The notes: a model not told the origin generated them from the sequence alone. Shown: positions 1 to 64,000, counted from the first letter of the stretch. The stretch is DNA of 64,000 bases from Spirochaetia bacterium (GCA_963675665.1 OY776510.1:896001-960000), one strand, 5' to 3'. Numbers and translations are program-made.

Positions 1-738
1 ATACCTGCAATAGATTTGATAGACGGAAAATGTGTAAGACTGACAAAGGGTGATTACGGAACTTCAAGAATTTATAATGATGATCCTCTGGAAACAGCAA
101 AAATGTTTGAAGCTTCCGGGGCAAAACGTATTCATATTGTCGATCTGGATGCCGCCCGGGGGGACGGAAACAACAGGTCCGTAATAAAAAAAATTAGGGC
201 AAACGTATCGTGCATCATTGAAACCGGCGGAGGAATACGTACTACGGATGACGTCAGAGAGCTTGTTGACTGCGGAATAACACGTATGATTGCCGGAACT
301 GTTCTGGTAAAAAAACCGGATTTGGTTGCCGGATGGATAGCAGAATTCGGTCGGTACTTCATCGCCGGGATTGATTCTCTTGACGGTGAAGTAAAAGTTT
401 CCGGCTGGGAAAAAGGGTCCGGGCTTAAAGATGCCGATCTTGCAAAAGCCTGCTCGGAAATGGGGATAATCAGTATCGTCTTTACAAATATAGCCAGAGA
501 CGGAATGCTCAGCGGCCCGGATTTGGAGAATACAATTAGAATAGCAACCCGGTCGGGCCTGCCGGTAATACTTTCAGGGGGAATAAGTTCGGCGGAAGAT
601 ATCAGGAGTGTGACGGAAAAAGGCAGGGACAGCGGAATTGCCGGCATTATTACAGGCAAAGCGATATACGAAGGCCGGATAGATATAAAATCAGTGATTA
701 CAGAATATCAGAGTGAAACCGGGAATACGGAGTGGTAA
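1..738 (+). CDS. hisA: HisA ProFAR isomerase (5' end lies outside the window)
   Basis: Frame open from base 1 (IPAIDLIDGKCVRL); motifs HIVDLDAA, GGGIR, TNIARDGMLSG, SGGISS, GKAIYEG. Confidence 0.95.
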   Translation: MPAIDLIDGKCVRLTKGDYGTSRIYNDDPLETAKMFEASGAKRIHIVDLDAARGDGNNRSVIKKIRANVSCIIETGGGIRTTDDVRELVDCGITRMIAGTVLVKKPDLVAGWIAEFGRYFIAGIDSLDGEVKVSGWEKGSGLKDADLAKACSEMGIISIVFTNIARDGMLSGPDLENTIRIATRSGLPVILSGGISSAEDIRSVTEKGRDSGIAGIITGKAIYEGRIDIKSVITEYQSETGNTEW

Positions 739-739
739 A

Positions 740-1288
740 ATGAGCAGCGGGATCAAGCCCTTTATAGTATTGAATGCCTCTGGTGGTGTTGAGACGGTAC
801 TTCAGACTAATGACAAAGGATATAAAAAAAGCATAGAGAACAGCCTGATCTGGGCTGTAAATTCCGAAACGGAACGCCTGCTGCCGGAAGACCGGTTAGG
901 CCGGGCCGGCGGGTTCCGGGAAAGACCCGGATGGTATGAGGCTGTAATTGCGGCGGATACTGATGGCGAAAGAGCAGAGCAGGACGAAAGAAAGCCTGCA
1001 GGCGGCGGCATTACAGATGGTAAATCAATAATTGAACGGCTTTATAATGTAATTGAGAAACGTAAAAAAGAAATGCCCGAGGGATCTTATACGACCCATC
1101 TGTTCAATTCGGGGGTATCAAAGATAAAGAAAAAAACGGGAGAGGAAGCAATAGAACTGCTTCTGGCTGAAGAACGGGGCGAAATTATCTATGAAGCGGC
1201 GGATCTTCTGTATCATCTGCTGGTTTTTCTTGCTGCCGTCGAAATCAAACCCGAAGATATTTTTAAAGAACTTGAGAGCAGGGAATAA
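740..1288 (+). CDS. hisE: Phosphoribosyl-ATP pyrophosphatase HisE with a degenerate HisI-like N-terminal region
   Basis: C-terminal PEGSYTTHLF...KKTGEEAIE...YEAADLLYHL; ATG at 740 right after the hisA stop. Confidence 0.9.
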   Translation: MSSGIKPFIVLNASGGVETVLQTNDKGYKKSIENSLIWAVNSETERLLPEDRLGRAGGFRERPGWYEAVIAADTDGERAEQDERKPAGGGITDGKSIIERLYNVIEKRKKEMPEGSYTTHLFNSGVSKIKKKTGEEAIELLLAEERGEIIYEAADLLYHLLVFLAAVEIKPEDIFKELESRE

Positions 1289-1320
1289 ATTCTGCTATAA
1301 TACAGGCGGAGGAATGAAAA

Positions 1321-1773
1321 ATGAGTAAAAAGGCTAAAATCAGCCTGCAGGAAATTACAGAAGACAGTTTGTCCGATATTCTTTCTCTTGAAGTTGCTGA
1401 AGAACAGAGACATCTTCTTACCAGCAACGCAAAATCAATTGCACAGGCCCATTTCTCAAGATTTTCCTGGATGAGGGCCATCTATGCCGATAACACAGCT
1501 GTAGGTTTCATACTTCTGTATCTGGATCCGGATACTCCCCATTATGAAATATGGAGATTTATGATAGACAAGGACTATCAGGGTTTGGGTTATGCCCGTG
1601 AAGCTATGGAGATGGTGATTGATTTTCTGAATAATCTTCCGGACTGCAACGAAATTTATCTTTGTTACGTTCCTGAAAAAGGAAATGCATCATGGTTTTT
1701 TAAGAGCCTCGGGTTTGTAGATACCGGCGAATTTCACGGTAATGAAAAGGAAATGAAACTGGAGCTTCTTTAA
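1321..1773 (+). CDS. GNAT N-acetyltransferase (spermidine/diamine acetyltransferase-like)
   Basis: RFMIDKDYQGLGY acetyl-CoA motif; GGAGG RBS upstream. Confidence 0.85.
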   Translation: MSKKAKISLQEITEDSLSDILSLEVAEEQRHLLTSNAKSIAQAHFSRFSWMRAIYADNTAVGFILLYLDPDTPHYEIWRFMIDKDYQGLGYAREAMEMVIDFLNNLPDCNEIYLCYVPEKGNASWFFKSLGFVDTGEFHGNEKEMKLELL

Positions 1774-1774
1774 A

Positions 1775-2257
1775 TTGAAGTTTCTTACCCTTTTTCGTCA
1801 TTCTTCAGCTGTCCATGATTCTTCATATCGGGATTTTGATCGTCCGCTGAGGGAGAAGGGCGTTGAAAAGACGCGACGCACAACCGAACTTATTATTAAA
1901 GCAGATGTGAAACCTGATTTTCTGATATCAAGTCCCGCGGCAAGAGCGCTTGAGACCGCAGAATTGTTTGCTTCGTTCTCAGGATACGGGTTTACTCCGG
2001 ACAGCATTCAGCTGGATGAAAGGTTGTATCTCCCGTCGCCGGGAGATATTCTGGATTGCGTCAGGAATCTCGATGACTGTTATTCGGATGTTTTTCTTTT
2101 TTCTCATAATAACGGAATCAGCTGGGCCGCACAGGAATTCTGCAATGATCCGGGGATAATCATGCCTACGGGCGCAGCGGTCAGAATAAGCTTCAATAAG
2201 GATTCATGGTTTGATATAATCTTCGGCAGCGGAATAAAGACCGGCTTTTTCCCCTGA
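1775..2257 (+). CDS. sixA: SixA-like phosphohistidine phosphatase
   Basis: LFRHSSA, DFDRPL, SSPAARALETA, SHNNG motifs. Confidence 0.85.
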   Translation: MKFLTLFRHSSAVHDSSYRDFDRPLREKGVEKTRRTTELIIKADVKPDFLISSPAARALETAELFASFSGYGFTPDSIQLDERLYLPSPGDILDCVRNLDDCYSDVFLFSHNNGISWAAQEFCNDPGIIMPTGAAVRISFNKDSWFDIIFGSGIKTGFFP

Positions 2258-3193
2258 GTCAGCATCCGCATCAGGTTTTCCGCAGGATTCGACGGAGCCT
2301 TCCCGCGCCAGATCTATTTCGAGGTCCGGATATGCCGATGCTTCATTTTTCCGGTAACCCTCCAGGAGATTTTCCAGTTCTGTGTCGGAACGTTCCATGG
2401 CATGGTGAAAGAACAGCAGTTTTTTAACTTTGTTTTCGCCCGCAGTTTTAATAGCCCTTTCAAATGATGTATGGCCCCAGCCCCTGTATTTGGACATCAG
2501 ATCCGCTTCGGTGTACTGGCTGTCATGAACAAGGATATCAGACCCGGCAAGAAAATTGCCAATTTCTTCATTTGCCTCTTCAGCAGCAATTCTGCCTTCG
2601 GTAGCGGCAAATTCATCATATGACGGATCCTCCGGATTTTCGGGAAACAGGTTGAAAAAGGGTTCAGTGTCATAGGCGGTGCTTACAACGGCGCCGTTAT
2701 GTTCAAAACGGTATCCGAGCGTCAGAATCGGGTGGTTCAGATAATGTGTAGAAATTTTTAGATCACCTGATATAAATTCCGTTTGCTGTAAATGATGATA
2801 ATTCATTTTGGCGCTTAATTCGGAATGCTTAACCGGAAAATACCTGTATGAAAACTGGTCCGATATAATCTTCTCAAGTCCTTCTTCTTCATAAGTCACC
2901 GGACCGTAAATGTCGATTTTAAACCCAGGAATGTAAATCGGGGTGAAATAAGGAAGCCCCATTATGTGATCCGAATGTGTATGCGTAAGAAAAATCCTGA
3001 TCTGTTTCGGGCAGTTGCCTGATTTCATAAGATGATTGCCCAGCAGCCTTATGCCTGACCCGGCGTCAATTATAATCAATTCATCGTCTTTTCCATAACG
3101 AAGTTCAAGGCAGGCGGTATTTCCGCCGATTCTGACCGTATCAGGGCCGGGACAGGGTGTAGAACCGCGAACGCCCCAGAATTTAACTTTCAT
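2204..3193 (-). CDS. MBL-fold metallo-hydrolase
   Basis: FWGVRGS start, THTHSDH metal motif, HDSQY, WGH, LFFHH. Confidence 0.9.
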   Translation of the reverse strand: MKVKFWGVRGSTPCPGPDTVRIGGNTACLELRYGKDDELIIIDAGSGIRLLGNHLMKSGNCPKQIRIFLTHTHSDHIMGLPYFTPIYIPGFKIDIYGPVTYEEEGLEKIISDQFSYRYFPVKHSELSAKMNYHHLQQTEFISGDLKISTHYLNHPILTLGYRFEHNGAVVSTAYDTEPFFNLFPENPEDPSYDEFAATEGRIAAEEANEEIGNFLAGSDILVHDSQYTEADLMSKYRGWGHTSFERAIKTAGENKVKKLLFFHHAMERSDTELENLLEGYRKNEASAYPDLEIDLAREGSVESCGKPDADADSGEKAGLYSAAEDYIKP

Positions 3194-3194
3194 T

Positions 3195-4052
3195 TCATCC
3201 TCCGGAAATTTTAAGGAATACACGGGCTTTTTCAATCTCTTCTTTGAAAACCGGGCTCATTGCTTCAAGATCTTCAAAACCTACGCCAAGCGCCTCATAT
3301 ATCCCGGCGGCGGGTTCTTCGGGGTATCTGTTTCCGGCAAAACCCCGTTCCAGGTATAACGACATGTAATCTGCTACAGCAACTGCATATACAAGCTGTT
3401 TGTTGTCACCTTTATATTCGGAAGTGGCGTGATGATAAGCCAGCGCATCCCTTATTCCGCCTTCGATTTTCCAGTGATCGGCGACAAGCGAGCCGACCGC
3501 CTGGTGGTCAAAACCGAAAAGTGATTCTTCAACCCGGTTTAAAGCAGTTTTATTCCTGTCCGAATTCGAGATGGCTGCAAGGTATTCCTGCGGATAACAA
3601 TTTGTAAACGGTATTTTGCCGATATCATGGAGCAGCCCGGCAATAAAGAATTCTTCATGCTGTTTGGGATCAATCCCTATTTTAACAGCTATCTTTTTCG
3701 CTATTACCCCGGCGCAGAGGGAATGTTCCCAAAAACCGTCCATATTCAGGATGTCGTTGCTTTTGCCTGCGGAGATACTGCCGAGAACAGCGGTACTTAA
3801 AGCAAGATTTTTTACCGTATTCAGGCCGAGCAGAATAATGGCCCTGACGAGGGATGTTATCTTGTTAGGCCGTCCGTAATATGCGGAATTGATAAGCTGC
3901 ATAACTTTTCCCATAATAACAGGATCAAGACCGACAACCTTATTAAGATCAGCCGGCGACGTAGCCGGATCATCACAGATCTCCATAACCCTGGTAACCG
4001 TAGTCGGCAGACTGGGCATTCTGTCAATAAACTTTTCAATCGTCTTTATCAT
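3195..4052 (-). CDS. HDOD domain protein
   Basis: MPSLP, DP, INSAYYG, FWEHS, AGLLHDIGK, DH..VG...W motifs. Confidence 0.9.
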   Translation of the reverse strand: MIKTIEKFIDRMPSLPTTVTRVMEICDDPATSPADLNKVVGLDPVIMGKVMQLINSAYYGRPNKITSLVRAIILLGLNTVKNLALSTAVLGSISAGKSNDILNMDGFWEHSLCAGVIAKKIAVKIGIDPKQHEEFFIAGLLHDIGKIPFTNCYPQEYLAAISNSDRNKTALNRVEESLFGFDHQAVGSLVADHWKIEGGIRDALAYHHATSEYKGDNKQLVYAVAVADYMSLYLERGFAGNRYPEEPAAGIYEALGVGFEDLEAMSPVFKEEIEKARVFLKISGG

Positions 4053-6432
4053 CCGGCTCTTCCTTTTTATAATCATCTAGCTTGTTGAGAATATTTTTCA
4101 GTCTGTCGCTCAGCGAATCGGCGATTCTGGAATCGGGAAGGGCCCTGGTCAGACCTGTCATGAAATTCAGGGTATTACCAATACGGTTGTTTGTCAATTT
4201 TACTTTCTGAACATCTGTTTTATTCGGAGCGGTTTCTTCCCTGCTGCTCTGAATGCGTGCGATAAGTCCGGGATCCCCGGCCATCTTGGCCTTTAGTGCT
4301 GCAAGTTTGAGTCTCATATCGCTTGATCGGTATTCGTCAAGCTTGTCCGAAGGCAGATATTTTGTCAGATTATCGAGATATCCGAAGATATTGTTTTCTT
4401 CTTCTACCGGTTCTTCCCGGGGTTCAACGTTTACAATTTCCTGCTCTTCCTCAATGTCCGGCTCCGGTTCGGGCTCCGGTTCGGGCTCCGGTTCGGGCGG
4501 AGGAGGTGCCTTCTGGATAACAATCGGCGGAGTTTCCAGTTTAATTGTCAGCGGACTGTTGAAATTCAACGGCATTGCCGGCTGCGGAGGAGGGGCCGGT
4601 TTTGATGAATCTACGGCCGGAGCCCCCGAAGGTGCTGCAGGTGCAGGCAAAGATTCAATTTCCTCGATTTTTTCAATTTCTTCCGGTTCCGGTTCTTCAT
4701 CCTCTTCCGGCGGCGGGATAAACTCATCCTCATCGGTTATGGTAAGTTCTTCTTCTTCTTCATCAAAAAGGATGACGGGATCAATTCCTCCGACATCAAG
4801 AATGGGTACGTATTCTCCGGCTATGTCCTGAAGCCCGTCAAGCATAAAACTTGCTTCTTCATGCTGCTGAATTGGCTCCATTGTTCTGGCAAGGGCTTTC
4901 AGATTTCTGTTCCAGCTGCTTCCGTATTCCCGGGCATACTGAACAGCCATTTCATCATAAAATTTCAGGTTTTCATTTAGTTCTTCAAGATCAAAATCCG
5001 TTTGGTCCTCATTGCCGGATGCGGCCAGTTTTTCAGCTGCCTGCAGCGCCTTTTCAGTTAATCCGGCTTCTTTTGCGGTTTCAGCAAACATCTGCAGGAG
5101 CTTGATGTCCTCAGGGGCCGCCGCAGAAAGTTTTTCAAGAATCGTTGCAGCTTTCCGGAAATTTTTATTTTCAATGTAAAGTTCAGCAAGCAAAAGTGCC
5201 GGCGCAAAATCTTCCGGACTGTTTTTATAGATGTATTCGCATTCTGTAATGGCTCCGTCTGTTTTGTTCAGCGACTTTAAAAGAAGTGCGAGCTGCAGTC
5301 TTGCATCATGAGCATCAGGATCAATATTAAGCCCTTTTCTGTATGTGTTTAAGGCCCGGTCCTTTTTTCCGCTGAGACTGAATTGTCTTGCCATTGCAAA
5401 CCATGCCCGGCTTTCATTTTGATTGCGGTCCAGGATATACCTGATAATAGAAAATGCCTCGTTATATTTTCCGGTTTCAAGCAGGATATTGCCAAGAAGA
5501 AGCCGCAGTTCCATGTTGTCGGGATCATTTTCCTGGTGTTCCCGCAGAAGTTTCTCCGCGGCAGGCAGGTTCTTAAGCGAATAATAAACTGCTGAAAGAT
5601 TAACAGCGGCCGGGGTGTAAAAAGGGTTGTCGGTAAGCAGTTCAGAAAAAATAATCTCTGCCTTGTCAGTGTCGCCGAGGTCGAAAGCAATTTCACCGGT
5701 TCTGCATTTTGCTTCAGGCGAACCGGGAGAAAGGTCAAGGACCTTTTGGTACAGACGCGATGCCTCGTCGGGATCTTTTTTCTGTAAAAGATCTCCAAGG
5801 TTTAAAAGACAATCTTCCCAACCGGGATTTATTTTTAATGCAGTCCTGTATTCCTTTTCGGCTTTTTTATCTTCCCCTCTTTTACGGTAAATGTTAGCCA
5901 GATTGAAATGAAGGCCGGGATTGTTCTCATCGATGGAAAGTCCCTGTGTCAGGATTTTTTCGGCCTCTTTATTTTTTCCGGCTTCGGACAAAAGAAGGGC
6001 AAGGTTGTTATATGTGGGAATAAAATCAGGTTTTTTCTCTATTGCCAGTCGGTAAATCTGTTCTGCCCTGGAAAGCTCTCCAAGCTGACGGTGAATGTTT
6101 CCGATATTATAGATTATATCCGCCCGGTCTCCGGCAAGCCTGTAGGCCTTCTGTGCGGTGTTAAGCGCTGTTTTCAATTTTCCGCGTTTCTGGTAAACAA
6201 GCGCAGAATCAATCAGGGTATCTACATTTTCAGGATCCTTCTGCAGCATGGTTTCAAAGACCTTTTGCGCGCTCTGAAGTTTTCCTTCCCGTACAAAAAT
6301 ACTGCCGAGAAGCAACTGACCGGAGGTGTTGTCCGGTTCTTTTTTTAATAATTTCATACACAGGCTTTCCGCCTGGCCCAAATCTCCGGTGAGAAGTGCG
6401 TATCGTGATCGGCTTAACAGGTCTTTGCTCAT
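4036..6432 (-). CDS. Tetratricopeptide repeat protein with acidic/Pro-rich C-terminal linker
   Basis: Many TPR-like 34-aa units (YNIGNIH, HFNLANIY, ALKINP) followed by PE repeats. Confidence 0.85.
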   Translation of the reverse strand: MSKDLLSRSRYALLTGDLGQAESLCMKLLKKEPDNTSGQLLLGSIFVREGKLQSAQKVFETMLQKDPENVDTLIDSALVYQKRGKLKTALNTAQKAYRLAGDRADIIYNIGNIHRQLGELSRAEQIYRLAIEKKPDFIPTYNNLALLLSEAGKNKEAEKILTQGLSIDENNPGLHFNLANIYRKRGEDKKAEKEYRTALKINPGWEDCLLNLGDLLQKKDPDEASRLYQKVLDLSPGSPEAKCRTGEIAFDLGDTDKAEIIFSELLTDNPFYTPAAVNLSAVYYSLKNLPAAEKLLREHQENDPDNMELRLLLGNILLETGKYNEAFSIIRYILDRNQNESRAWFAMARQFSLSGKKDRALNTYRKGLNIDPDAHDARLQLALLLKSLNKTDGAITECEYIYKNSPEDFAPALLLAELYIENKNFRKAATILEKLSAAAPEDIKLLQMFAETAKEAGLTEKALQAAEKLAASGNEDQTDFDLEELNENLKFYDEMAVQYAREYGSSWNRNLKALARTMEPIQQHEEASFMLDGLQDIAGEYVPILDVGGIDPVILFDEEEEELTITDEDEFIPPPEEDEEPEPEEIEKIEEIESLPAPAAPSGAPAVDSSKPAPPPQPAMPLNFNSPLTIKLETPPIVIQKAPPPPEPEPEPEPEPEPDIEEEQEIVNVEPREEPVEEENNIFGYLDNLTKYLPSDKLDEYRSSDMRLKLAALKAKMAGDPGLIARIQSSREETAPNKTDVQKVKLTNNRIGNTLNFMTGLTRALPDSRIADSLSDRLKNILNKLDDYKKEEPDDKDD

Positions 6433-6434
6433 TA

Positions 6435-7925
6435 TTATTCCCTGATTATTGCTGAAGGTCTTACACTGACTTCCCTTGAGAATATGCTTTCATGGGGTTC
6501 TTCAGCGTTGTCATATGAAGTTACAGTAAAATAGTATAATATGCCGTTTTTAAGTCCGTCAATTTCTATCGAAAGCGTTTTTCCCGCGTCAACAGGAGAC
6601 TCTCCGGCGGCAGCATCTTTCCCGAAGTAAATACCGGGTTTTGTTCCGTAATAAATACGGTAACCGGCAACATCAACGTCGGTGACGGAACTCCAGTTCA
6701 GAACAGCCTTGCCGTTTCCGGCTTTTGCAGAGAGATATGCCGGCGGCAGGGGCGGCAGGTTCTTCTCATAATTGATAGTCATACTTTTAAGCAGCGGCGA
6801 ATTAATTCCGGTTCCGTCCGGATACAGTTCAGCCATAATCTGGATGTATTTACCTTTTTCATCAGGTGATAGAATTTCTCCCGGTTCAAGCTGTTTCCAT
6901 TGCGGGTATTCGGCATCGGGATGGAAATATCTGTTTGATAGCCTGTAGAAGAAATGAATTTGGGTTTTTCCGGCATAAGTATAATCAGCATCAAGTTTCA
7001 GGAACCTTGAATCGGAATAATCAAGATCTATTATATCTGAAATGACAGTTCCGCTGTTCATGCTGAACCGGTTTAAATCCGGGCTGCTGAACTCGCCGGT
7101 TATCCTGAGTTCGTCAAGATAGCCTGTGTATCCCCGGCCGACCATGAAACGTGACGGTTTTGCCGCGCCGATAAGAGACGAATAAATTTCAGCCTGTTCC
7201 TTTCCTGTAGGAGTTGTATAAACCATGTCTTCCGGAACACCATCGATAAGATATTCCAGAAGTCCGATTGAACTGTCATAACGCAGCATGTGGTGATGCC
7301 ATCGCTTTGGAATAAGCGAACGAGATGATGTAAGGGTAAATTTTGTTTCACCCAGTTGCGGAGTCAGAAAAATATTAATGAAATCCCAAAACATATTTCG
7401 ATCGGAAATACCGCATAGAATCTCCTGCTGATATGTTTTACCCTGTGCAGATACGGCCCCCGTCCATTGAATAATGTGTTCTCCCTCTGAGAGTCTGGAA
7501 GGATTCAGCCAGAATTCAATACAAAAATCGGTGAGTTTCCCGCTTCCGGCAGCAAAAAGAGCAGTATCTGAAGGAATCAATTCAAGAAATGTATTATCTC
7601 CGGGAAAAACAGCAGACGCTTCTCCTTTACGCTTGATTTCATCAGAAAGCCGGACGCCCTGGTTCTGTTTGATTTTGTATAATCCTCCCTCATCGAAGAT
7701 GCTGCCGTTAAAATGAAACAGCATTTCTGTATCGGGTGTAACAGGGTATTCGTTGTCGGCCAGCTGAATTTCAGCACTGCCTGATTCTGTATTCAGACGG
7801 CTGTTCATCATGCTGATGCCGGACCAGCCGTCTTCACCGCCCAGAACGATCTCTTCGGAGAACAGCGGTTCCAGCAGTGAAAAAAATAATGAAATGATCA
7901 GAATATAAAAATTTATTTTACGCAT
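6435..7925 (-). CDS. Exported LamG-like jelly-roll plus fibronectin type III protein
   Basis: Signal peptide; FCIEFWLNP, WHH, GYLDELRI (LamG); VLNW..GYRIYYG..GLKNG..YYFTVT (FN3). Confidence 0.75.
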   Translation of the reverse strand: MRKINFYILIISLFFSLLEPLFSEEIVLGGEDGWSGISMMNSRLNTESGSAEIQLADNEYPVTPDTEMLFHFNGSIFDEGGLYKIKQNQGVRLSDEIKRKGEASAVFPGDNTFLELIPSDTALFAAGSGKLTDFCIEFWLNPSRLSEGEHIIQWTGAVSAQGKTYQQEILCGISDRNMFWDFINIFLTPQLGETKFTLTSSRSLIPKRWHHHMLRYDSSIGLLEYLIDGVPEDMVYTTPTGKEQAEIYSSLIGAAKPSRFMVGRGYTGYLDELRITGEFSSPDLNRFSMNSGTVISDIIDLDYSDSRFLKLDADYTYAGKTQIHFFYRLSNRYFHPDAEYPQWKQLEPGEILSPDEKGKYIQIMAELYPDGTGINSPLLKSMTINYEKNLPPLPPAYLSAKAGNGKAVLNWSSVTDVDVAGYRIYYGTKPGIYFGKDAAAGESPVDAGKTLSIEIDGLKNGILYYFTVTSYDNAEEPHESIFSREVSVRPSAIIRE

Positions 7926-8001
7926 AACTTCTTATTAATAATCGGATATTAATCTGTTTTTCAAAATTGTTTATTTTTAAAATTGGCTTTATATTAGGTT
8001 A

Positions 8002-9789
8002 ATGGACAAACTGAAAGAAGCCGTTTCCGAATTTCCGGAATCATCAGGCGTATATCTGATGAAAGATAAAACCGGGAAAATCATATATGTCGGAAAAGCC
8101 GTTAATCTGAAAAAAAGAGTAGGATCCTATTTTTTGAAAAATCGTGATCCGAAAACTTCAGTTCTTGTTTCAAAAATCTGCGAGATTGAAACGATTATAA
8201 CTGAATCAGAATATGAAGCGCTTCTTCTTGAGAACATACTGATAAAAAAATGGAATCCGAGATACAACATAAGGCTTAAAGACGGAAAAAGCTATCCTGT
8301 TGTCCGGGTAACAAATGAAGAGTTTCCAAGGGTGTTTAAAACCAGAAGAATTATCCGTGACGGGTCCAGGTATTTCGGTCCTTTCCCGTCGGCCGGGCTG
8401 TTATCGATTTATCTTGAAACAATTGAAAAGATGTTTCTGCTTCGGAAATGCAGGGGTGTTCTGAAGAAACGTGAAAACCCATGTCTTTATTACCATATAG
8501 GACGTTGCTCCGGGCCCTGCGTAGGCAGGATAACAGCTGAAGATTATGAAAAGATAATAAAAAAGGTGGAAGAGCTTCTCTCTGGTGATAATGAAAGTTT
8601 ATTAAAATGGCTGAAAGAAAATATGATGGAAGCCTCGGAATCCCGGGAATATGAGAAAGCGGCGGAATTCAGGGATGCATATCTGGCCGCGGAAGGGTTG
8701 ATAGATGAGTTTAATCAGAAAATTGTGGATTTCAACGAGTTGAGACGCGATTTTATAGCATTTTCATCTTTTGAGAATCTCTATACTTTTGCAGTCTTCC
8801 AGATGCGGGAAGGACGTCTTATCGGCCGGGATCTTTACCGAACGGAATTCGGAGCCTCGGATGAAGAAGCTCTCGAGCAGTTTTTTATTCAGTATTATTC
8901 CGAACAGCAGGAACTGCCCAATGAGATATATTTTTCCAGGCTGATAAGGCTGGAACTGATTAAAAATTTTTTCAGGAATGAGAAAAAAGCCGCTCCACAG
9001 TTGATTTACCCGGAGGAAGGCCAGAACAGATCCATTTTAAAAATGGCGGAAGAGAACGCGTTTCAGGATATTATGAAGCGAAAACGGCATGTAAAGAATG
9101 AAGAAGGCCTGAGGGCGTTAAAGGATGTTCTCGGTCTCAGTGTAATGCCCCGCAGAATCGAGGGCTTCGATATTGCACAACTGAACGGCAAATACCCGGC
9201 GGCATCGCTTGTTTCTTTCAAAGACGGAGTTCCGGATCGCAGGAATTACAGGCATTATCATATAAAAACTCTTGACGGCCGGATAGATGATTTCGCTTCA
9301 GTCAGGGAAGCCGTGACCAGGCGCTACACAAGGCTTTTAAATGAAAATCAGCCGATGCCCGATCTTATCCTTATAGACGGAGGGGCCGGCCAGGTCAGTG
9401 CCGCGAAAGGCGTTTTAACAGCCCTCGGTCTGGATTATATCCCCCTTGCCGGCCTTGCGAAACGCGATGAAGAAATATATCTCAGCGGCAGCAGCCGGCC
9501 GATTAACCTTCCCGAAGGAGATCCGGCGCTTCAGGTTCTGCAGTATGTACGCGATGAAACCCACCGGTTTGCAACAGGATTCAATAAAAAGATGCGGCAA
9601 AAAGACAGCCGGTTCTCTTTGCTTGAAAGTGTGCCGGGAATCGGCCCGGCTAAAAGCAGGCATTTGATTCGGAAATTCGGTTCTATTGAAGAGATGAAAA
9701 AGCAGGATATAGACAGCCTGCGTAAAGCTGCCGGATTAACCGAAGCTGCCGCTAAAGCCCTCATTGAAGAACTCGGGCACAGAAGCTGA
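8002..9789 (+). CDS. uvrC: Excinuclease ABC subunit C
   Basis: GVYLM..IIYVGKAVNL GIY-YIG domain, EGFDI, LILIDGG.GQ, VRDETHRFA, HhH PGIG. Confidence 0.97.
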   Translation: MDKLKEAVSEFPESSGVYLMKDKTGKIIYVGKAVNLKKRVGSYFLKNRDPKTSVLVSKICEIETIITESEYEALLLENILIKKWNPRYNIRLKDGKSYPVVRVTNEEFPRVFKTRRIIRDGSRYFGPFPSAGLLSIYLETIEKMFLLRKCRGVLKKRENPCLYYHIGRCSGPCVGRITAEDYEKIIKKVEELLSGDNESLLKWLKENMMEASESREYEKAAEFRDAYLAAEGLIDEFNQKIVDFNELRRDFIAFSSFENLYTFAVFQMREGRLIGRDLYRTEFGASDEEALEQFFIQYYSEQQELPNEIYFSRLIRLELIKNFFRNEKKAAPQLIYPEEGQNRSILKMAEENAFQDIMKRKRHVKNEEGLRALKDVLGLSVMPRRIEGFDIAQLNGKYPAASLVSFKDGVPDRRNYRHYHIKTLDGRIDDFASVREAVTRRYTRLLNENQPMPDLILIDGGAGQVSAAKGVLTALGLDYIPLAGLAKRDEEIYLSGSSRPINLPEGDPALQVLQYVRDETHRFATGFNKKMRQKDSRFSLLESVPGIGPAKSRHLIRKFGSIEEMKKQDIDSLRKAAGLTEAAAKALIEELGHRS

Positions 9790-9821
9790 TAAAAAGAATA
9801 ATAAAAATTAATCGAAAAAAA

Positions 9822-9850
9822 TTGACTTCCGGCAAATTATGTACTAAATT
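9822..9850 (+). promoter_or_regulatory. Sigma70-type promoter of a candidate sRNA
   Basis: TTGACT-17 bp-TAAATT with an A-rich upstream tract. Confidence 0.6.
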
Positions 9851-9856
9851 TATAAC

Positions 9857-10065
9857 AGATGAGGTAAACAAGCCGAGAGGCTTCCAAACTTGAATAAGGA
9901 GGAGCAGATGACTCCACCTAAAGGTAATCGCCGGTGCTGAGCCGGCGGAGAGAAACAAATATCAAAAAGGGTCTGTAATAGCCCCTATAAATCAGTGAGG
10001 ATTCAGTTGCCGCTTAGGGCGTCACTGAATTTTCTAAAGCCGGTAATCAGTCCGGCTTTTTTTTT
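9857..10065 (+). ncRNA. Candidate multi-hairpin small RNA of unknown family
   Basis: Own promoter and terminator, several hairpins, no substantial ORF. Confidence 0.5.
10036..10065 (+). terminator. Rho-independent terminator
   Basis: AAAGCCGG-taatcagt-CCGGCTTT followed by a T run. Confidence 0.85.
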
Positions 10066-10101
10066 GCCCAATTCGCTTTAACGTACTATAATAAAGCTGA
10101 A

Positions 10102-11190
10102 ATGAAAACGAAAAGAATAATTAGAAAAGCATTTACAGTCTTCTGTACTGCGGTAATATTCAGCGGCTATGTCTTCGCTGAAGAGTTGACTGTAGTAACT
10201 GTTAATTCGTGGTCCGCAATGAATCACAGCGGATTTCTGAGATGTGATGAGTATGAAGAAGAAACAGTCCGCGGTTTCCGTCAGGAAGTTCTGACAACCG
10301 GGCTGAAAGAACTTGAAGCCGATGTTATAATTTTAAACGGAATAAACCCGGCGGAAAGCTTTGCCGCAGAGACAGCGCTTGAGCTAGGCATGAATGCGGA
10401 TGTCTGGGTATCCCGCAGCGGCATCAGGTTCGGTCCCGTCAGTCTTCCCTTAAACCTGAAGGAGGGCGACGCCATACTTTCGGCCGAAAAACTTGCAAGC
10501 GAACCTGCAGGCAGAATGTCTCTCAACAGCACGCTTTCTACAGGAGCAGTTACGCTGTTTGCACGGGACGGGGTGCAGGTTTTCGGACGGAAAATCGATA
10601 TAACGGCTGAAGGCGAATCAACGGCGGGCGGTGTTTATATTTTTTCCGCAGTCTGGAATGAATCACTGTTCAATGATGAAAACAGCCTGCGCAGACTGAC
10701 GGACGCTTATCTTTCCGGTGAAATAAATGCTGATGATTATATGCTTCTTGTAAAGGATGCTGTTGAGGGCGCCGAAACAAGGCTGGTCCAGGCCGGGCGG
10801 ACATTATCTTTCATAAACAGTATTGCAGGTGCCGGGCCTGTAATTGTGGCCGGAAGTTTCAACGCGCTGCCGGACAGTCCTGAAATAAAGGTACTTAAAG
10901 ATGCGGGTTTCATTGATGTTTTTGAACGCGCCGGCAAGGGGCCGGGTTATACCATAGATGTACAGAAGAACTCCAATTATCAAAAATTACGGCAGGCGGC
11001 CGAAGACAATGGAGACCCTGCCGGCATAGCCCTGGATATTATGTCCGGCAAATACCGTACCGATTATATAATGATCCGGGGCGCGGGATTGAAACCCCTG
11101 TCGGCCGGAATAGTTCTGGACAAGCCTGTATACGGAGTGTATCCGTCCAACCGGTTCGGGGTTTCAGCGGTAATTGATATTTCTGACTAG
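10102..11190 (+). CDS. Exported endonuclease/exonuclease/phosphatase-family protein
   Basis: Signal peptide; VVTVN, VIVAGSFN, RTDYIM, PSNRFGV are divergent EEP motifs. Confidence 0.7.
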   Translation: MKTKRIIRKAFTVFCTAVIFSGYVFAEELTVVTVNSWSAMNHSGFLRCDEYEEETVRGFRQEVLTTGLKELEADVIILNGINPAESFAAETALELGMNADVWVSRSGIRFGPVSLPLNLKEGDAILSAEKLASEPAGRMSLNSTLSTGAVTLFARDGVQVFGRKIDITAEGESTAGGVYIFSAVWNESLFNDENSLRRLTDAYLSGEINADDYMLLVKDAVEGAETRLVQAGRTLSFINSIAGAGPVIVAGSFNALPDSPEIKVLKDAGFIDVFERAGKGPGYTIDVQKNSNYQKLRQAAEDNGDPAGIALDIMSGKYRTDYIMIRGAGLKPLSAGIVLDKPVYGVYPSNRFGVSAVIDISD

Positions 11191-12170
11191 GGTAAAGGCG
11201 CGGCAGCGCCTTTCTTTTCGATTATTGAATAAAGATACATCTGGGCGGTAATTTCCCGCTGTTCCTGCCTTGCCGTTCTTAGTTTAATATCGTAATCGGC
11301 GGTAAGACTGATGATGTCCCGGAGGTTTTCTTCCGTGTAGTGTTTTAGCGCGTCCGAATATACCGCCTGCGCTTTTTTACCCCTGATATTGTTTTTATAA
11401 CAGGCGGTCTGAAATGACTCTCCCCTGTCCAGTTCTGCGGCAATGCTCTGGAGATTTCTCAGCTGCCAAAGCAGCCCGCCGAGCAGCTGCACTGTACTGG
11501 TTTCGCTGCCGAGCATGATCTTCTGAAGAATCTCCACGGCGCCGCCAAGATCGGCAGCTGCAATTTTATTGAAAAGTGAGAAAACATTTTCTTCTTTTCC
11601 ATGATAGAAAAAGTTTTCAATATCCGCCTTGGAGATAAGCGCACCTTCACCAAAAAAGACGGCCAGCTTTTCGCATTCCTTTTTCATGTCTGTCGTATTG
11701 TTTTCAATCAGGGTCAGCAGCATTTCAATAGCGTCAGATTCAATTTCCATTTTTCGGTTTCTGAAAAATCCCGACAGCCAGCCTTTTTTTTGCCCTTCGA
11801 ACATTTCCCAGAAGATTTTCTGGTTCTGTTTGGGAATAATTTTGGACAGGCTGTTTTTCAGCGATGTTTCATCAGATAAAAATACTATTACAGTGTTATC
11901 CGATGGCGAGGACAAGTATGATTTAAATTCATCCACTTCCGCTTTTTTAAAAAGATCAGCCTGGCCGATTATTATCAGCTTCCAGGCGGAAAACAGCGAG
12001 CCGTTTTTGATAAGCGAAAGAATATCTGAAACACTGCTCTCAAACGGATAAAACCGGTGCTGCTCCGGTTCTTCGCCGAACTGTTCGATGAGTCTGTTCT
12101 TCATTTGTTTCAGGAAAATTGTCCGTTCCCCTGTTTCGGGGCCTGCAAGAAGCCAGGCGGTATCAGTCAT
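11187..12170 (-). CDS. holA: DNA polymerase III delta subunit
   Basis: WLLAGPE start, SLFS, ECEKL, EENVFSLF; typical length. Confidence 0.85.
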   Translation of the reverse strand: MTDTAWLLAGPETGERTIFLKQMKNRLIEQFGEEPEQHRFYPFESSVSDILSLIKNGSLFSAWKLIIIGQADLFKKAEVDEFKSYLSSPSDNTVIVFLSDETSLKNSLSKIIPKQNQKIFWEMFEGQKKGWLSGFFRNRKMEIESDAIEMLLTLIENNTTDMKKECEKLAVFFGEGALISKADIENFFYHGKEENVFSLFNKIAAADLGGAVEILQKIMLGSETSTVQLLGGLLWQLRNLQSIAAELDRGESFQTACYKNNIRGKKAQAVYSDALKHYTEENLRDIISLTADYDIKLRTARQEQREITAQMYLYSIIEKKGAAAPLP

Positions 12171-12771
12171 AGTCCCTTACAATGCATTTGAGTTTTCCAA
12201 GAACCTTGACGTTCTGTGTGTAAATCGGGGGATAAACGGGGTTTTCAGCTTTAAGCTTGATTCTGTTTTTTTCCCTGTAGAAACGTTTCAGGGTATACGC
12301 TTCATCGTTTATCATTGCGACTACAATATCGCCGTTTTCGGCTGTATTGCGGTGATTAAAAATGGCAACATCGCCGTCCAGGATACCAACATCCTGCATG
12401 CTGTCCCCGGCAACATGCAGCGCAAAAAACTGGCCTGTGCCGAGCCGTGAAGCGGGCATTTTCAGCATGCCGTCAAAATTTTCTTCGGCAAATAAAGGTT
12501 TACCGGCAGCCACCTTTCCAAGGATTGGAATTTGAATTGTTTCCTGTTCATGGGAGTTTTTCCGGTCGATAATCTCAATTGTTCTGGACCGGTTTCCGTC
12601 GCATTTAATTCTTCCCTTTTTCTCTAAAGCCTTGATATGGTCATATGCGCCCTTAACAGAAATATTGAAAGAAGATGCCATTTCACGGATTGTCGGCGGA
12701 TAATTGTGCTTGTCGATAAAACTCTTGATATAACTTAATGTTTCTTCCTGGCGTTTTGTCAGTTCTTTCAT
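12163..12771 (-). CDS. lexA: LexA repressor
   Basis: LTKRQ..YPPTIRE winged HTH, VAAG cleavage site, GDSM Ser and TLKR Lys. Confidence 0.95.
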   Translation of the reverse strand: MKELTKRQEETLSYIKSFIDKHNYPPTIREMASSFNISVKGAYDHIKALEKKGRIKCDGNRSRTIEIIDRKNSHEQETIQIPILGKVAAGKPLFAEENFDGMLKMPASRLGTGQFFALHVAGDSMQDVGILDGDVAIFNHRNTAENGDIVVAMINDEAYTLKRFYREKNRIKLKAENPVYPPIYTQNVKVLGKLKCIVRDYD

Positions 12772-14141
12772 TTCTTAATCTCAATATCGAATTTTTTTAT
12801 CTTTCCGTGCAGATTGCTCGGATAGATACCCAGACTTTGTGCCGCCCTGGTTATGTTATAGTCGTTCTCCTCAAGTTTGTGCAGCAGAAGTCGGCGTTCA
12901 AACTCATCACGAGCGTCAGTCAGTTTCATGTCGCTGAAATGATCGATCAGGGGATTGCTCTTCCGAACCTGACCGTCATTGTTTGAGCCAAGGTACCCGG
13001 ATGCTGTTTCGGCACTAATAATTTCCTCTTCTGACATTATTGTAACACGTTCTATAAAGTTTTTCAGCTCCCTGACGTTTCCCGGCCACCTGTATTCCAC
13101 TAAAAGTGCAATTGCTTCAAGGGAAAATGCCGAAGCGGCAATATTTTCCCGTTTTTTCATCTGTTCAAAAAAATAATCTATGAGCAGTGGGATGTCTTCT
13201 TTTCTTTCGTTTAACGGCGGGACATGTATGGGTACAACATTTAGTCGGAAAAAAAGATCTTCACGAAAATTTCCGTCGGCGATTTCGCGTTTAATATCCT
13301 TGTTTGTTGCGGCAATAATTCTGACGTCTATAGTCTGGGTTTCTTCACTGCCGACCTTTTCGAAGCGCATTTCCTGGATAACACGCAGGACCTTTGCCTG
13401 TGCTGAAAGCGACATATCAGCTACTTCGTCAAGAAACAGAGTGCCCCCGTCGGCGATTTCAAATTTTCCCTTTCTGTTTGTAAGGGCCCCGGTAAACGAG
13501 CCTTTTTCGTGGCCGAAAAGTTCGCTTTCAATCAGCGTGTCGGGGATGGCGGCGCAATTGACCTCAACAAACGGTTTTGCGCTGCGTTGGGATTTTCGGT
13601 GGATATCACGGGCAACCAGTTCCTTGCCTGTTCCGTTGTCCCCCGTAATCAGTATTTTGGCATCCGACGCCGCACTCTGGTTAATTGTCTGTTTGATTAA
13701 TTGAATCTGCTCGCTCTCGCCGATCATTTTCTCTTCCGGCAGAACAGACGATTTTAATTGTTTGTTTTCAGTTTTAAGAGCGTTCATTGCAATGGCATTC
13801 CTGGCCAGCGTCAGGATCTTGTCGAGAGAGAGGGGTTTTTCGAGAAAATCGAAAGCGCCCAGCTTAACAGCTTTGACTGCAAGGTCGATATTTGCATGTC
13901 CCGAAATGATAATCACTTCGATTTCGGGATATTCTTCCTTAATCGTTTTCAGTACATCAATACCGCCTATGTTCGGCAGCCAGACGTCGAGAACAACGAG
14001 GTGTATGATTTCGGACTTCAGAATTTCCAGTCCGTGAATACCGTCTCCGGCATCAAAGACACTGTAACTTTCGTCCTCAAAAATATCTCTCAGTACTGTT
14101 CTTATTCCGGGCTCGTCGTCAATGACAAGAATATTAGCCAA
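12768..14141 (-). CDS. ntrX: Sigma54-dependent response regulator (NtrX/NtrC family)
   Basis: Receiver domain, GDNGTGKE, ESELFGHEKGSFTGA, Fis-type HTH. Confidence 0.85.
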   Translation of the reverse strand: MANILVIDDEPGIRTVLRDIFEDESYSVFDAGDGIHGLEILKSEIIHLVVLDVWLPNIGGIDVLKTIKEEYPEIEVIIISGHANIDLAVKAVKLGAFDFLEKPLSLDKILTLARNAIAMNALKTENKQLKSSVLPEEKMIGESEQIQLIKQTINQSAASDAKILITGDNGTGKELVARDIHRKSQRSAKPFVEVNCAAIPDTLIESELFGHEKGSFTGALTNRKGKFEIADGGTLFLDEVADMSLSAQAKVLRVIQEMRFEKVGSEETQTIDVRIIAATNKDIKREIADGNFREDLFFRLNVVPIHVPPLNERKEDIPLLIDYFFEQMKKRENIAASAFSLEAIALLVEYRWPGNVRELKNFIERVTIMSEEEIISAETASGYLGSNNDGQVRKSNPLIDHFSDMKLTDARDEFERRLLLHKLEENDYNITRAAQSLGIYPSNLHGKIKKFDIEIKK

Positions 14142-15912
14142 ACTTTTTCTCCATCGGAAGATCTATATAAAAGGTTGTTCCATGCCCTCTGTCTGATTCG
14201 AACCAGATTTGTCCTTTATGATCAAAGATAATCCGTTCGACAATGGGAAGTCCAAGTCCGGTTCCTTCATTCTTGGTTGTAAAATAAGGGTTAAATACCT
14301 GATCCTGCTTTTCAGGTTCGATTCCGGATCCGTTATCCTGAACTCTTATTCTACAGTAACTTGAATTCCCTTTTCTGACAAGATCGGTTTGAATAGAAAT
14401 TTTACCGTCCTCAGGTGTAATTGCCTCGCAACTGTTTTTTACCAGATTTATAAAAACCTGTTTCATCTGCTTGGGATCAACATTAAGGATAATTTCAGTC
14501 TCCGGCGAATTGAAATTAAATTTCAACCCTGGATATGAGGTCCGGTAGGTGTCGATTATTTCCTGTATCAGCCCGGTAATCTCTACCGGTTCGGGAGAAG
14601 GCGCCGGTAGGCGTGAAAAATCCCTGAATTCTTTCAGAAGGTTGTCAAGGCTGTTAACTTCCTGAATAATCCCCTGAATGGCCGGTTCCAGGATCTGCCC
14701 GATATTCTCGGGGTTGTTTTTGAATCTTTTAAGAATCCTCTCTGCCGACAGCTTTATCGGCGTGAGCGGGTTTCTGAGTTCATGCGCAAGCTGTCGCGCT
14801 ATTTCCTGCCATGCTGTTATTTTCTCGGTCTGCAGAATTTTTTTTCGTGAGTTTTCCAGTTCTCCCATCATTCTGTTAAAGGAATTTGTCAGATTTGACA
14901 GTTCGTCTCCTGAGCGGGTAAGAATCCTGTATGTAAAATCTCCTTCGGAAACACTTCGGGTTGCAGCCTCAAGGCTTACGATTGGTCTGATTACCTCGTC
15001 GCTCAACAGAAACGAGATCAGAATGGAAATTAATATCAGTGGAATTGTAAAAAAGGTATAAAAGATATAAAGTAAAAGAGTAAATTCCTGCTGGTTTCGC
15101 TGATAGGTAAGAAAGACTTCACGGGCGTCCGTCAGCTTGCGTGCCGTGTCGTCAAGGTTTTGCGGTAAAATAGAACTGATTACAACCGAATAAGTTCGGC
15201 TTCCGGTCTCGTAGATCTGCAGATATCGCAGCAGTCCGGTCCCTTCACGGTCCTCTCGCGGTAAAAGGCCGCCTGCGCCGCCTAGTGTCGGCGGTTCTTT
15301 CAGTTCCGCTTCCGACAGCCCGTTGAAAAAGGTTGATTTTCCGGCTTCGTCGAAAATCTGGATTGAATCTATTCCGGGATTTGCATTATATATGTTTGTC
15401 CACATGCGCTGCGGAAAGCGTTCAAGATCTGCAAGCATGCGATCAAACACCGGGCCTTCAGCAAAGTCTACAAGTGTTTCTATTTTATCATTATAGTATG
15501 CAAGCGAGAGATTCAGTCCGCCGTTTATTGCCGAACCGATTTCCGGAGAAAACCATGTGTTTACTGCAGTATTTACGAATTTCATTGATACAAGGGTTTG
15601 AGGAATTGAAGTCAGTATAACAATCAGCGAAAAATACAATAACAGATGTGTTTTGAATCGTGCGCCGGGGCTGTGATTTCTCCGGTCGATGACAAGTTTT
15701 CGAACGTTGATTAAAACATAGACAAGCAGCGCCAGCGGAAGAATAAATGCTGCCGGAATTAGTATCAGGTTAAGATTCCGATCTCCTGAAGGCATATTGA
15801 TAAGAACTTCGCCCGAAAGGTAATAAATGAGTACAACCAGCAGAATATAAATCAAAAAAACGGATATTATTCCGGAGCGGGAAGCTCCCGCTTTTTTGCT
15901 GTTAATTGCCAT
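14134..15912 (-). CDS. ntrY: NtrY-like HAMP sensor histidine kinase
   Basis: TM helices, HAMP, AWQEIARQLAHELRNPLTPI, DNGSG, GTGLGL. Confidence 0.85.
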   Translation of the reverse strand: MAINSKKAGASRSGIISVFLIYILLVVLIYYLSGEVLINMPSGDRNLNLILIPAAFILPLALLVYVLINVRKLVIDRRNHSPGARFKTHLLLYFSLIVILTSIPQTLVSMKFVNTAVNTWFSPEIGSAINGGLNLSLAYYNDKIETLVDFAEGPVFDRMLADLERFPQRMWTNIYNANPGIDSIQIFDEAGKSTFFNGLSEAELKEPPTLGGAGGLLPREDREGTGLLRYLQIYETGSRTYSVVISSILPQNLDDTARKLTDAREVFLTYQRNQQEFTLLLYIFYTFFTIPLILISILISFLLSDEVIRPIVSLEAATRSVSEGDFTYRILTRSGDELSNLTNSFNRMMGELENSRKKILQTEKITAWQEIARQLAHELRNPLTPIKLSAERILKRFKNNPENIGQILEPAIQGIIQEVNSLDNLLKEFRDFSRLPAPSPEPVEITGLIQEIIDTYRTSYPGLKFNFNSPETEIILNVDPKQMKQVFINLVKNSCEAITPEDGKISIQTDLVRKGNSSYCRIRVQDNGSGIEPEKQDQVFNPYFTTKNEGTGLGLPIVERIIFDHKGQIWFESDRGHGTTFYIDLPMEKKFG

Positions 15913-16423
15913 AGCTAACCCAGGCGGTCTGCGTTTTTTCCGAGATCAGAAAGGGATCAAGCAAGGCAAGGGGAGGGGGTCTTCTGATAAGATCGGTTTC
16001 CGCTTTTGCCTGTATATAAAAATCACCTGAAATGACTTCGGAAGGAAGCGTTGTCATGCAGGAAAAAAACGCTTCTTTAAATAAATCGGTATTGTCATAG
16101 ATATTTTCAGTTCCGCCGCTTTGTATATAATAACGGTTTGTAAGGAAATCTTTTCCGGCTTTTTTTGTTATTGTAAATGAAGAATTGTCTGCTTTTAGCG
16201 GATTTTCAGCATGCTTTGATTTACGTATTCTGAATGAATAGACTATTTCCGAACGGTAACCTTCCTCAATAACCTGAAAGAACGGATCCGAATCGATATC
16301 CGTAATGGTAATGATAATAGTCGGTTCAGGTTGTTCGGCGTTTATGCTGATGTCGAGCTCTGCAGCATATAATGCTGTTGAAACGAGCAGTATTATAAAT
16401 ACAGGGAGCAGAAATTTTCCCGT
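15902..16423 (-). CDS. Unannotated exported 173-aa protein (DUF4390-like position) starting at ACG
   Basis: Stop-free frame 16423 to 15902; GAGGAGG 7 nt before ACG; signal peptide GKFLLPVFIILLVSTALYA. Confidence 0.7.
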   Translation of the reverse strand, partial: TGKFLLPVFIILLVSTALYAAELDISINAEQPEPTIIITITDIDSDPFFQVIEEGYRSEIVYSFRIRKSKHAENPLKADNSSFTITKKAGKDFLTNRYYIQSGGTENIYDNTDLFKEAFFSCMTTLPSEVISGDFYIQAKAETDLIRRPPPLALLDPFLISEKTQTAWVSYGN

Positions 16424-16425
16424 AT

Positions 16426-16692
16426 CTATTCCTCCTCAAACCGGTTTTCAAAAAGCTTAACAATGGCCTCAAGAGCTTCTGTTTCATCAGGGCCGTCGGT
16501 TTTTATATTAATTACGGAATTGTATCCGGCCCCCAAAGTAATAATGCCCATTATTGACTTGGCATTTATACTGTTTTTATCTTTTTCCAGAAAAATATCA
16601 CATTCAAATTCGTTAGCGGTCTGAACTATTAAAGCGGCAGGCCGGGCGTGTATACCGGCTCTGTTTTTTATGGTTACGTCCTGTGTCTGCAT
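16426..16692 (-). CDS. ptsH: Phosphocarrier protein HPr
   Basis: GIHARPA (His15) and NAKSIMG (Ser46). Confidence 0.95.
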   Translation of the reverse strand: MQTQDVTIKNRAGIHARPAALIVQTANEFECDIFLEKDKNSINAKSIMGIITLGAGYNSVINIKTDGPDETEALEAIVKLFENRFEEE

Positions 16693-16711
16693 TCTGTTCC
16701 TCTGTGCTGTT

Positions 16712-17701
16712 CTATTTCAAATTGTTTTTATCATAATAAGCTGCACGGGCGTTCTGTCCCTCGAGCCATTTTAATACATTTTGATTAAATTCCCTCGCCG
16801 AAAAATATCCGAGTTTTTTAAGCCTTTCATTCATTGCGGCTGTTTCTATTATGACCGGAATATTGCGGCCGGGTTTTATCGGAAGGGTTACAACCGGCAG
16901 CCCTACGCCAAGATATTCAATTGTTGCTGTGCTTGATCCGAGCCGGTCGTATAGTTTTGCGGAATCCCATTCCTCAAGTTCAACGACAAGCTGGACCTGT
17001 TTGCTGTCCCGGATTGCTCCGACGCCGAACAGGTGGCTGATATTTATAATGCCGAGCCCCCGAATTTCCATATGATGACCGGCAATATCGTTTACGCCCT
17101 TGCCTATTATTAGGTTGCCGTTTACACAGCTTAATTCAACCGCATCGTCGGCAATAAGCCGGTGTCCTCTTTCAATCAGTTCCAGGGCCGTTTCGCTTTT
17201 TCCGATTCCGCTGGCACCCTTTATCAGAATTCCTATGCCGAAAACCTCTACAAAGGTAGCATGAACAATCTGTTTTTCGGCAAATACCGTGTTCAGGGCA
17301 CGTATTAATCGTCTTGAAAACTCACTGGAACTAAGGTTTGTTATAAGGACGGGAACACCTGCTTCTTCGGCGAGATCAATAAATTCCTGTTCCGGCTGAA
17401 GGTTTGTAGTGAAAGCGCAGCAGGGAATTTTATATTCAAAAAACTTTCGTAAAATGTCGATTTTCTTATCCGATACAAGTTTTTTTACATAGGCGGTTTC
17501 TCCCTTGCCGAAAACCTGTATTCGGTTATATTGAAATCCGTCAAAAAAGCCTGACAGGGTCAGACCGGGACGGTTGAGATCCTGCTCCAGAATGGGAGAG
17601 GCCAGTCCCGATCTGCCGCAAAGGCATTTAAGATTTAGTTCGTTATGTTCTTTCAGATCCAAATCGAGGAGATCCAAAACTGTAAAAACATTCTCTGCCA
17701 T
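16712..17701 (-). CDS. hprK: HPr kinase/phosphorylase
   Basis: NRPGL, GASGIGKSE, GHRLIADD, MEIRGLGII, PGRN. Confidence 0.96.
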   Translation of the reverse strand: MAENVFTVLDLLDLDLKEHNELNLKCLCGRSGLASPILEQDLNRPGLTLSGFFDGFQYNRIQVFGKGETAYVKKLVSDKKIDILRKFFEYKIPCCAFTTNLQPEQEFIDLAEEAGVPVLITNLSSSEFSRRLIRALNTVFAEKQIVHATFVEVFGIGILIKGASGIGKSETALELIERGHRLIADDAVELSCVNGNLIIGKGVNDIAGHHMEIRGLGIINISHLFGVGAIRDSKQVQLVVELEEWDSAKLYDRLGSSTATIEYLGVGLPVVTLPIKPGRNIPVIIETAAMNERLKKLGYFSAREFNQNVLKWLEGQNARAAYYDKNNLK

Positions 17702-17704
17702 ATT

Positions 17705-17995
17705 TTAATGTTCCTGAATCCTTTCTTTTTCTTTTGCGATTTTATTATCGAGTTTATTGAAAAGATTGTCTATACCCTTGAATAAATCAAAAGTGTCTAC
17801 TTTCAAATGGGAGGATTTTGCCCATTTAAAATTCATAGTTGCTTCAATAACGTAACCGTTCTTATCGTGTGCAATAGTAATTAGCAGGTCAACAATGTGT
17901 TCATCTGCATAACCTAGCCTTTTAAGCTTCTTTTCTACATGTTCTTTTGTGTTGTCGCTGATGTCGTAATGTACGCCCCGAATGTCTACGTTCAT
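17705..17995 (-). CDS. hpf: Ribosome hibernation promoting factor (HPF/RaiA)
   Basis: Short sigma54-modulation-type protein directly downstream of rpoN. Confidence 0.85.
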   Translation of the reverse strand: MNVDIRGVHYDISDNTKEHVEKKLKRLGYADEHIVDLLITIAHDKNGYVIEATMNFKWAKSSHLKVDTFDLFKGIDNLFNKLDNKIAKEKERIQEH

Positions 17996-18061
17996 AGAAA
18001 CCTCCGTATAATATCGAATACGGTATCGATTTGGATTTAATACCGTATAAGGTTTAACCCT

Positions 18062-19450
18062 TCACCTTGTGTATGAGGAATCAATATTCAGTTCATTCCT
18101 GTATTTTGCTACAGTTCGCCTGGCAATACTAATTCCCTTCTGTTTAAGCAGATCAGATATTTTCTGATCGGACAATCTTTTTTCTCCTGAATATTCCTCA
18201 ATTATCTCCTTAATAATTTCCTTTACGCCGCCTTTTGAAAAACTTGTTCCCCCGGTGCCTGTACCGGAAACCGAATTGGAGAAAAAATATTTCAGCGGCA
18301 GAATGCCCCATTCTGTCTGTATGTATTTGGCGTTGGATATTCTCGAAACAGTTGTTTCGTGAACAGAAACAGTTTCGGCAATATCTTTCAGCGTCAGCGG
18401 CGCAAGATATTTCGGCCCTTTCAGGAAAAAATTTCGCTGAAAATCGATGATTGCAGATGATATCTTCAGAAGAGTTTCATTGCGCTGATTAACGCTCCTG
18501 ATAAACCACTTTGCTTCCTGAATATTGGCTTTAACGAACTGGCTGGCTTCTTTATACTCGTTGTTTTTATCGTTATTCAATTCCTGAAAGAATGCGTTTA
18601 AACCGAGGACCGGTATTTCTTCGTCATTCAGAATTATGATGAATTCGCCTTCTTTTTGTTCAACCATTAGATCCGGAATAACATATTTAACTTCATCTGT
18701 GGCAAACTCCCGCCCCGGAAATGGCGTATACCTCTTAAGCAGGGAAATAAGCTCCTGAAGCTCTTCCGGCTCTATTTTCATGGCTTTTGCTATTTCTTTG
18801 GTTTTGTTCTTTTCAAGCAGAGACAGGTAATTCTGTACAAGTTCGAACAGATGTTCCGGCGCGTCAGGATCAAGTTCTATCTGAACAAGAAGCGATTCTT
18901 TATAGTCTGAAGTACAGGTTCCGACCGGCTCAAAGGTCTGAATAAGTTTGATCATCCTTTTCAGAACAGGAAATTCTTCTTTTTTCACCAGTTTTTCCGG
19001 CGACTCTATATGAAAACCGTTGTTATCCAGGTTGTGGATCAACAGCTCTCCGATTTCGCGTTCGCGTTCAGGTATCTTCTGAACAGCCAGCTGCCAGACC
19101 AGGTTGTCCTGAAGTGATTCAGGACGGGAAAGTGTTCCTTCAATGAATTTCTGTTTTGAATCTGAAGCTTCAGTATCAACTCTTCCCGATGTTGTGTTGA
19201 AACCGGGATCCGAACTGTTTTCGAAGTACTCTATCTGGTCTTCGTTGCTTACCTGTTTGCTCTCGGCCTCTTCAAGAGATAATGTCGGTTTTTCAGAAAC
19301 AATTTCAAGGGCAGGGTTCTTTTCAAGTTCTTCCTGAATTCTTGTGTTCAGTTCCTGAATCGGCATAGCCATCAGTTGAATTGACTGGTACATCTGAGGG
19401 CTTAATTTTAATTTCTGTTCCTGTATAATTACAGGCTTTTGATACTGCAA
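18062..19450 (-). CDS. rpoN: RNA polymerase sigma-54 factor
   Basis: HETTVSR and RpoN box ARRTVAKYR; TTG start with GGAGG. Confidence 0.97.
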   Translation of the reverse strand: MQYQKPVIIQEQKLKLSPQMYQSIQLMAMPIQELNTRIQEELEKNPALEIVSEKPTLSLEEAESKQVSNEDQIEYFENSSDPGFNTTSGRVDTEASDSKQKFIEGTLSRPESLQDNLVWQLAVQKIPEREREIGELLIHNLDNNGFHIESPEKLVKKEEFPVLKRMIKLIQTFEPVGTCTSDYKESLLVQIELDPDAPEHLFELVQNYLSLLEKNKTKEIAKAMKIEPEELQELISLLKRYTPFPGREFATDEVKYVIPDLMVEQKEGEFIIILNDEEIPVLGLNAFFQELNNDKNNEYKEASQFVKANIQEAKWFIRSVNQRNETLLKISSAIIDFQRNFFLKGPKYLAPLTLKDIAETVSVHETTVSRISNAKYIQTEWGILPLKYFFSNSVSGTGTGGTSFSKGGVKEIIKEIIEEYSGEKRLSDQKISDLLKQKGISIARRTVAKYRNELNIDSSYTR

Positions 19451-19535
19451 CCGAACCTCCGAAGTTGATACAATCTAGTATGTGCCTACTATTAATATGA
19501 TTTAGCCGGAGTGATTTGTCAAGGAAGATCAGAGT

Positions 19536-20297
19536 TTACATCCGGAAGTCTTCGCCGAGATAGATTTTTCGGGCTGTTTCGTTGGCAAGAAGTTCTTCCC
19601 GGTTGCCGGACACCATTATTTCTCCAAGATTGATAATATTGGCCCTTTCGGTAATTTCAAGCGTATCGCGGACATTGTGATCGGTAATCAATACGCCGAT
19701 ATCCATTGCCGAAAGATCTTCTATAATGCGCTTGATTTCGTAGACAGCTATAGGGTCAATACCTGCAAAGGGTTCGTCCAGAAGAAGAAACCGCGGTTCA
19801 ATTGCAAGGGCCCGGGCTATTTCTGTCCTTCGTCGTTCTCCGCCGGATAATGTAAAGGCTTTCTGTTTTCGTATTTTAATAATTCCCAGCTGTTCAAGCA
19901 GAAACTCAAGCCTTTCCTGTTTTTCGGCCTTCGGGATATCTTTTCTGGTTTCAAGAATGGACCAGATGTTGTCTTCAACGGAAAGTTTTCTGAATACCGA
20001 CGCTTCCTGCGGAAGATATGAAATTCCTTTTCGGGCACGCTTGAACATCGGATCATGGGTTATATCGTGTTCATCGAGCAGGATCTTGCCTTCGGTAGCT
20101 TTAATGAATCCTACAATCATGTAGAATACGGTAGTTTTTCCGGCGCCGTTCGGACCGAGCAGCCCGACTATTTCTCCTTTTTTCATCGAGAAACTGACAT
20201 CCAGAACAGCAATCTTTTTTCCGAATGTTTTTTTAAGTCCCTCGACCCTCAGGATTGATTTACTGTTCTTCTTCTGATGTAATTGATCCGCTGACAT
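19536..20297 (-). CDS. lptB: LPS export ABC ATPase
   Basis: GPNGAGKT, YLPQEASVF, LSGGERRR, DEPFAGIDP, ITDHNV, YLGEDF. Confidence 0.95.
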   Translation of the reverse strand: MSADQLHQKKNSKSILRVEGLKKTFGKKIAVLDVSFSMKKGEIVGLLGPNGAGKTTVFYMIVGFIKATEGKILLDEHDITHDPMFKRARKGISYLPQEASVFRKLSVEDNIWSILETRKDIPKAEKQERLEFLLEQLGIIKIRKQKAFTLSGGERRRTEIARALAIEPRFLLLDEPFAGIDPIAVYEIKRIIEDLSAMDIGVLITDHNVRDTLEITERANIINLGEIMVSGNREELLANETARKIYLGEDFRM

Positions 20298-20937
20298 TTC
20301 CTTCCAGTTTTATTTCGTCCGTATCAAGATTAATAATTATTCTGGACGCTTCATATTTATCGCCTTTCCAGTATACACGGGGCATGCCTGTAAGCTCAAG
20401 AATATTCTCTTTTCGATCGTATCCCGCATATTCTGATCGGCACGACATTGTTTCCCCGTCCGAGATCTTCAATATTCTGACTCCGATCTGAAGAATGGTA
20501 AACTCTTCCTTGCTTTTATCCTCTATAAATCCGCTCTTTGTGATCAGTTCATTTTTACGATCTTCCATTTCGGAATACCCGTCTACAATTATCAGTTCAG
20601 TTTCACGGTTATATTCAAGGTTCTGGCACACCAGGGTTGTATCGTTTTCCTGATCGAGAACCGTTATATTTCCGCTGCAAACGGCCAGCACAAAGTCTTC
20701 TCCGTAAATATCTATTTTGTCTGCATGGATTTCCCTGTTGTCGGTGATTATTACTGCGTTTCCCTGAAGGACGGTGTGTTCCTTTCCTTTTGCAAGGATT
20801 GCTTCGGTTCGATCCGCAGAGAATGAAAACGTATCTTTTTCCGTTTCAGCCGGCTCTGGTTCCGCCTCCTGGGAGAAACAGGATATTGAAAAACAGAATA
20901 TCAGCATGACTGTAATAAAAAGGATTTTTTTATTCAT
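20260..20937 (-). CDS. lptA: LptA/OstA family periplasmic protein
   Basis: Signal peptide, beta-jellyroll-like repeats, lies between lptC and lptB. Confidence 0.75.
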   Translation of the reverse strand: MNKKILFITVMLIFCFSISCFSQEAEPEPAETEKDTFSFSADRTEAILAKGKEHTVLQGNAVIITDNREIHADKIDIYGEDFVLAVCSGNITVLDQENDTTLVCQNLEYNRETELIIVDGYSEMEDRKNELITKSGFIEDKSKEEFTILQIGVRILKISDGETMSCRSEYAGYDRKENILELTGMPRVYWKGDKYEASRIIINLDTDEIKLEGNVSGSITSEEEQ

Positions 20938-21490
20938 TTACCCAGGTCCCTGTCACCTGGCTTTCAAACCTGATTGACTTTGTTTTGCTGTCGGCAAAAA
21001 AGCCCTTGCCGGCGATTTCGGACCCGCTGGATTCAACAATTTTTATACTGTCATCCGGTTTCCCGGACAGGGTGGCGTTTTCATTGTCCCAAAAAAGGTA
21101 TTCTCCTTCAAGCGAAGCTTCCTCCCGCCGGGAATAAAAGTCGAGGTTTCCCCATAGTTCGACGCTTTCCGTTTCATTAAACATTTTGGCATTATCAGCT
21201 TTTCCGTCGGTAACTACAGCGCCGTCTTCGTCATATTCCTGAAAATGAACACTCTGAAAAACTGTTTCTTTTCTTTTTCCGTATGTAAGCGATTTATCTG
21301 CTTTTATATAGAAAGTGGGAACAGTATCTTTAACCATAACCTGTGAAAAATTGTTTAATATTGTGTCGGGTATTTCTTCATCAAGATCTTCAGCCATCAT
21401 TGATTCTTCATAGTTAAACTGACAACCGGTGAGAAAAAATGCTGATAAGACAACAAGAATAATGAACAGTATCAATTTTTCAGCTTGCAT
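20930..21490 (-). CDS. lptC: LptC family lipoprotein
   Basis: Lipobox LTGC, LFWD..GKGFFAD; likely start is ATG 21490 rather than the longer ORF call. Confidence 0.75.
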   Translation of the reverse strand: MQAEKLILFIILVVLSAFFLTGCQFNYEESMMAEDLDEEIPDTILNNFSQVMVKDTVPTFYIKADKSLTYGKRKETVFQSVHFQEYDEDGAVVTDGKADNAKMFNETESVELWGNLDFYSRREEASLEGEYLFWDNENATLSGKPDDSIKIVESSGSEIAGKGFFADSKTKSIRFESQVTGTWVNE

Positions 21491-21580
21491 TATATGATTA
21501 TCGAGAAAATAGCTGAAAAAATCAATATTATAAACAAGTTGACATAGGAAACTCTCCACACTAAACTTAAAATACAGAAG

Positions 21581-22411
21581 GTGACAAGGCAAAAAATGAC
21601 GCGGTTTTTAAACGAAAAAGATTTCAACGATTTTAAAACTATGATATATGATGCCAGCGGCATTTATTTTTCCGATTCCAATGCTACAATTCTTGAAAGC
21701 AGGCTGAAGGATCGTCTTAGAAAAATGAATATAGAAACGCCTGCAGAATATTACCGATATATCAAACAGAATGAAGGAGAACTTAAGGTACTTCTTGATT
21801 CGGTAACAACGAACTTGACAAGGTTTTTCAGGAATACTGCCCATTTTCAGACATTTGAAAACCATGTAATTCCTGATCTTGTCGAGTACAAGAAAAAAAA
21901 CGGCGAAAAAACCATTAAACTGTGGAGCGCCGGCTGTTCAACCGGAGAAGAACCTTATTCTCTTGCAATGGTGATGAAAGAACTGCTTCCGCCGGACATC
22001 AGGTATGAAATAACCGCGTCGGATCTGAGTCTCCAATCGCTGATGACAGCCAAGGAAGGCTATTATGCCGATAACAGGATGAACGGCGTTCCGGAAAAAT
22101 ACCTTTCAAAGTATTTTGAAAAAAAGGACGGCGGTTATCGTGTAGTTGATGAAATTCGCAACAGCGTCAGGTTTGATTATCATAATCTTAAGTACGACAG
22201 CGGACAGAGTAACCTGGATATGGTTTTCTGTCGAAATGTTATAATATATTTTGATGAGGCAGCACAACAGGCTGTTATTGATAAATTCTGGAAATCAATG
22301 AATAATCATTCATATCTGTTTATTGGTCATTCCGAGTCTCTTTTCGGGATGAAAACTGAATTCGAATTTCTGAAAACAGACTGGGCATGTCTGTACAGAA
22401 AATTCAGATAA
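21581..22411 (+). CDS. cheR: Chemotaxis methyltransferase
   Basis: TTNLTRFFR, WSAGCSTGEEPYS, FCRNVIIYF, GHSES. Confidence 0.95.
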   Translation: MTRQKMTRFLNEKDFNDFKTMIYDASGIYFSDSNATILESRLKDRLRKMNIETPAEYYRYIKQNEGELKVLLDSVTTNLTRFFRNTAHFQTFENHVIPDLVEYKKKNGEKTIKLWSAGCSTGEEPYSLAMVMKELLPPDIRYEITASDLSLQSLMTAKEGYYADNRMNGVPEKYLSKYFEKKDGGYRVVDEIRNSVRFDYHNLKYDSGQSNLDMVFCRNVIIYFDEAAQQAVIDKFWKSMNNHSYLFIGHSESLFGMKTEFEFLKTDWACLYRKFR

Positions 22412-22483
22412 TGGGACCCCAAAAACTGCAGTTTTTAGAGGTCCCCATAAAACAAAGGACAGGGTTTAGGGCTGGAGGATTGT

Positions 22484-23644
22484 TTGAACGCGAACGATAT
22501 ATCTGTACTTGTATGTGATGATTCCGCTTTGATGAGAAACCTGATCGGTCGCATTGTTGATAATGCCGAAGGGTTAAGTCTTGCCGGGAAGGCCATGAAC
22601 GGCAAATTTGCCCTTGAAAAAATCCCAAGACTTAATCCCGATATAATTGTTCTCGATCTTGAAATGCCGGAAATGAACGGCATTGAATTTCTTAAGGAAC
22701 GCAAGAGACGGAATATTGATATTCCGGTTGTTATACTATCGTCGGTAGCAAAAAAAGGCGCGGAAGTTACAATGGAAGCTTTATCACTCGGAGCATCCGA
22801 CTTTATAATGAAACCTTCCGACACGAACACGCTTAACCTGGATGAAATAGCAAATTCCATTGTAAAAACCCTTCTGGCTTACGGTAAAAAGCATCGCGGA
22901 GAAGGCTGGTCTCCGCCGCCGGCTGTTGTTTCGCAGGAAAAATCGAAAAAACCGACGGATCCGCAGAAAATAGCTGATGATTTTGTGGCTAAAACGATAA
23001 TTAAAACACCCGAAACCAGAAAAAATGATTATGCAAAGGTAAATACGGCGCGCGTTGAAACCGACAGGGTTGAAGCCGTTGTTATCGGAATTTCAACCGG
23101 AGGCCCCAATGCACTGCGGGAGGTTTTCCGGGATATTGATAAAAATCTCAAAGTTCCCGTCCTTGTTGTTCAGCATATGCCTGCCGGTTTTACCGAAGAA
23201 TTTGCCAGAAGCCTTGACCGGATTTGCCCGCTTGAGGTTAAGGAAGCCGCGGACGGAGATATTCTCAAGCCGGGAAGAATACTTATCGCCCCCGGAAATG
23301 CGCACCTTCGGATTGAAAAGAAGCGGCTGGCTGCAGTAGCAAGGTTGGATGAATCAGAACTTGTAAACGGACATCGCCCGTCGGCTGATGTTCTGTTTTC
23401 ATCAACAGCGGAGTCTTACGGCGGAAATGTTCTGGCGGTTATTATGACCGGAATGGGAAAGGACGGAGCCCGCGAAATCGGGACCCTGTATAACAAGGGG
23501 GCCGTAACAATAGGGCAGGATGAAGAAAGCTGTATCGTTTACGGTATGCCACGGGCTGCTTATGATGCCGGATTTATTCAGTATCAGCTGCCGCTTAAGG
23601 AAATAGCATCTAAAATATCGGAGATTGTCAGGGAAAAAAGCTGA
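22484..23644 (+). CDS. cheB: Chemotaxis methylesterase
   Basis: Receiver domain plus GISTGGP, VQHMP, MTGMGKDG, VYGMP. Confidence 0.95.
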   Translation: MNANDISVLVCDDSALMRNLIGRIVDNAEGLSLAGKAMNGKFALEKIPRLNPDIIVLDLEMPEMNGIEFLKERKRRNIDIPVVILSSVAKKGAEVTMEALSLGASDFIMKPSDTNTLNLDEIANSIVKTLLAYGKKHRGEGWSPPPAVVSQEKSKKPTDPQKIADDFVAKTIIKTPETRKNDYAKVNTARVETDRVEAVVIGISTGGPNALREVFRDIDKNLKVPVLVVQHMPAGFTEEFARSLDRICPLEVKEAADGDILKPGRILIAPGNAHLRIEKKRLAAVARLDESELVNGHRPSADVLFSSTAESYGGNVLAVIMTGMGKDGAREIGTLYNKGAVTIGQDEESCIVYGMPRAAYDAGFIQYQLPLKEIASKISEIVREKS

Positions 23645-23646
23645 TC

Positions 23647-24057
23647 TCAGCTGAATTTGCGGGTAATCTCGGGCATTCCCTTTTTTCCGGCTTTCCGGCT
23701 GGTGATAAAGTTAATTCCAAAGCCGGCGGCAATTCCTGCAAGTCCGGAAAGAACCTGTATTCCCTCGCCGGCGGACTCCAAAATAAACCTGATTCCGAAG
23801 AAAAAAACGAAAAACAGAAGCAGCGGAAAGATCATTACCATAAACGCCGCGCCGATGGTTTTCCCCGTCGGCAGAAAAACCTCAACTTTACTGCCCGGTT
23901 CAAGTTCGTATCCTTTTATGTTCACGGCCTCAAAGGTTTTATCGTTAACCCCGCCGCAGAAACCGTGGGCCGCGCATGACTGGCAGCTTTCACTGTCGCC
24001 GCAGGCCAGAGTAACTACATCATTATTAATTCTGATCACCGTTGCTTTCTCGAGCAT
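23647..24057 (-). CDS. RseC/MucC family membrane protein
   Basis: C..CQSC....FCG cluster then two TM helices; RBS before ATG 24057. Confidence 0.75.
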   Translation of the reverse strand: MLEKATVIRINNDVVTLACGDSESCQSCAAHGFCGGVNDKTFEAVNIKGYELEPGSKVEVFLPTGKTIGAAFMVMIFPLLLFFVFFFGIRFILESAGEGIQVLSGLAGIAAGFGINFITSRKAGKKGMPEITRKFS

Positions 24058-24868
24058 CGGGAACCTCCCTGCATTCTTTTCGTATGCGTTTGATTGATTC
24101 GGCATTACCGTCGTTGTTGAAATCGATAATAACGCCCTGCAGCTCAATGTTTTTCCATGCTTCCCGTGAGCGTTCGGGCACCTGGGTAATGAATTTTTCG
24201 ATTTCGACCGCCGGATCAAGACCGCCGACTGATTCCAGGCTGCCGGTCCGTCCGGTATCACAGATTATGGCGGTTCCGTTTGGCAGAACCTGTTCGTCTG
24301 CCGACTGGGCTTTTGTATGCGAGCCCACAACCGCCGAGACCTTTCCGTCCATCAGTCTGAACATGGTATATTTTTCCGCAGTTGTCGCCGCATGAAAATC
24401 CATTATGACAATGTCTGCCTCCGCCTTCAGTCTGGACGCCAGTTCCGGCGCGTAAGTGAACGGATTGCTCAGGTGGGTCCGCGGAAACCCGGATTGGCCG
24501 AGCATGGTAAAGACGCCTATCTTTTTATCTCCGCAATCGTAAACCCTCCAGCCCCGGCCGGGATTTCCCGGGGGATAATTTGCCGACCTGAGAATATACG
24601 GAGCTTTTACGATATGTTCAACAATGTCTTTTTTGTAATAGCCTTTCTCTCCGAGCGTCTGGCAGTCGATGCCGAGTTTTCTCATATAGACGGAATGGTT
24701 TTTTCCTATTCCGAAACCGCCGGTAACACCTTCGGTATTAGCTATTACAAAATCGATATTCTCTTCTTTCTTTAATTCCGGAAGAAGTTTTTTAATGCAG
24801 AAGACGCCGGCCTTTCCGACGACTTCTCCTATGCACAAGACTCTTGTATTGCTGGCGCTATTGCTCAT
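24026..24868 (-). CDS. ymdB: YmdB-like (TIGR00282) metallophosphoesterase
   Basis: IGEVVGKAG, DFHAATTAEK, GSHTKAQSAD; some metal ligands look divergent. Confidence 0.85.
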   Translation of the reverse strand: MSNSASNTRVLCIGEVVGKAGVFCIKKLLPELKKEENIDFVIANTEGVTGGFGIGKNHSVYMRKLGIDCQTLGEKGYYKKDIVEHIVKAPYILRSANYPPGNPGRGWRVYDCGDKKIGVFTMLGQSGFPRTHLSNPFTYAPELASRLKAEADIVIMDFHAATTAEKYTMFRLMDGKVSAVVGSHTKAQSADEQVLPNGTAIICDTGRTGSLESVGGLDPAVEIEKFITQVPERSREAWKNIELQGVIIDFNNDGNAESIKRIRKECREVPDARESNGDQN

Positions 24869-24911
24869 GAATATAAGATACAGAAAAGAGGAATAAAAGG
24901 AAAGCCTACCG

Positions 24912-25265
24912 TTAGAAGCTTTGAATAATCTCCCCGTCGTCGGAATTTAAATCAAGACTTATAAACATAAGATGATAATAGCAGGCTGAAAGCGTAATGT
25001 TGCCGCGAATTTTTCCCCTGTATTCCTTTTTCAGATCAGCCAGCAGTTTCTTATAATCCTCGCCGACATTGACCTTGTCTACGAAATTAAAATCTATGAT
25101 TACATTATCAGGACCGGATTTATCCAGCCGCAGGGAGCGTTTTTTTCCGTTATCTTCAAGATTATAATTCAGAAGGCGTTTCATGACTGAATCCGGACGG
25201 AGCATTTCCCTGATAAATATCTTCTTTTCTATGCGGAGTTCTCCGCCGCTGATTGAAAAATCCAA
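24912..25265 (-). CDS. Hypothetical protein, third gene of the AAA/VWA cluster
   Basis: 117-aa ORF starting 3 bp after the VWA gene stop. Confidence 0.6.
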   Translation of the reverse strand: MDFSISGGELRIEKKIFIREMLRPDSVMKRLLNYNLEDNGKKRSLRLDKSGPDNVIIDFNFVDKVNVGEDYKKLLADLKKEYRGKIRGNITLSACYYHLMFISLDLNSDDGEIIQSF

Positions 25266-25268
25266 AAC

Positions 25269-26399
25269 TTATCCCTTAAACTGAACCGAATCGCCGAACG
25301 GCGGCGCTTTTTCCGGTTTTCGGGTCAGAATCCAAAGAACCTTTTGTTTTACAGACTCAGGCATTATCCCGTCGCCGTCGGTGAATACCAGGACAAGCCT
25401 CGCCGCCATACTGTCGGCAAGTCCGAACACCGGTCTGAAGTCGGTTCCGCCCTTCTTTACCCGGTCTTTTACCCTTAGAAATTTCTCAAGCGGCACCGGC
25501 CGGGTGCAGTCCGTATCGAAGCGGATCACCTGAATATCAGACTTGACTGCCCTCTTTAAAATCATCAGCTCTTTATAAAATTTCATTACGTCTTCATCAT
25601 TTATTGAGCTGCTTTCATCTATTGCAACAAGGGCCTCAATGCTTTTCCGTCGTTTTGTTCCCGGCAGATCGTCAAAACGTCTGGAAACCCTTTTTACTGT
25701 TTTGTGAATCTGCATCCTGCCCTTGCCCGAAATAAACTGTTTGAGAATACTGCGCCAGTTGACCTCTACCGAGGCATAGAGACCTTTCATGATTCCCTGA
25801 AGCGAACCGGGGATTTCCCCTTCCTGCGCTGCCTGGCGGGTAATTTCTTCCAGGCTGCATTCAACTGCGCTCTGATTAATCTCCGAAAGATCGGTATCCT
25901 CGTCGATTTTAACCGCTATTTCCCGTTCGTCCGGAAAGCGCAGCATCATTTTTTCATCCGTATATGAAAGCGGCAACGATTCCGGCGGGGCAGCCTCAAG
26001 AAGCGCGTCATAGTAGTATTCAGCGCTTCTCCCCGGCTCGAATTTGAAGGCAAGCAGCCGTGAAGCCTTCTCAACAGTAAGCGACTCTGCCGGCAGCATC
26101 TCCGGAATTATATGCTCGTTTGCAGCCAGGTCTCCCGCCATTGCCCAAACCTGCCTGTTTCGGCCGCCGCGCCGGAACGGGTGAAGCAGAATCAGATGCA
26201 GAAGTTCATGCAGAACAGCCCCGAATGCGTGATCCTCGCTCAATGATTCAAGCCATTCGGGGTTATAAACAAGCTGGATTACCGGTCCTATAACCATCTT
26301 TATCTGTTCAACCTCGGCGCTTTGAACGGTCTTTATGGTCGACAGAATATAGCCGAAAAAGGGTTTGCGCAGAAGCAGGTTCAGGATAATTTTATTCAT
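25269..26399 (-). CDS. DUF2201-type metallopeptidase plus VWA-like protein
   Basis: HELLH (HExxH), DESSS MIDAS-like motif, GGTDF.P, FTDG.G. Confidence 0.85.
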   Translation of the reverse strand: MNKIILNLLLRKPFFGYILSTIKTVQSAEVEQIKMVIGPVIQLVYNPEWLESLSEDHAFGAVLHELLHLILLHPFRRGGRNRQVWAMAGDLAANEHIIPEMLPAESLTVEKASRLLAFKFEPGRSAEYYYDALLEAAPPESLPLSYTDEKMMLRFPDEREIAVKIDEDTDLSEINQSAVECSLEEITRQAAQEGEIPGSLQGIMKGLYASVEVNWRSILKQFISGKGRMQIHKTVKRVSRRFDDLPGTKRRKSIEALVAIDESSSINDEDVMKFYKELMILKRAVKSDIQVIRFDTDCTRPVPLEKFLRVKDRVKKGGTDFRPVFGLADSMAARLVLVFTDGDGIMPESVKQKVLWILTRKPEKAPPFGDSVQFKG

Positions 26400-27472
26400 G
26401 TTGCAATAAAATCCACAATATTGTCGGCGACCTTGTCGAATACCGGCAGGTTGCAGGACAGGTAATCAAAATCTTCCGGGCGTTTTGTTACGAAATATTT
26501 GAAAAACATAATTGCAAACTCTTCAGGAAGAAATTCAATCAGGCTGTTAAGGTTGCCCATGTGAATTTCATTAAGCTGAAGAACCCCTACTATGTTTTTA
26601 ATAACAAGATTAAGAATATCTATCCGGTTTTTCTCAAGCAGGACCGCGAAAAAATCCTTCTGGCCTTTAAAATTTTCAAGGGTCTGCAGTGCTCCGGGGA
26701 CCGTTACATCGTTTGTTGCAAGCCACCCGAAAAAAGAGGCCGTTGCTTCAGGCCCTACAACCCCCGCAATAAGCAGTTCAAGCAGATGTCCTTCAAGCTC
26801 GCAGCTGTTCATTATATTCTGAACCTTGGTCCAGCCGCGCGGAGTAGGGTGTTTTGCAAGCGGATCGGATTCGGAGGTTTCCCTGGTTATCAGCAGCATA
26901 TCCGGGTTTGCATTCAGGTACCCGAGAACCTTGTCGTTGCTTCCGGTTTCTATCGAGTAATCGGTATAGTCTTCCATGTTTGCTGTTATCTCAAGCGAAA
27001 TAAAACGATCAATCAGGGCGTCGTCAAGTGCGTTTACGGTATAGTTGAGGTTGTCCGGGTTCATTGTCACGCCGATTTTCCAGCCCGGCGCAAGCGAATG
27101 GTTGTTTATACGGCCTTCAAGAAGAAGCGGGTACAGCACCGATACAGTGTCGCTGGGCACACGGTTTATTTCTTCAAAAACCAGAAGCCCGCGTTCCTGA
27201 AAGAGGCCCGCTTCAATCGCCCTGTTTGTAGGCAGAAACTGCGGGGCGAGATAGCGGGTAATTCCGGAATCGCTCTGTTTGTCGGGCAGGCCCATGAAAT
27301 CGGGACCTTCAAGCGCCGCGGCATATAAAGCCATATAGCCGATACCCAGTTCGTCGGCGCACTGCCTGTATGCAGAGGTTTTTCCGACCCCGCGTTCGCT
27401 GATCAACGCCGTAACTTCCGAAGTGTTTTGATAAAGTTCTTTAATACAGTGTTTTGCTTCGCTTATACGCAT
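26396..27472 (-). CDS. MoxR-related AAA+ ATPase
   Basis: SERGVGKT Walker A, LVFEEINR Walker B, TMNP, DALIDRF, TPRGW. Confidence 0.85.
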   Translation of the reverse strand: MRISEAKHCIKELYQNTSEVTALISERGVGKTSAYRQCADELGIGYMALYAAALEGPDFMGLPDKQSDSGITRYLAPQFLPTNRAIEAGLFQERGLLVFEEINRVPSDTVSVLYPLLLEGRINNHSLAPGWKIGVTMNPDNLNYTVNALDDALIDRFISLEITANMEDYTDYSIETGSNDKVLGYLNANPDMLLITRETSESDPLAKHPTPRGWTKVQNIMNSCELEGHLLELLIAGVVGPEATASFFGWLATNDVTVPGALQTLENFKGQKDFFAVLLEKNRIDILNLVIKNIVGVLQLNEIHMGNLNSLIEFLPEEFAIMFFKYFVTKRPEDFDYLSCNLPVFDKVADNIVDFIAT

Positions 27473-27607
27473 GGATCTACTCCTGAATCTTTCTAATAAG
27501 ATAAATATTTATCTATAAAAACCTAACATATAAACTGACAAAAGTAAAGGAGTCTCTTTTAAAACTTTCCCGTTTCTGTAATTGCATTTATTAAAATTGG
27601 CTCTGTG

Positions 27608-27808
27608 TTATTTCAGGTTTTTTTGAATTGAACCGTCGGGAAGCATGTTGTCGGGATGGTATTCGCCGCGGGCATCCATCTGCTTCCGGATACAATCCGG
27701 GTTGTTTATCCAGCAGTATTCGCTGACCCAATGCTCCTCAAGTTTGCCGGCATCGTAGAATCGCTTCATCGGGCAGATGCTGTACCAGTAACAGACCTTT
27801 TTTACCAT
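27608..27808 (-). CDS. Small Cys-rich conserved-looking protein
   Basis: 66 aa with C..W...CP, YC, C.R and HPDNMLPDG. Confidence 0.65.
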   Translation of the reverse strand: MVKKVCYWYSICPMKRFYDAGKLEEHWVSEYCWINNPDCIRKQMDARGEYHPDNMLPDGSIQKNLK

Positions 27809-27834
27809 GGTTTATTCTATCATATTAAGAATAC

Positions 27835-28030
27835 GGGCGTCTCCCCCGGGCAGGACTCCGTCGGAGGCCCGCCCGGGGGCCGGGTCTTGCGGGGGTACCG
27901 CAGAAATTGTCAGGCTCCTGACAATTTCCGCCGCCTGCGGCGCCCCTCCACCCCCTGACGCGGACGACTAAAGTCGTTTGAACCGGTAAACCGGTTCTTT
28001 TGGAGTTTTGCTTCGCAAAACATCCGGAAG
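27835..28030. repeat. GC-rich multi-hairpin REP/MITE-like element
   Basis: Stems CCCCCGGGC/GCCCGGGGG, GAAATTGTCAGG/CCTGACAATTTC, GAACCGGT/ACCGGTTC, GTTTTGC/GCAAAAC. Confidence 0.6.
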
Positions 28031-28073
28031 CATAATGGTTTTATCCGTGTTTTAATTTAACATTTTTAATATA

Positions 28074-28102
28074 TTGACAAGCAGCATCCGGTTATGTAAT
28101 AT
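28074..28102 (+). promoter_or_regulatory. Sigma70 promoter of tRNA-Leu
   Basis: TTGACA-17 bp-TAATAT. Confidence 0.8.
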
Positions 28103-28113
28103 AGCTCCACAGT

Positions 28114-28197
28114 GCCCAGGTGGTGAAATTGGTAGACACGCTAGGTTCAGGGTCTAGTGTCCGTGCGGATGTGCTGGTTCGAGTCCAGTTCTGGGCA
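28114..28197 (+). tRNA. tRNA-Leu, anticodon CAG
   Basis: Acceptor GCCCAGG/TCTGGGC, D loop TTGGTA, anticodon arm CTAGG-TTCAGGG-TCTAG, long variable arm, GTTCGAG; CCA not encoded. Confidence 0.97.
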
Positions 28198-28235
28198 AAA
28201 AAAGACAAGCTTGCAATGCGGGCTTGTCTTTTTTT
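28197..28235 (+). terminator. Bidirectional-type terminator after the tRNA
   Basis: AAAAAAAGACAAGC...GCTTGTCTTTTTTT. Confidence 0.85.
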
Positions 28236-28239
28236 GTAT

Positions 28240-28380
28240 CAGGAAGAACTGGCGAGATCCGTAGGAGCGGCGCGAAAACCTGGAGCGCAAATCGACAGGA
28301 CGTCGATTTAGTGACGAAGGCGGCCTGGAAGGAGCAAACAGGAAGTTTGCGACAGGAAGGCGAGTCCAGTTCTGGGCAAA
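28240..28380 (+). repeat. tRNA-linked GGA-hairpin element ending in a copy of the tRNA 3' end
   Basis: CGAGTCCAGTTCTGGGCAAA repeated at 28361-28380; hairpins with AGGA loops. Confidence 0.7.
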
Positions 28381-28672
28381 TATAAACTCTTATGGGGTAA
28401 GAGATTAGGACGATTTCAGATGAAATCGTCTTTTTTTATTTAGGCGTCATTTTGGGACTGACGCCAGTATTGACTGCGAAGCAGCACCGCAGGTACGCCA
28501 ATTGAAATGTGATTACTCGGATTGAATGGGGTAAAGTTGCGCCATTACAGTGCTCTTATATTAGGTAATCTTTAATTCGGTTATAAAGGATTTCGCCATT
28601 GCCGCGTCCTTCCTCATGGGTAGATAGGCATAAAAAGTTGATACTATCATCTTTAAGTTTTTGAAAAACAAT

Positions 28673-29865
28673 CCCGTCCATTATTTTTTTACACCCTTAA
28701 GCACTTGATCGATATTAATGATGGTGTAAATCCGATAATACCGGCAGTTTCCTGATATTACCGGAACATTTTTCTATTTCTGCATCGGGGATCTTGTCTA
28801 TTCCTTGGTGCATTCTTTGATTATTGTAATAGCAAACAAATTCTGAGACGATTTTCTTGATCTGTTTCTCCGAGAATAGAAGGAAATGATCCAGAGCCTC
28901 TCGCCTGATTGTTCCTACCAGCCGTTCGACATGAGAATTCATATTCGGAGCAGCGGTACTGATGTTAACACCCTCAATATCATACCAGCTGTAATCAATG
29001 GAGGTAAATTGAGGTGTATTATCAAATATCAGTGTTTTGGGTTCATCGTTGTCATAAGTGAAATCTATTATTTGCTGTCGTACAAGCACCCTACTTGGAT
29101 TCTCTGTAAGACTCCATTTCACGATTTTCCTTGATTCCAGCTCTATTATTAGTAGAAGATATAGCCTCTTTCCCAAGAGTGTATCAATCGTCATAAAATC
29201 CATTGCGAATAAGGAATCCCAGTTCAGTTTGAGGAACTATTTCCAGGAACCATTCGGGTGAATCAACCCTTGCTTCCTGAAAGTGCTGATAATTCTGTTC
29301 ACAGTGGTGTAATGAATATCAATATTGATTTTCTTTAGTTCGTTAGCAATCTTTTTGCAACCCCAGAGATAGTTTTCCTGTTTCATCTCAAGAATCAGAT
29401 TTTTGATGTCCCTGGTAACAGGTCTTCTTCCGGGCGCTTTATGCTTGAAACTCCAGTAATTTTTAATGAACTTTCGTTGCCAACTCAGAAGAGTTTGAGG
29501 CTTTACTATTGTCAGATGATTCATTGCTCTTGCTGATCGAGCTATAATCAGTGCAAGACAGAACTTATCGCTTTTCCGGAAAAGCAGCTTCTTGTTCTTC
29601 AGATTGAGATGTCGCTTATAAATCTCATTTTCCTTTTTGAGGAGCAGCATTGTGAAGATGATATTCTTTCTTTTGCGGAATATGGTATTGAATATAGAAG
29701 CAAGTAGAGAGCATAAGAAGTTGAACATGATTTGAATATATCCAGGGTTTGTAATGAGGTAAATTTACCATATTAAAACAGGTTTCAGTGCCCGGAAAAA
29801 AAAATAACCTAAGAGGTTTTAATGTAGAAAAATTTCCATATTATCCTAAAAAGCCACAGGACGGG
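28673..29865 (-). mobile_element. IS-like DDE (rve integrase core) element, relic 1, near intact
   Basis: Ends CCCGTCC/GGACGGG; ORF 29728-28715 with HTH (WGCKKIANEL) and D-D-E (DFMT, FDN, VERL); in-frame TAG at 29237. Confidence 0.85.
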
Positions 29866-29880
29866 TGTTGAATATCGATG

Positions 29881-29990
29881 TAAGTAGAGAGTATAGGAAG
29901 CTGGACATGATTTTATTTTATCTAGGATTTGTAATGTGGTAAATTTACCAGATTAAAACATCTTTCTGTACCTGTATAAGAAAAACTAAC
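29881..29990 (-). repeat. Second copy of the element 5' end (180-bp offset direct repeat)
   Basis: Aligns to 29701-29810, including first codons MSSFLYSLL versus MFNFLCSLL. Confidence 0.85.
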
Positions 29991-30033
29991 CCACGACTTT
30001 TGGCGTTAATTTATTGTCAGTACGAGCATAAAA

Positions 30034-30363
30034 TTAATTCAATTCTTTGATTTTATGAATAATTTCAGGAATTGTTTTTGTTACTGTAATCCAGACTATT
30101 TCAGGATCAACAACGTCATATCCATGAATTAATCTATCTCTCATTCCTGCCATAGCTTTCCAGGGGATTTCTGGGTTAGTATCTCTCAGGCTATCGGGAA
30201 GACGTTTTGTGGCTTCTCCAATTACTTCAAGACAACGAATTACCGCAAATTGTGTTTTATCATCTGTCTTGAATGATTGTAAAGTCTGGTCTTTTATGAA
30301 ATCCTGAGAAAGTTCCATGGATTTCACAATATCATTCAAATAATCCGAGAATTCTTCTTTCAT
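30034..30363 (-). CDS. HepT-like HEPN toxin (DUF86)
   Basis: LEVIGEA, PEIPW..MAGMRDRLIHGY (RX4H plus Y). Confidence 0.92.
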   Translation of the reverse strand: MKEEFSDYLNDIVKSMELSQDFIKDQTLQSFKTDDKTQFAVIRCLEVIGEATKRLPDSLRDTNPEIPWKAMAGMRDRLIHGYDVVDPEIVWITVTKTIPEIIHKIKELN

Positions 30364-30656
30364 ATATACTGAACCTCTCGGAGAATGTGAGCTCCAATGG
30401 CAGGTTTTAAATCGGACTTAATTACTAAATCTACTTTTGTGTCCAATTCTTCAGAAAGCTGATTCTCTATCTCCAGCAACTCCAAGAGCCCTATAGTCGA
30501 AGGTCTTTTTATGTCTATCAGAATATCAATATCGCTTTTTGATGTTGCAGATCCTTTAATATAAGAACCGAAGATTCCGATCTCTAATATCCCATATTTT
30601 TCAAGTTGAGGTTTTTTGTGTGATAGATATGTTTTTATATCTGAAACATCTTTCAT
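30360..30656 (-). CDS. MntA-like minimal nucleotidyltransferase antitoxin
   Basis: IFGSY..G....SDIDILI, KVDLV; overlaps the HEPN gene start. Confidence 0.92.
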   Translation of the reverse strand: MKDVSDIKTYLSHKKPQLEKYGILEIGIFGSYIKGSATSKSDIDILIDIKRPSTIGLLELLEIENQLSEELDTKVDLVIKSDLKPAIGAHILREVQYI

Positions 30657-30859
30657 CTTTCTTTAACCTGCTATTAGAATAATATAGATCGGAAAAAAAA
30701 GGAATAACAAAAACCGCTATCGAATTTATCGACTATCGACGCCGATACCGACGCCTTTATTAGATAAACCCAGAAGGCTTATATGAAAAACTTACCACAT
30801 AAGCTCTTCTTATGCTGCTAAATACAGCACTATATGAACTACATAAGGACACAGACTGA

Positions 30860-30958
30860 GTTCAGGGTCTAGTGTCCGTGCGGACAACGTTAAACCCTAT
30901 TGTCTAACCCTAAAAGTTGCACCGAAGGTATGTGCTGGTTCGAGTCCTGTTCTGGGCA
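30860..30958 (+). pseudogene. 3' half of tRNA-Leu (attR-like) interrupted by a 46-bp insert
   Basis: GTTCAGGGTCTAGTGTCCGTGCGGA + insert + TGTGCTGGTTCGAGTCCTGTTCTGGGCA. Confidence 0.9.
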
Positions 30959-30963
30959 TCTTA

Positions 30964-30993
30964 ACTCCTTACAATGTAAGGAGTTGTTTTTTT
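30964..30993 (+). terminator. Terminator-like hairpin after the tRNA fragment
   Basis: AACTCCTTACA-a-TGTAAGGAGTT followed by a T run. Confidence 0.7.
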
Positions 30994-31163
30994 ATAAAAA
31001 CAGTGGTTTTTTAAAAGCTGGTTTTTATGCAAAAAAGTGCCTCAGAATAAAACTTCAGAATTCCCACTAATTGTATAGATGCAAATAATTAGGGGGAAAC
31101 ATGAAAAGTCTATATTGTTTAAAAAAACGAAAGCCTCAAACTGTCTGGTATTATAAGCTGCAG

Positions 31164-32259
31164 CACGTCCCGAAGTTTAATTCCGTCGATACAGATTTTA
31201 TGCACTGCTTTGAAATAGTGATGATGGATGCCTCCCAAAACAGATTCTTTCTGAATATTCCCGGTGGTTGAGATAATCTCTCCTGCCGGAATTCGTCCAA
31301 GTCCTTGATGCGGACGTTTTTCATTATAATAGGAAACATATTTCCTGATGATATTCCGAACTTGCTTCTCTGAAAAAAGCAAGAAGTGGTCCAAGGCCTC
31401 TCATCTGATACTGCCGATGACTCTTTTGGTATAGGCGATCATATTCGGAGCTGAGGTGCAGATATTAACTCACTTGATGTTGTACCAGCTGTATTCAATG
31501 GAGGTAAACTGAAGTGCATTATCTAAGATTAAAGTTTTATCCCCCGGAGTATCTTCTGTAAACAGCTCAATCCGTTTCTTGACAAACTCTCGACAAGGGT
31601 TCTCAGTTAAATCATACCGGATTATCCTTCTGGATTTTAGTTCAAGGATGATGAACAAGTAGAATCGTTTACTAAATAAAGTGTTAATCATGGCAAAGTC
31701 CATGCCGTATAAAGAATCCCAGTGGGTTTTCAGGAACCGAAGCCAGCTACCATTGGATTGAATCATTCCTTGCTTTCTAAAGGTCTGAATAATTTTATTT
31801 ACTGACGTATGATGAATATTGATGTTCAATTTCTTAAGCTCATCGGAGATTCTTCTGCATCCCCATAATGGATTGTCAGTTTTCATTTCCCGAATCAGCT
31901 TCTTGAGTTTGGCAGGTACTGGTTTCCACCCCCGTTTCTTGTGCTTAAAAGTCCATCGTTTTTTGATAAATCGGCTCTGCCATTTAAGGAGAGTTTCCGG
32001 TTTTACAATTGAAAGATGAGAAATAGCCCTTTTTGATAAAGATGCAATCAATGAGAGGCAGAAACGGTCGGTGTGATTAGAAGTTATCCTTTGCCCATGA
32101 AGGTTTAGATGCCTTTTCATTATCTCATTTTCTTTCTTAAGCAATAGTAAAGTGAAAATGACTTTAGGAGCTTTACAGTGAAGTTGAACATACTCTAATT
32201 ATCGGAAATATGGAAAAACACCCATTTATTCCATGGATGGAAAATATCTACACCACGCC
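31164..32259 (-). pseudogene. DDE (rve) element relic 2
   Basis: Homologous to relic 1; two in-frame TGA, catalytic Glu replaced (YTKRV), C-terminal frameshift. Confidence 0.85.
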
Positions 32260-32334
32260 CTTCGACACAGCACCGGTATTAAAAGATATTGCTGATGAGA
32301 TATGGGATAATATTAAACCTGAGCATTCAGCTGA

Positions 32335-33111
32335 TTAGACTGAAAATCTCCTGTTGAATACCTTAAGAGCCGCATAAAGTCCAGTTACTGCAAATCCCGC
32401 GCTGACGGCGAAACACAGCCAGGTAGGAATTGATGGAGCAGCGGCTGAAACGGTGCTTAACGACATCTGCCTAAGACCTGTTACCACATAGGTTGTGGGG
32501 TTTCCATATGCGCCGATTCTCATCCACACAGGCAGCGATGCCAGGGGGTATAGCGAGTTGCTCAGAAACAGCAGCGGCAGCTGCAGCAGAAATATCATCA
32601 TGTGGTAACCCTCTGAGCTGTCCGTCAGGGTTGCGACTGCCAGAGCGGCGCCGGTGAATCCTATTCCATAGCCGGTTATCAGAAGCAGCCCCCCGAGCCA
32701 TCCAACAGGGTTGGCGCTCATCTTCGCTCCCATCAGCAGCCCTACAAAGAGAATAATCAGTGACTGAATGAGTACTTTTGTTACTATGCTCAGGGCATGG
32801 CTGGACAGAATGCTCATTCTTGAAATTGGCGCCGCTTCATATTTTTTAACAATGCCGTTCAGGCGTTCACTCAGCCATGTAGATCCGCCTGCTATAGCCG
32901 CGCCGACTGCTGTGAGGGCAATAATACCGGGAATCATAAAGGTCATATATTCAGAGCCCGCCCCCGGAACTGATTTACCCATCATTCCTTTCATGCCGAC
33001 ACCGAAAAGAACCACCCACAAAACGGGTTGAATAAGCATCCCGAAAATTTCCTCAGGGTGTTTCAGCGTCTTATGCATGTATTTCCGCCATAAAATAATT
33101 GTTGCATTCAT
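32335..33111 (-). CDS. ABC-2 type exporter permease
   Basis: QPVLW..LFG, FMIPGI, YPL..LP.W, NP.TY. Confidence 0.9.
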   Translation of the reverse strand: MNATIILWRKYMHKTLKHPEEIFGMLIQPVLWVVLFGVGMKGMMGKSVPGAGSEYMTFMIPGIIALTAVGAAIAGGSTWLSERLNGIVKKYEAAPISRMSILSSHALSIVTKVLIQSLIILFVGLLMGAKMSANPVGWLGGLLLITGYGIGFTGAALAVATLTDSSEGYHMMIFLLQLPLLFLSNSLYPLASLPVWMRIGAYGNPTTYVVTGLRQMSLSTVSAAAPSIPTWLCFAVSAGFAVTGLYAALKVFNRRFSV

Positions 33112-33121
33112 AATTTATTCC

Positions 33122-34072
33122 TTATCTGTCCCGCAGCTGCCGGCCGGTGTGTTTAAGAAAGACATCTTCCAGAGTCGGTTTTGATACTGAGATATCTTCA
33201 ATTTTGTATCCGCATTCGAAAGCTTTTTTTACAACAAGCGCCAGTCTGCGGTTTCCTGAATCTACCCCTATCTGAACGATGTTGCCGGTTGAGTTAAAAC
33301 TCTCAACAAAAGAGAGCTCTTTGATGCTTCGTGAAAGATCCTCTATGTTTCCTGTCCCTGTTATTCTTATCCTGTCGGAGCCCATCTGTTCAATCAGTTC
33401 CGCCGGAGTTCCCTCAGTTATGATCTTTCCGTGGTCCATTATTCCCACTTTGTCGGCAACGGATTCCGCTTCGTCCATGTAATGGGTTGTAAGAAGAACA
33501 GTGATCCCGGTCGCTTTTCGGCGGGCTTTAATGTAGTCCCATATTTTAACCCGGTTCTGCGGATCCAGTCCCTGTGTCGGTTCGTCGAGGATCAGTATTT
33601 CAGGGCCGCTCAGCAGCCCGCGCGCCAGTTCCAGTCGTCTTTTCATTCCCCCGGAATAGGTTTTTGTGCTGCGATCCGCGGCTTCCTCAAGTTCAATGAT
33701 ATTCAGAAGCTCTTCAATCTTTTCCCGGCGCTCAGCTTTTTTCATCCCGTAGAGCTTTGCATGATAATCCAGGTTCTCACGGCCGGTGAAATCCGGATCC
33801 GTGACTATCTCCTGAAAGGTTATTCCTATTTTACGGCGGACAAGACCCGGATCTTTCAAAATATCATAACCGGCGACATTTGCTGTACCTGAACTGGGAC
33901 GCAGCAGGGTAGAGAGCATCGAGATCGTTGTAGTTTTACCTGCTCCGTTAGGCCCAAGCAGGGCAAAGACGGAATCTGCCGGTATTGATAGGCTGATACC
34001 GTCTACCGCCAGTGTTTCCTCTCCGAATCGCCTCGTCAGGTTTTTTAAAACTACTGATGGTTCCCGCTTCAC
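33122..34072 (-). CDS. DrrA-like ABC exporter ATPase
   Basis: GPNGAGKT, YSGGMKRR, LDEPT.GLDP, TTHYMDEA; GTG start overlaps the upstream stop. Confidence 0.92.
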   Translation of the reverse strand: MKREPSVVLKNLTRRFGEETLAVDGISLSIPADSVFALLGPNGAGKTTTISMLSTLLRPSSGTANVAGYDILKDPGLVRRKIGITFQEIVTDPDFTGRENLDYHAKLYGMKKAERREKIEELLNIIELEEAADRSTKTYSGGMKRRLELARGLLSGPEILILDEPTQGLDPQNRVKIWDYIKARRKATGITVLLTTHYMDEAESVADKVGIMDHGKIITEGTPAELIEQMGSDRIRITGTGNIEDLSRSIKELSFVESFNSTGNIVQIGVDSGNRRLALVVKKAFECGYKIEDISVSKPTLEDVFLKHTGRQLRDR

Positions 34073-35088
34073 TTTGAAGCTCCAACTGCGGTGACTTTGT
34101 CTATCCACGGCAGAACAATTTCAAGGAACTGCTCCGGTGATTCTTCATGAGGCAGATGACCTGTTTCAGGTATGAAGTGCAGCGTAGAATCAGGCAGCAT
34201 ATCATTCAGCTTCCGGGAATCTTCTGCCGGAACAACCTTGTCTTCTTCACCTGACACAATAAGAGCAGGAATATTTATTTCAGGAATCCGGCTCTCGAAA
34301 TCGAATGAAACCTCTGCCCATGCCTTCAGATACTGCCAGAGCGCGAAATCCCAGTTACGCACTTCCGTCATTATCATGGAGTCTTCCATCCTTTTGTCTG
34401 AGAAAACAGAAGGTTCGGCATAGCAGTTTTTGTAGAATGCTGTGCCTGAACCCATCGAGCGGGCAAACAGCGGACCTGCGTTGTTCATCTGCGGGCTGCC
34501 CACCAGCCAGCCGGGCATTGATTCGCTGACGAATACTGCGGGATCAACAAGTATCAGTCCGGCTACACGGTCTTTAAATTCAACAGCTGTCCGGACAGCC
34601 AGGGTTCCTCCGTAAGAAGAGCCTACAAGATATACCTGTTCAAGCTTCAGGGTATCAAGCAGGGCAATAAGCTGTGTCACGGCCGCCTCCTGCGTGTAGG
34701 GGTTTGCTTTGCTCCAGTCCTCTTCCGTCAGTTTTTCACTCAGGCCGTAGGGCGCCTGATCATAGGCGATGGTGCGTCCTTTAGCGGCAAATGCATCAAA
34801 AACCCTGTCCCAGCTGAAGAGATTGTACATTGAACCATGAAGCAGAATAAAAACAGGTTCGCCGGGATCTGAACTGCCCTTATCCATATAATGGATTTCT
34901 ATTCCGTCTGTACCTTCAAAAGGTACATTGATGAAAAGACTGTCAGATTTTTTGACATCTTCGGCAGCGGCCAGGCCCTCTATCGGATCAGGTGAAATTA
35001 ATAGAGGAATTATTGCTGCAGCTGCAACAATAAAAACAAAAATACCTGCTATGGTTAGCAATATTCTCTTAATAAGCTTCTTTTTCAT
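34069..35088 (-). CDS. Membrane-anchored alpha/beta hydrolase
   Basis: LLHG, GSSYGG nucleophile elbow, GEEDKVVP, GHLPHEE. Confidence 0.9.
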   Translation of the reverse strand: MKKKLIKRILLTIAGIFVFIVAAAAIIPLLISPDPIEGLAAAEDVKKSDSLFINVPFEGTDGIEIHYMDKGSSDPGEPVFILLHGSMYNLFSWDRVFDAFAAKGRTIAYDQAPYGLSEKLTEEDWSKANPYTQEAAVTQLIALLDTLKLEQVYLVGSSYGGTLAVRTAVEFKDRVAGLILVDPAVFVSESMPGWLVGSPQMNNAGPLFARSMGSGTAFYKNCYAEPSVFSDKRMEDSMIMTEVRNWDFALWQYLKAWAEVSFDFESRIPEINIPALIVSGEEDKVVPAEDSRKLNDMLPDSTLHFIPETGHLPHEESPEQFLEIVLPWIDKVTAVGASK

Positions 35089-35196
35089 ACCAATAATACT
35101 CCTATAACTGCTTTATAGCATCAAATGTAATATTAAATAATGCTTTTGTCAACTTAATAGCTTGTAAATTATGCTAAATAGCACTATTATTGTTTT

Positions 35197-35790
35197 ATGA
35201 GTGATCAAGCGCTTCAAATAGCAAAAGAACTGCTGACTTATCTGGAGAGTTTCCTGAAGCAGAAAGAAAATCAAAACGCTGAGGCAGAAAACCAGATTTA
35301 TGAATTCTGTCGGTGGATGGTAAATTCCTCTGAAAAGAAAGAAACAGGTGAAGAGCATGCCGGAACTGATATGACGGACATACTTATAGGCATGTATCTG
35401 GCAAACCTGGCGAATCTTCTGAAAAAAGAGCAGAATCGTTTTGTTTCAGAGACACCTTTCTCGTCCTTCATGGATTTTCAATTTCTTTTTCTTCTGAATG
35501 AGCACAGTGAAATGACAAAGTCGCAGCTTATTGCTGCAAACAATATGGAGATGTCATCAGGTATTGAAGTAATTAATCGTTTGAAGCGTTCCGGATGGAT
35601 ACATGAGAAGCAGAATCCTGACGATCGCCGTTCCAAACTGATCTATGTGACTGAGCAAGGAAAAGCAATTCTTGCCCAATACAGGGACAGCGGAATGGAA
35701 ATCTATAAATCCTACTCGGCAGATCTTGGTGAAGCTGAAAGATCAAATGTTTTGAACTCTCTTGAGCTTATAAGCAAACTAAACAGCTGA
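35197..35790 (+). CDS. MarR-family regulator
   Basis: INRL...GWI....PDDRRSKLI.VT..G; divergent from the hydrolase/ABC operon. Confidence 0.85.
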   Translation: MSDQALQIAKELLTYLESFLKQKENQNAEAENQIYEFCRWMVNSSEKKETGEEHAGTDMTDILIGMYLANLANLLKKEQNRFVSETPFSSFMDFQFLFLLNEHSEMTKSQLIAANNMEMSSGIEVINRLKRSGWIHEKQNPDDRRSKLIYVTEQGKAILAQYRDSGMEIYKSYSADLGEAERSNVLNSLELISKLNS

Positions 35791-35839
35791 TAGATATCCT
35801 ATATTTTAAATAAGGAGTATTTACGCGATCTCCTGGAAA

Positions 35840-36219
35840 CCCGTTCCGTAGTTTAATACTATCGGAGCAAATCTCATACACTGCTTCTATAATAATGATG
35901 GTGTAAACCTCCAGGGATTTGTTCCTTTTTGATGATTGTCAGGTGTCTGATTGCTCGTTTTGATATAGCAGATATGATTGTGAATAGGAACCGGTCGCTG
36001 CGTTTCATTAAATCCTGAATTTGCTTCTGGTTGAATTGTCGTTTATAAATCTGGTTTTCTTTTTTAAGAATAATCAGAGTTAAAATTAAATCTTTCCGGT
36101 TGGAGAATAATCTTTTTATCAGGGAATTGAGTAGCTGGAGAATGAAGGTGAACATATCTGATTATAACAGATTTTAATGTAGAAGATTTTCCACATTAGT
36201 CAAAAAGCTATAGCACGCG
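35840..36219 (-). mobile_element. Internally deleted 380-bp derivative (relic 3) of the DDE element
   Basis: Ends CCCGTTCCGTAGTTT / AAAGCTATAGCACGCG; 93-aa ORF joining the N-terminus to the terminal GGLHHHYYRSSV. Confidence 0.8.
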
Positions 36220-36307
36220 TCTTTTACTTTGTTGTTGCTGATGTAATTATTTTAAGATTGCTTTTTATACATATAAATAATACTATATGTATTAGGAGTG
36301 CCTAACC

Positions 36308-39300
36308 ATGAAAAAACAAGGGGTATTAGGAAAACTTACGGAATTAAGTATCAACAAATACAGGCTTATCTATCTTCTTATAGTAATCAGCATAATAATT
36401 GGGGTCTACAGCTATAACAGTCTGCCGAGAGAGTCCAAACCGGAAATAGTATTTCCGACAGTTAAGGTTTCTGTAAACTATTCGGGAGCAAGTCCGAAGG
36501 ATGTGGAGCAGCTTGTGACGAACAAGCTTGAATCTGTGCTTCTGAATCTTCCGGATCTCGAGTTTATTACATCGTCTTCTCTCGCGGGAAGAAGTGAAAT
36601 TCAGCTGGATTTTTATCCGGAAAGCAATCTTGAGGACAATTACGACAATGTTTCGCAGGCTGTAAATTCAATTCTTAAGGATTTACCCGTTGAGGCGGAG
36701 TTACCGTCTGTCCGGGTATCCACAACCGCCAACCGGGCTTTTCTTGTGTTAAGCCTCAGTGGAGATGTAGGGGCTGAAAGCCTGAGAGATGCCGCGCTGC
36801 TGCTTGAACGCCGGCTTCTTGCTCTGGACGGAGTAAAGGAAATACGGCTGTCGGGACTGTATAACGAGAGAATCAACATCAGTTATTCACCGGCTAAGCT
36901 TGCAGAGTACGGTTTAAGTTCAGATGATATTCTGCAGGCTGTAAGGCTGAATCATAAGGATACACCCGCGGGAGATGCTGTATTTGACGGCATGCAGTAC
37001 TATGTAAGGGTTCTGGGCGCTTTTAATACCGCAGATGAAATTAGCCGCATGCAGATTCAGCTACCCGACGGCGGGACGCGCTTTCTAAAAGATCTGGCTA
37101 CAGTTGAAGTAAGTCCAGTCTCATCGGGAACAGTTTCAAGAATGGCTGTCGGCCTGGGTACGCCCGGGGTTAAGATGCTTCCATCTGTTACGCTTTCACT
37201 TTATAGGGACGGAGGCTCGGACATTGTAGTCCCCAGCATGGATTCAAAGACGGTTATAAATGAGCTGACATCTTCCGGAAGTTTTAACGGAATAGATGTT
37301 CAGATTATTCAGGATGATGCGGAGATCGTTAAACGGGATCTCTCGGATGTTCTGGAGAACGCGCTCTCCGGTCTTCTGATAGTAGTCATTGTTCTCTATC
37401 TATTTCTGGGGCTGAGGGAAGCTTTGATTACCAGTCTCATAATACCCTTCTCTATGTTCATCAGTTTTATAGCGATGGATTTAACCGGAATGACCTTCAA
37501 CACAATGACGCTGCTTGCCATGATCATCGCGCTTGGTCTGCTTGTTGATAACGGTATTGTTATTGTTGAAAGTATTGTAGAGAAAAGGAGTCAGGGCCTA
37601 AAACCGGTGCAGGCGGTAAAAGCCGCTTCAATTGAGGTCGCCCCGTCTATCTTCGCGGCAACCCTGACAACAATGGCAGCATTTATTCCCCTGGCTATGA
37701 TGGAGGGGAGAATCGGAATGATCATCAGTGTTATTCCGCTGACCGTAATTTTTATAATCGGAAGTTCTTTATTTATTGCGCTGACAATTACCCCGGCCTT
37801 AAGTGCCCGATGGCTGAAAAACAAAAAAACTGTCTCTGAAGGTGAAGCAGAAAAGGCCTTCTCCTGGAAAAAGGAAATCTTTACAGATCTTCTGGTTTCC
37901 GTGCTTTTCAGTCTTGCGTTTATGACAGACCGCAGACCAGGCCTGCTGTCATTAATTACCGGTCTTCTGATGCTGGCATTTATGATATTTAAGACTTATT
38001 TTAAATATAAAAAAATTAATGCATTTAACAATATAGCTCTGCTGTATAAAAGGCTGCTTGATACTCTTTTATCAAAAAGACTGTGGAGAACACTGCTTCC
38101 GGGCGTAATGTTTGTAATGCTTGTTTTTGTCTTCTGGGGAATAGGCTCGGGATTAATTAAAATTGAGTTATTCCCGATAAAGGATGAAACTGCTCTGTAC
38201 GCAGTCATAACTGCACCGGAATACAGCACACTTGAAAACACCGACAGGCTTACACGTTTGGCTGAACAGAAGCTGCTGAATATCGATGGAGTTTCCAATA
38301 TGTACAGCGAAGTAGGCCTCACTTCAAGCCGTGATGCACAGATTGTGATGAACCTTCTTCCTCCAGGGGAACGGACATGGACTACCCAGAAGAAAATCCC
38401 GGAACTGATGAATTTATTGTCATCAATTCCCGGTGCGAAGATTACAGTCGGAACCCAGGCCGGAGGAAAGACGGCTAACAGCCCTGTACAGATCAAGGTT
38501 GCAGGTGAGGATTTTGACAATCTGAAGGCTGCTTCCGAAATGATTGCAGCAGAGCTTTCCGCCGTCAACGGAGTGCGGGGTGTAATCACAGACTGGGAAA
38601 GAGGCTTTCCAGAGATACAGATTATGCCGGCGGGGATTTATGCAGCCGAGACCGGGGCTGACGCAACACTTATAGGAACCCAGGTGAAATCATTTCTCAG
38701 CGGCCAGAGCGCAGGCACTATAATTACCAGGGGCGGAGATCAGGAGATTGTACTATCGGTTGATCCCAAACTTCTTGATTCTGTTGATGATTTGAATAAA
38801 ATTCTTATTCCGTTTAAAAACGGAGATTTTCTCCCTATTACCTCGGTCGCGGACATCGTTGTTTCTCAGGGTTACGGGACAATCCGCCACAGTCAGGGCG
38901 CACGGACCGTAACTGTAATGGCGCAGATGCTGCCTGACGCAAATATCATGGAGATTGTACAGGAATTTGAGACGATTCGCGGTGAGGGCTCCGGTTTACC
39001 GGAAGGAACTTCATTTACCTGGGCCGGAGATGCAGCTGATCTGGACTCATCATTCGGAAGTATGATAATTAACTTTGTTATCGCCCTGATAGTAGTATTT
39101 CTGATTCTTGCAATACAGTTTAATTCTTTCAGCCAGTCTATGGTTATTCTTCTGTCGGTGCCTATGTCGATAATAGGTGTGTTTGCCGGACTTTCCTTAA
39201 CAGGGAACAATTTCGGGCTTTATGCTTTTATGGGTGTAATTGCCCTGGTAGGAATAGTTGTAAACGATGCAATTGTTCTTGTTGATACCGTAAACAGACT

Positions 39301-39592
39301 CAGACAAAACGGAGAAAAAATAACCGATGCTCTTGCCGAGGCCGGTAAATCCAGGTTTGCTCCGGTTCTCGCCACCAGTCTTACTACAATCGGCGGAATG
39401 CTTCCGCTTGCCTTTAAAGACCAGAATTTTGCTCAGCTCAGTATATCGCTGATATCTGGCCTGATAGCCTCAACAGTGCTGACTCTTTTAATCCTGCCGC
39501 TGACTTTTTTCACTGTTGACAGAATCAAATCAAAAATCCAGCAGATAGTTCCAGTATTTGTTGATGAATCGGAGGAAGAAAATAATGAATAA
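36308..39592 (+). CDS. RND efflux permease (AcrB/AcrD/AcrF family)
   Basis: GASPKDVE, LGLLVDNGIVIVE, TLTTMAAFIP, GIVVNDAI, RFAPVLATSLTT. Confidence 0.93.
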   Translation: MKKQGVLGKLTELSINKYRLIYLLIVISIIIGVYSYNSLPRESKPEIVFPTVKVSVNYSGASPKDVEQLVTNKLESVLLNLPDLEFITSSSLAGRSEIQLDFYPESNLEDNYDNVSQAVNSILKDLPVEAELPSVRVSTTANRAFLVLSLSGDVGAESLRDAALLLERRLLALDGVKEIRLSGLYNERINISYSPAKLAEYGLSSDDILQAVRLNHKDTPAGDAVFDGMQYYVRVLGAFNTADEISRMQIQLPDGGTRFLKDLATVEVSPVSSGTVSRMAVGLGTPGVKMLPSVTLSLYRDGGSDIVVPSMDSKTVINELTSSGSFNGIDVQIIQDDAEIVKRDLSDVLENALSGLLIVVIVLYLFLGLREALITSLIIPFSMFISFIAMDLTGMTFNTMTLLAMIIALGLLVDNGIVIVESIVEKRSQGLKPVQAVKAASIEVAPSIFAATLTTMAAFIPLAMMEGRIGMIISVIPLTVIFIIGSSLFIALTITPALSARWLKNKKTVSEGEAEKAFSWKKEIFTDLLVSVLFSLAFMTDRRPGLLSLITGLLMLAFMIFKTYFKYKKINAFNNIALLYKRLLDTLLSKRLWRTLLPGVMFVMLVFVFWGIGSGLIKIELFPIKDETALYAVITAPEYSTLENTDRLTRLAEQKLLNIDGVSNMYSEVGLTSSRDAQIVMNLLPPGERTWTTQKKIPELMNLLSSIPGAKITVGTQAGGKTANSPVQIKVAGEDFDNLKAASEMIAAELSAVNGVRGVITDWERGFPEIQIMPAGIYAAETGADATLIGTQVKSFLSGQSAGTIITRGGDQEIVLSVDPKLLDSVDDLNKILIPFKNGDFLPITSVADIVVSQGYGTIRHSQGARTVTVMAQMLPDANIMEIVQEFETIRGEGSGLPEGTSFTWAGDAADLDSSFGSMIINFVIALIVVFLILAIQFNSFSQSMVILLSVPMSIIGVFAGLSLTGNNFGLYAFMGVIALVGIVVNDAIVLVDTVNRLRQNGEKITDALAEAGKSRFAPVLATSLTTIGGMLPLAFKDQNFAQLSISLISGLIASTVLTLLILPLTFFTVDRIKSKIQQIVPVFVDESEEENNE

Positions 39593-40958
39593 AAAAATAA
39601 TAAAATTATTGGCAATTATGCTGATACTAGCAGGTGTTCTGGCGGCGGCAGGCTGCAATGAGGCTGAAACTTCAAATTCGGCAGAACCGCAGTCAAAGGA
39701 TACGGCAGCGGTTGAGACAGGTTCAACAAAGACTGTGGAAGCGGATTTGTCTGTGCCTCCTCCGGGAAGTCAGGCAACCCAGGAAAAGTGGGATACGTTT
39801 ACAGAGGAAAAGAAGCAGGAGTCCTGGGACAAATATATTGAGTCTCTTGCGGCAGAAACCGGAACCGATGCCGGGACTGCAGCTGAAAATACGCAAACGA
39901 GTACCGTAAAGACTGTTACCACAGAAAAAGCAGTCTCTGTTGTAACTGCCCTGTTAAAGGACAGTCCAATGGAAGTCTACTATTACGGTATTGGTGAAGT
40001 TGAGGCCGGAAAAACCCTGAAAGTGTTTCCGGCTGTTTCAAGTACTGCCGCAACTGTTTATGTAGCCGAGGGGGATTATGTTGAGGCGGGAGACCTGCTG
40101 TTTGCCCTGGACAGCCGTGAATGGGTTAAAGACCTGGAGCGTGCCGAAGAGAAGTGGAATGCAGAACTTGAGCTTGCTCAAATTAGACTGAATGAAGCCA
40201 CTCAGGATTTTGAAAGGACAAAAACATTTTTTGACAGGGACCTGGTTACAAGGCAGGAACTGGAGAAGGTTGAGCAGACGGTTTCAGAAGCCCAGGTCAA
40301 TCTGGAGAAAATACAGATTTCCCGAAAAACAGAGCTTGAAGGTCTGCAGGAAAACTATAAATCACGACTTGGGGTAAGCCCCGGCCGCGGTTATGTTTCT
40401 GCTGTAAGTTTCAGTGAGGGAGAGGCTATTAATTCGGCAGATTTTGTTGAGATAGTTAACCTGGAAGATGTACAGCTGATAATTGAGGTTCCCGAGAACA
40501 TCATACCAAGAATAACCCGCGGTTCGGCGGTCCTGGCAAAAACGCCATCTTCAGCAAGATATGGAATGGAAGGAGCTGTTACCGGATACAGTATAATCCC
40601 TGAAAACAACAGAACATATAAGGTGACAGCCTCTTTGGTAAACAGGAACCAGAGGCTTTTTCCGGGAATGCTTATGGAAGCTCAGATCCGGATCTCACAG
40701 CTGCAGCCGAAGTTTATTGTTCCCCGTGTATCTGTAATCACCGAAGGAAATGATTCTTTTATATTTATTATTGAAGATAATGTCAGCGTAAAGGTTCCCG
40801 TTGAACAGGGTACCGGCAGACAGGGGTATATTCAGGTTGAAGGTGATTTATATACAGACGCCCTTCTTGTTATTGAAGGTCAGAGTTACCTTAAACAGGG
40901 AACTCCTGTAAATATTGTGGATACTCAGACATACCTTCCTGACAGAACCGAATTGTAG
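39585..40958 (+). CDS. RND periplasmic adaptor lipoprotein
   Basis: Lipobox AAGC, VAEGDYVEAGDLL, coiled coil, LFPGM. Confidence 0.88.
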   Translation: MNKKIIKLLAIMLILAGVLAAAGCNEAETSNSAEPQSKDTAAVETGSTKTVEADLSVPPPGSQATQEKWDTFTEEKKQESWDKYIESLAAETGTDAGTAAENTQTSTVKTVTTEKAVSVVTALLKDSPMEVYYYGIGEVEAGKTLKVFPAVSSTAATVYVAEGDYVEAGDLLFALDSREWVKDLERAEEKWNAELELAQIRLNEATQDFERTKTFFDRDLVTRQELEKVEQTVSEAQVNLEKIQISRKTELEGLQENYKSRLGVSPGRGYVSAVSFSEGEAINSADFVEIVNLEDVQLIIEVPENIIPRITRGSAVLAKTPSSARYGMEGAVTGYSIIPENNRTYKVTASLVNRNQRLFPGMLMEAQIRISQLQPKFIVPRVSVITEGNDSFIFIIEDNVSVKVPVEQGTGRQGYIQVEGDLYTDALLVIEGQSYLKQGTPVNIVDTQTYLPDRTEL

Positions 40959-40967
40959 GAGTCGACC

Positions 40968-42347
40968 ATGGTTGCTAAATTAAAATTGTTATTATTTATT
41001 CCGGTTATGCTCATCTGGATAAATCCGCTGTATTCTCAGGACAGTGCGGAATCAGAAAATACTGAACATCTGAAATTTACAGATATCATAAATGATACGA
41101 GGATTTCGGCAGATTACCGTCTTGCCGCGGAAGAATATGAAAAAAACATACTGGAAATGGAATTATACAGGCACCCCGGAGACTTCGGAATTAATCTGAC
41201 CCCCGGCCTGAAACTCCAATGGACTGATTTTGAAACTCCGGCTCAGACGGATTTGAATCTGAATGCAGGTGTTTCCTGGTTTACCGGTAGAAATCCTGTT
41301 TCCGAAGAAAAATATCAGGCTTCAGTAAGGGCTGTTGAGGCGGCAAGGCTTGGAATGGATACGGCACTGAATGACACTGTAGTACTTTTTTATAAACTGT
41401 ATTCAGGTTTATGGCTTCAGCAGCAGGAGAGGCAGATTTTAGAGCAGGAGAAATCCCTTGCTGAAGAGCGCTATTCAGGCGCGTACCAGATGTACCTCGA
41501 AGGCAGTATTTCAACCAGTGAGCTTGAGGATGCTGATGAGGATCTGCGTCTTGCGGAAGAGTCCCTGCAGGAAAATGTGCTTGATCAGCGGATTACATGG
41601 TTTACTCTGCAGCAATACAGGGGTAAGCCGATTACCGATCAGAACATGATAATCCCTGTACTGGAGAAATTCCAGTTTGAAACCCCGGAAACGGAAAAAC
41701 CTTCACTGCTCAGCGATATTACGGTGTCTGTTAATTATGATATTCTTAAACTTCAGAATGCGCTGATATCATTGCAGGAAACCTCCGCCCGCCTGAAAAA
41801 GATTAATACGGGACTGAGTTTTAAACCTTACTTTGGATATGATGACTACCTTGCTACGTTTAACTATGCAGTAGACAACAGCACTATGAGTCTGAATACG
41901 GCAATACCGATTCTCAGTTTAAACAGCTCCAGTCCCCAGGATTCTCAGAAGAAGTGGAATGCCGGAATAACTGTAGTTTTTGATATTGATTCAGGAAAAT
42001 CGGATACTTTGGAATTGAAAGTACTCGATAAGGAAATAATCCAGCAGAAAATACTGTTAAAAAAACAGATAGATAAATCAGACCTTGAATTAAGAACCTT
42101 TTATCAGCAGCTGCTCCAGGCCAGACAGGCTCTTGAGTTATCGGAAAATGCGTATCAGAGACAGCTTAAACTCAAAAATGCCGTATCCGTGCGTGTTGAT
42201 TCCGGAACAGCTCTCAGAATAGATCTTCTTGCCGCGGAAACAGCCCTACAGAGAAGCCTATGGAAAGTCAGCAGTGCAGGGATTGCTGTGCAGCAGGCTT
42301 ACCTGAACTATAAACTTCTTGAAGGAGATATGAGCGGAATCTGGTGA
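40968..42347 (+). CDS. TolC-family outer membrane protein
   Basis: Signal peptide; two TolC-like helical repeats (Y..GSIS..EL..A; GTA...DLL.A). Confidence 0.75.
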   Translation: MVAKLKLLLFIPVMLIWINPLYSQDSAESENTEHLKFTDIINDTRISADYRLAAEEYEKNILEMELYRHPGDFGINLTPGLKLQWTDFETPAQTDLNLNAGVSWFTGRNPVSEEKYQASVRAVEAARLGMDTALNDTVVLFYKLYSGLWLQQQERQILEQEKSLAEERYSGAYQMYLEGSISTSELEDADEDLRLAEESLQENVLDQRITWFTLQQYRGKPITDQNMIIPVLEKFQFETPETEKPSLLSDITVSVNYDILKLQNALISLQETSARLKKINTGLSFKPYFGYDDYLATFNYAVDNSTMSLNTAIPILSLNSSSPQDSQKKWNAGITVVFDIDSGKSDTLELKVLDKEIIQQKILLKKQIDKSDLELRTFYQQLLQARQALELSENAYQRQLKLKNAVSVRVDSGTALRIDLLAAETALQRSLWKVSSAGIAVQQAYLNYKLLEGDMSGIW

Positions 42348-42355
42348 TGAGGTAG

Positions 42356-42478
42356 TTGCCTAACTCAGATTCCCTTTTTTGTAACACTGATAGCAACACC
42401 TGTTTCTAATTCATCTGAAACAGATTCAATAACAGAATAAATTATACCTGCTAATTTATCAGCCTTTAATCCCTCCAT
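42356..42478 (-). pseudogene. Possible C-terminal fragment of a DUF5615/PIN-like protein
   Basis: EGLKADKLAGII...DELETGVAISVTKKGI*VRQL recalls DUF5615 C-termini. Confidence 0.35.
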
Positions 42479-42545
42479 ACGAATTCGAATATCAGGTACT
42501 TGAAAGGTAGCACAATGATGGTAGAATAGTCAGCAGGAGAATAAA

Positions 42546-43433
42546 GTGAAAAACATTCCTTCTCAGATCAGAGCCTCCCTGAAACCCTCACTTGAACGAT
42601 GGGAAAACAATCGTGAAACAGCGGAGAAAATTTCCTCCCTGTACCCTGTGACCTCCGGGACACTTAAAACCAGAAAGGGAAACTGGGAAATCTATACACG
42701 TTCTTCAGATCCGGTTCCGCATTTTCTGGAACAGGAAGCTGATTCATTTCAACCCGGGTTTTCTGCTGTTTATAAGCGGGAGGGGAAGCCTCTTTCTTTC
42801 GTCACCGGCGAGTCAGTTGATATAGATACTATAAATCAGAGCCTTCGGACAGTCAGCCGGAAAATGGCGGAGCAACGCTGGCTGTTTTCACATCCGTTGA
42901 AAAGCCTGAATGAAGAGTACGGCTTTCAGGCGGGAATAAAATGGGGACTCAGGATCATGATACTGCTGACAGTTTTTGTGATATTTGACCTTTTTCTTAT
43001 CCCTAATTATCCGGAAGCCCTGGCCCAGGGGTTGTCCATTTCATTCCTTGGAGGAGATGCTGCCGGTCTGGATTTTACAGGTTACCAAAGCCTGATCTTA
43101 CGGCTTATTACCCCGATTTTGGGAGAGGAATATTTATATCTAGCCTATTCAATTTATTCACTTGCCGCTTTCTTCATCATTCCGATTTTGATATTTACCG
43201 TTTGGACGGAAATAGCGGGGAAACGGGCTGATAAGTTAAGAATGAAAAAGCTTCCGCCGAAAGCCCTGAATTTTCTTTACGGTTTCGAAGCGCAAAAAGT
43301 TATGAATATTGAATATGCCCGACTGCGGGAGGAAGAGAAAAAAGGGCGTCTCTACCGGCAGCTTTCGGGTTTGGGTTTGAAGGTGTCAAAGGAAGAATTT
43401 CAAAAGCTCTATATAGAAATGCTTCATGGATGA
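42546..43433 (+). CDS. Hypothetical membrane protein
   Basis: AGGAGA RBS, GTG start, two hydrophobic segments. Confidence 0.7.
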   Translation: MKNIPSQIRASLKPSLERWENNRETAEKISSLYPVTSGTLKTRKGNWEIYTRSSDPVPHFLEQEADSFQPGFSAVYKREGKPLSFVTGESVDIDTINQSLRTVSRKMAEQRWLFSHPLKSLNEEYGFQAGIKWGLRIMILLTVFVIFDLFLIPNYPEALAQGLSISFLGGDAAGLDFTGYQSLILRLITPILGEEYLYLAYSIYSLAAFFIIPILIFTVWTEIAGKRADKLRMKKLPPKALNFLYGFEAQKVMNIEYARLREEEKKGRLYRQLSGLGLKVSKEEFQKLYIEMLHG

Positions 43434-43449
43434 TAAACAGGACGCGTCA

Positions 43450-43750
43450 GCGGTATTTCCTCGATACATTCTTTGAGAATTATAATATTCCATATATTCT
43501 GAGATGATTTTCCTGCCCTGTTTCCCGGAAAACAGCAGAAAAAGATCAAAAGCTTAATGTTTGGTGCATGTGAGCAGAGATTTACTCCCTTAATTCCATA
43601 ATCAGTATTAATCTATTGAAGTGAGTAGAGAGTAGAAGAAGCTGAATATGATTTGATTATATCCATGATTTTGATTGTAGTAAATTTTCCATATTAGAGT
43701 GGCTCAAAGTTCCGGATGAAAAAACTAACACACGGTATTTCTATGTTAGC
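43450..43750 (-). pseudogene. DDE element relic 4 (multiply deleted) with 5'-end repeat
   Basis: 43450-43590 aligns to 28795-28975; 43622-43735 aligns to 29881-29990. Confidence 0.75.
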
Positions 43751-43757
43751 TTTTTGT

Positions 43758-43901
43758 AGGCTATCGGGAAGACGTTTTATGGCCGGATTACAACAGATAG
43801 TGTTTTATCATTTACCCTGAATGATTGGAAAGTCTGATCCGTAATAAAATCTTAAGAAAATTCCATGGATTTTTCAGTATAATTTAAATAATCCGGGAAT
43901 T
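43758..43901 (-). pseudogene. Decayed copy of the HEPN toxin gene
   Basis: AGGCTATCGGGAAGACGTTTT is identical to 30188-30208 and similarity continues to about 30352 with a deletion. Confidence 0.8.
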
Positions 43902-44067
43902 GGCATTGCCGCCTGTTCTGACTGTATTGTACTCCAAATTTTACTTACAAAGCGGCACCGAAGGTATCGCCAATTGAAATGGGCGCTCTGAGCTTGAATG
44001 TGGAAAAGTTGCTACATTAAAAAAAATCACATGATCTACTTTTTCTAAGTAAGCGGTAATTCTTCCC

Positions 44068-45600
44068 CTATGACTTTATCTGTTCAGCGGTCAGGTTGAA
44101 CGGTAGCAGTTTTTCATAATCTGCGGGTTCTTCACAGTACGGTAACTTGCGAAAAACATAGTAGAAGTAATCATAGACCGATAGCTTCTGCAATTTAGCA
44201 GATTCAACAAGACTGTAGAGTACCGCCGAAGATTCGGCTCCATGTTCGGTGTCGGAAAACAACCAGTTCTTCCGTCCGATTACAAACGGCCGGATTGCAT
44301 TTTCAGCAATGTTGTTCGACGGAGTAAGCAGCGGATCTTCCAGGTATAACTTTAACTGAACCCAGTTATCAAGCGTGTATGATATCGCCTTCCCGAAAGC
44401 CATTGTAGGCGGAGTCCCTGCTGCATGTTTAGTAAGCTGTTTGAATAAAGAATCAAGGATAGATCCGGCCTGGTTGGCTCGATGCTTCTGAAAGCCTTTT
44501 TTGGAATATTGCTCGCGCAGGGCTTCAAGCTCGAACAGGTCTTTAATCAATTCAAGTATATGTTTTACTTCCGGAGATTTAGACATCTCCCAGTATTTAT
44601 AAAAATACCTTCTGGCATGCGCCCAACATAAAACATGACGAGGTCCATCATGTCCATCTTTTCGCAGCCTTTTCAAAGCAGTGTGATAGGCCTCATAATC
44701 ATCAGTCTGCAACCAACCGGTATAACCTTGCAGAAAATCATACGGTATTTCATGAGAACGGCCTGTTTCATACTGAAACACTACCGATTTTTTATCAGGT
44801 TTTCCGCCAAGAAAGACCCACATCCAGGATTTATCCTGTGCTTTGCGACCTTTTTCTTTCAAAACCTGTACCCGGGTTTCATCGGCATTTATTATCGGCC
44901 CGTTTTTAATATTATCTTTAAGCAACTCATAAATCGGTCTGCATTTATCAGCGCACTTTATTGCCAATGTGCTCAGTGTTGCCCTTGGAATATCTGCACC
45001 AATTGTATTCAGTCTCTTGCTCTGACGGTAGAACGGGAGAGCATATTCAAACTTCTCATTTATGATCCACGCGAGAAGGCTTTCATCGGCAATGCTCCCG
45101 GCGATCAGATGTTTAATCCCTTCAGCAGTCTGCACCCCCGAAGTTTCATCGGTGGTTCCTTCACAATTTCTGCAAACATATTTTTTCTTTATCTCACGCC
45201 TGACTACTACTTTCGCAGGAACTATGCATAGCCGTTCGGAGACATCTTCACCAATACAAATCTTCTCAGTTCCGCAAGCGCATGTTTTATCTTCCTCATC
45301 AATATCGTATTCAATAATTTCTCGGGGAAGATCTTCTGACAGAGCTTTTCTACCGACACCCTTACGAACAGTTTTCGTGTGAGCTTTTACTTCACGGGTC
45401 TCAGTTTCTATTTCTTCGTTCTGCTCAAATGCCGTATCCTCTGCCTCGTTGAAAAGTGACGCCTGTTTTTTATCTTCATTCGTGAGCTTCTCTGATTTTG
45501 TTCCGAAATGAAGAGATTGCAAAAGCTGGACCTGCTCTTCTAATCGGGCAATTTTTATTTTTAATTTCTCATTCTCTTCAAGCAAAGCCTGGCTGTTCAT
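44068..45600 (-). CDS. tnpC: IS66 transposase TnpC
   Basis: FGTKSEK, zinc finger, ADET, CWAHARR, NNIAENAIRP..IGRKNWLF. Confidence 0.95.
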   Translation of the reverse strand: MNSQALLEENEKLKIKIARLEEQVQLLQSLHFGTKSEKLTNEDKKQASLFNEAEDTAFEQNEEIETETREVKAHTKTVRKGVGRKALSEDLPREIIEYDIDEEDKTCACGTEKICIGEDVSERLCIVPAKVVVRREIKKKYVCRNCEGTTDETSGVQTAEGIKHLIAGSIADESLLAWIINEKFEYALPFYRQSKRLNTIGADIPRATLSTLAIKCADKCRPIYELLKDNIKNGPIINADETRVQVLKEKGRKAQDKSWMWVFLGGKPDKKSVVFQYETGRSHEIPYDFLQGYTGWLQTDDYEAYHTALKRLRKDGHDGPRHVLCWAHARRYFYKYWEMSKSPEVKHILELIKDLFELEALREQYSKKGFQKHRANQAGSILDSLFKQLTKHAAGTPPTMAFGKAISYTLDNWVQLKLYLEDPLLTPSNNIAENAIRPFVIGRKNWLFSDTEHGAESSAVLYSLVESAKLQKLSVYDYFYYVFRKLPYCEEPADYEKLLPFNLTAEQIKS

Positions 45601-45638
45601 AAATAAATTTTAACATGATTAAATTCCGGTGTGAAGCA

Positions 45639-45983
45639 TTAAACGCGGGAATATGATAATTCTTTATGCGCGTTGAAGAAATCTATCCCGTCCAGCAGCA
45701 TCTTAAGTTCCTCGAATCTGATTTCTCTGGCCTCTTCTTCTGTTTCAGGCCAGGGAAACTTGTTCTTCTCCAACCGTTTCTGCCATAGGCAGAATCCGTT
45801 TCGATCCCAGTAGACAATTTTCAAAAGTTTTTGTTGGCCGTTACAGAACAGAAACAAACTTTTCGAAAACGGGTCATTATGCATTACGTTCTGAATCTGA
45901 AGGCTCAATCCGTTTACCCCTTTTCTTAAATCCGTTTTGCCGGGCCGTATAAAATATCGGTAATCTGTATAATCGAAAATCAT
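45639..45983 (-). CDS. tnpB: IS66 accessory TnpB
   Basis: TDLRKGVNGL, LFLFCN, WDRNGFCLWQKRLEK..F.WP. Confidence 0.93.
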   Translation of the reverse strand: MIFDYTDYRYFIRPGKTDLRKGVNGLSLQIQNVMHNDPFSKSLFLFCNGQQKLLKIVYWDRNGFCLWQKRLEKNKFPWPETEEEAREIRFEELKMLLDGIDFFNAHKELSYSRV

Positions 45984-46279
45984 TCAAGTTCTCCGATTAT
46001 TCTCAGAACTGATTTCAGCTCGGCTTCATCAAACCCGGCAGTTATTGATATTAAAAACTTTTTGGACTTCAATACAATTGGTGCAGCTGCTACAGATTGA
46101 ACGGGTTTTATTTCTATTATCTCTGAGCTCTTTGACAGGTTCATACCGAACCGTTTTCTGTGCTTATAGAAAGTATTTGGATGAATTTCAATCTCTTTGC
46201 AAAACTCCGGAATTGATTTTCCGCTCATCTGTTGTTGTTCAAATATTTCTTCCCAGTTTTTGATTATCTTCTTCATTTC
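45980..46279 (-). CDS. tnpA: IS66 TnpA-like HTH protein
   Basis: W......SGKSIPEFC...I...TFY. Confidence 0.8.
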   Translation of the reverse strand, partial: EMKKIIKNWEEIFEQQQMSGKSIPEFCKEIEIHPNTFYKHRKRFGMNLSKSSEIIEIKPVQSVAAAPIVLKSKKFLISITAGFDEAELKSVLRIIGELE

Positions 46280-46500
46280 ATTCCTCCGTGATTCTTTTCC
46301 CGGAGGATAGTACATTTTCAGATTTTCGCAAGAAGGAAAGAATTACCGCTTACTTTTCTAAGTATTATATAAACCGAATCACGGAGTGATGTAACTCATT
46401 TGTTACCGTTACATGACTCGTTCATTACCACTTTCATATTCTTGGACTCTGGTTTTTCCGGCATATTTTACTAATCACTGGTATAGATAAAGGAGAAACT

Positions 46501-47895
46501 ATGTTTAAAAAGATTGCCATTTTTTTGCTGTTTATTTCGGCAATTACCTCAACTCTCTGTGCGTTGGAACAAATTGATGAAACGCAGTTTGACAGCTTTG
46601 TCCGTCGGATCATAGAGAAGTATAAAATCCCCGGAGTTTCCATTGCCGTATTTAATGCAAATGAAATCCTTTACACTTTCGGAGATGGAAAAACAATCGG
46701 GAAGACAGCGATTGACAGTGACACTGTCTTCTACCTCGGTTCGACGAGTAAGACTCTTACAGCCCTGGCTATTCTGAAATTGTATGAACAAGGAAAAATC
46801 GATTTGGATGTTCCCTATAACCGGTATGTGCCCGAATTCACATCGCCATATGCCGAACAGCTTACGATTCGCCATCTCCTTCATCATCGGAGTGGTCTTG
46901 CCAGCAGGGAATTACTGTTGGGAGAAAATTCTTTTAAAGAGGAATTGAAAAGCATCAATCAAAAATGTGTTTCCACGATACCTCCCGGAGAAAGATATAT
47001 CTATTTCAACGGAAACTACAGATTACTAGGCCTCTTGGCAGAGGAAGTTTCGGGAATGGAATTTGAAGATTATATGAGACGGGAAATATTATCTCCCCTT
47101 GAACTTGAAAACATATACGCCGGACTGCCTTCTGTTAAGAACTCGGCACAAGGTCATGGCCGTTTCTTTGGAATTCCATTTTGCAGGAATCAGGTCTATA
47201 GACCGGGAGCTTTAACTTCCGGCTATTTCAGCGCCAGTACCGGAGACCTGGGGCGTCTTCTCATTAATATCCTGCAATCATATGAAGGGAACGGAATATT
47301 CAGGCACGATACCATAGCCGAATCATGGACCGTTATGGACAATGAGGATGAATCCTACGCCATGGGGTGGCTGAAAATACGGGATGGCGATTCGTTCTTT
47401 CTGGTGCACGGAGGGGCCCTCGAAAATTTTCAGAGCTTTCTTTATTTGAATCCGGACAAACAATTCGGCTTTGTTTTGCTGATAAATCAGGGAGGTCTTT
47501 TGTCCACATACGGAGGATTCTCTTCTCTGAGAGCCGGACTGATCAATATGCTTTCCGGAGTCGCAACCGAAGAGAAAGTATTAAACCCAATCTTCTATAT
47601 TGTATACGGCATTTTTGTTTTAATCTTTTTTCTTGAGCTCTTTTTGTTTTTTCGCTTATTGAAAAAGAAAGAGTCGTCACTTGCAGGCATAATTATAGAG
47701 AGCGCACTCTCCCTGTTCTTTCTTTTAGGCTTTATCCCCTTGATGAACAGGATTATGGGAGGCGGAGCTAACTGGAGGTTTATCGGAAATATATTACCGG
47801 AATTGTTTGTTCTTCTCTGGATTATTATAATATTCGGATTGGCAAGGGCGCTTATAAAAATCGGGTATCTGTTTCATTTTCCCAAAGTGAGATGA
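46501..47895 (+). CDS. Serine hydrolase (beta-lactamase/PBP family) with C-terminal TM helices
   Basis: STSK (SxxK), LLHHRSG, YFN, HGG. Confidence 0.9.
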   Translation: MFKKIAIFLLFISAITSTLCALEQIDETQFDSFVRRIIEKYKIPGVSIAVFNANEILYTFGDGKTIGKTAIDSDTVFYLGSTSKTLTALAILKLYEQGKIDLDVPYNRYVPEFTSPYAEQLTIRHLLHHRSGLASRELLLGENSFKEELKSINQKCVSTIPPGERYIYFNGNYRLLGLLAEEVSGMEFEDYMRREILSPLELENIYAGLPSVKNSAQGHGRFFGIPFCRNQVYRPGALTSGYFSASTGDLGRLLINILQSYEGNGIFRHDTIAESWTVMDNEDESYAMGWLKIRDGDSFFLVHGGALENFQSFLYLNPDKQFGFVLLINQGGLLSTYGGFSSLRAGLINMLSGVATEEKVLNPIFYIVYGIFVLIFFLELFLFFRLLKKKESSLAGIIIESALSLFFLLGFIPLMNRIMGGGANWRFIGNILPELFVLLWIIIIFGLARALIKIGYLFHFPKVR

Positions 47896-48826
47896 AATCT
47901 CTCCGGGTTTCTACTCCCGTTTTTTGGAAAATACTGTGGATATGATTTTTTACGGTACCGTATGAAATATTGAGATGCTGGCTTATCTCTTTATTGGAAA
48001 GACCACTTTGAACCATAAGGGATATCTCTTCTTCCCGGTGCGATAATTGGAATTGCTTTAACAAGGCTTTTCTTTTTCTTGTCAGAAGACCGGAGATGTC
48101 CCTGTTGTGGTTTGCCTTGAAAAGATAGTAGAAGGAAACAATTGATATTATAAGAAAGATCGGAGGATAGTAAATCAACTCAAGAGGGTTTGGGAGCTGA
48201 TCATAGTCAAAGAAATTCGGCGTGATTTCTTCAAAGCGAGCAGGATATCTCGAAATGATATTAATCAGTGTGAAGATAATATATAAACCTGATATAATGC
48301 TGCAAACCAGATATTCGTTTGCCGGTATGGAAGAAAAATTCCTTTTCAGAGTTCTCCAGCCCCATATAACAAGACCTGCAGCCGGCAATGCCAGCGACGA
48401 TACGAAAAGAATGACTGAATCGATCAATGAAAAGAGGTTCGGGTTAACAGGTAGAATGAGATTTACGGCAAAGGCCAAAAAAGGAGAAAATGCCGTCAGT
48501 ATTAAGAAGAACGAGAGCAAATGCGAAATCTTTTGTTTTAATAACTTGTAGACAAGAATAAATGCACAGACGCCGAAAAGTGATTCCGGAATAAATCTTA
48601 ACAGGAATATCAGTCTGATGTAGGGTTTGATAGTCTCAGGGCGGAAGTTTAATATCAAATACTGACGGATTAATGCCATCGCCCCGTCATGAAATAGAAG
48701 AAATAATAATATAGAGTAATACAGCAGAGAAGATGAACGATTTTTTCCGTATTGAAAAAATGTGATCGAAATTACTCCCCAAAGCAAAGTTAAAGCGATT
48801 CCGTTCACCAAAAGTACTATATGCAT
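47852..48826 (-). CDS. Membrane-bound LuxR-type regulator
   Basis: About 7 TM helices then LSHREEEI...GLSNKEI...TVKNH. Confidence 0.85.
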   Translation of the reverse strand: MHIVLLVNGIALTLLWGVISITFFQYGKNRSSSLLYYSILLFLLFHDGAMALIRQYLILNFRPETIKPYIRLIFLLRFIPESLFGVCAFILVYKLLKQKISHLLSFFLILTAFSPFLAFAVNLILPVNPNLFSLIDSVILFVSSLALPAAGLVIWGWRTLKRNFSSIPANEYLVCSIISGLYIIFTLINIISRYPARFEEITPNFFDYDQLPNPLELIYYPPIFLIISIVSFYYLFKANHNRDISGLLTRKRKALLKQFQLSHREEEISLMVQSGLSNKEISQHLNISYGTVKNHIHSIFQKTGVETRRDFISLWENETDTRFL

Positions 48827-48895
48827 TGTAAAATATTAGATTATCAATTTCCTGTTGTCAATTAAGGCAATAAAGGAAAAGGAAAACAAAGAATA

Positions 48896-48942
48896 CAGTG
48901 CATTGGCATTTTTCACTTTTAAGCACTTGAACGGTATTTATG
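48896..48942 (-). pseudogene. Tiny 3'-end relic of the DDE element
   Basis: TAAGCACTTGAACGGTA encodes YRSSA* and aligns to 28674-28720. Confidence 0.55.
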
Positions 48943-49063
48943 CCGAAGGGTGCTTCTTCTGAAGGGTTTATCATGCTACAAGTTGCCGCACCAGAGGCGG
49001 ACTTGTCCTGGCGATGTGGCAGCAAATGCACTCTCAATTTAATTTCTTAAATATAATTCATTT

Positions 49064-49081
49064 CCGTAGCATATGTTACAG
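49064..49081. promoter_or_regulatory. Candidate Crp/Fnr-family (HcpR2-like) site
   Basis: CCGTAGCATATGTTACAG, close to the CTGTAAC-N4-GTTACAG palindrome. Confidence 0.4.
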
Positions 49082-49104
49082 ACATGTCTTAATATATTAG
49101 AAGT

Positions 49105-49842
49105 ATGAACCTATATAAAGTTTTGGCTTCCGAATATAAAGAAATCTTTCCTTCCTCAAATGAAAAAGTTGAATTTGTCGAATCATATCTTGATAAAGCC
49201 GAATCCCAGCAAATACTGGACATCGGATGCGCCAGTGGAGAGTTGGTCTGTCAATTATCTTCATCAAACAGAGACGTTACAGGAATCGACCTTGATGCAC
49301 TTATGATAGAGGAGGCCATGGCTTTCTTGCCTTCGGTTCCTGCAACCAGGGTACAATTCCATCAGGCTGATATGCTCCGGTTTTTGTCAGATTCAGGTGC
49401 CTGTCGGTTTGACCTGATAAGCTGCCTGGGCAATACAGTTGTTTATCTTGATGGGGAGACTGAATTGAAGAAGTTTCTCTTATTGGTAAAAAATGTGCTG
49501 AAGCAGCATGGAACGATGATCATACAAATATTGAATTACAGTAATCCGGAGATAGTTCCAGGTTTTACTTTTCCGACAGTTGAAACAGGCAGGATTGAAT
49601 TCAACAGGGAGTATGTGGCAATGGATGATTCATCAAAATTGGGTTTTAAGACTTCCATTAAAGATAAATCTACAGGTGAGACTGATACGGATTTACATCG
49701 ACACTATCCGTTTTTAAGCAGTAGAATTGTAGAGATAGCAAAGGATGCGGGATTTAAAGATGCACATATTTACGGCGGTTATGACGGGAAAGAAGCTGAT
49801 GTTTCAAATTTCTTTCATCTGATAGTTCTGAAGACGGGTTAA
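49105..49842 (+). CDS. Class I SAM-dependent methyltransferase
   Basis: ILDIGCASG, GIDLD, CLGNT, IQILNY. Confidence 0.9.
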   Translation: MNLYKVLASEYKEIFPSSNEKVEFVESYLDKAESQQILDIGCASGELVCQLSSSNRDVTGIDLDALMIEEAMAFLPSVPATRVQFHQADMLRFLSDSGACRFDLISCLGNTVVYLDGETELKKFLLLVKNVLKQHGTMIIQILNYSNPEIVPGFTFPTVETGRIEFNREYVAMDDSSKLGFKTSIKDKSTGETDTDLHRHYPFLSSRIVEIAKDAGFKDAHIYGGYDGKEADVSNFFHLIVLKTG

Positions 49843-49853
49843 GCAGTTAAGCG

Positions 49854-51044
49854 ATGGGTGAAGCAATAGGAAATAATAAAATCAAAGAGGAGAAACTGAG
49901 GGAGATTGTCCGGAACCTCAATGAAGGAACGGATATTCGTAAGGTGAAAAAGCAGTTTGATAAGCTGATCCGCGACATAAGCCCCGAAGAAATTGCGAAC
50001 GTAGAGCAGTCTCTGATAAATGAAGGGGTGCCGGTAGAGCATGTTCAAAAGCTTTGTGATATTCATGTGCAGGTTTTCGATGATGCTCTCAAAAAACAGG
50101 GAAAATCCAGAGTTCTGCCGGGTCATCCGGTACACACTTACCGGTTAGAGAATAAGGAACTGAAGAAAAGGATACGCGGTCTCAAACAATCTATAAAATC
50201 AGATTTCCTGGTAAAATTGAAAGATGCAAAAATGATTGAACTCCATTATGTTAGAAAAGAGAATCAGCTCTTTCCATTCCTTGAAACTGCAGGTTTTACG
50301 GGGCCCTCGAAGGTCATGTGGGGAAAGCATGATGAGATTCGTGCATTATTCAGGAAGATAGAAGAGGATTACAATAAAGGTGATCTTAACGCTGTTAAGA
50401 AACAGACCGATGTTCTGATAAAAGCTCTGAAAAATATGGTCTTCATGGAAGAGAGAATCCTTTTTCCCGCCTCAATAAGAAAGCTTCCTCCTCAGGCCTG
50501 GTCTTCTATCAGAAAGGGTGAATCCGCAATAGGGTACTGCTGGATTGAACCGGGGAACCTCCGGGATGCAAACATTGTTGGGGGAGATGGTTCGGAAGCG
50601 GCGCCGGCCGGCCCCTCCCAAAGTACGCAATCCGGTGATGAAAAGATTTCTCTTGATACAGGGGCTTTGTCTGCAACGCAGATAAACCTGATGCTGAAAA
50701 ATCTCCCGTTTGATATGACCTATGTGGATGAAAACGACAAAGTTGTTTATTATTCGGAAGGGAAAGAACGAATCTTTCCCAGAAGCCCGGGAATAATCGG
50801 ACGGGAAGTAGCCAACTGTCATCCTCCGAAGAGTGTTCACATAGTTGAAAAGATTGTTGAAGCCCTAAAAAAAGGTGAAAAAGAGCAGGCGGAGTTCTGG
50901 ATACAGATGAACGGGATGTTTATCCATATCAGGTATTTCCCCATTTTCGATGAACAGGGCAAATACAGAGGCATTATTGAAGTCAGCCAGGAAGTCTCGG
51001 GAATTCGTTCCCTTGAGGGCGAACATCGCCTGCTGGAGTGGTAA
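49854..51044 (+). CDS. DUF438 / hemerythrin-like / PAS protein
   Basis: KLCDIH, GHPVHT...EN, HYVRKENQLFP, VMWGKHDEIR, NCHPPKS. Confidence 0.9.
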   Translation: MGEAIGNNKIKEEKLREIVRNLNEGTDIRKVKKQFDKLIRDISPEEIANVEQSLINEGVPVEHVQKLCDIHVQVFDDALKKQGKSRVLPGHPVHTYRLENKELKKRIRGLKQSIKSDFLVKLKDAKMIELHYVRKENQLFPFLETAGFTGPSKVMWGKHDEIRALFRKIEEDYNKGDLNAVKKQTDVLIKALKNMVFMEERILFPASIRKLPPQAWSSIRKGESAIGYCWIEPGNLRDANIVGGDGSEAAPAGPSQSTQSGDEKISLDTGALSATQINLMLKNLPFDMTYVDENDKVVYYSEGKERIFPRSPGIIGREVANCHPPKSVHIVEKIVEALKKGEKEQAEFWIQMNGMFIHIRYFPIFDEQGKYRGIIEVSQEVSGIRSLEGEHRLLEW

Positions 51045-51769
51045 TGGATCCATATATTACGCTGTCTTTGGTCGATTATATCCAGTTGCTCCATGGCGGG
51101 CCGGTGGCAAAATCTCTTTTTATCTACTTTGAAGCTGAATTAAAGAACTGTTCTCCGGCAGAGGTGAATACAGCTATTGAGAATCTGATGACCAGATATA
51201 AAGATGTTGATGAAATTGAGAATACGGTTGCAAGGTTCATCAGGTCTGTTACTCCGGGGTTGGAAAAACACAGAAAACCGGAATACGCGCAAGATAGCAT
51301 TTTTAGCATTCTTGATAAGGAAAATCAGATTATCGATACAATTCTGAAGAATCTTAAAAAGGTATATGTAAAAACATTACCTGAACTCAAGGCAGAAAAT
51401 AGAAACGCAAAAATGTATTTACAGAATGAAATAGGAAAAATCGAAGCTATAAAAAAGCATTACCTGAAACTTCAATACGGCGTTTTTTCCGCATTGGAAT
51501 CAGCGGGTGCGCCAACCCGATGTATTCAGCTGATGTGGCATCTGCAGGATTCTGTCTGGCCGAAATTAAAAGACTGCCGGGATCTGCTGTCCGGGGAAGT
51601 TTGGGATTTCAACCTGTTTAACAAAACTTACGGTCAGATGTTTTTCCTGCTGGCTTCTCTGGTCTTTAGAGAGGATAAGATACTCTTCCCTGTAGCATCT
51701 CAATATTTGCCCGAAGGCGTTCAGATGAAGTTGATGCTTGACGCAGAGACATATGGAATTTTAGCATAG
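51038..51769 (+). CDS. Divergent DUF438/hemerythrin-like paralog
   Basis: ENQ, HYLK....F..LE, LMWHLQD, REDKILFP. Confidence 0.7.
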   Translation: MVMDPYITLSLVDYIQLLHGGPVAKSLFIYFEAELKNCSPAEVNTAIENLMTRYKDVDEIENTVARFIRSVTPGLEKHRKPEYAQDSIFSILDKENQIIDTILKNLKKVYVKTLPELKAENRNAKMYLQNEIGKIEAIKKHYLKLQYGVFSALESAGAPTRCIQLMWHLQDSVWPKLKDCRDLLSGEVWDFNLFNKTYGQMFFLLASLVFREDKILFPVASQYLPEGVQMKLMLDAETYGILA

Positions 51770-51785
51770 TGTGATAGGTATCACA
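51770..51785. promoter_or_regulatory. Crp/Fnr-family binding site
   Basis: Perfect TGTGA-N6-TCACA, 46 bp upstream of the 4Fe-4S gene. Confidence 0.65.
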
Positions 51786-51831
51786 GCCAAGAAACGGGAA
51801 ATAGCTTAACCTGTTTATTCAGGAGGCTGAT

Positions 51832-52461
51832 ATGAAAGAGAAAACGCGTAATAAAATTAGATGGCTAATTGAAATCCTGGCACTTGCTATTTTTATTGGA
51901 TTAACGATTAACCACAAGCTTCAGCTATGGTTTGTTATTTTCTTATTGGGAGTCATCATCTCCATATTCGCCGGCAGATATTACTGCGGCTGGATATGTC
52001 CAATGAACACACTTTTTCGTCCTATCCAGTGGGTTTATAAAAAGTTAAAGATCAAAAGATTCAAATCACCGAAAGTTTTATCTAATCATTGGGTAAGATA
52101 CATTATTCTTATCCTTTTTCTCGCCGCAATGGTAATGATCAGAAGATTCCACATCAAGATAAATCTTTTGCTGTATATCACAATGCTTTCGGTTGTAGTT
52201 ACCTTGTTTTTTGAGGAAGCCTTCTGGCATCGCCATATATGTCCATTTGGAACTATTCTAAGCATTACTTCAGGGAAAGCGAGGATTTCCATGGAAATTG
52301 AAGAATCAGGTTGTATCAGCTGCGGAGCTTGTCAGAAAAAATGTCCTTCAGGTTCCATCATCACCAGGGAAGATGGAAAGCGCTGCAATCAGAAGAATGA
52401 ATGTTTATTATGTTATCAGTGTATTGAAGCATGTCCCGCAAAGGTATGCGAAATAGGATAA
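51832..52461 (+). CDS. Membrane 4Fe-4S binding protein (NapH/MauN-like)
   Basis: GRYYCGWICP, ICPFG, two CxxCxxCxxxCP motifs. Confidence 0.9.
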   Translation: MKEKTRNKIRWLIEILALAIFIGLTINHKLQLWFVIFLLGVIISIFAGRYYCGWICPMNTLFRPIQWVYKKLKIKRFKSPKVLSNHWVRYIILILFLAAMVMIRRFHIKINLLLYITMLSVVVTLFFEEAFWHRHICPFGTILSITSGKARISMEIEESGCISCGACQKKCPSGSIITREDGKRCNQKNECLLCYQCIEACPAKVCEIG

Positions 52462-52483
52462 ACGGTGGAAGAAATTATAAAGA

Positions 52484-52815
52484 TTACATCTGTAGAAAAA
52501 GCTTATACTGCCGTTTAATATTTCTACAAAAGCATTTTTGTTTGGTGCATATGAGCAGATATTTACTCCAGGCTCCAGTTGGTTGAATCTTGCCCTGCTT
52601 CCTGAATGTCTGAATAATCTTGTTAACTGTAGTTGGATGGATTTCTATTCCGATTTTTTTTAAATCATCAACGTTAAAAGAATGTCTTTCCGGTCTGAAA
52701 AGATGATTTAATAACAGATTCAAGAAGTGCAGACAGGGAGCTAAACATTTTTCATTTTCGACAGATTATAATATGGAAAATTTTCCACATCAGTTGATAA
52801 AACTATAGGACAGGG
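52484..52815 (-). pseudogene. DDE element relic 5 (multiply deleted)
   Basis: LKKIGIEIHPTTVNKIIQTFRKQGKIQPTGAW matches relics 1 and 2; end AAAACTATAGGACAGG. Confidence 0.8.
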
Positions 52816-52897
52816 CCGCAGCAAATTATTTTCTCTGAATGGTGATAATTGAAGGGGAATGGTTTATACCGGTGAAAATAACGTATATTTTTCTGGC

Positions 52898-53470
52898 CTA
52901 TGTAACCGCAGCCCGCGTCAGTTTTACGAGGAGTTTTGTCATCTCCGGCACGGGCATATCCATGTCGTTTTTAAGCCAATCCTGAATAAGAGTGAGAGCT
53001 CCTCCCGAGGCAAACAGTGCCTGATATCGGACGGTTTTTTCATCGCTATCTTTGTCGCCGGAACTTTTCTTTATATAGTGCATACGTTCAATTTGAGTCT
53101 GAAAAAAACGTCTTTGAAATTGCGGGTCGCCATTTTCACTTATCAGCACTTGAATTGAATTATTGTTCTTGACAATGTAGCGCAGAATATCCTCTATACG
53201 GGTAAATTCATGACTGCTTAATTTTGATTTTATCAGATCGAAATGCTCATGGAACAAGGCTTCAGCTTCGGCAAGGACCTCGTCTTCTATCTGCCTGAGC
53301 AGATCATACTGGTTTTTGTAGTAGACATAGAACGTAGAGCGCCCAACTCCAGCCTCCTCGCAAATCTCCTTTACGGAAATATTAAGAATCGACTTCTCCT
53401 TCATAAGTGCAAGCAGACTTTCCCGCAGAACCTTTTTGGTGAATCGGGTTCTGATATCTGATTTTTTCAT
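52898..53470 (-). CDS. TetR-family regulator
   Basis: ISVKEICEEAGVGRSTFYVYY HTH. Confidence 0.9.
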   Translation of the reverse strand: MKKSDIRTRFTKKVLRESLLALMKEKSILNISVKEICEEAGVGRSTFYVYYKNQYDLLRQIEDEVLAEAEALFHEHFDLIKSKLSSHEFTRIEDILRYIVKNNNSIQVLISENGDPQFQRRFFQTQIERMHYIKKSSGDKDSDEKTVRYQALFASGGALTLIQDWLKNDMDMPVPEMTKLLVKLTRAAVT

Positions 53471-53665
53471 CGTTATTCCTCCGCACAATTCAAGCAAAAT
53501 TGTCTAAAAAATGGACAAAATCAAACAGGCTGTCCGTTTGCTGTACAATTATCCCGAAATCGTGCTGTTTGTTTCAAAATAAAATTTATATATTAGGTTT
53601 TGTACTGTCAAGTGTTAATTGAAATGCTTGTTAAAACTTACAGCTGTGATAATAGGAGTTATCTT

Positions 53666-56281
53666 TTGGAAAAATTTTTCAAATATCCCTGGCTTGTAGT
53701 GGGAATCATCACTGCAATCACCATGTTTTTTGCGGCACAACTGCCGCGAGTGAAGTTGAACAATGATATGGCCAGTATGCTGCCGCAAGAAAATGCGGCA
53801 GTTATAACATCGGATTATCTTGATGAAACCTTTGGAAAAAGCGAAGGACTGTTTATCGGTCTTGAGCGTCCGTACGGCAATGTTTTTGACCAAGACTTTC
53901 TGTTGCGCCTAAGCGAGACTACTGAAGCGTTGAAAGAGATCGATATAGTCAAGGACGTCGCTTCCATTTTAACGCTGCCTTACATTTCGTCTGACGGGGA
54001 CAGTATTTTCGTTAACGATCTGGTTGATGAAGATTTTTCGGGAACGCCTGACGAAATTACCGAACTCAAACGCCGCTTGGCCTCCTGGGAGTTATATGAT
54101 GGGCAGACTGTTTCCGCTGACCTCTCGTCCACACAAATTATTGTGACTCTGAATACCAGTACAAATGATTCAATGGCCCCTGAGGTACAGGAAGGTGTCT
54201 GGAAAGTTCGTGATATAACGCAGGAGATGTTTGCCGGTATGGCGGCGGTTTACGTTACCGGTGATCCGATTTTGCGGCAGACGTCCAATGACGCCATGGA
54301 ATCGGATCTGCTATTGCTAGTTCCTCTGGTCATTCTTGTAGTTTTAGGGGTGCTCTTCTTTTCGTTCCGTCGTTTGGTGTACGTAATTTTACCGCTCTTG
54401 ACCGTTATTTTATCGGTTATTTGGACTATCGGTTTGATGCCGCTTTTAGGGGTAAAGCTCTCTATTATTTCCATTGTAATGCCAATCATCCTGATTGCGG
54501 TGGGCAGTGCTTACGGCATTCATCTAGTCTCACATTACAAGGACATCTCAGGGAATAAAACGCTAACCAGCGATGAGCATCACGATCTGGTGTTTGAGGT
54601 TCTTCGCGATGTAGCGGGGCCCATAATGCTTGCCGCACTCACCACCATGGCGGGATTTTTCTCATTTGTGTTTACGTTCCTTAAACCTGTAAAAGAATTT
54701 GGATTTTTTTCCACCATTGGTGTAGGCGCGGCCCTGCTTGTGTCTATTACGCTCATTCCGGCTTTGTTGCTTATCAGAGGTCCCCGTACCGTAAAACAAA
54801 AGAAAACAGTTAAGAAGTTTCGATTTGATACGATGTTAGCTGATATTTTATTGGCGATTTCGAGTAAGAAAAAACTTGTTATCCTTTGTACCGTTATTGT
54901 ACTCGGCGTATCGTTCTATGGTCTTGGCCTCCTGATTGTTGATAACAATATGGTTGAATATTTCCGAGAGGATACTGATATTTACCAGAGCGATAGATTT
55001 ATCAGCAAATATTTTGGGGGTACAACCCAAGTCACCGTTGCCTTTGAGGCTGACTCAACAGAAATACTGCTTAGCCCTGGCGTACTCACGGCGGTTGACG
55101 GTCTTGGCGCCTACCTTACCACCCGTGTTCCCGTTGTCAGTAATGTTACCGGTTTTACCGACATGGTGAAACGTGTAAATCAGGTGTTTAATGTTGATGA
55201 AGGTCCAAACGGTATTCGTGCCTCGGCGGCGTATGCTGATGATGCGGGCGAAGAGTTCGGCTTTGGCGGCTTTGGCGACTTCGATACCGCTGATGCGTCG
55301 CCCTTCGTTTCTTTGGGCTCTCCTTCCGAGGAAGATCAACAGGGCAGCTCTGCGCCGGCTGTGGGGGATACTGGTATTACCTTTGCCATGCTTGAAAGTG
55401 CCATTGGCTCCGACGCCTCCATGTCTGCCCGCGATATGGTTCGCGAACTGGAACGGCTGACTAATTATAAGGGGCGCTCGTATTATGAGATCCCGTCAGA
55501 CCTGGAACGTTATGGTAAAGAGAGTGAGGAAGAACTGACACGGCTTATCGCGAACTACCTTGTATTGGTCGGTGATGATGCTGATGGCGGTTACTCAAAT
55601 GATCCGCTTGAACCGACTGCGATCCGAAGTGTAATCCAGATAAATTCAAAATGGTGGACGGACACAAAAGCTGTTATTGATTCGGTAGAAGCTTATGCCG
55701 CGGCAAACTTTCCTGACGATGTTCGGGTAATTATTGGAGGCAGTGCGGTGCTTCAGGGAGAAATCACCTCGGAACTTGTGAGCAGCCAGATTGTATCCAT
55801 CATAGTTTCCATTCTGTTGGTGTTCATTATCCTTTCAATCGCGAATAGATCCGCCATTGCGGGCCTTCTTGGCTCTGTGCCGCTTTCAATAGCCATAATG
55901 TGTAATTTTGGTTTAATGGGATTCTTGGGCATTACCCTCAATATGGGGACGGCGCTTGTTTCCAGTCTGGCCGTGGGTATCGGCATTGATTATACCATCC
56001 ACTTTATGAGCTTTTACAAACTGGAATATAAACGCGGCGGTGATGATTTCTTACGCCGAACATTCGACAGCTGCGGTAAGGCAATTCTGATTAATGTATT
56101 TTCTGTGGGTGCGGGGTTCAGCATACTGGCGTTATCTAATTTCCGCATGATTACCCATATAGGCGGCCTCATCGCGTCAAGTATGGTTATCACCGCCATT
56201 GTAAGTCTTATCCTTATGCCGGTTCTGTTCACAACCTTTAAGCCTAAGTTTATATATGGGAAGTTCGGGAAATCACGCTGA
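53666..56281 (+). CDS. MMPL/RND-family lipid transporter
   Basis: AVGSAYGIH, AALTTMAGF, GIGIDYTIH; AGGAG before TTG 53666. Confidence 0.88.
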   Translation: MEKFFKYPWLVVGIITAITMFFAAQLPRVKLNNDMASMLPQENAAVITSDYLDETFGKSEGLFIGLERPYGNVFDQDFLLRLSETTEALKEIDIVKDVASILTLPYISSDGDSIFVNDLVDEDFSGTPDEITELKRRLASWELYDGQTVSADLSSTQIIVTLNTSTNDSMAPEVQEGVWKVRDITQEMFAGMAAVYVTGDPILRQTSNDAMESDLLLLVPLVILVVLGVLFFSFRRLVYVILPLLTVILSVIWTIGLMPLLGVKLSIISIVMPIILIAVGSAYGIHLVSHYKDISGNKTLTSDEHHDLVFEVLRDVAGPIMLAALTTMAGFFSFVFTFLKPVKEFGFFSTIGVGAALLVSITLIPALLLIRGPRTVKQKKTVKKFRFDTMLADILLAISSKKKLVILCTVIVLGVSFYGLGLLIVDNNMVEYFREDTDIYQSDRFISKYFGGTTQVTVAFEADSTEILLSPGVLTAVDGLGAYLTTRVPVVSNVTGFTDMVKRVNQVFNVDEGPNGIRASAAYADDAGEEFGFGGFGDFDTADASPFVSLGSPSEEDQQGSSAPAVGDTGITFAMLESAIGSDASMSARDMVRELERLTNYKGRSYYEIPSDLERYGKESEEELTRLIANYLVLVGDDADGGYSNDPLEPTAIRSVIQINSKWWTDTKAVIDSVEAYAAANFPDDVRVIIGGSAVLQGEITSELVSSQIVSIIVSILLVFIILSIANRSAIAGLLGSVPLSIAIMCNFGLMGFLGITLNMGTALVSSLAVGIGIDYTIHFMSFYKLEYKRGGDDFLRRTFDSCGKAILINVFSVGAGFSILALSNFRMITHIGGLIASSMVITAIVSLILMPVLFTTFKPKFIYGKFGKSR

Positions 56282-56361
56282 GGAAAAGAATCGTTAAGCT
56301 TTTAAAGCTTATTTTTTTTACATTGCAGCAGGCGCTGCAAATACTTTTCAGGAGGTTTAAA

Positions 56362-57150
56362 ATGAAACGATGTGTGCTTTTAGCCACAATGATGCTCTCG
56401 GTTGTCCTTTCAGTTTACGCACAGGATGCCGCCGTTATTATGGAGCGGGCGCAAAACAAGAACGACTCCTCTACTATGTCAAGCCGTTCACGTATGGTTA
56501 TAACCCCGAAAAATGGATCGGCCACAGAGCGGGTTATCGACCAGTATTCTAAAGAGGATGCCCAGGGACGAAATCGGTCGATTATTATTTTTCAAAGTCC
56601 CGCAACGGTAAAGGGAACGCGTTTTTTAACACTGGAAAATAATTCCGGGGACAGCGATCAATGGATCTTTTTGCCTGGAATCGGCAAGGTACGACGTATC
56701 GCTTCCTCTGAAAGCGGCGGGAACTTCATGGGTACTGATTTTTCCTATAATGATATGGACATGACCAGCCGTGATGTTAGCGAGGATACCCACACGGTCA
56801 TTGGAGAAGAGGTGATAACCGTTGACGGCAGTAATGTGCTTTGCTATCGCATTCAATCTGTCCCCAAGGACGCGGATTTTCAATATTCAAAAATGATCAC
56901 CTGGGTTGATAAAGAAAACTCTCGTATTTATAAGCGCGATCTTTACAATGATCGTGGAGGAATTGAAAAAAACATGGAAATATCAGGATACAAAGATGTA
57001 CAAGGATTTGATACCGCCACGCAAATAAAAATGTCCACTCTGGCGGCGGGAACATCAACGACACTCCATTCAGACATCATCAAGTACGATGATCCTATCC
57101 CCGAAGGCGTGTTCACCACTGCGTTTCTTGAAACAGGGAGGGTCAGATGA
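56362..57150 (+). CDS. Outer-membrane lipoprotein-sorting (LolA-like) protein
   Basis: F.SPA.VKGTRFL, DQWIFLP..GKVRRI, FMGTDFSY.D. Confidence 0.88.
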   Translation: MKRCVLLATMMLSVVLSVYAQDAAVIMERAQNKNDSSTMSSRSRMVITPKNGSATERVIDQYSKEDAQGRNRSIIIFQSPATVKGTRFLTLENNSGDSDQWIFLPGIGKVRRIASSESGGNFMGTDFSYNDMDMTSRDVSEDTHTVIGEEVITVDGSNVLCYRIQSVPKDADFQYSKMITWVDKENSRIYKRDLYNDRGGIEKNMEISGYKDVQGFDTATQIKMSTLAAGTSTTLHSDIIKYDDPIPEGVFTTAFLETGRVR

Positions 57151-58493
57151 ACGTATCCTTCATGATGAATGCGCGGAGGCGTTTCCACGCGCTGCTTGGT
57201 ACTGCGGTTTTATTTATGATTTTAACAATGCCGTTACCGGCTCAGGATTTCGGTTTTGACGATGAAGACGACGGTACAGGCGAAATCGGCAGCAGTAGTG
57301 CAATCAACGTTTCTGTAAACGGCGAAAGTTCAGCTTCAATCACCGGCTACTTTGACGACTTAGCTGACGGGGCCGGTGACACACAGTTGGGCGATGTTTT
57401 TTCAGGCGAACTGAATATTTCCGCAGAAAGCTCCCGCGCCGATGCGGTTATCAACCTGAAATTACAGCCTTCGTTGTCACAGGTGTCAATTGATGAAGCA
57501 TACGTCCGCGCGTACTTCGGCAAGCTTGACATTGAAGGCGGCCTTAGAAAACTCTCTTGGGGCAAGGCGGACAGCTTTGGGCCGTTGGACATAATCAACC
57601 CGCTTGACTATTCCGATCTTTCCTCTATGACCGATGCGCAGGACATAAAAATTGCCCGGCCTCTTGTCCACGCATCGTTTCGATTTGGACAGTTCAGCAA
57701 GTTGGAAGGCGTCTTTGTCCCCAATTTCGAGCCGATACGTTTTGCCGAAAGCGGGCGCTGGGTGCCGGACCAATTTGCCTTGTTAAACCAGCTTCCTACG
57801 GAAAATATCATCCTGCCCGACACCATAACACTTGATTACGCTCAGGCGGGACTGCGTTTCTCCACAACGATAGGCAGCGCGGACCTTGGAGCGCAGTATT
57901 ACTACGGACGGCTTTCAACACCGGCTGTAATAACGGGAATACCCGCAGGAACGCCGCCCTTGCCTACCGTAACTTTTACCTATAACCCCTATCATCAAAT
58001 CGGCGTTGATTGGGCGCAAGTGATAGCCGGTTTTAACTTTCGCGCTGAATTTGCCGCCAACATTACCGAAGATTTAGACGGTAATGACGATGCGGTGTAT
58101 AACCCCTTCCTCGCGTGGTCTCTAGGTTTTGACAAAGATCTCTTTTGGGAAATTAATCTCAATCTGCAAGTAAATGAATCAATCATTCTCATGTACGATG
58201 ATATTGATAGTGAACTTCTTTCGACGGACATTGAAGCGGATTCGGATATAACAACTACCCACGTTACTGCAGCGCTATCGAAAAAGTTTTTCCGAGACGA
58301 ATTAGAGCTGAAAACCGCCGTGATAGGGGAAATTGAATCCGGCGCGTATTTTGTCATGCCGGCTCTGATTTGGACAAAAGACACTGTAGATCTTGAACTT
58401 TCAGCCGGTATTTTTACAGGCGGTGACGAAGGTTTGTTCGGTCAGTTCCATGACAACAGTTTTATCAAAGCTGGAATAACGTACACGTTTTGA
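57147..58493 (+). CDS. Putative outer-membrane beta-barrel
   Basis: Signal peptide, EAY, WGKAD..DIINP, terminal YTF. Confidence 0.75.
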   Translation: MNVSFMMNARRRFHALLGTAVLFMILTMPLPAQDFGFDDEDDGTGEIGSSSAINVSVNGESSASITGYFDDLADGAGDTQLGDVFSGELNISAESSRADAVINLKLQPSLSQVSIDEAYVRAYFGKLDIEGGLRKLSWGKADSFGPLDIINPLDYSDLSSMTDAQDIKIARPLVHASFRFGQFSKLEGVFVPNFEPIRFAESGRWVPDQFALLNQLPTENIILPDTITLDYAQAGLRFSTTIGSADLGAQYYYGRLSTPAVITGIPAGTPPLPTVTFTYNPYHQIGVDWAQVIAGFNFRAEFAANITEDLDGNDDAVYNPFLAWSLGFDKDLFWEINLNLQVNESIILMYDDIDSELLSTDIEADSDITTTHVTAALSKKFFRDELELKTAVIGEIESGAYFVMPALIWTKDTVDLELSAGIFTGGDEGLFGQFHDNSFIKAGITYTF

Positions 58494-58870
58494 TTAAGTG
58501 AATAAAACTCAGGCGGTGTGTAAAAACAAAGCACGCCGCTTGAGAGTAGCTGTCATTTCGTTCGTTTGAATTCTATATATTGATATGACAAAACAGGTTT
58601 CATGATGGTCTTTGCAGATGCTTTATCATAGTCAAAATTTTGTTTATGTCCGATTTCTTCTGCAATATAAAGTAAGCTTCTTTCAAGGTTATGAAATTTT
58701 CATTTTTGTTAAACACAATAAAGATCCTTTTGGTAATGTGTCTGAATTGTATAATCTAAGTTAATTACCTCTAATTTATGAAATAAAAAATCGGATGGAG
58801 CTATCTACAGAATATGTGGCTCGCTTCCGTAAATTGTTAGTGTATAATACATATCAGCAGTCTGCCTGAT

Positions 58871-60751
58871 ATGGAGGTGTCCATGGAAAACTTGAATATG
58901 TCTCAGGAAGACAGATTTCGACGGTTGATAGAAAAGATGCCGGAATATTGTATTTTCTATGCCCATGATGCCAATGGTGTTTATAAATATATCAATCCCG
59001 GGGGCACAAAACTTTGCGGATATACAATTGAAGAGTTTTCCTTTCACTATACGGATATATATACGAAAAATCCGATAAATCAGAAAGCCATAGAACACAC
59101 GAATCTAAGCCTGAAGGGTATAGTTCAGCCCCCATATGAAGTTGAGCTCTATCATAAAAACGGATCGATATTACGCCTCGAAACATTAGAATTTCCCGTG
59201 TTTGATAAGGAAGGAAATGTTATTGCGGTAGAAGGTATTGCCCGGGATATTACCGAACAAAAGCGGATGGAAGAGGAGCTTGTCAGAGCAAAGGAAGAGG
59301 CTGAAAAAGCTAATAACGAAATGTCGGCTTTTTTGGCTACAATGACTCACGAATTGAGAACACCTTTAAACGCGGTTGTAAATCTTGTAGATCTCGCCTC
59401 TCATAATTCGAAGGATCTTCAGGTAAAGAAGTATCTGGAAATGGTGCGGGAAACTTCGGCACATCTTATTAAAATAATTAATAATGTTCTTGATTTTTCC
59501 AGAATTGAATCTAACCAGCTGACCCTGGAAAAAATTGATTTCAATATCAGGGAAGAAATTCAATTGATTCTGGATTTATTTTCAATGCAGTTTCAGGAAA
59601 AGAAAATTCAGATTAAAACAAATTTCGAAAAGGATGTCCCTGAATATATTCAGGGAGATTCAATAAGATTGAAACAGATATTAATAAATATTATTAACAA
59701 TGCAATTAAATTTTCTGATAAAGGAACAATCTATATAGACGTTGCAGTTTATGAAAAAAAATCGGAAGATTTAACATTAATATTCTCCATCAAGGATGAA
59801 GGTATTGGAATAGAAAAGGAAAAACAAAAGGATATTTTTAACAGTTTCTATCAGGCGGATAGTTCATTCGCACGAAAATATGGCGGCACAGGTTTGGGAT
59901 TGTCAATTTGCCGGCATCTGCTTGAAATGATGGGCGGGGAAATTTGGGTGGAAAGCGACCCCGGAAAAGGAAGTATTTTCCGATTTACTTTAATTACCGG
60001 AATTGGAAACAAGGAAAATATATTATCTGTGGACCCCGGCAACCCGGAACATTTTTATAGTCTTGAACAGTCAAACATTAAAATACTTTTAGTTGATGAT
60101 AATGCTATAAATATCAAAGTTGCGGAAAGTTTCCTGGGCAATCTGGGTTATACCGTTAATACGGCACAAAACGGGAAAGAGGCATTAAGTAAACTCGCAG
60201 CCGGGAAATACGATATTGTATTAATGGATATTGAGATGCCGGAACAGGATGGAATAGAGACCACGAGGAAAATCCGGTCTGGTTTATACGGAACACTTAA
60301 CAAAGAAACCCCGGTAATTGCGTTATCCGCCCACGGGACAGAAGAGATAAAAATTAAATGTGAAGAAGCCGGCATAAACGGACATCTTATCAAACCGATT
60401 AATTTTAGAAACGTAAATTTACTTATAAGAAAGATGTGCAAGAAGAAAAATGATTTTTCTCCGGAATCGAATGAAAAACTTCCGGAAGAAAGTGTAATGG
60501 AAAGCCTCAAAAGCGAAGCTGTTGAAAATATTAGGACACAATTATTGAAACTTCAGGATGCTTTTCTCTCCGGGGATCGCGCTGTTATGAAAGAAATATT
60601 ACATGATATTAAAGGTATAGCTCTGTACTTCGATTATGATGACATTAAGGATATTACCTCCAAAATGTATAATGATATTACTGAAATGAAAAAAGAACGA
60701 ATAATAGAATTCCTTGACAGAATAAATAAAGAAATAAATAAAATTATGTAA
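58871..60751 (+). CDS. PAS hybrid histidine kinase with receiver and Hpt-like tail
   Basis: FLATMTHELRTPLN, NAIKF, GGTGLGL, VLMDIEMP, LHDIKG. Confidence 0.92.
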   Translation: MEVSMENLNMSQEDRFRRLIEKMPEYCIFYAHDANGVYKYINPGGTKLCGYTIEEFSFHYTDIYTKNPINQKAIEHTNLSLKGIVQPPYEVELYHKNGSILRLETLEFPVFDKEGNVIAVEGIARDITEQKRMEEELVRAKEEAEKANNEMSAFLATMTHELRTPLNAVVNLVDLASHNSKDLQVKKYLEMVRETSAHLIKIINNVLDFSRIESNQLTLEKIDFNIREEIQLILDLFSMQFQEKKIQIKTNFEKDVPEYIQGDSIRLKQILINIINNAIKFSDKGTIYIDVAVYEKKSEDLTLIFSIKDEGIGIEKEKQKDIFNSFYQADSSFARKYGGTGLGLSICRHLLEMMGGEIWVESDPGKGSIFRFTLITGIGNKENILSVDPGNPEHFYSLEQSNIKILLVDDNAINIKVAESFLGNLGYTVNTAQNGKEALSKLAAGKYDIVLMDIEMPEQDGIETTRKIRSGLYGTLNKETPVIALSAHGTEEIKIKCEEAGINGHLIKPINFRNVNLLIRKMCKKKNDFSPESNEKLPEESVMESLKSEAVENIRTQLLKLQDAFLSGDRAVMKEILHDIKGIALYFDYDDIKDITSKMYNDITEMKKERIIEFLDRINKEINKIM

Positions 60752-61400
60752 GATTTGGTAATAAATTATTCTGTATTGCAAAAACCACAAGGTCGGTAGT
60801 ATTATGCGTTTTCAATTTGTTTTTTATGTTGTTTTTATGAGCCTCCACGGTCTTGGAGCTGATAAATAATTTTTGAGCAATTTCCTTTGACGTGTTCCCC
60901 AGAGCCAGTTCCCGTAAAATTTCAATTTCTCTTTTAGAAAGAGTATCCAGCAGTGGAGATTTTGATTTATAGGTTTTATGAAGAAAGTCTTCTATCAATA
61001 TCAGAGAAATATCAGGGGTGATATACTTTTTCCCCTGGCGTACCATTTTTACAGCAAATATAAGCTCTTCATCCGACACATTTTTTAGTAAATATGCATC
61101 GGCTCCGGCTTCCAATGCTTCGTAAATCAGTAATTCATCAGAATAGGCGGTAAGAATAATTACTTTAATATCCGGTGAGTATTCCTTTATCTTTTTAGTA
61201 GCCAGTGGTCCGTTCATTTCCGGCATTTTTAAATCCATCAGAACAATATCAGGATTTTCCTTATGAATGAGATTTATTACCTGATAACCATTTTTAGCCA
61301 TTCCTGAAACATTGAATGAAGGAATGGAAGAAATATGAGCGCAAAGTCCTTTAAGGATAATATCCTGATCCTCTGCAATAATAAAAGTCGTTTCATCCAT
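60744..61400 (-). CDS. NarL/LuxR response regulator
   Basis: Receiver VLMDLKMP plus LSKREIEIL...SSKTVEAH. Confidence 0.92.
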   Translation of the reverse strand: MDETTFIIAEDQDIILKGLCAHISSIPSFNVSGMAKNGYQVINLIHKENPDIVLMDLKMPEMNGPLATKKIKEYSPDIKVIILTAYSDELLIYEALEAGADAYLLKNVSDEELIFAVKMVRQGKKYITPDISLILIEDFLHKTYKSKSPLLDTLSKREIEILRELALGNTSKEIAQKLFISSKTVEAHKNNIKNKLKTHNTTDLVVFAIQNNLLPNLT

Positions 61401-61560
61401 AAATTACATTTTATACTCCTTCAGAGAATATTGGAATAAGATTAATCCTTAGGTAAAAGTATTTATATATTTTAAAAAAAATACAAATTTATGCGAATTG
61501 TGTGTAATTCATTGGTGGATTACACTGAAATTAATTTTTTACTATCGGGAGATTTTTAGT

Positions 61561-62475
61561 ATGAGCCGCATTTTGAGAGTTGGAATGATACAAATGCCTG
61601 TTGATAAATCTAAAGAAGCTAATATTTCATATCTTACAAAAGCAATTGAAGAGATGATGGAGCAGTATACGCGGCCGGAAATAATTATTGCCGGTGAATT
61701 CAATCTGTCTTTCGAGGCAGAGACGATACCTGGTCCCATTTCAGATCATTTTTGTAAGTTGGCAAAGAAATACGGTATATATATGCTTCCGGGTTCTTAT
61801 CCTGAAAAACATTCAGAACTTAAAGAAAATGAATATTACAATGCAGCTCCAATAATAAATCCGGAAGGGGAAATAATAGAAATTTACAGAAAAATGTTCC
61901 CTTATTATCCTATGGAAGAATCACGTCCGGGGAAAAACTATGTAGTTTTCGATATGCCGGAGAAGAATACAAAAATCGGCGTGCAGATTTGTTATGATGT
62001 TTACTTTCCTGAAGTGTCAAGAAACGAAGCTCTGATGGGTGCAGAGGTCCTCGTTAAGCTTACAATGGACATGCAGCCGCTGTTAAAGCCTTACAGGTAT
62101 TTTCCCGTCGTCAGGGCTGTAGAAAATCAGGCCTATTTTATTTCGGTAAATGATGTAGGCAATATCATGGGATGCACATTGTACGGTCATTCAATGGTAG
62201 CCGATCCAAACGGAAATATTCTTTTCGAGGCCGATGGTGTACCGAATAATGTTGTATTTCCGATTGACCTGGATGTTGTTTCTGTTTCCCGGGAATACGG
62301 GACATTATTGATGGATCAAACAATGAAACATCTGGCAAGTATAAATCCACCTCAGCCTTTTTCAAAAAACTTTTCGGATGCTCCTTTATATAAAAACCTT
62401 GGAGCTCCCTCTGATACAACCGACAGTTTTATCAAAAAGATAGCAGACATAGGAATCTGTAAGAATAAAATGTAA
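61561..62475 (+). CDS. Carbon-nitrogen hydrolase (nitrilase superfamily)
   Basis: Triad E (AGEF), K (YRKMFP), C (ICYD). Confidence 0.9.
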   Translation: MSRILRVGMIQMPVDKSKEANISYLTKAIEEMMEQYTRPEIIIAGEFNLSFEAETIPGPISDHFCKLAKKYGIYMLPGSYPEKHSELKENEYYNAAPIINPEGEIIEIYRKMFPYYPMEESRPGKNYVVFDMPEKNTKIGVQICYDVYFPEVSRNEALMGAEVLVKLTMDMQPLLKPYRYFPVVRAVENQAYFISVNDVGNIMGCTLYGHSMVADPNGNILFEADGVPNNVVFPIDLDVVSVSREYGTLLMDQTMKHLASINPPQPFSKNFSDAPLYKNLGAPSDTTDSFIKKIADIGICKNKM

Positions 62476-62489
62476 CAAGGAGAAATTTT

Positions 62490-63893
62490 ATGGGTACAAA
62501 TGAAAAACATTTATCAAAAGCAATAAGCCCCCTGATGATGTGGGCTGCCGCGGCAGGAATGTTGATTGGTCCATGGCTGGTAGTAACAACCTGGTTCTTT
62601 TCTTTATCAGGGCCGTCGTTGACGCTTGCCTGCCTGATTACAGGTGTGCTTATGATTCCTATTGCGATGCTCTACGGCGAAATGGTAAGTATGCTCCCTG
62701 CAGCAGGGGGCAGTTATCATTTTACAGCAAATGCCTTCGGTTCGGCGGTTGGTTTTTCTTCTACATGGATGATAGGATTGGCATATATGGGGCTTATTGC
62801 CTTTAATGTCACTGCCCCCATCTTTATTATGCAGGCCGCAGGGTGGCTGCCGGAAACCGAATTGGTCAGGGTTTTTGCTGCTGTTTTGCTTGCAGTAATA
62901 TTCGGGATTATAAATTACTTCAAAGTTGAATTAACAACTAAAATACAGTTTATAATGGTCGCGGGATTATTAGTTGCAGGCCTGCTGGTTAATGGAGTTC
63001 TGTTATTTTTTTCCGGAGGCTGGACTGTAACGAATCTTCAACCGTTTTTTTCTACCGGAACAGGCGGTTTCATGTTGTCAGTCGGTTTGTTGTCAAATCT
63101 ATATTTTGGATTTGAAGCAATACCGCAGCTTGTAGAAGAAGCAAAGTATCCTCCGAAAAAAAATGTAAAAGTAATTCTTGTGGCCATAGGAACAGCCTGG
63201 TTAATTTATTCTGTAGCATTTCTGGGAATCTCCGGATGCGCTCCTCTGTCATGGATACTTGAACATGAGCTTTCGCCTGCGGAAGTGCTGCTTTATGTCT
63301 GGAAAGGGAATCCTCTCGGTGTAATCGGGTTCACAGTTGCAATGATTGTCGGAGCACTGGGTGCAACAACAGGCTTTAACGGTTTCTGGATAGCCTTGAA
63401 CAGGCTCTTTTATGCATTAGGGCGGGCAAAAATATTTCCGAGAAGATTTTCCAATCTGAATAAGCATAAAAGCCCCGGGTTCGCTAACTGGGTATCTATG
63501 AGTATAATAATTGTTCTGATACTTATTTCAGGTTCCGATTGGATTCAGGTATTATATGTTCTAATGACACTTGCTATTGCAATAGTATATTGTCTTGATT
63601 CACTTGCTTTTATAGCGTTAAGGAAAAAACACCCTGACTGGCCGCGGCCGTATAAACTGAAAAGCGGAATGGTTGTAGGTTTTCTTGCTTTGGCAGCGAG
63701 TGCTTTCTGTCTCTTCTGGTGTGTATATGCAATGACCGGCAGAGCCTGGATTATTTTTGTAATTTATCTGATTCTTGGCGTTATTGTTTATTTAAAACAG
63801 ATGTCTGTGCTGAAAAAGGAAAATGAAAAACCTTTTATCGTAACACCCAGTAATATTGATGAGGCAAATGAAATTATTCAGGAAGATGTTTAA
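62490..63893 (+). CDS. APC-family amino acid/amine permease
   Basis: YGEM.S.LP.AGGSY, YFGFE, RLFYALGR, RPYK. Confidence 0.9.
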   Translation: MGTNEKHLSKAISPLMMWAAAAGMLIGPWLVVTTWFFSLSGPSLTLACLITGVLMIPIAMLYGEMVSMLPAAGGSYHFTANAFGSAVGFSSTWMIGLAYMGLIAFNVTAPIFIMQAAGWLPETELVRVFAAVLLAVIFGIINYFKVELTTKIQFIMVAGLLVAGLLVNGVLLFFSGGWTVTNLQPFFSTGTGGFMLSVGLLSNLYFGFEAIPQLVEEAKYPPKKNVKVILVAIGTAWLIYSVAFLGISGCAPLSWILEHELSPAEVLLYVWKGNPLGVIGFTVAMIVGALGATTGFNGFWIALNRLFYALGRAKIFPRRFSNLNKHKSPGFANWVSMSIIIVLILISGSDWIQVLYVLMTLAIAIVYCLDSLAFIALRKKHPDWPRPYKLKSGMVVGFLALAASAFCLFWCVYAMTGRAWIIFVIYLILGVIVYLKQMSVLKKENEKPFIVTPSNIDEANEIIQEDV

Positions 63894-63930
63894 AATAATA
63901 TTCATAAAATCTTTCCTGAATTTTATTTAT

Positions 63931-63966
63931 CGGCAGTCCGGATCTCAATCCGGACTGCCGTTTTTT
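63931..63966 (+). terminator. Rho-independent terminator
   Basis: CGGCAGTCCGGAT...ATCCGGACTGCCG followed by a T run. Confidence 0.88.
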
Positions 63967-64000
63967 AGTTTGCCCTGCATGGGTAATGACTTGACGGTGA

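Follow-up and report, generated by a model that had tools for sequence, protein, structure and literature searches.

The window analysed here, a stretch of 64,000 nucleotides from a Spirochaetia bacterium (genome G000, 5.15 Mb), carries beside a tRNA-Leu(CAG) gene an array of gene modules between which lie degenerate copies of a single 1.13-kb insertion sequence (IS), all in the same orientation (Table 1). We see roughly an even chance that this array arose by accretion of tyrosine-integrase elements at the tRNA, with a locus-restricted and oriented IS lodging close to the tRNA, being displaced outward and decaying, and with deletions pruning the locus. The IS resembles a lodger that seeks out its site more than a machine for capturing genes. 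Repeated oriented accretion beside tRNA-Leu, as proposed in a preliminary description of this DNA, is borne out by the co-oriented, clustered relics, by module edges at relic ends, and by recurrence in relatives. The accompanying proposal that the DDE enzyme is itself the capture machine is not upheld, since the surviving junctions are of the tyrosine type and two of the cargo modules are IS-free in relatives.

Table 1. Features of the tRNA-Leu(CAG) array, with positions counted from the first nucleotide of the window.
Feature	Position	Strand	Description	Basis
tRNA-Leu(CAG)	28113..28198	+	array anchor	ARAGORN, Rfam
162-bp unit	28199..28380	+	terminator and ~80 nt, ending in tRNA 3' repeat	repeat D10, sequence reading
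Type II arm	28381..28557	+	tRNA-proximal arm of small integrase-less element	arm alignment and profile
Relic 1	28673-29865	-	full-length IS, one TAG stop; profile match body 28673-29805	E 5.7e-260
Relic 2	29866-29997	-	left end alone: inverted repeat, palindrome, ~15 codons; abuts left tip of relic 1; profile match 29866-29995	
HepT/MntA toxin-antitoxin	30034..30656	-	type II unit cargo	Pfam HepT-like 3.9e-28, NTP_transf_2 6.1e-14
Type II unit, distal end	30712..30858	+	conserved	distal-end profile E 2.1e-41
Displaced tRNA-Leu 3' fragment	30851..30958	+	63 nt, split	repeats D18 and D20
Type I island	30959..31166	+	tRNA-proximal arm and tyrosine integrase start; cut flush by relic 3	
Relic 3	31164-32259	-	full-length IS, different sublineage, stops present; profile match 31166-32258	
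ABC module	32335..35790		ABC-2 permease, ABC ATPase, alpha/beta hydrolase, MarR	Pfam
Relic 4	35840-36219 (blocks 35840-35935 and 35929-36218)	-	both ends present, interior deleted	
RND efflux operon	36308..43433	+	pump, fusion protein, outer-membrane factor, one ORF without Pfam match	Pfam
Relic 5	43457-43735 (blocks 43457-43624 and 43615-43735)	-	left end and C-terminal block	
Older junction scar	43731..44022		HepT gene fragment 43731-43901; outer type II arm with palindrome 43968-44022	repeats D3, D9, D11
IS66	44049..46353	-	intact, three ORFs, unrelated to relics	Pfam, inverted repeat I10, flank reading
Serine hydrolase module	46501..48826		beta-lactamase-family serine hydrolase, LuxR-type regulator	Pfam
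Relic 6	48896-48942 (match 48898-48937)	-	possible 40-nt right-end remnant; weak	
Methyltransferase module	49105..52461	+	methyltransferase, DUF438-hemerythrin-PAS protein, one ORF, 4Fe-4S protein	Pfam
Relic 7	52502-52811	-	one copy in three blocks; left end and palindrome retained	
TetR/MMPL module	52898..56281		TetR regulator, MMPL transporter; past last relic	Pfam

A DNA profile of the IS, based on 19 intact copies from other genomes, was used to scan the window, where it matched six of the seven pieces that had been assigned to one rve-type element, every match lying on the minus strand. The seventh piece, relic 6, is weak: this 47-bp piece gave no match in the window-wide scan, was seen as a 55-nt repeat 75% identical to the right end of relic 1 (repeat D8), and reached a profile match of 4.3 bits (E 5.5e-4) with the search restricted to 800 nt. 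The mutual divergence that had been noted among the relics is evident from relics 1 and 3, which share only 60% identity in DNA and 56% in protein, the latter copy carrying two TGA stops. The profile likewise recovered the reported loss of an interior between retained ends in relic 4, where the deletion leaves an in-frame ORF of 93 aa. The left end of relic 1 is a mosaic with a second left tip at 29817-29865, and such left ends are stacked both in the window and in the relative G003. Target duplications, already described as not evident, were found neither at the copies of the window nor at 13 confidently bounded copies whose flanks were inspected by eye.

The transposase, which has 343 aa where intact in relatives, comprises the domains HTH_32, rve and rve_3. 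In the intact relative L002:976-2004 the Pfam scores are 34.0 bits for rve (cut-off 32.6) and 45 bits for rve_3 (cut-off 26.5), so that a catalytic core above cut-off and a conserved D, D, E triad place the protein in the rve superfamily. D177 and D236 are invariant in nine sequences, and E268 and E277, both invariant as well, are the candidates for the catalytic E; a fold search returned DDE transposases and integrases exclusively, at low TM-scores of ~0.3. The IS measures 1.12-1.15 kb, ends in (CC)CGTG...CACG(GG), and has 20-bp inverted repeats placed tightly around the gene. Public sources name the protein just "integrase core domain-containing protein," "putative transposase" or "InsO family." Its best NCBIfam matches are IS481 and IS3, and it resembles both in its HTH and rve core, its D, D, E triad and the ~1.1-kb length of the IS, but it scores far under the curated cut-offs of both. 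For IS481 the score is 91.6 bits against a cut-off of 224 (NF033577); members of that family, as catalogued in ISfinder, have TGT-type termini and make a short target duplication, neither of which was found here, the duplication being absent at the 13 bounded copies. For IS3 it is 86.7 bits against 160 (NF033516); IS3 elements have two ORFs joined by a frameshift, while in nine relatives the transposase is read from one intact ORF of 342-350 aa without frameshift. Membership in IS1202 was rejected on length, transposase size and ends. Judged by its sequence, the IS would represent an unclassified rve family.

The evidence for tyrosine-type accretion comes from the tRNA-proximal part of the array. 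The tRNA-Leu(CAG) gene is the sole tRNA in the window (ARAGORN, Rfam), and three displaced tRNA-Leu 3' fragments, direct repeats derived from the 3' portion of the target tRNA gene as in accretion arrays, lie at 28361-28380 and within 30851-30958. The first, 20 nt long, repeats the 3' end of the tRNA, starting in the T loop, and closes the 162-bp unit; a similar unit with an 18-nt repeat boundary is present at tRNA-Leu(GAG) in locus L045. The adjoining type II unit (28381-30858) is small, lacks an integrase, has tRNA repeats at its borders and contains HepT/MntA. Its arm, the single match of the type II arm profile in G000 (E 1.1e-39), contains a hairpin, a terminator, three GGCGTCA-type repeats and a 24-bp palindrome (19.4 bits). 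In the type I island the arm DNA is 85% identical to that of the relative G010 as far as the IS end, and an integrase stump (31101-31166) preserves the first 22 codons, 19 of 22 residues being identical to the G010 integrase, which bears Pfam Phage_integrase. Among partial tRNA copies at fetched loci, 13 of 17 start at tRNA positions 30-37, three start at 54-58, and two internal pieces were seen; these starts match the symmetric tRNA sublocations described for tyrosine integrases in one study (10.1101/2020.11.02.365908). The surviving junctions thus read as classic tyrosine-integrase scars, with tRNA 3' fragments starting in the anticodon or T loop and an integrase stump.

This evidence does not support the earlier idea of accretion without involvement of a tyrosine recombinase, and the report that no tyrosine integrase is present is valid for intact genes alone because the stump and the tRNA fragments remain. 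An intact integrase beside a regenerated tRNA end occurs in G010, and no intact tyrosine recombinase was found in the window, in the 535-kb array contig of G003 (C11) or in the 709-kb array contig of G008 (C7), an observation that speaks against our preferred reading. With a home-made 8-seed profile, a tyrosine recombinase was detected within 6 kb of the IS at one of 76 loci. Att scars do not bound every array unit: no tRNA fragment was found in the window beyond 32 kb, and most module borders consist of an IS relic alone, since the sole scar past 32 kb, a degraded one, is that at 43.7-44.0 kb, whose palindrome scores 26.5 bits. These relic-only borders likewise weigh against the preferred reading.

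According to this preferred reading, tyrosine-integrase elements would enter the anticodon-loop or T-loop part of tRNA-Leu(CAG), each integration restoring the tRNA and shifting older DNA outward together with a displaced 3' fragment. The 1.13-kb IS would then insert at most a few hundred bases from the tRNA or fragment, in an element arm or the start of an integrase gene, nearly always oriented so that the transposase gene points its 3' end at the tRNA, and it would also enter, or settle next to, the left ends of copies already in place. The likely beacon is the 24-bp palindrome, which occurs in the 5' leader of the IS and in element arms. Further accretions would displace older IS copies outward, where internal deletions would erode them, and deletions flush with IS ends would strip att sites and integrases, leaving operons parted by relics. 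The relics with their restricted location and shared orientation, the tRNA fragments and integrase stump, the recurrence in relatives and the divergence among copies are observations; the order of events, the role of the palindrome and the way in which the flush deletions arose are what we infer. Elements that accrete in tandem and leave remnants lacking an integrase are documented (PMC5704250).

In related marine spirochaetes, same-facing IS arrays are found at the same tRNA with different gene content, which supports the oriented accretion proposed in the preliminary description. Within arrays the copies are 60-77% identical, and partners at 75-77% are found in other genomes, which suggests that array copies are independent arrivals. 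Six spirochaete genomes compared pairwise contained no copy pairs above 85% identity, and across 76 loci the closest same-genome spirochaete pair reaches 92%. In G000 and G008 full-length copies lie closest to the tRNA and fragments alone farther out; the age gradient is not clean, because in G003 the tRNA-nearest copy is broken and three farther copies are intact, an order that runs against the preferred reading. G010, which lacks the IS, retains the intact order of tRNA, integrase, 35-kb island and 61-nt tRNA repeat.

Coherent modules are indeed separated by the relics, as had been described, with relics intergenic and module edges 16-76 nt from relic ends, and this geometry fits an alternative that we consider unlikely although it retains some weight, namely that the IS builds the array. 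The IS or a miniature derivative would insert together with adjacent genes beside a resident copy in the same orientation, by targeted transposition or recombination between IS ends, comparable to IS26 translocatable units or compound transposons, so that the relics would punctuate a DDE capture platform. The homology of the RND operon with G010, which begins ~16 nt from the tip of relic 4, fits such a process, as do the missing target duplications, the stacked and mosaic left ends, the relic-only state of most borders and the scarcity of tyrosine recombinase genes near the IS. Further support comes from the distant relative G044, in which cassettes of one to three genes are set apart by 26 miniatures, each joining an IS left end to a small conserved ORF, and by ~15 IS pieces. 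These form three co-oriented clusters, and the 140 kb of fetched DNA contained neither a tRNA nor a tRNA fragment; such arrays without tRNA also count against the preferred reading. The G044 repeat looks protein-coding, with 27, 35 and 73 substitutions by codon position, and no hairpin is conserved in it (5 predicted pairs, -1.16 kcal/mol).

Against construction by the IS stand the modules themselves, which apparently do not need it. The RND operon is shared with G009 and with G010 (77% in DNA; pump protein 90%), IS being absent nearby; in G010 the operon too lies downstream of tRNA-Leu, and the four genes of the ABC module occur in G008 (71% DNA identity) at an unrelated site without IS, arm or tRNA. 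Neighbouring copies differ too much, unlike the identical copies of IS26 arrays; the clear junctions of the window are tyrosine-type tRNA scars; no circular or joined forms were seen among the assembled contigs searched; and the placement of relics between operons is expected from survival alone, because long-lived IS insertions must be intergenic. The RND and ABC modules diverge from their relatives about as much as core genes do, which fits old residents and imported cargo equally; this core-like divergence is a further point against the preferred reading. For the serine hydrolase, no homologue at E <= 1e-30 was found in 10 other family genomes.

Mapping of genomic copies yielded the clustering and shared orientation that the preliminary description implied, rather than copies scattered in random orientation, the outcome it had named as refuting. 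Beyond the window, G000 contains two fragments (4456051-4456225 and 4469782-4469863), both on the plus strand and adjoining a tRNA-Leu fragment on the minus strand, so that all fragments fall at two tRNA-Leu-fragment sites; a profile search of G000 found no intact IS copy. The IS stands tail-to-tail with a full tRNA-Leu(CAG) in six of seven stretches (window, G001, G003, G005, G008 and L036; exception G009), and 10 of 11 multi-piece stretches share one strand. In close relatives (at least 55% identity) a tRNA or fragment is found on the opposite strand no more than 650 nt downstream at 7 of 25 loci with enough flank, on the same strand at none of them, and within 750 nt upstream at 0 of 30; across the 76 loci, 12 of 14 tRNA genes lie downstream of the IS on the opposite strand. 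Seven of the eight palindromes of at least 22 bits in G000 fall in the array locus of the window, and one IS end in L031 lies inside a palindrome; with the stacked left ends of the window and G003, this fits insertion close to resident left ends and palindromes. The IS lies anywhere from 24 to ~500 nt from the tRNA, and its targets showed no consensus; together with the absent target duplication, these observations weigh against the preferred reading.

It is improbable that no special targeting is involved, the array then being a tolerant, flexible region near the origin with orientation set by selection or by replication bias. By cumulative GC skew the window lies ~60-120 kb from an origin near 0.84 Mb, the transposase gene is on the lagging strand at both G000 loci, module GC contents of 0.40-0.46 are close to the 0.433 of the genome, and two modules have ordinary counterparts in relatives. 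Tolerance, however, cannot explain confinement to two sites while the IS66, which separates relic 5 from the serine hydrolase module and is flanked by an 8-bp target duplication (44041-44048 and 46354-46361), occupies six spread places on both strands with 100% identical copies; it also leaves unexplained the different sublineages at the same tRNA in several genera and the asymmetry of 7/25 versus 0/30 around the gene.

The layout of the type II unit recurs at tRNA-Leu(CAG) (window and G003), tRNA-Met (L040, 2.3 kb; L031) and a tRNA-Leu(GAG)-like fragment (L046), with differing toxin-antitoxin pairs and no recombinase gene inside besides the rve gene. That shared architecture, the single divergent rve gene per unit without near-identical copies in the compared arrays, and palindromes like that of the IS leader in both arms (at the palindrome position of the left-end profile in 6/6 distal ends and 4/7 arms; any match in 191/2600 shuffled control sequences) would suit an rve protein acting as integrase of small tRNA-specific units, each made of distal end, toxin-antitoxin pair, rve gene, optional cargo, arm and a replacement tRNA 3' segment, yet this is very improbable given that the gene is tightly framed by its own inverted repeats, that a 1198-bp family IS has moved alone in Gemmatimonadota (two copies 97% identical, one away from any tRNA), that unit ends are unlike IS ends, that repeats starting in the anticodon or T loop mark tyrosine recombinases, and that tRNA copies of 18-63 nt are unlike the target duplications of DDE enzymes, which are short and fixed in length.

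The array was earlier put forward as an undescribed system, which leaves known analogues out of account: tandem accretion with cis-mobilizable elements (CIMEs), dif-hunting IS and IS26 arrays. Short co-oriented cassettes parted by a repeated element, most evident in G044, recall integrons, which are defined by an integron integrase, attI and attC hairpins; here integrase and attI are absent, the G044 repeat lacks a conserved hairpin, and an integron was rejected with Phage_integrase absent from the 29 window ORFs scanned and from the span of the window in G000. IS26 arrays interleave direct IS copies with cargo without target duplications (PMC4196232), as here, but those copies are of the IS6 family and identical to one another, whereas the present ones represent another family and are restricted to a single chromosomal locus; a translocatable-unit array of the IS26 type was discarded on the 60% identity of relics 1 and 3 and the non-IS6 family. 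As described in PMC10132070, dif/pdif hunters of the IS1202 family (ISAjo2 type) are oriented rve-type IS beside a tyrosine-recombinase site in module arrays, a likeness that extends to single orientation among gene modules; they measure 1.5 kb, encode a 441-457-aa transposase, have TGT/ACA ends, make a 5-bp duplication and insert exactly 5 bp from the XerC site, differing from the shorter IS studied here with its CCCGTG...CACGGG-type ends, unseen duplication and looser spacing. Integrative elements that accrete in tandem at tRNA/tmRNA genes and leave cis-mobilizable remnants are described in PMC5704250 and PMC4383910, with the ssrA islands as a further comparison (PMC3146451). The present arrays differ from CIMEs in having one IS family in a single orientation at nearly every junction, att scars lost at most junctions and the intact cis integrase gone in G000, G003 C11 and G008 C7; they resemble them in the regenerated target gene, in displaced 3' fragments that mark borders, in an att-flanked integrase-less remnant (the type II unit of the window) and in co-oriented arrays with strain-variable cargo.

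The relics downstream of tRNA-Leu(CAG), which at 28113-28198 is the sole tRNA of the window, are pieces of a single rve-type transposase that has decayed and lies on the minus strand, as translation of the pieces first described revealed. A DNA profile derived from 19 intact copies of the insertion sequence (IS), all from other genomes, recovered R1 to R5 and R7. The relic array reported in the preliminary description was largely right; its 47-bp piece is weak as an IS relic. The same profile found no intact copy in the source genome (G000; 5.15 Mb in a single contig, the window being C1:896001-960000), and the only other fragments there, at 4456051-4456225 and 4469782-4469863, lie on the strand opposite to the window relics. 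R4 retains an open frame of 93 aa (35874-36155, minus), in which about 75 N-terminal transposase residues are in-frame with the last 18 or so; this frame may have survived by chance or may specify a small regulatory protein.

Relics of the insertion sequence and tRNA-derived features of the array, in window coordinates
Feature	Position	Strand	Detection	Remark
R1	28673-29805	minus	DNA profile	additional left tip 29817-29865
R2	29866-29995	minus	DNA profile	only left end
R3	31166-32258	minus	DNA profile	
R4	35840-36218	minus	DNA profile	interior gone, both ends retained
R5	43457-43735	minus	DNA profile	
R7	52502-52811	minus	DNA profile	three blocks
tRNA-end repeat, 20 nt	28361-28380			closes 162-bp unit
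tRNA-Leu fragment, 63 nt, split by 45 nt	30851-30958			followed by arm and first 22 integrase codons

The locus also carries scars of tyrosine integrases that the preliminary description had overlooked, namely tRNA 3' fragments and an integrase stump. In this stump 19 of 22 residues are identical to the integrase of the relative G010 (85% identity at the DNA level), and the homology ends exactly at the end of R3. G010, which lacks the IS, preserves the intact order of tRNA, integrase, 35-kb island and 61-nt repeat. Of 17 incomplete tRNA copies that the fetched loci contain, 13 begin at tRNA positions 30-37 and three at 54-58, the anticodon-loop and T-loop sublocations of tyrosine integrases (10.1101/2020.11.02.365908). 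A further junction of this kind, degraded, is found at 43731-44022. Rfam detected nothing but the tRNA in the window and in 20 kb of the more distant relative G044. The 45-nt insert splitting the displaced tRNA-Leu fragment (30885-30929) has a counterpart at a second site of the genome (4456265-4456360), where the tRNA copy is likewise split, and a portion of it is found again next to copies of the arm, the tRNA-proximal end of an integrated element, at ~28480 and ~43955. Moreover, a unit of ~165 bp with its own terminator, bordered by an 18-20-nt tRNA-end repeat, occurs at tRNA-Leu(CAG) (28199-28380) and at tRNA-Leu(GAG) of a same-genus relative (L045); two readings fit this unit, a miniature integrative remnant and a mobile mini-element.

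Between these two tRNA fragments lies a 2.5-kb integrase-less (type II) unit. Its arm contains GGCGTCA repeats and a palindrome and is followed by R1, R2, HepT/MntA and a distal end that is conserved. Units built alike, with differing toxin-antitoxin pairs, are present at tRNA-Met (L040, L031) and by a tRNA-Leu(GAG)-like fragment (L046). Strong palindromes are restricted to these loci, seven of the eight in the source genome being located within the array of the window, and newer IS copies adjoin or break older left ends and palindromes. The idea that arms and distal ends are complete IS left-end relics was dropped, as the left-end profile matches the palindrome only, with 3-5 bits compared with a 99.9th percentile of 3.7 bits in the shuffled control. 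At the second genomic site (L026, 4446001-4470000) the two IS fragments, on the plus strand, adjoin a tRNA-Leu fragment that is likewise split and the type II distal end known from the window, both on the minus strand. This region also holds an intact tyrosine integrase (4450038-4451189), an excisionase-like HTH_17 gene, an AbiEi gene and an IS110; no full tRNA was found within 60 kb, and the region is probably a piece of the array relocated by rearrangement.

In intact relatives the IS is 1.12-1.15 kb long and has one ORF, for a transposase of 343 aa in the reference copy and of 342-350 aa over the nine copies aligned. This protein has HTH_32, rve and rve_3 domains, and its catalytic acidic residues are conserved. 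The inverted repeats of the IS, ~20 bp long, are of the type (CC)CGTG...CACG(GG), the right one overlapping the stop codon, and a leader of ~90 nt contains a 24-bp palindrome. Family assignment was based on NCBIfam and Pfam: the NCBIfam scores remained below the cut-offs for IS481 (91.6 versus 224) and IS3 (86.7 versus 160), and public names for the transposase are generic only. The IS1202 family differs in size and ends (PMC10132070). Classification by fold was uninformative, with Foldseek returning generic DDE enzymes (Mos1, TnsB, IstA, retroviral integrases) at TM-scores of ~0.3 for a structure model with a mean pLDDT of 63.9. In the flanks of the bounded copies inspected we saw neither a target duplication nor a common target motif. 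IS66, of which the genome contains six copies that are 100% identical and distributed over both strands, differs from the relic IS in the window in having an 8-bp duplication and in this spread over both strands. The intact IS66 copy of the window (44049-46353, three ORFs) sits with its 8-bp target duplication inside an older junction's scar; in addition, the genome holds a 77-78% relative in seven copies.

The transposase is present in 16 of 41 related genomes, including eight of ten in the family, and the named relatives of the fetched loci are marine Spirochaetota. In G003 and G008 every copy lies on one strand, within 31 and 132 kb of tRNA-Leu(CAG), respectively, and the G003 copy in locus L002 (contig C11) is intact; the tail-to-tail arrangement of IS and tRNA recurs in G001, G005 and L036, with G009 as the exception. 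Twelve of the 14 tRNA genes in 76 loci from species-representative genomes are positioned downstream of the transposase gene on the opposite strand. Within the close clade, a tRNA or tRNA fragment follows within 650 nt downstream on the opposite strand in seven of 25 loci, with none of the 25 having one on the same strand downstream and none of 30 having one upstream; in more distant clades the counts were 0 of 20 and 0 of 14, with a tRNA library that favors close relatives. IS copies inside one array share 60-77% identity, have partners of 75-77% in other genomes and include no near-identical pair in the arrays compared; separate arrivals rather than local copying therefore filled the arrays.

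Upstream of the tRNA, synteny holds across these genomes; downstream it never does, and G003, G008 and G010 show none on the far side of the array. The two upstream ORFs at 25269-27472, encoding a DUF2201 metallopeptidase-like and a 358-aa protein without Pfam match (GC 0.489), are absent from the fetched regions of relatives; a chemoreceptor gene takes their place in G003, G008 and G010, so the upstream side has also been subject to exchange.

Two of the modules between the relics have IS-free counterparts in relatives, and the modules have GC contents of 0.40-0.46, close to that of the genome (0.433); they are therefore ordinary accessory operons, which occur independently of the IS. The RND operon shares 77% DNA identity (90% protein identity for the pump) with that of G010, where it is likewise situated downstream of tRNA-Leu without IS; the homology with G010 starts ~16 nt from the tip of R4 in the window, and the operon is also present in G009. 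A 71% identical ABC/hydrolase/MarR cluster resides in G008 at an ordinary site that has neither IS nor arm nor tRNA in its vicinity. An empty-site comparison for the ABC module failed, the genomes being too rearranged. The location of relics between operons is partly expected from the survival of insertions alone.

The accretion proposed in the preliminary description is borne out by the tRNA-fragment scars and by recurrence at tRNA-Leu in relatives. Accretion at tRNA genes is known from an earlier report (PMC5704250). Here, most likely, it was joined by an IS that homes, in a single orientation, on the tRNA-proximal region and on the left ends of resident copies. Older copies would shift outward and lose their interiors, and deletions flush with IS ends may have taken out integrases and att sites; beside an IS end in G008, the 10 kb of the island nearest the integrase are missing altogether. 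The order of these events, the role of the palindromes and the origin of the deletions are what we infer. The combination of tRNA accretion with a site-hunting IS would add a variant to already known kinds.

A bolder reading, which we consider unlikely, is that Spirochaetota possess a DDE-based platform for gene accretion, whose recombination punctuation would be supplied by this unclassified family of rve IS together with its miniature derivatives. Incoming units, equipped with a left-end mini-element or a divergent transposase gene of their own, would join one-way beside resident ends, giving cassette arrays that are tRNA-anchored (G000, G003, G008) or free-standing (G044). In favor of this reading, IS relics stand alone at most borders, few integrase genes occur near these IS, and G044 contains three co-oriented clusters without tRNA fragments, in which 26 miniature derivatives and ~15 IS pieces lie between cassettes of one to three genes. 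These derivatives join the IS left end to a small ORF that looks constrained, with 27, 35 and 73 substitutions at the first, second and third codon positions, respectively; the derivatives have no attC-like fold, the repeat showing no conserved hairpin. A DDE enzyme acting as the capture machine is unproven, and a site-hunting lodger is at present the likelier reading. The G044 arrays (L103-L109; C25:2033000-2091000, C31:1658000-1722000, C31:2093000-2113000) carry co-oriented derivatives of 270-290 bp, placed 8-40 nt behind stop codons in the stretches read, each with a conserved ORF of ~57 aa and several with an IRR-like far end; the cassette genes include GNAT, radical SAM, hydrolase, PPIase, ankyrin, amidase+TetR, CHASE4 and MFS.

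Few site-seeking IS are known to follow other mobile elements to their attachment sites, and the Acinetobacter dif hunters are the closest described case. A one-locus, one-way IS family with repeated arrival of different sublineages and cut integrase genes would exemplify natural orientation- and region-specific DDE targeting and would suggest a route to island fixation through loss of the integrase and pruning of att sites. Were the IS family itself to assemble the arrays, it would represent a new enzymatic type of gene-capture system. In addition, relics and tRNA fragments serve as markers of the history of a marine-spirochaete hotspot that holds genes for efflux, transport, defence and toxin-antitoxin systems.

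Contigs of four of six public sequencing runs, compared with positions 27001-47000 of the window, contained no same-strain joint at a relic or tRNA-fragment border; the arm-to-arm and tRNA-to-arm joints in public contigs are no evidence of excision because they stem from diverged relatives or have short sides. A further sample of the same study (run X6) yielded a 565-nt contig that links 32518 to 39841 without mismatches; it skips 7.3 kb, with neither side at a relic border, and a separate X6 contig spans 37710-38781 inside the skipped part; the joint may represent a deletion variant or a mixed population. Finally, Gemmatimonadales (L094, L098, L101, L102) have an IS of 1.2 kb that belongs to the same wider family at 30-33% protein identity and has ends of the type CGTCCTGT...; it sits in tRNA-Ile and tRNA-Arg islands with tRNA repeats of 44-152 nt and toxin-antitoxin cargo (Fic, PIN, HipA, AbiE); its gene points away from the tRNA, and two copies are 97% identical.
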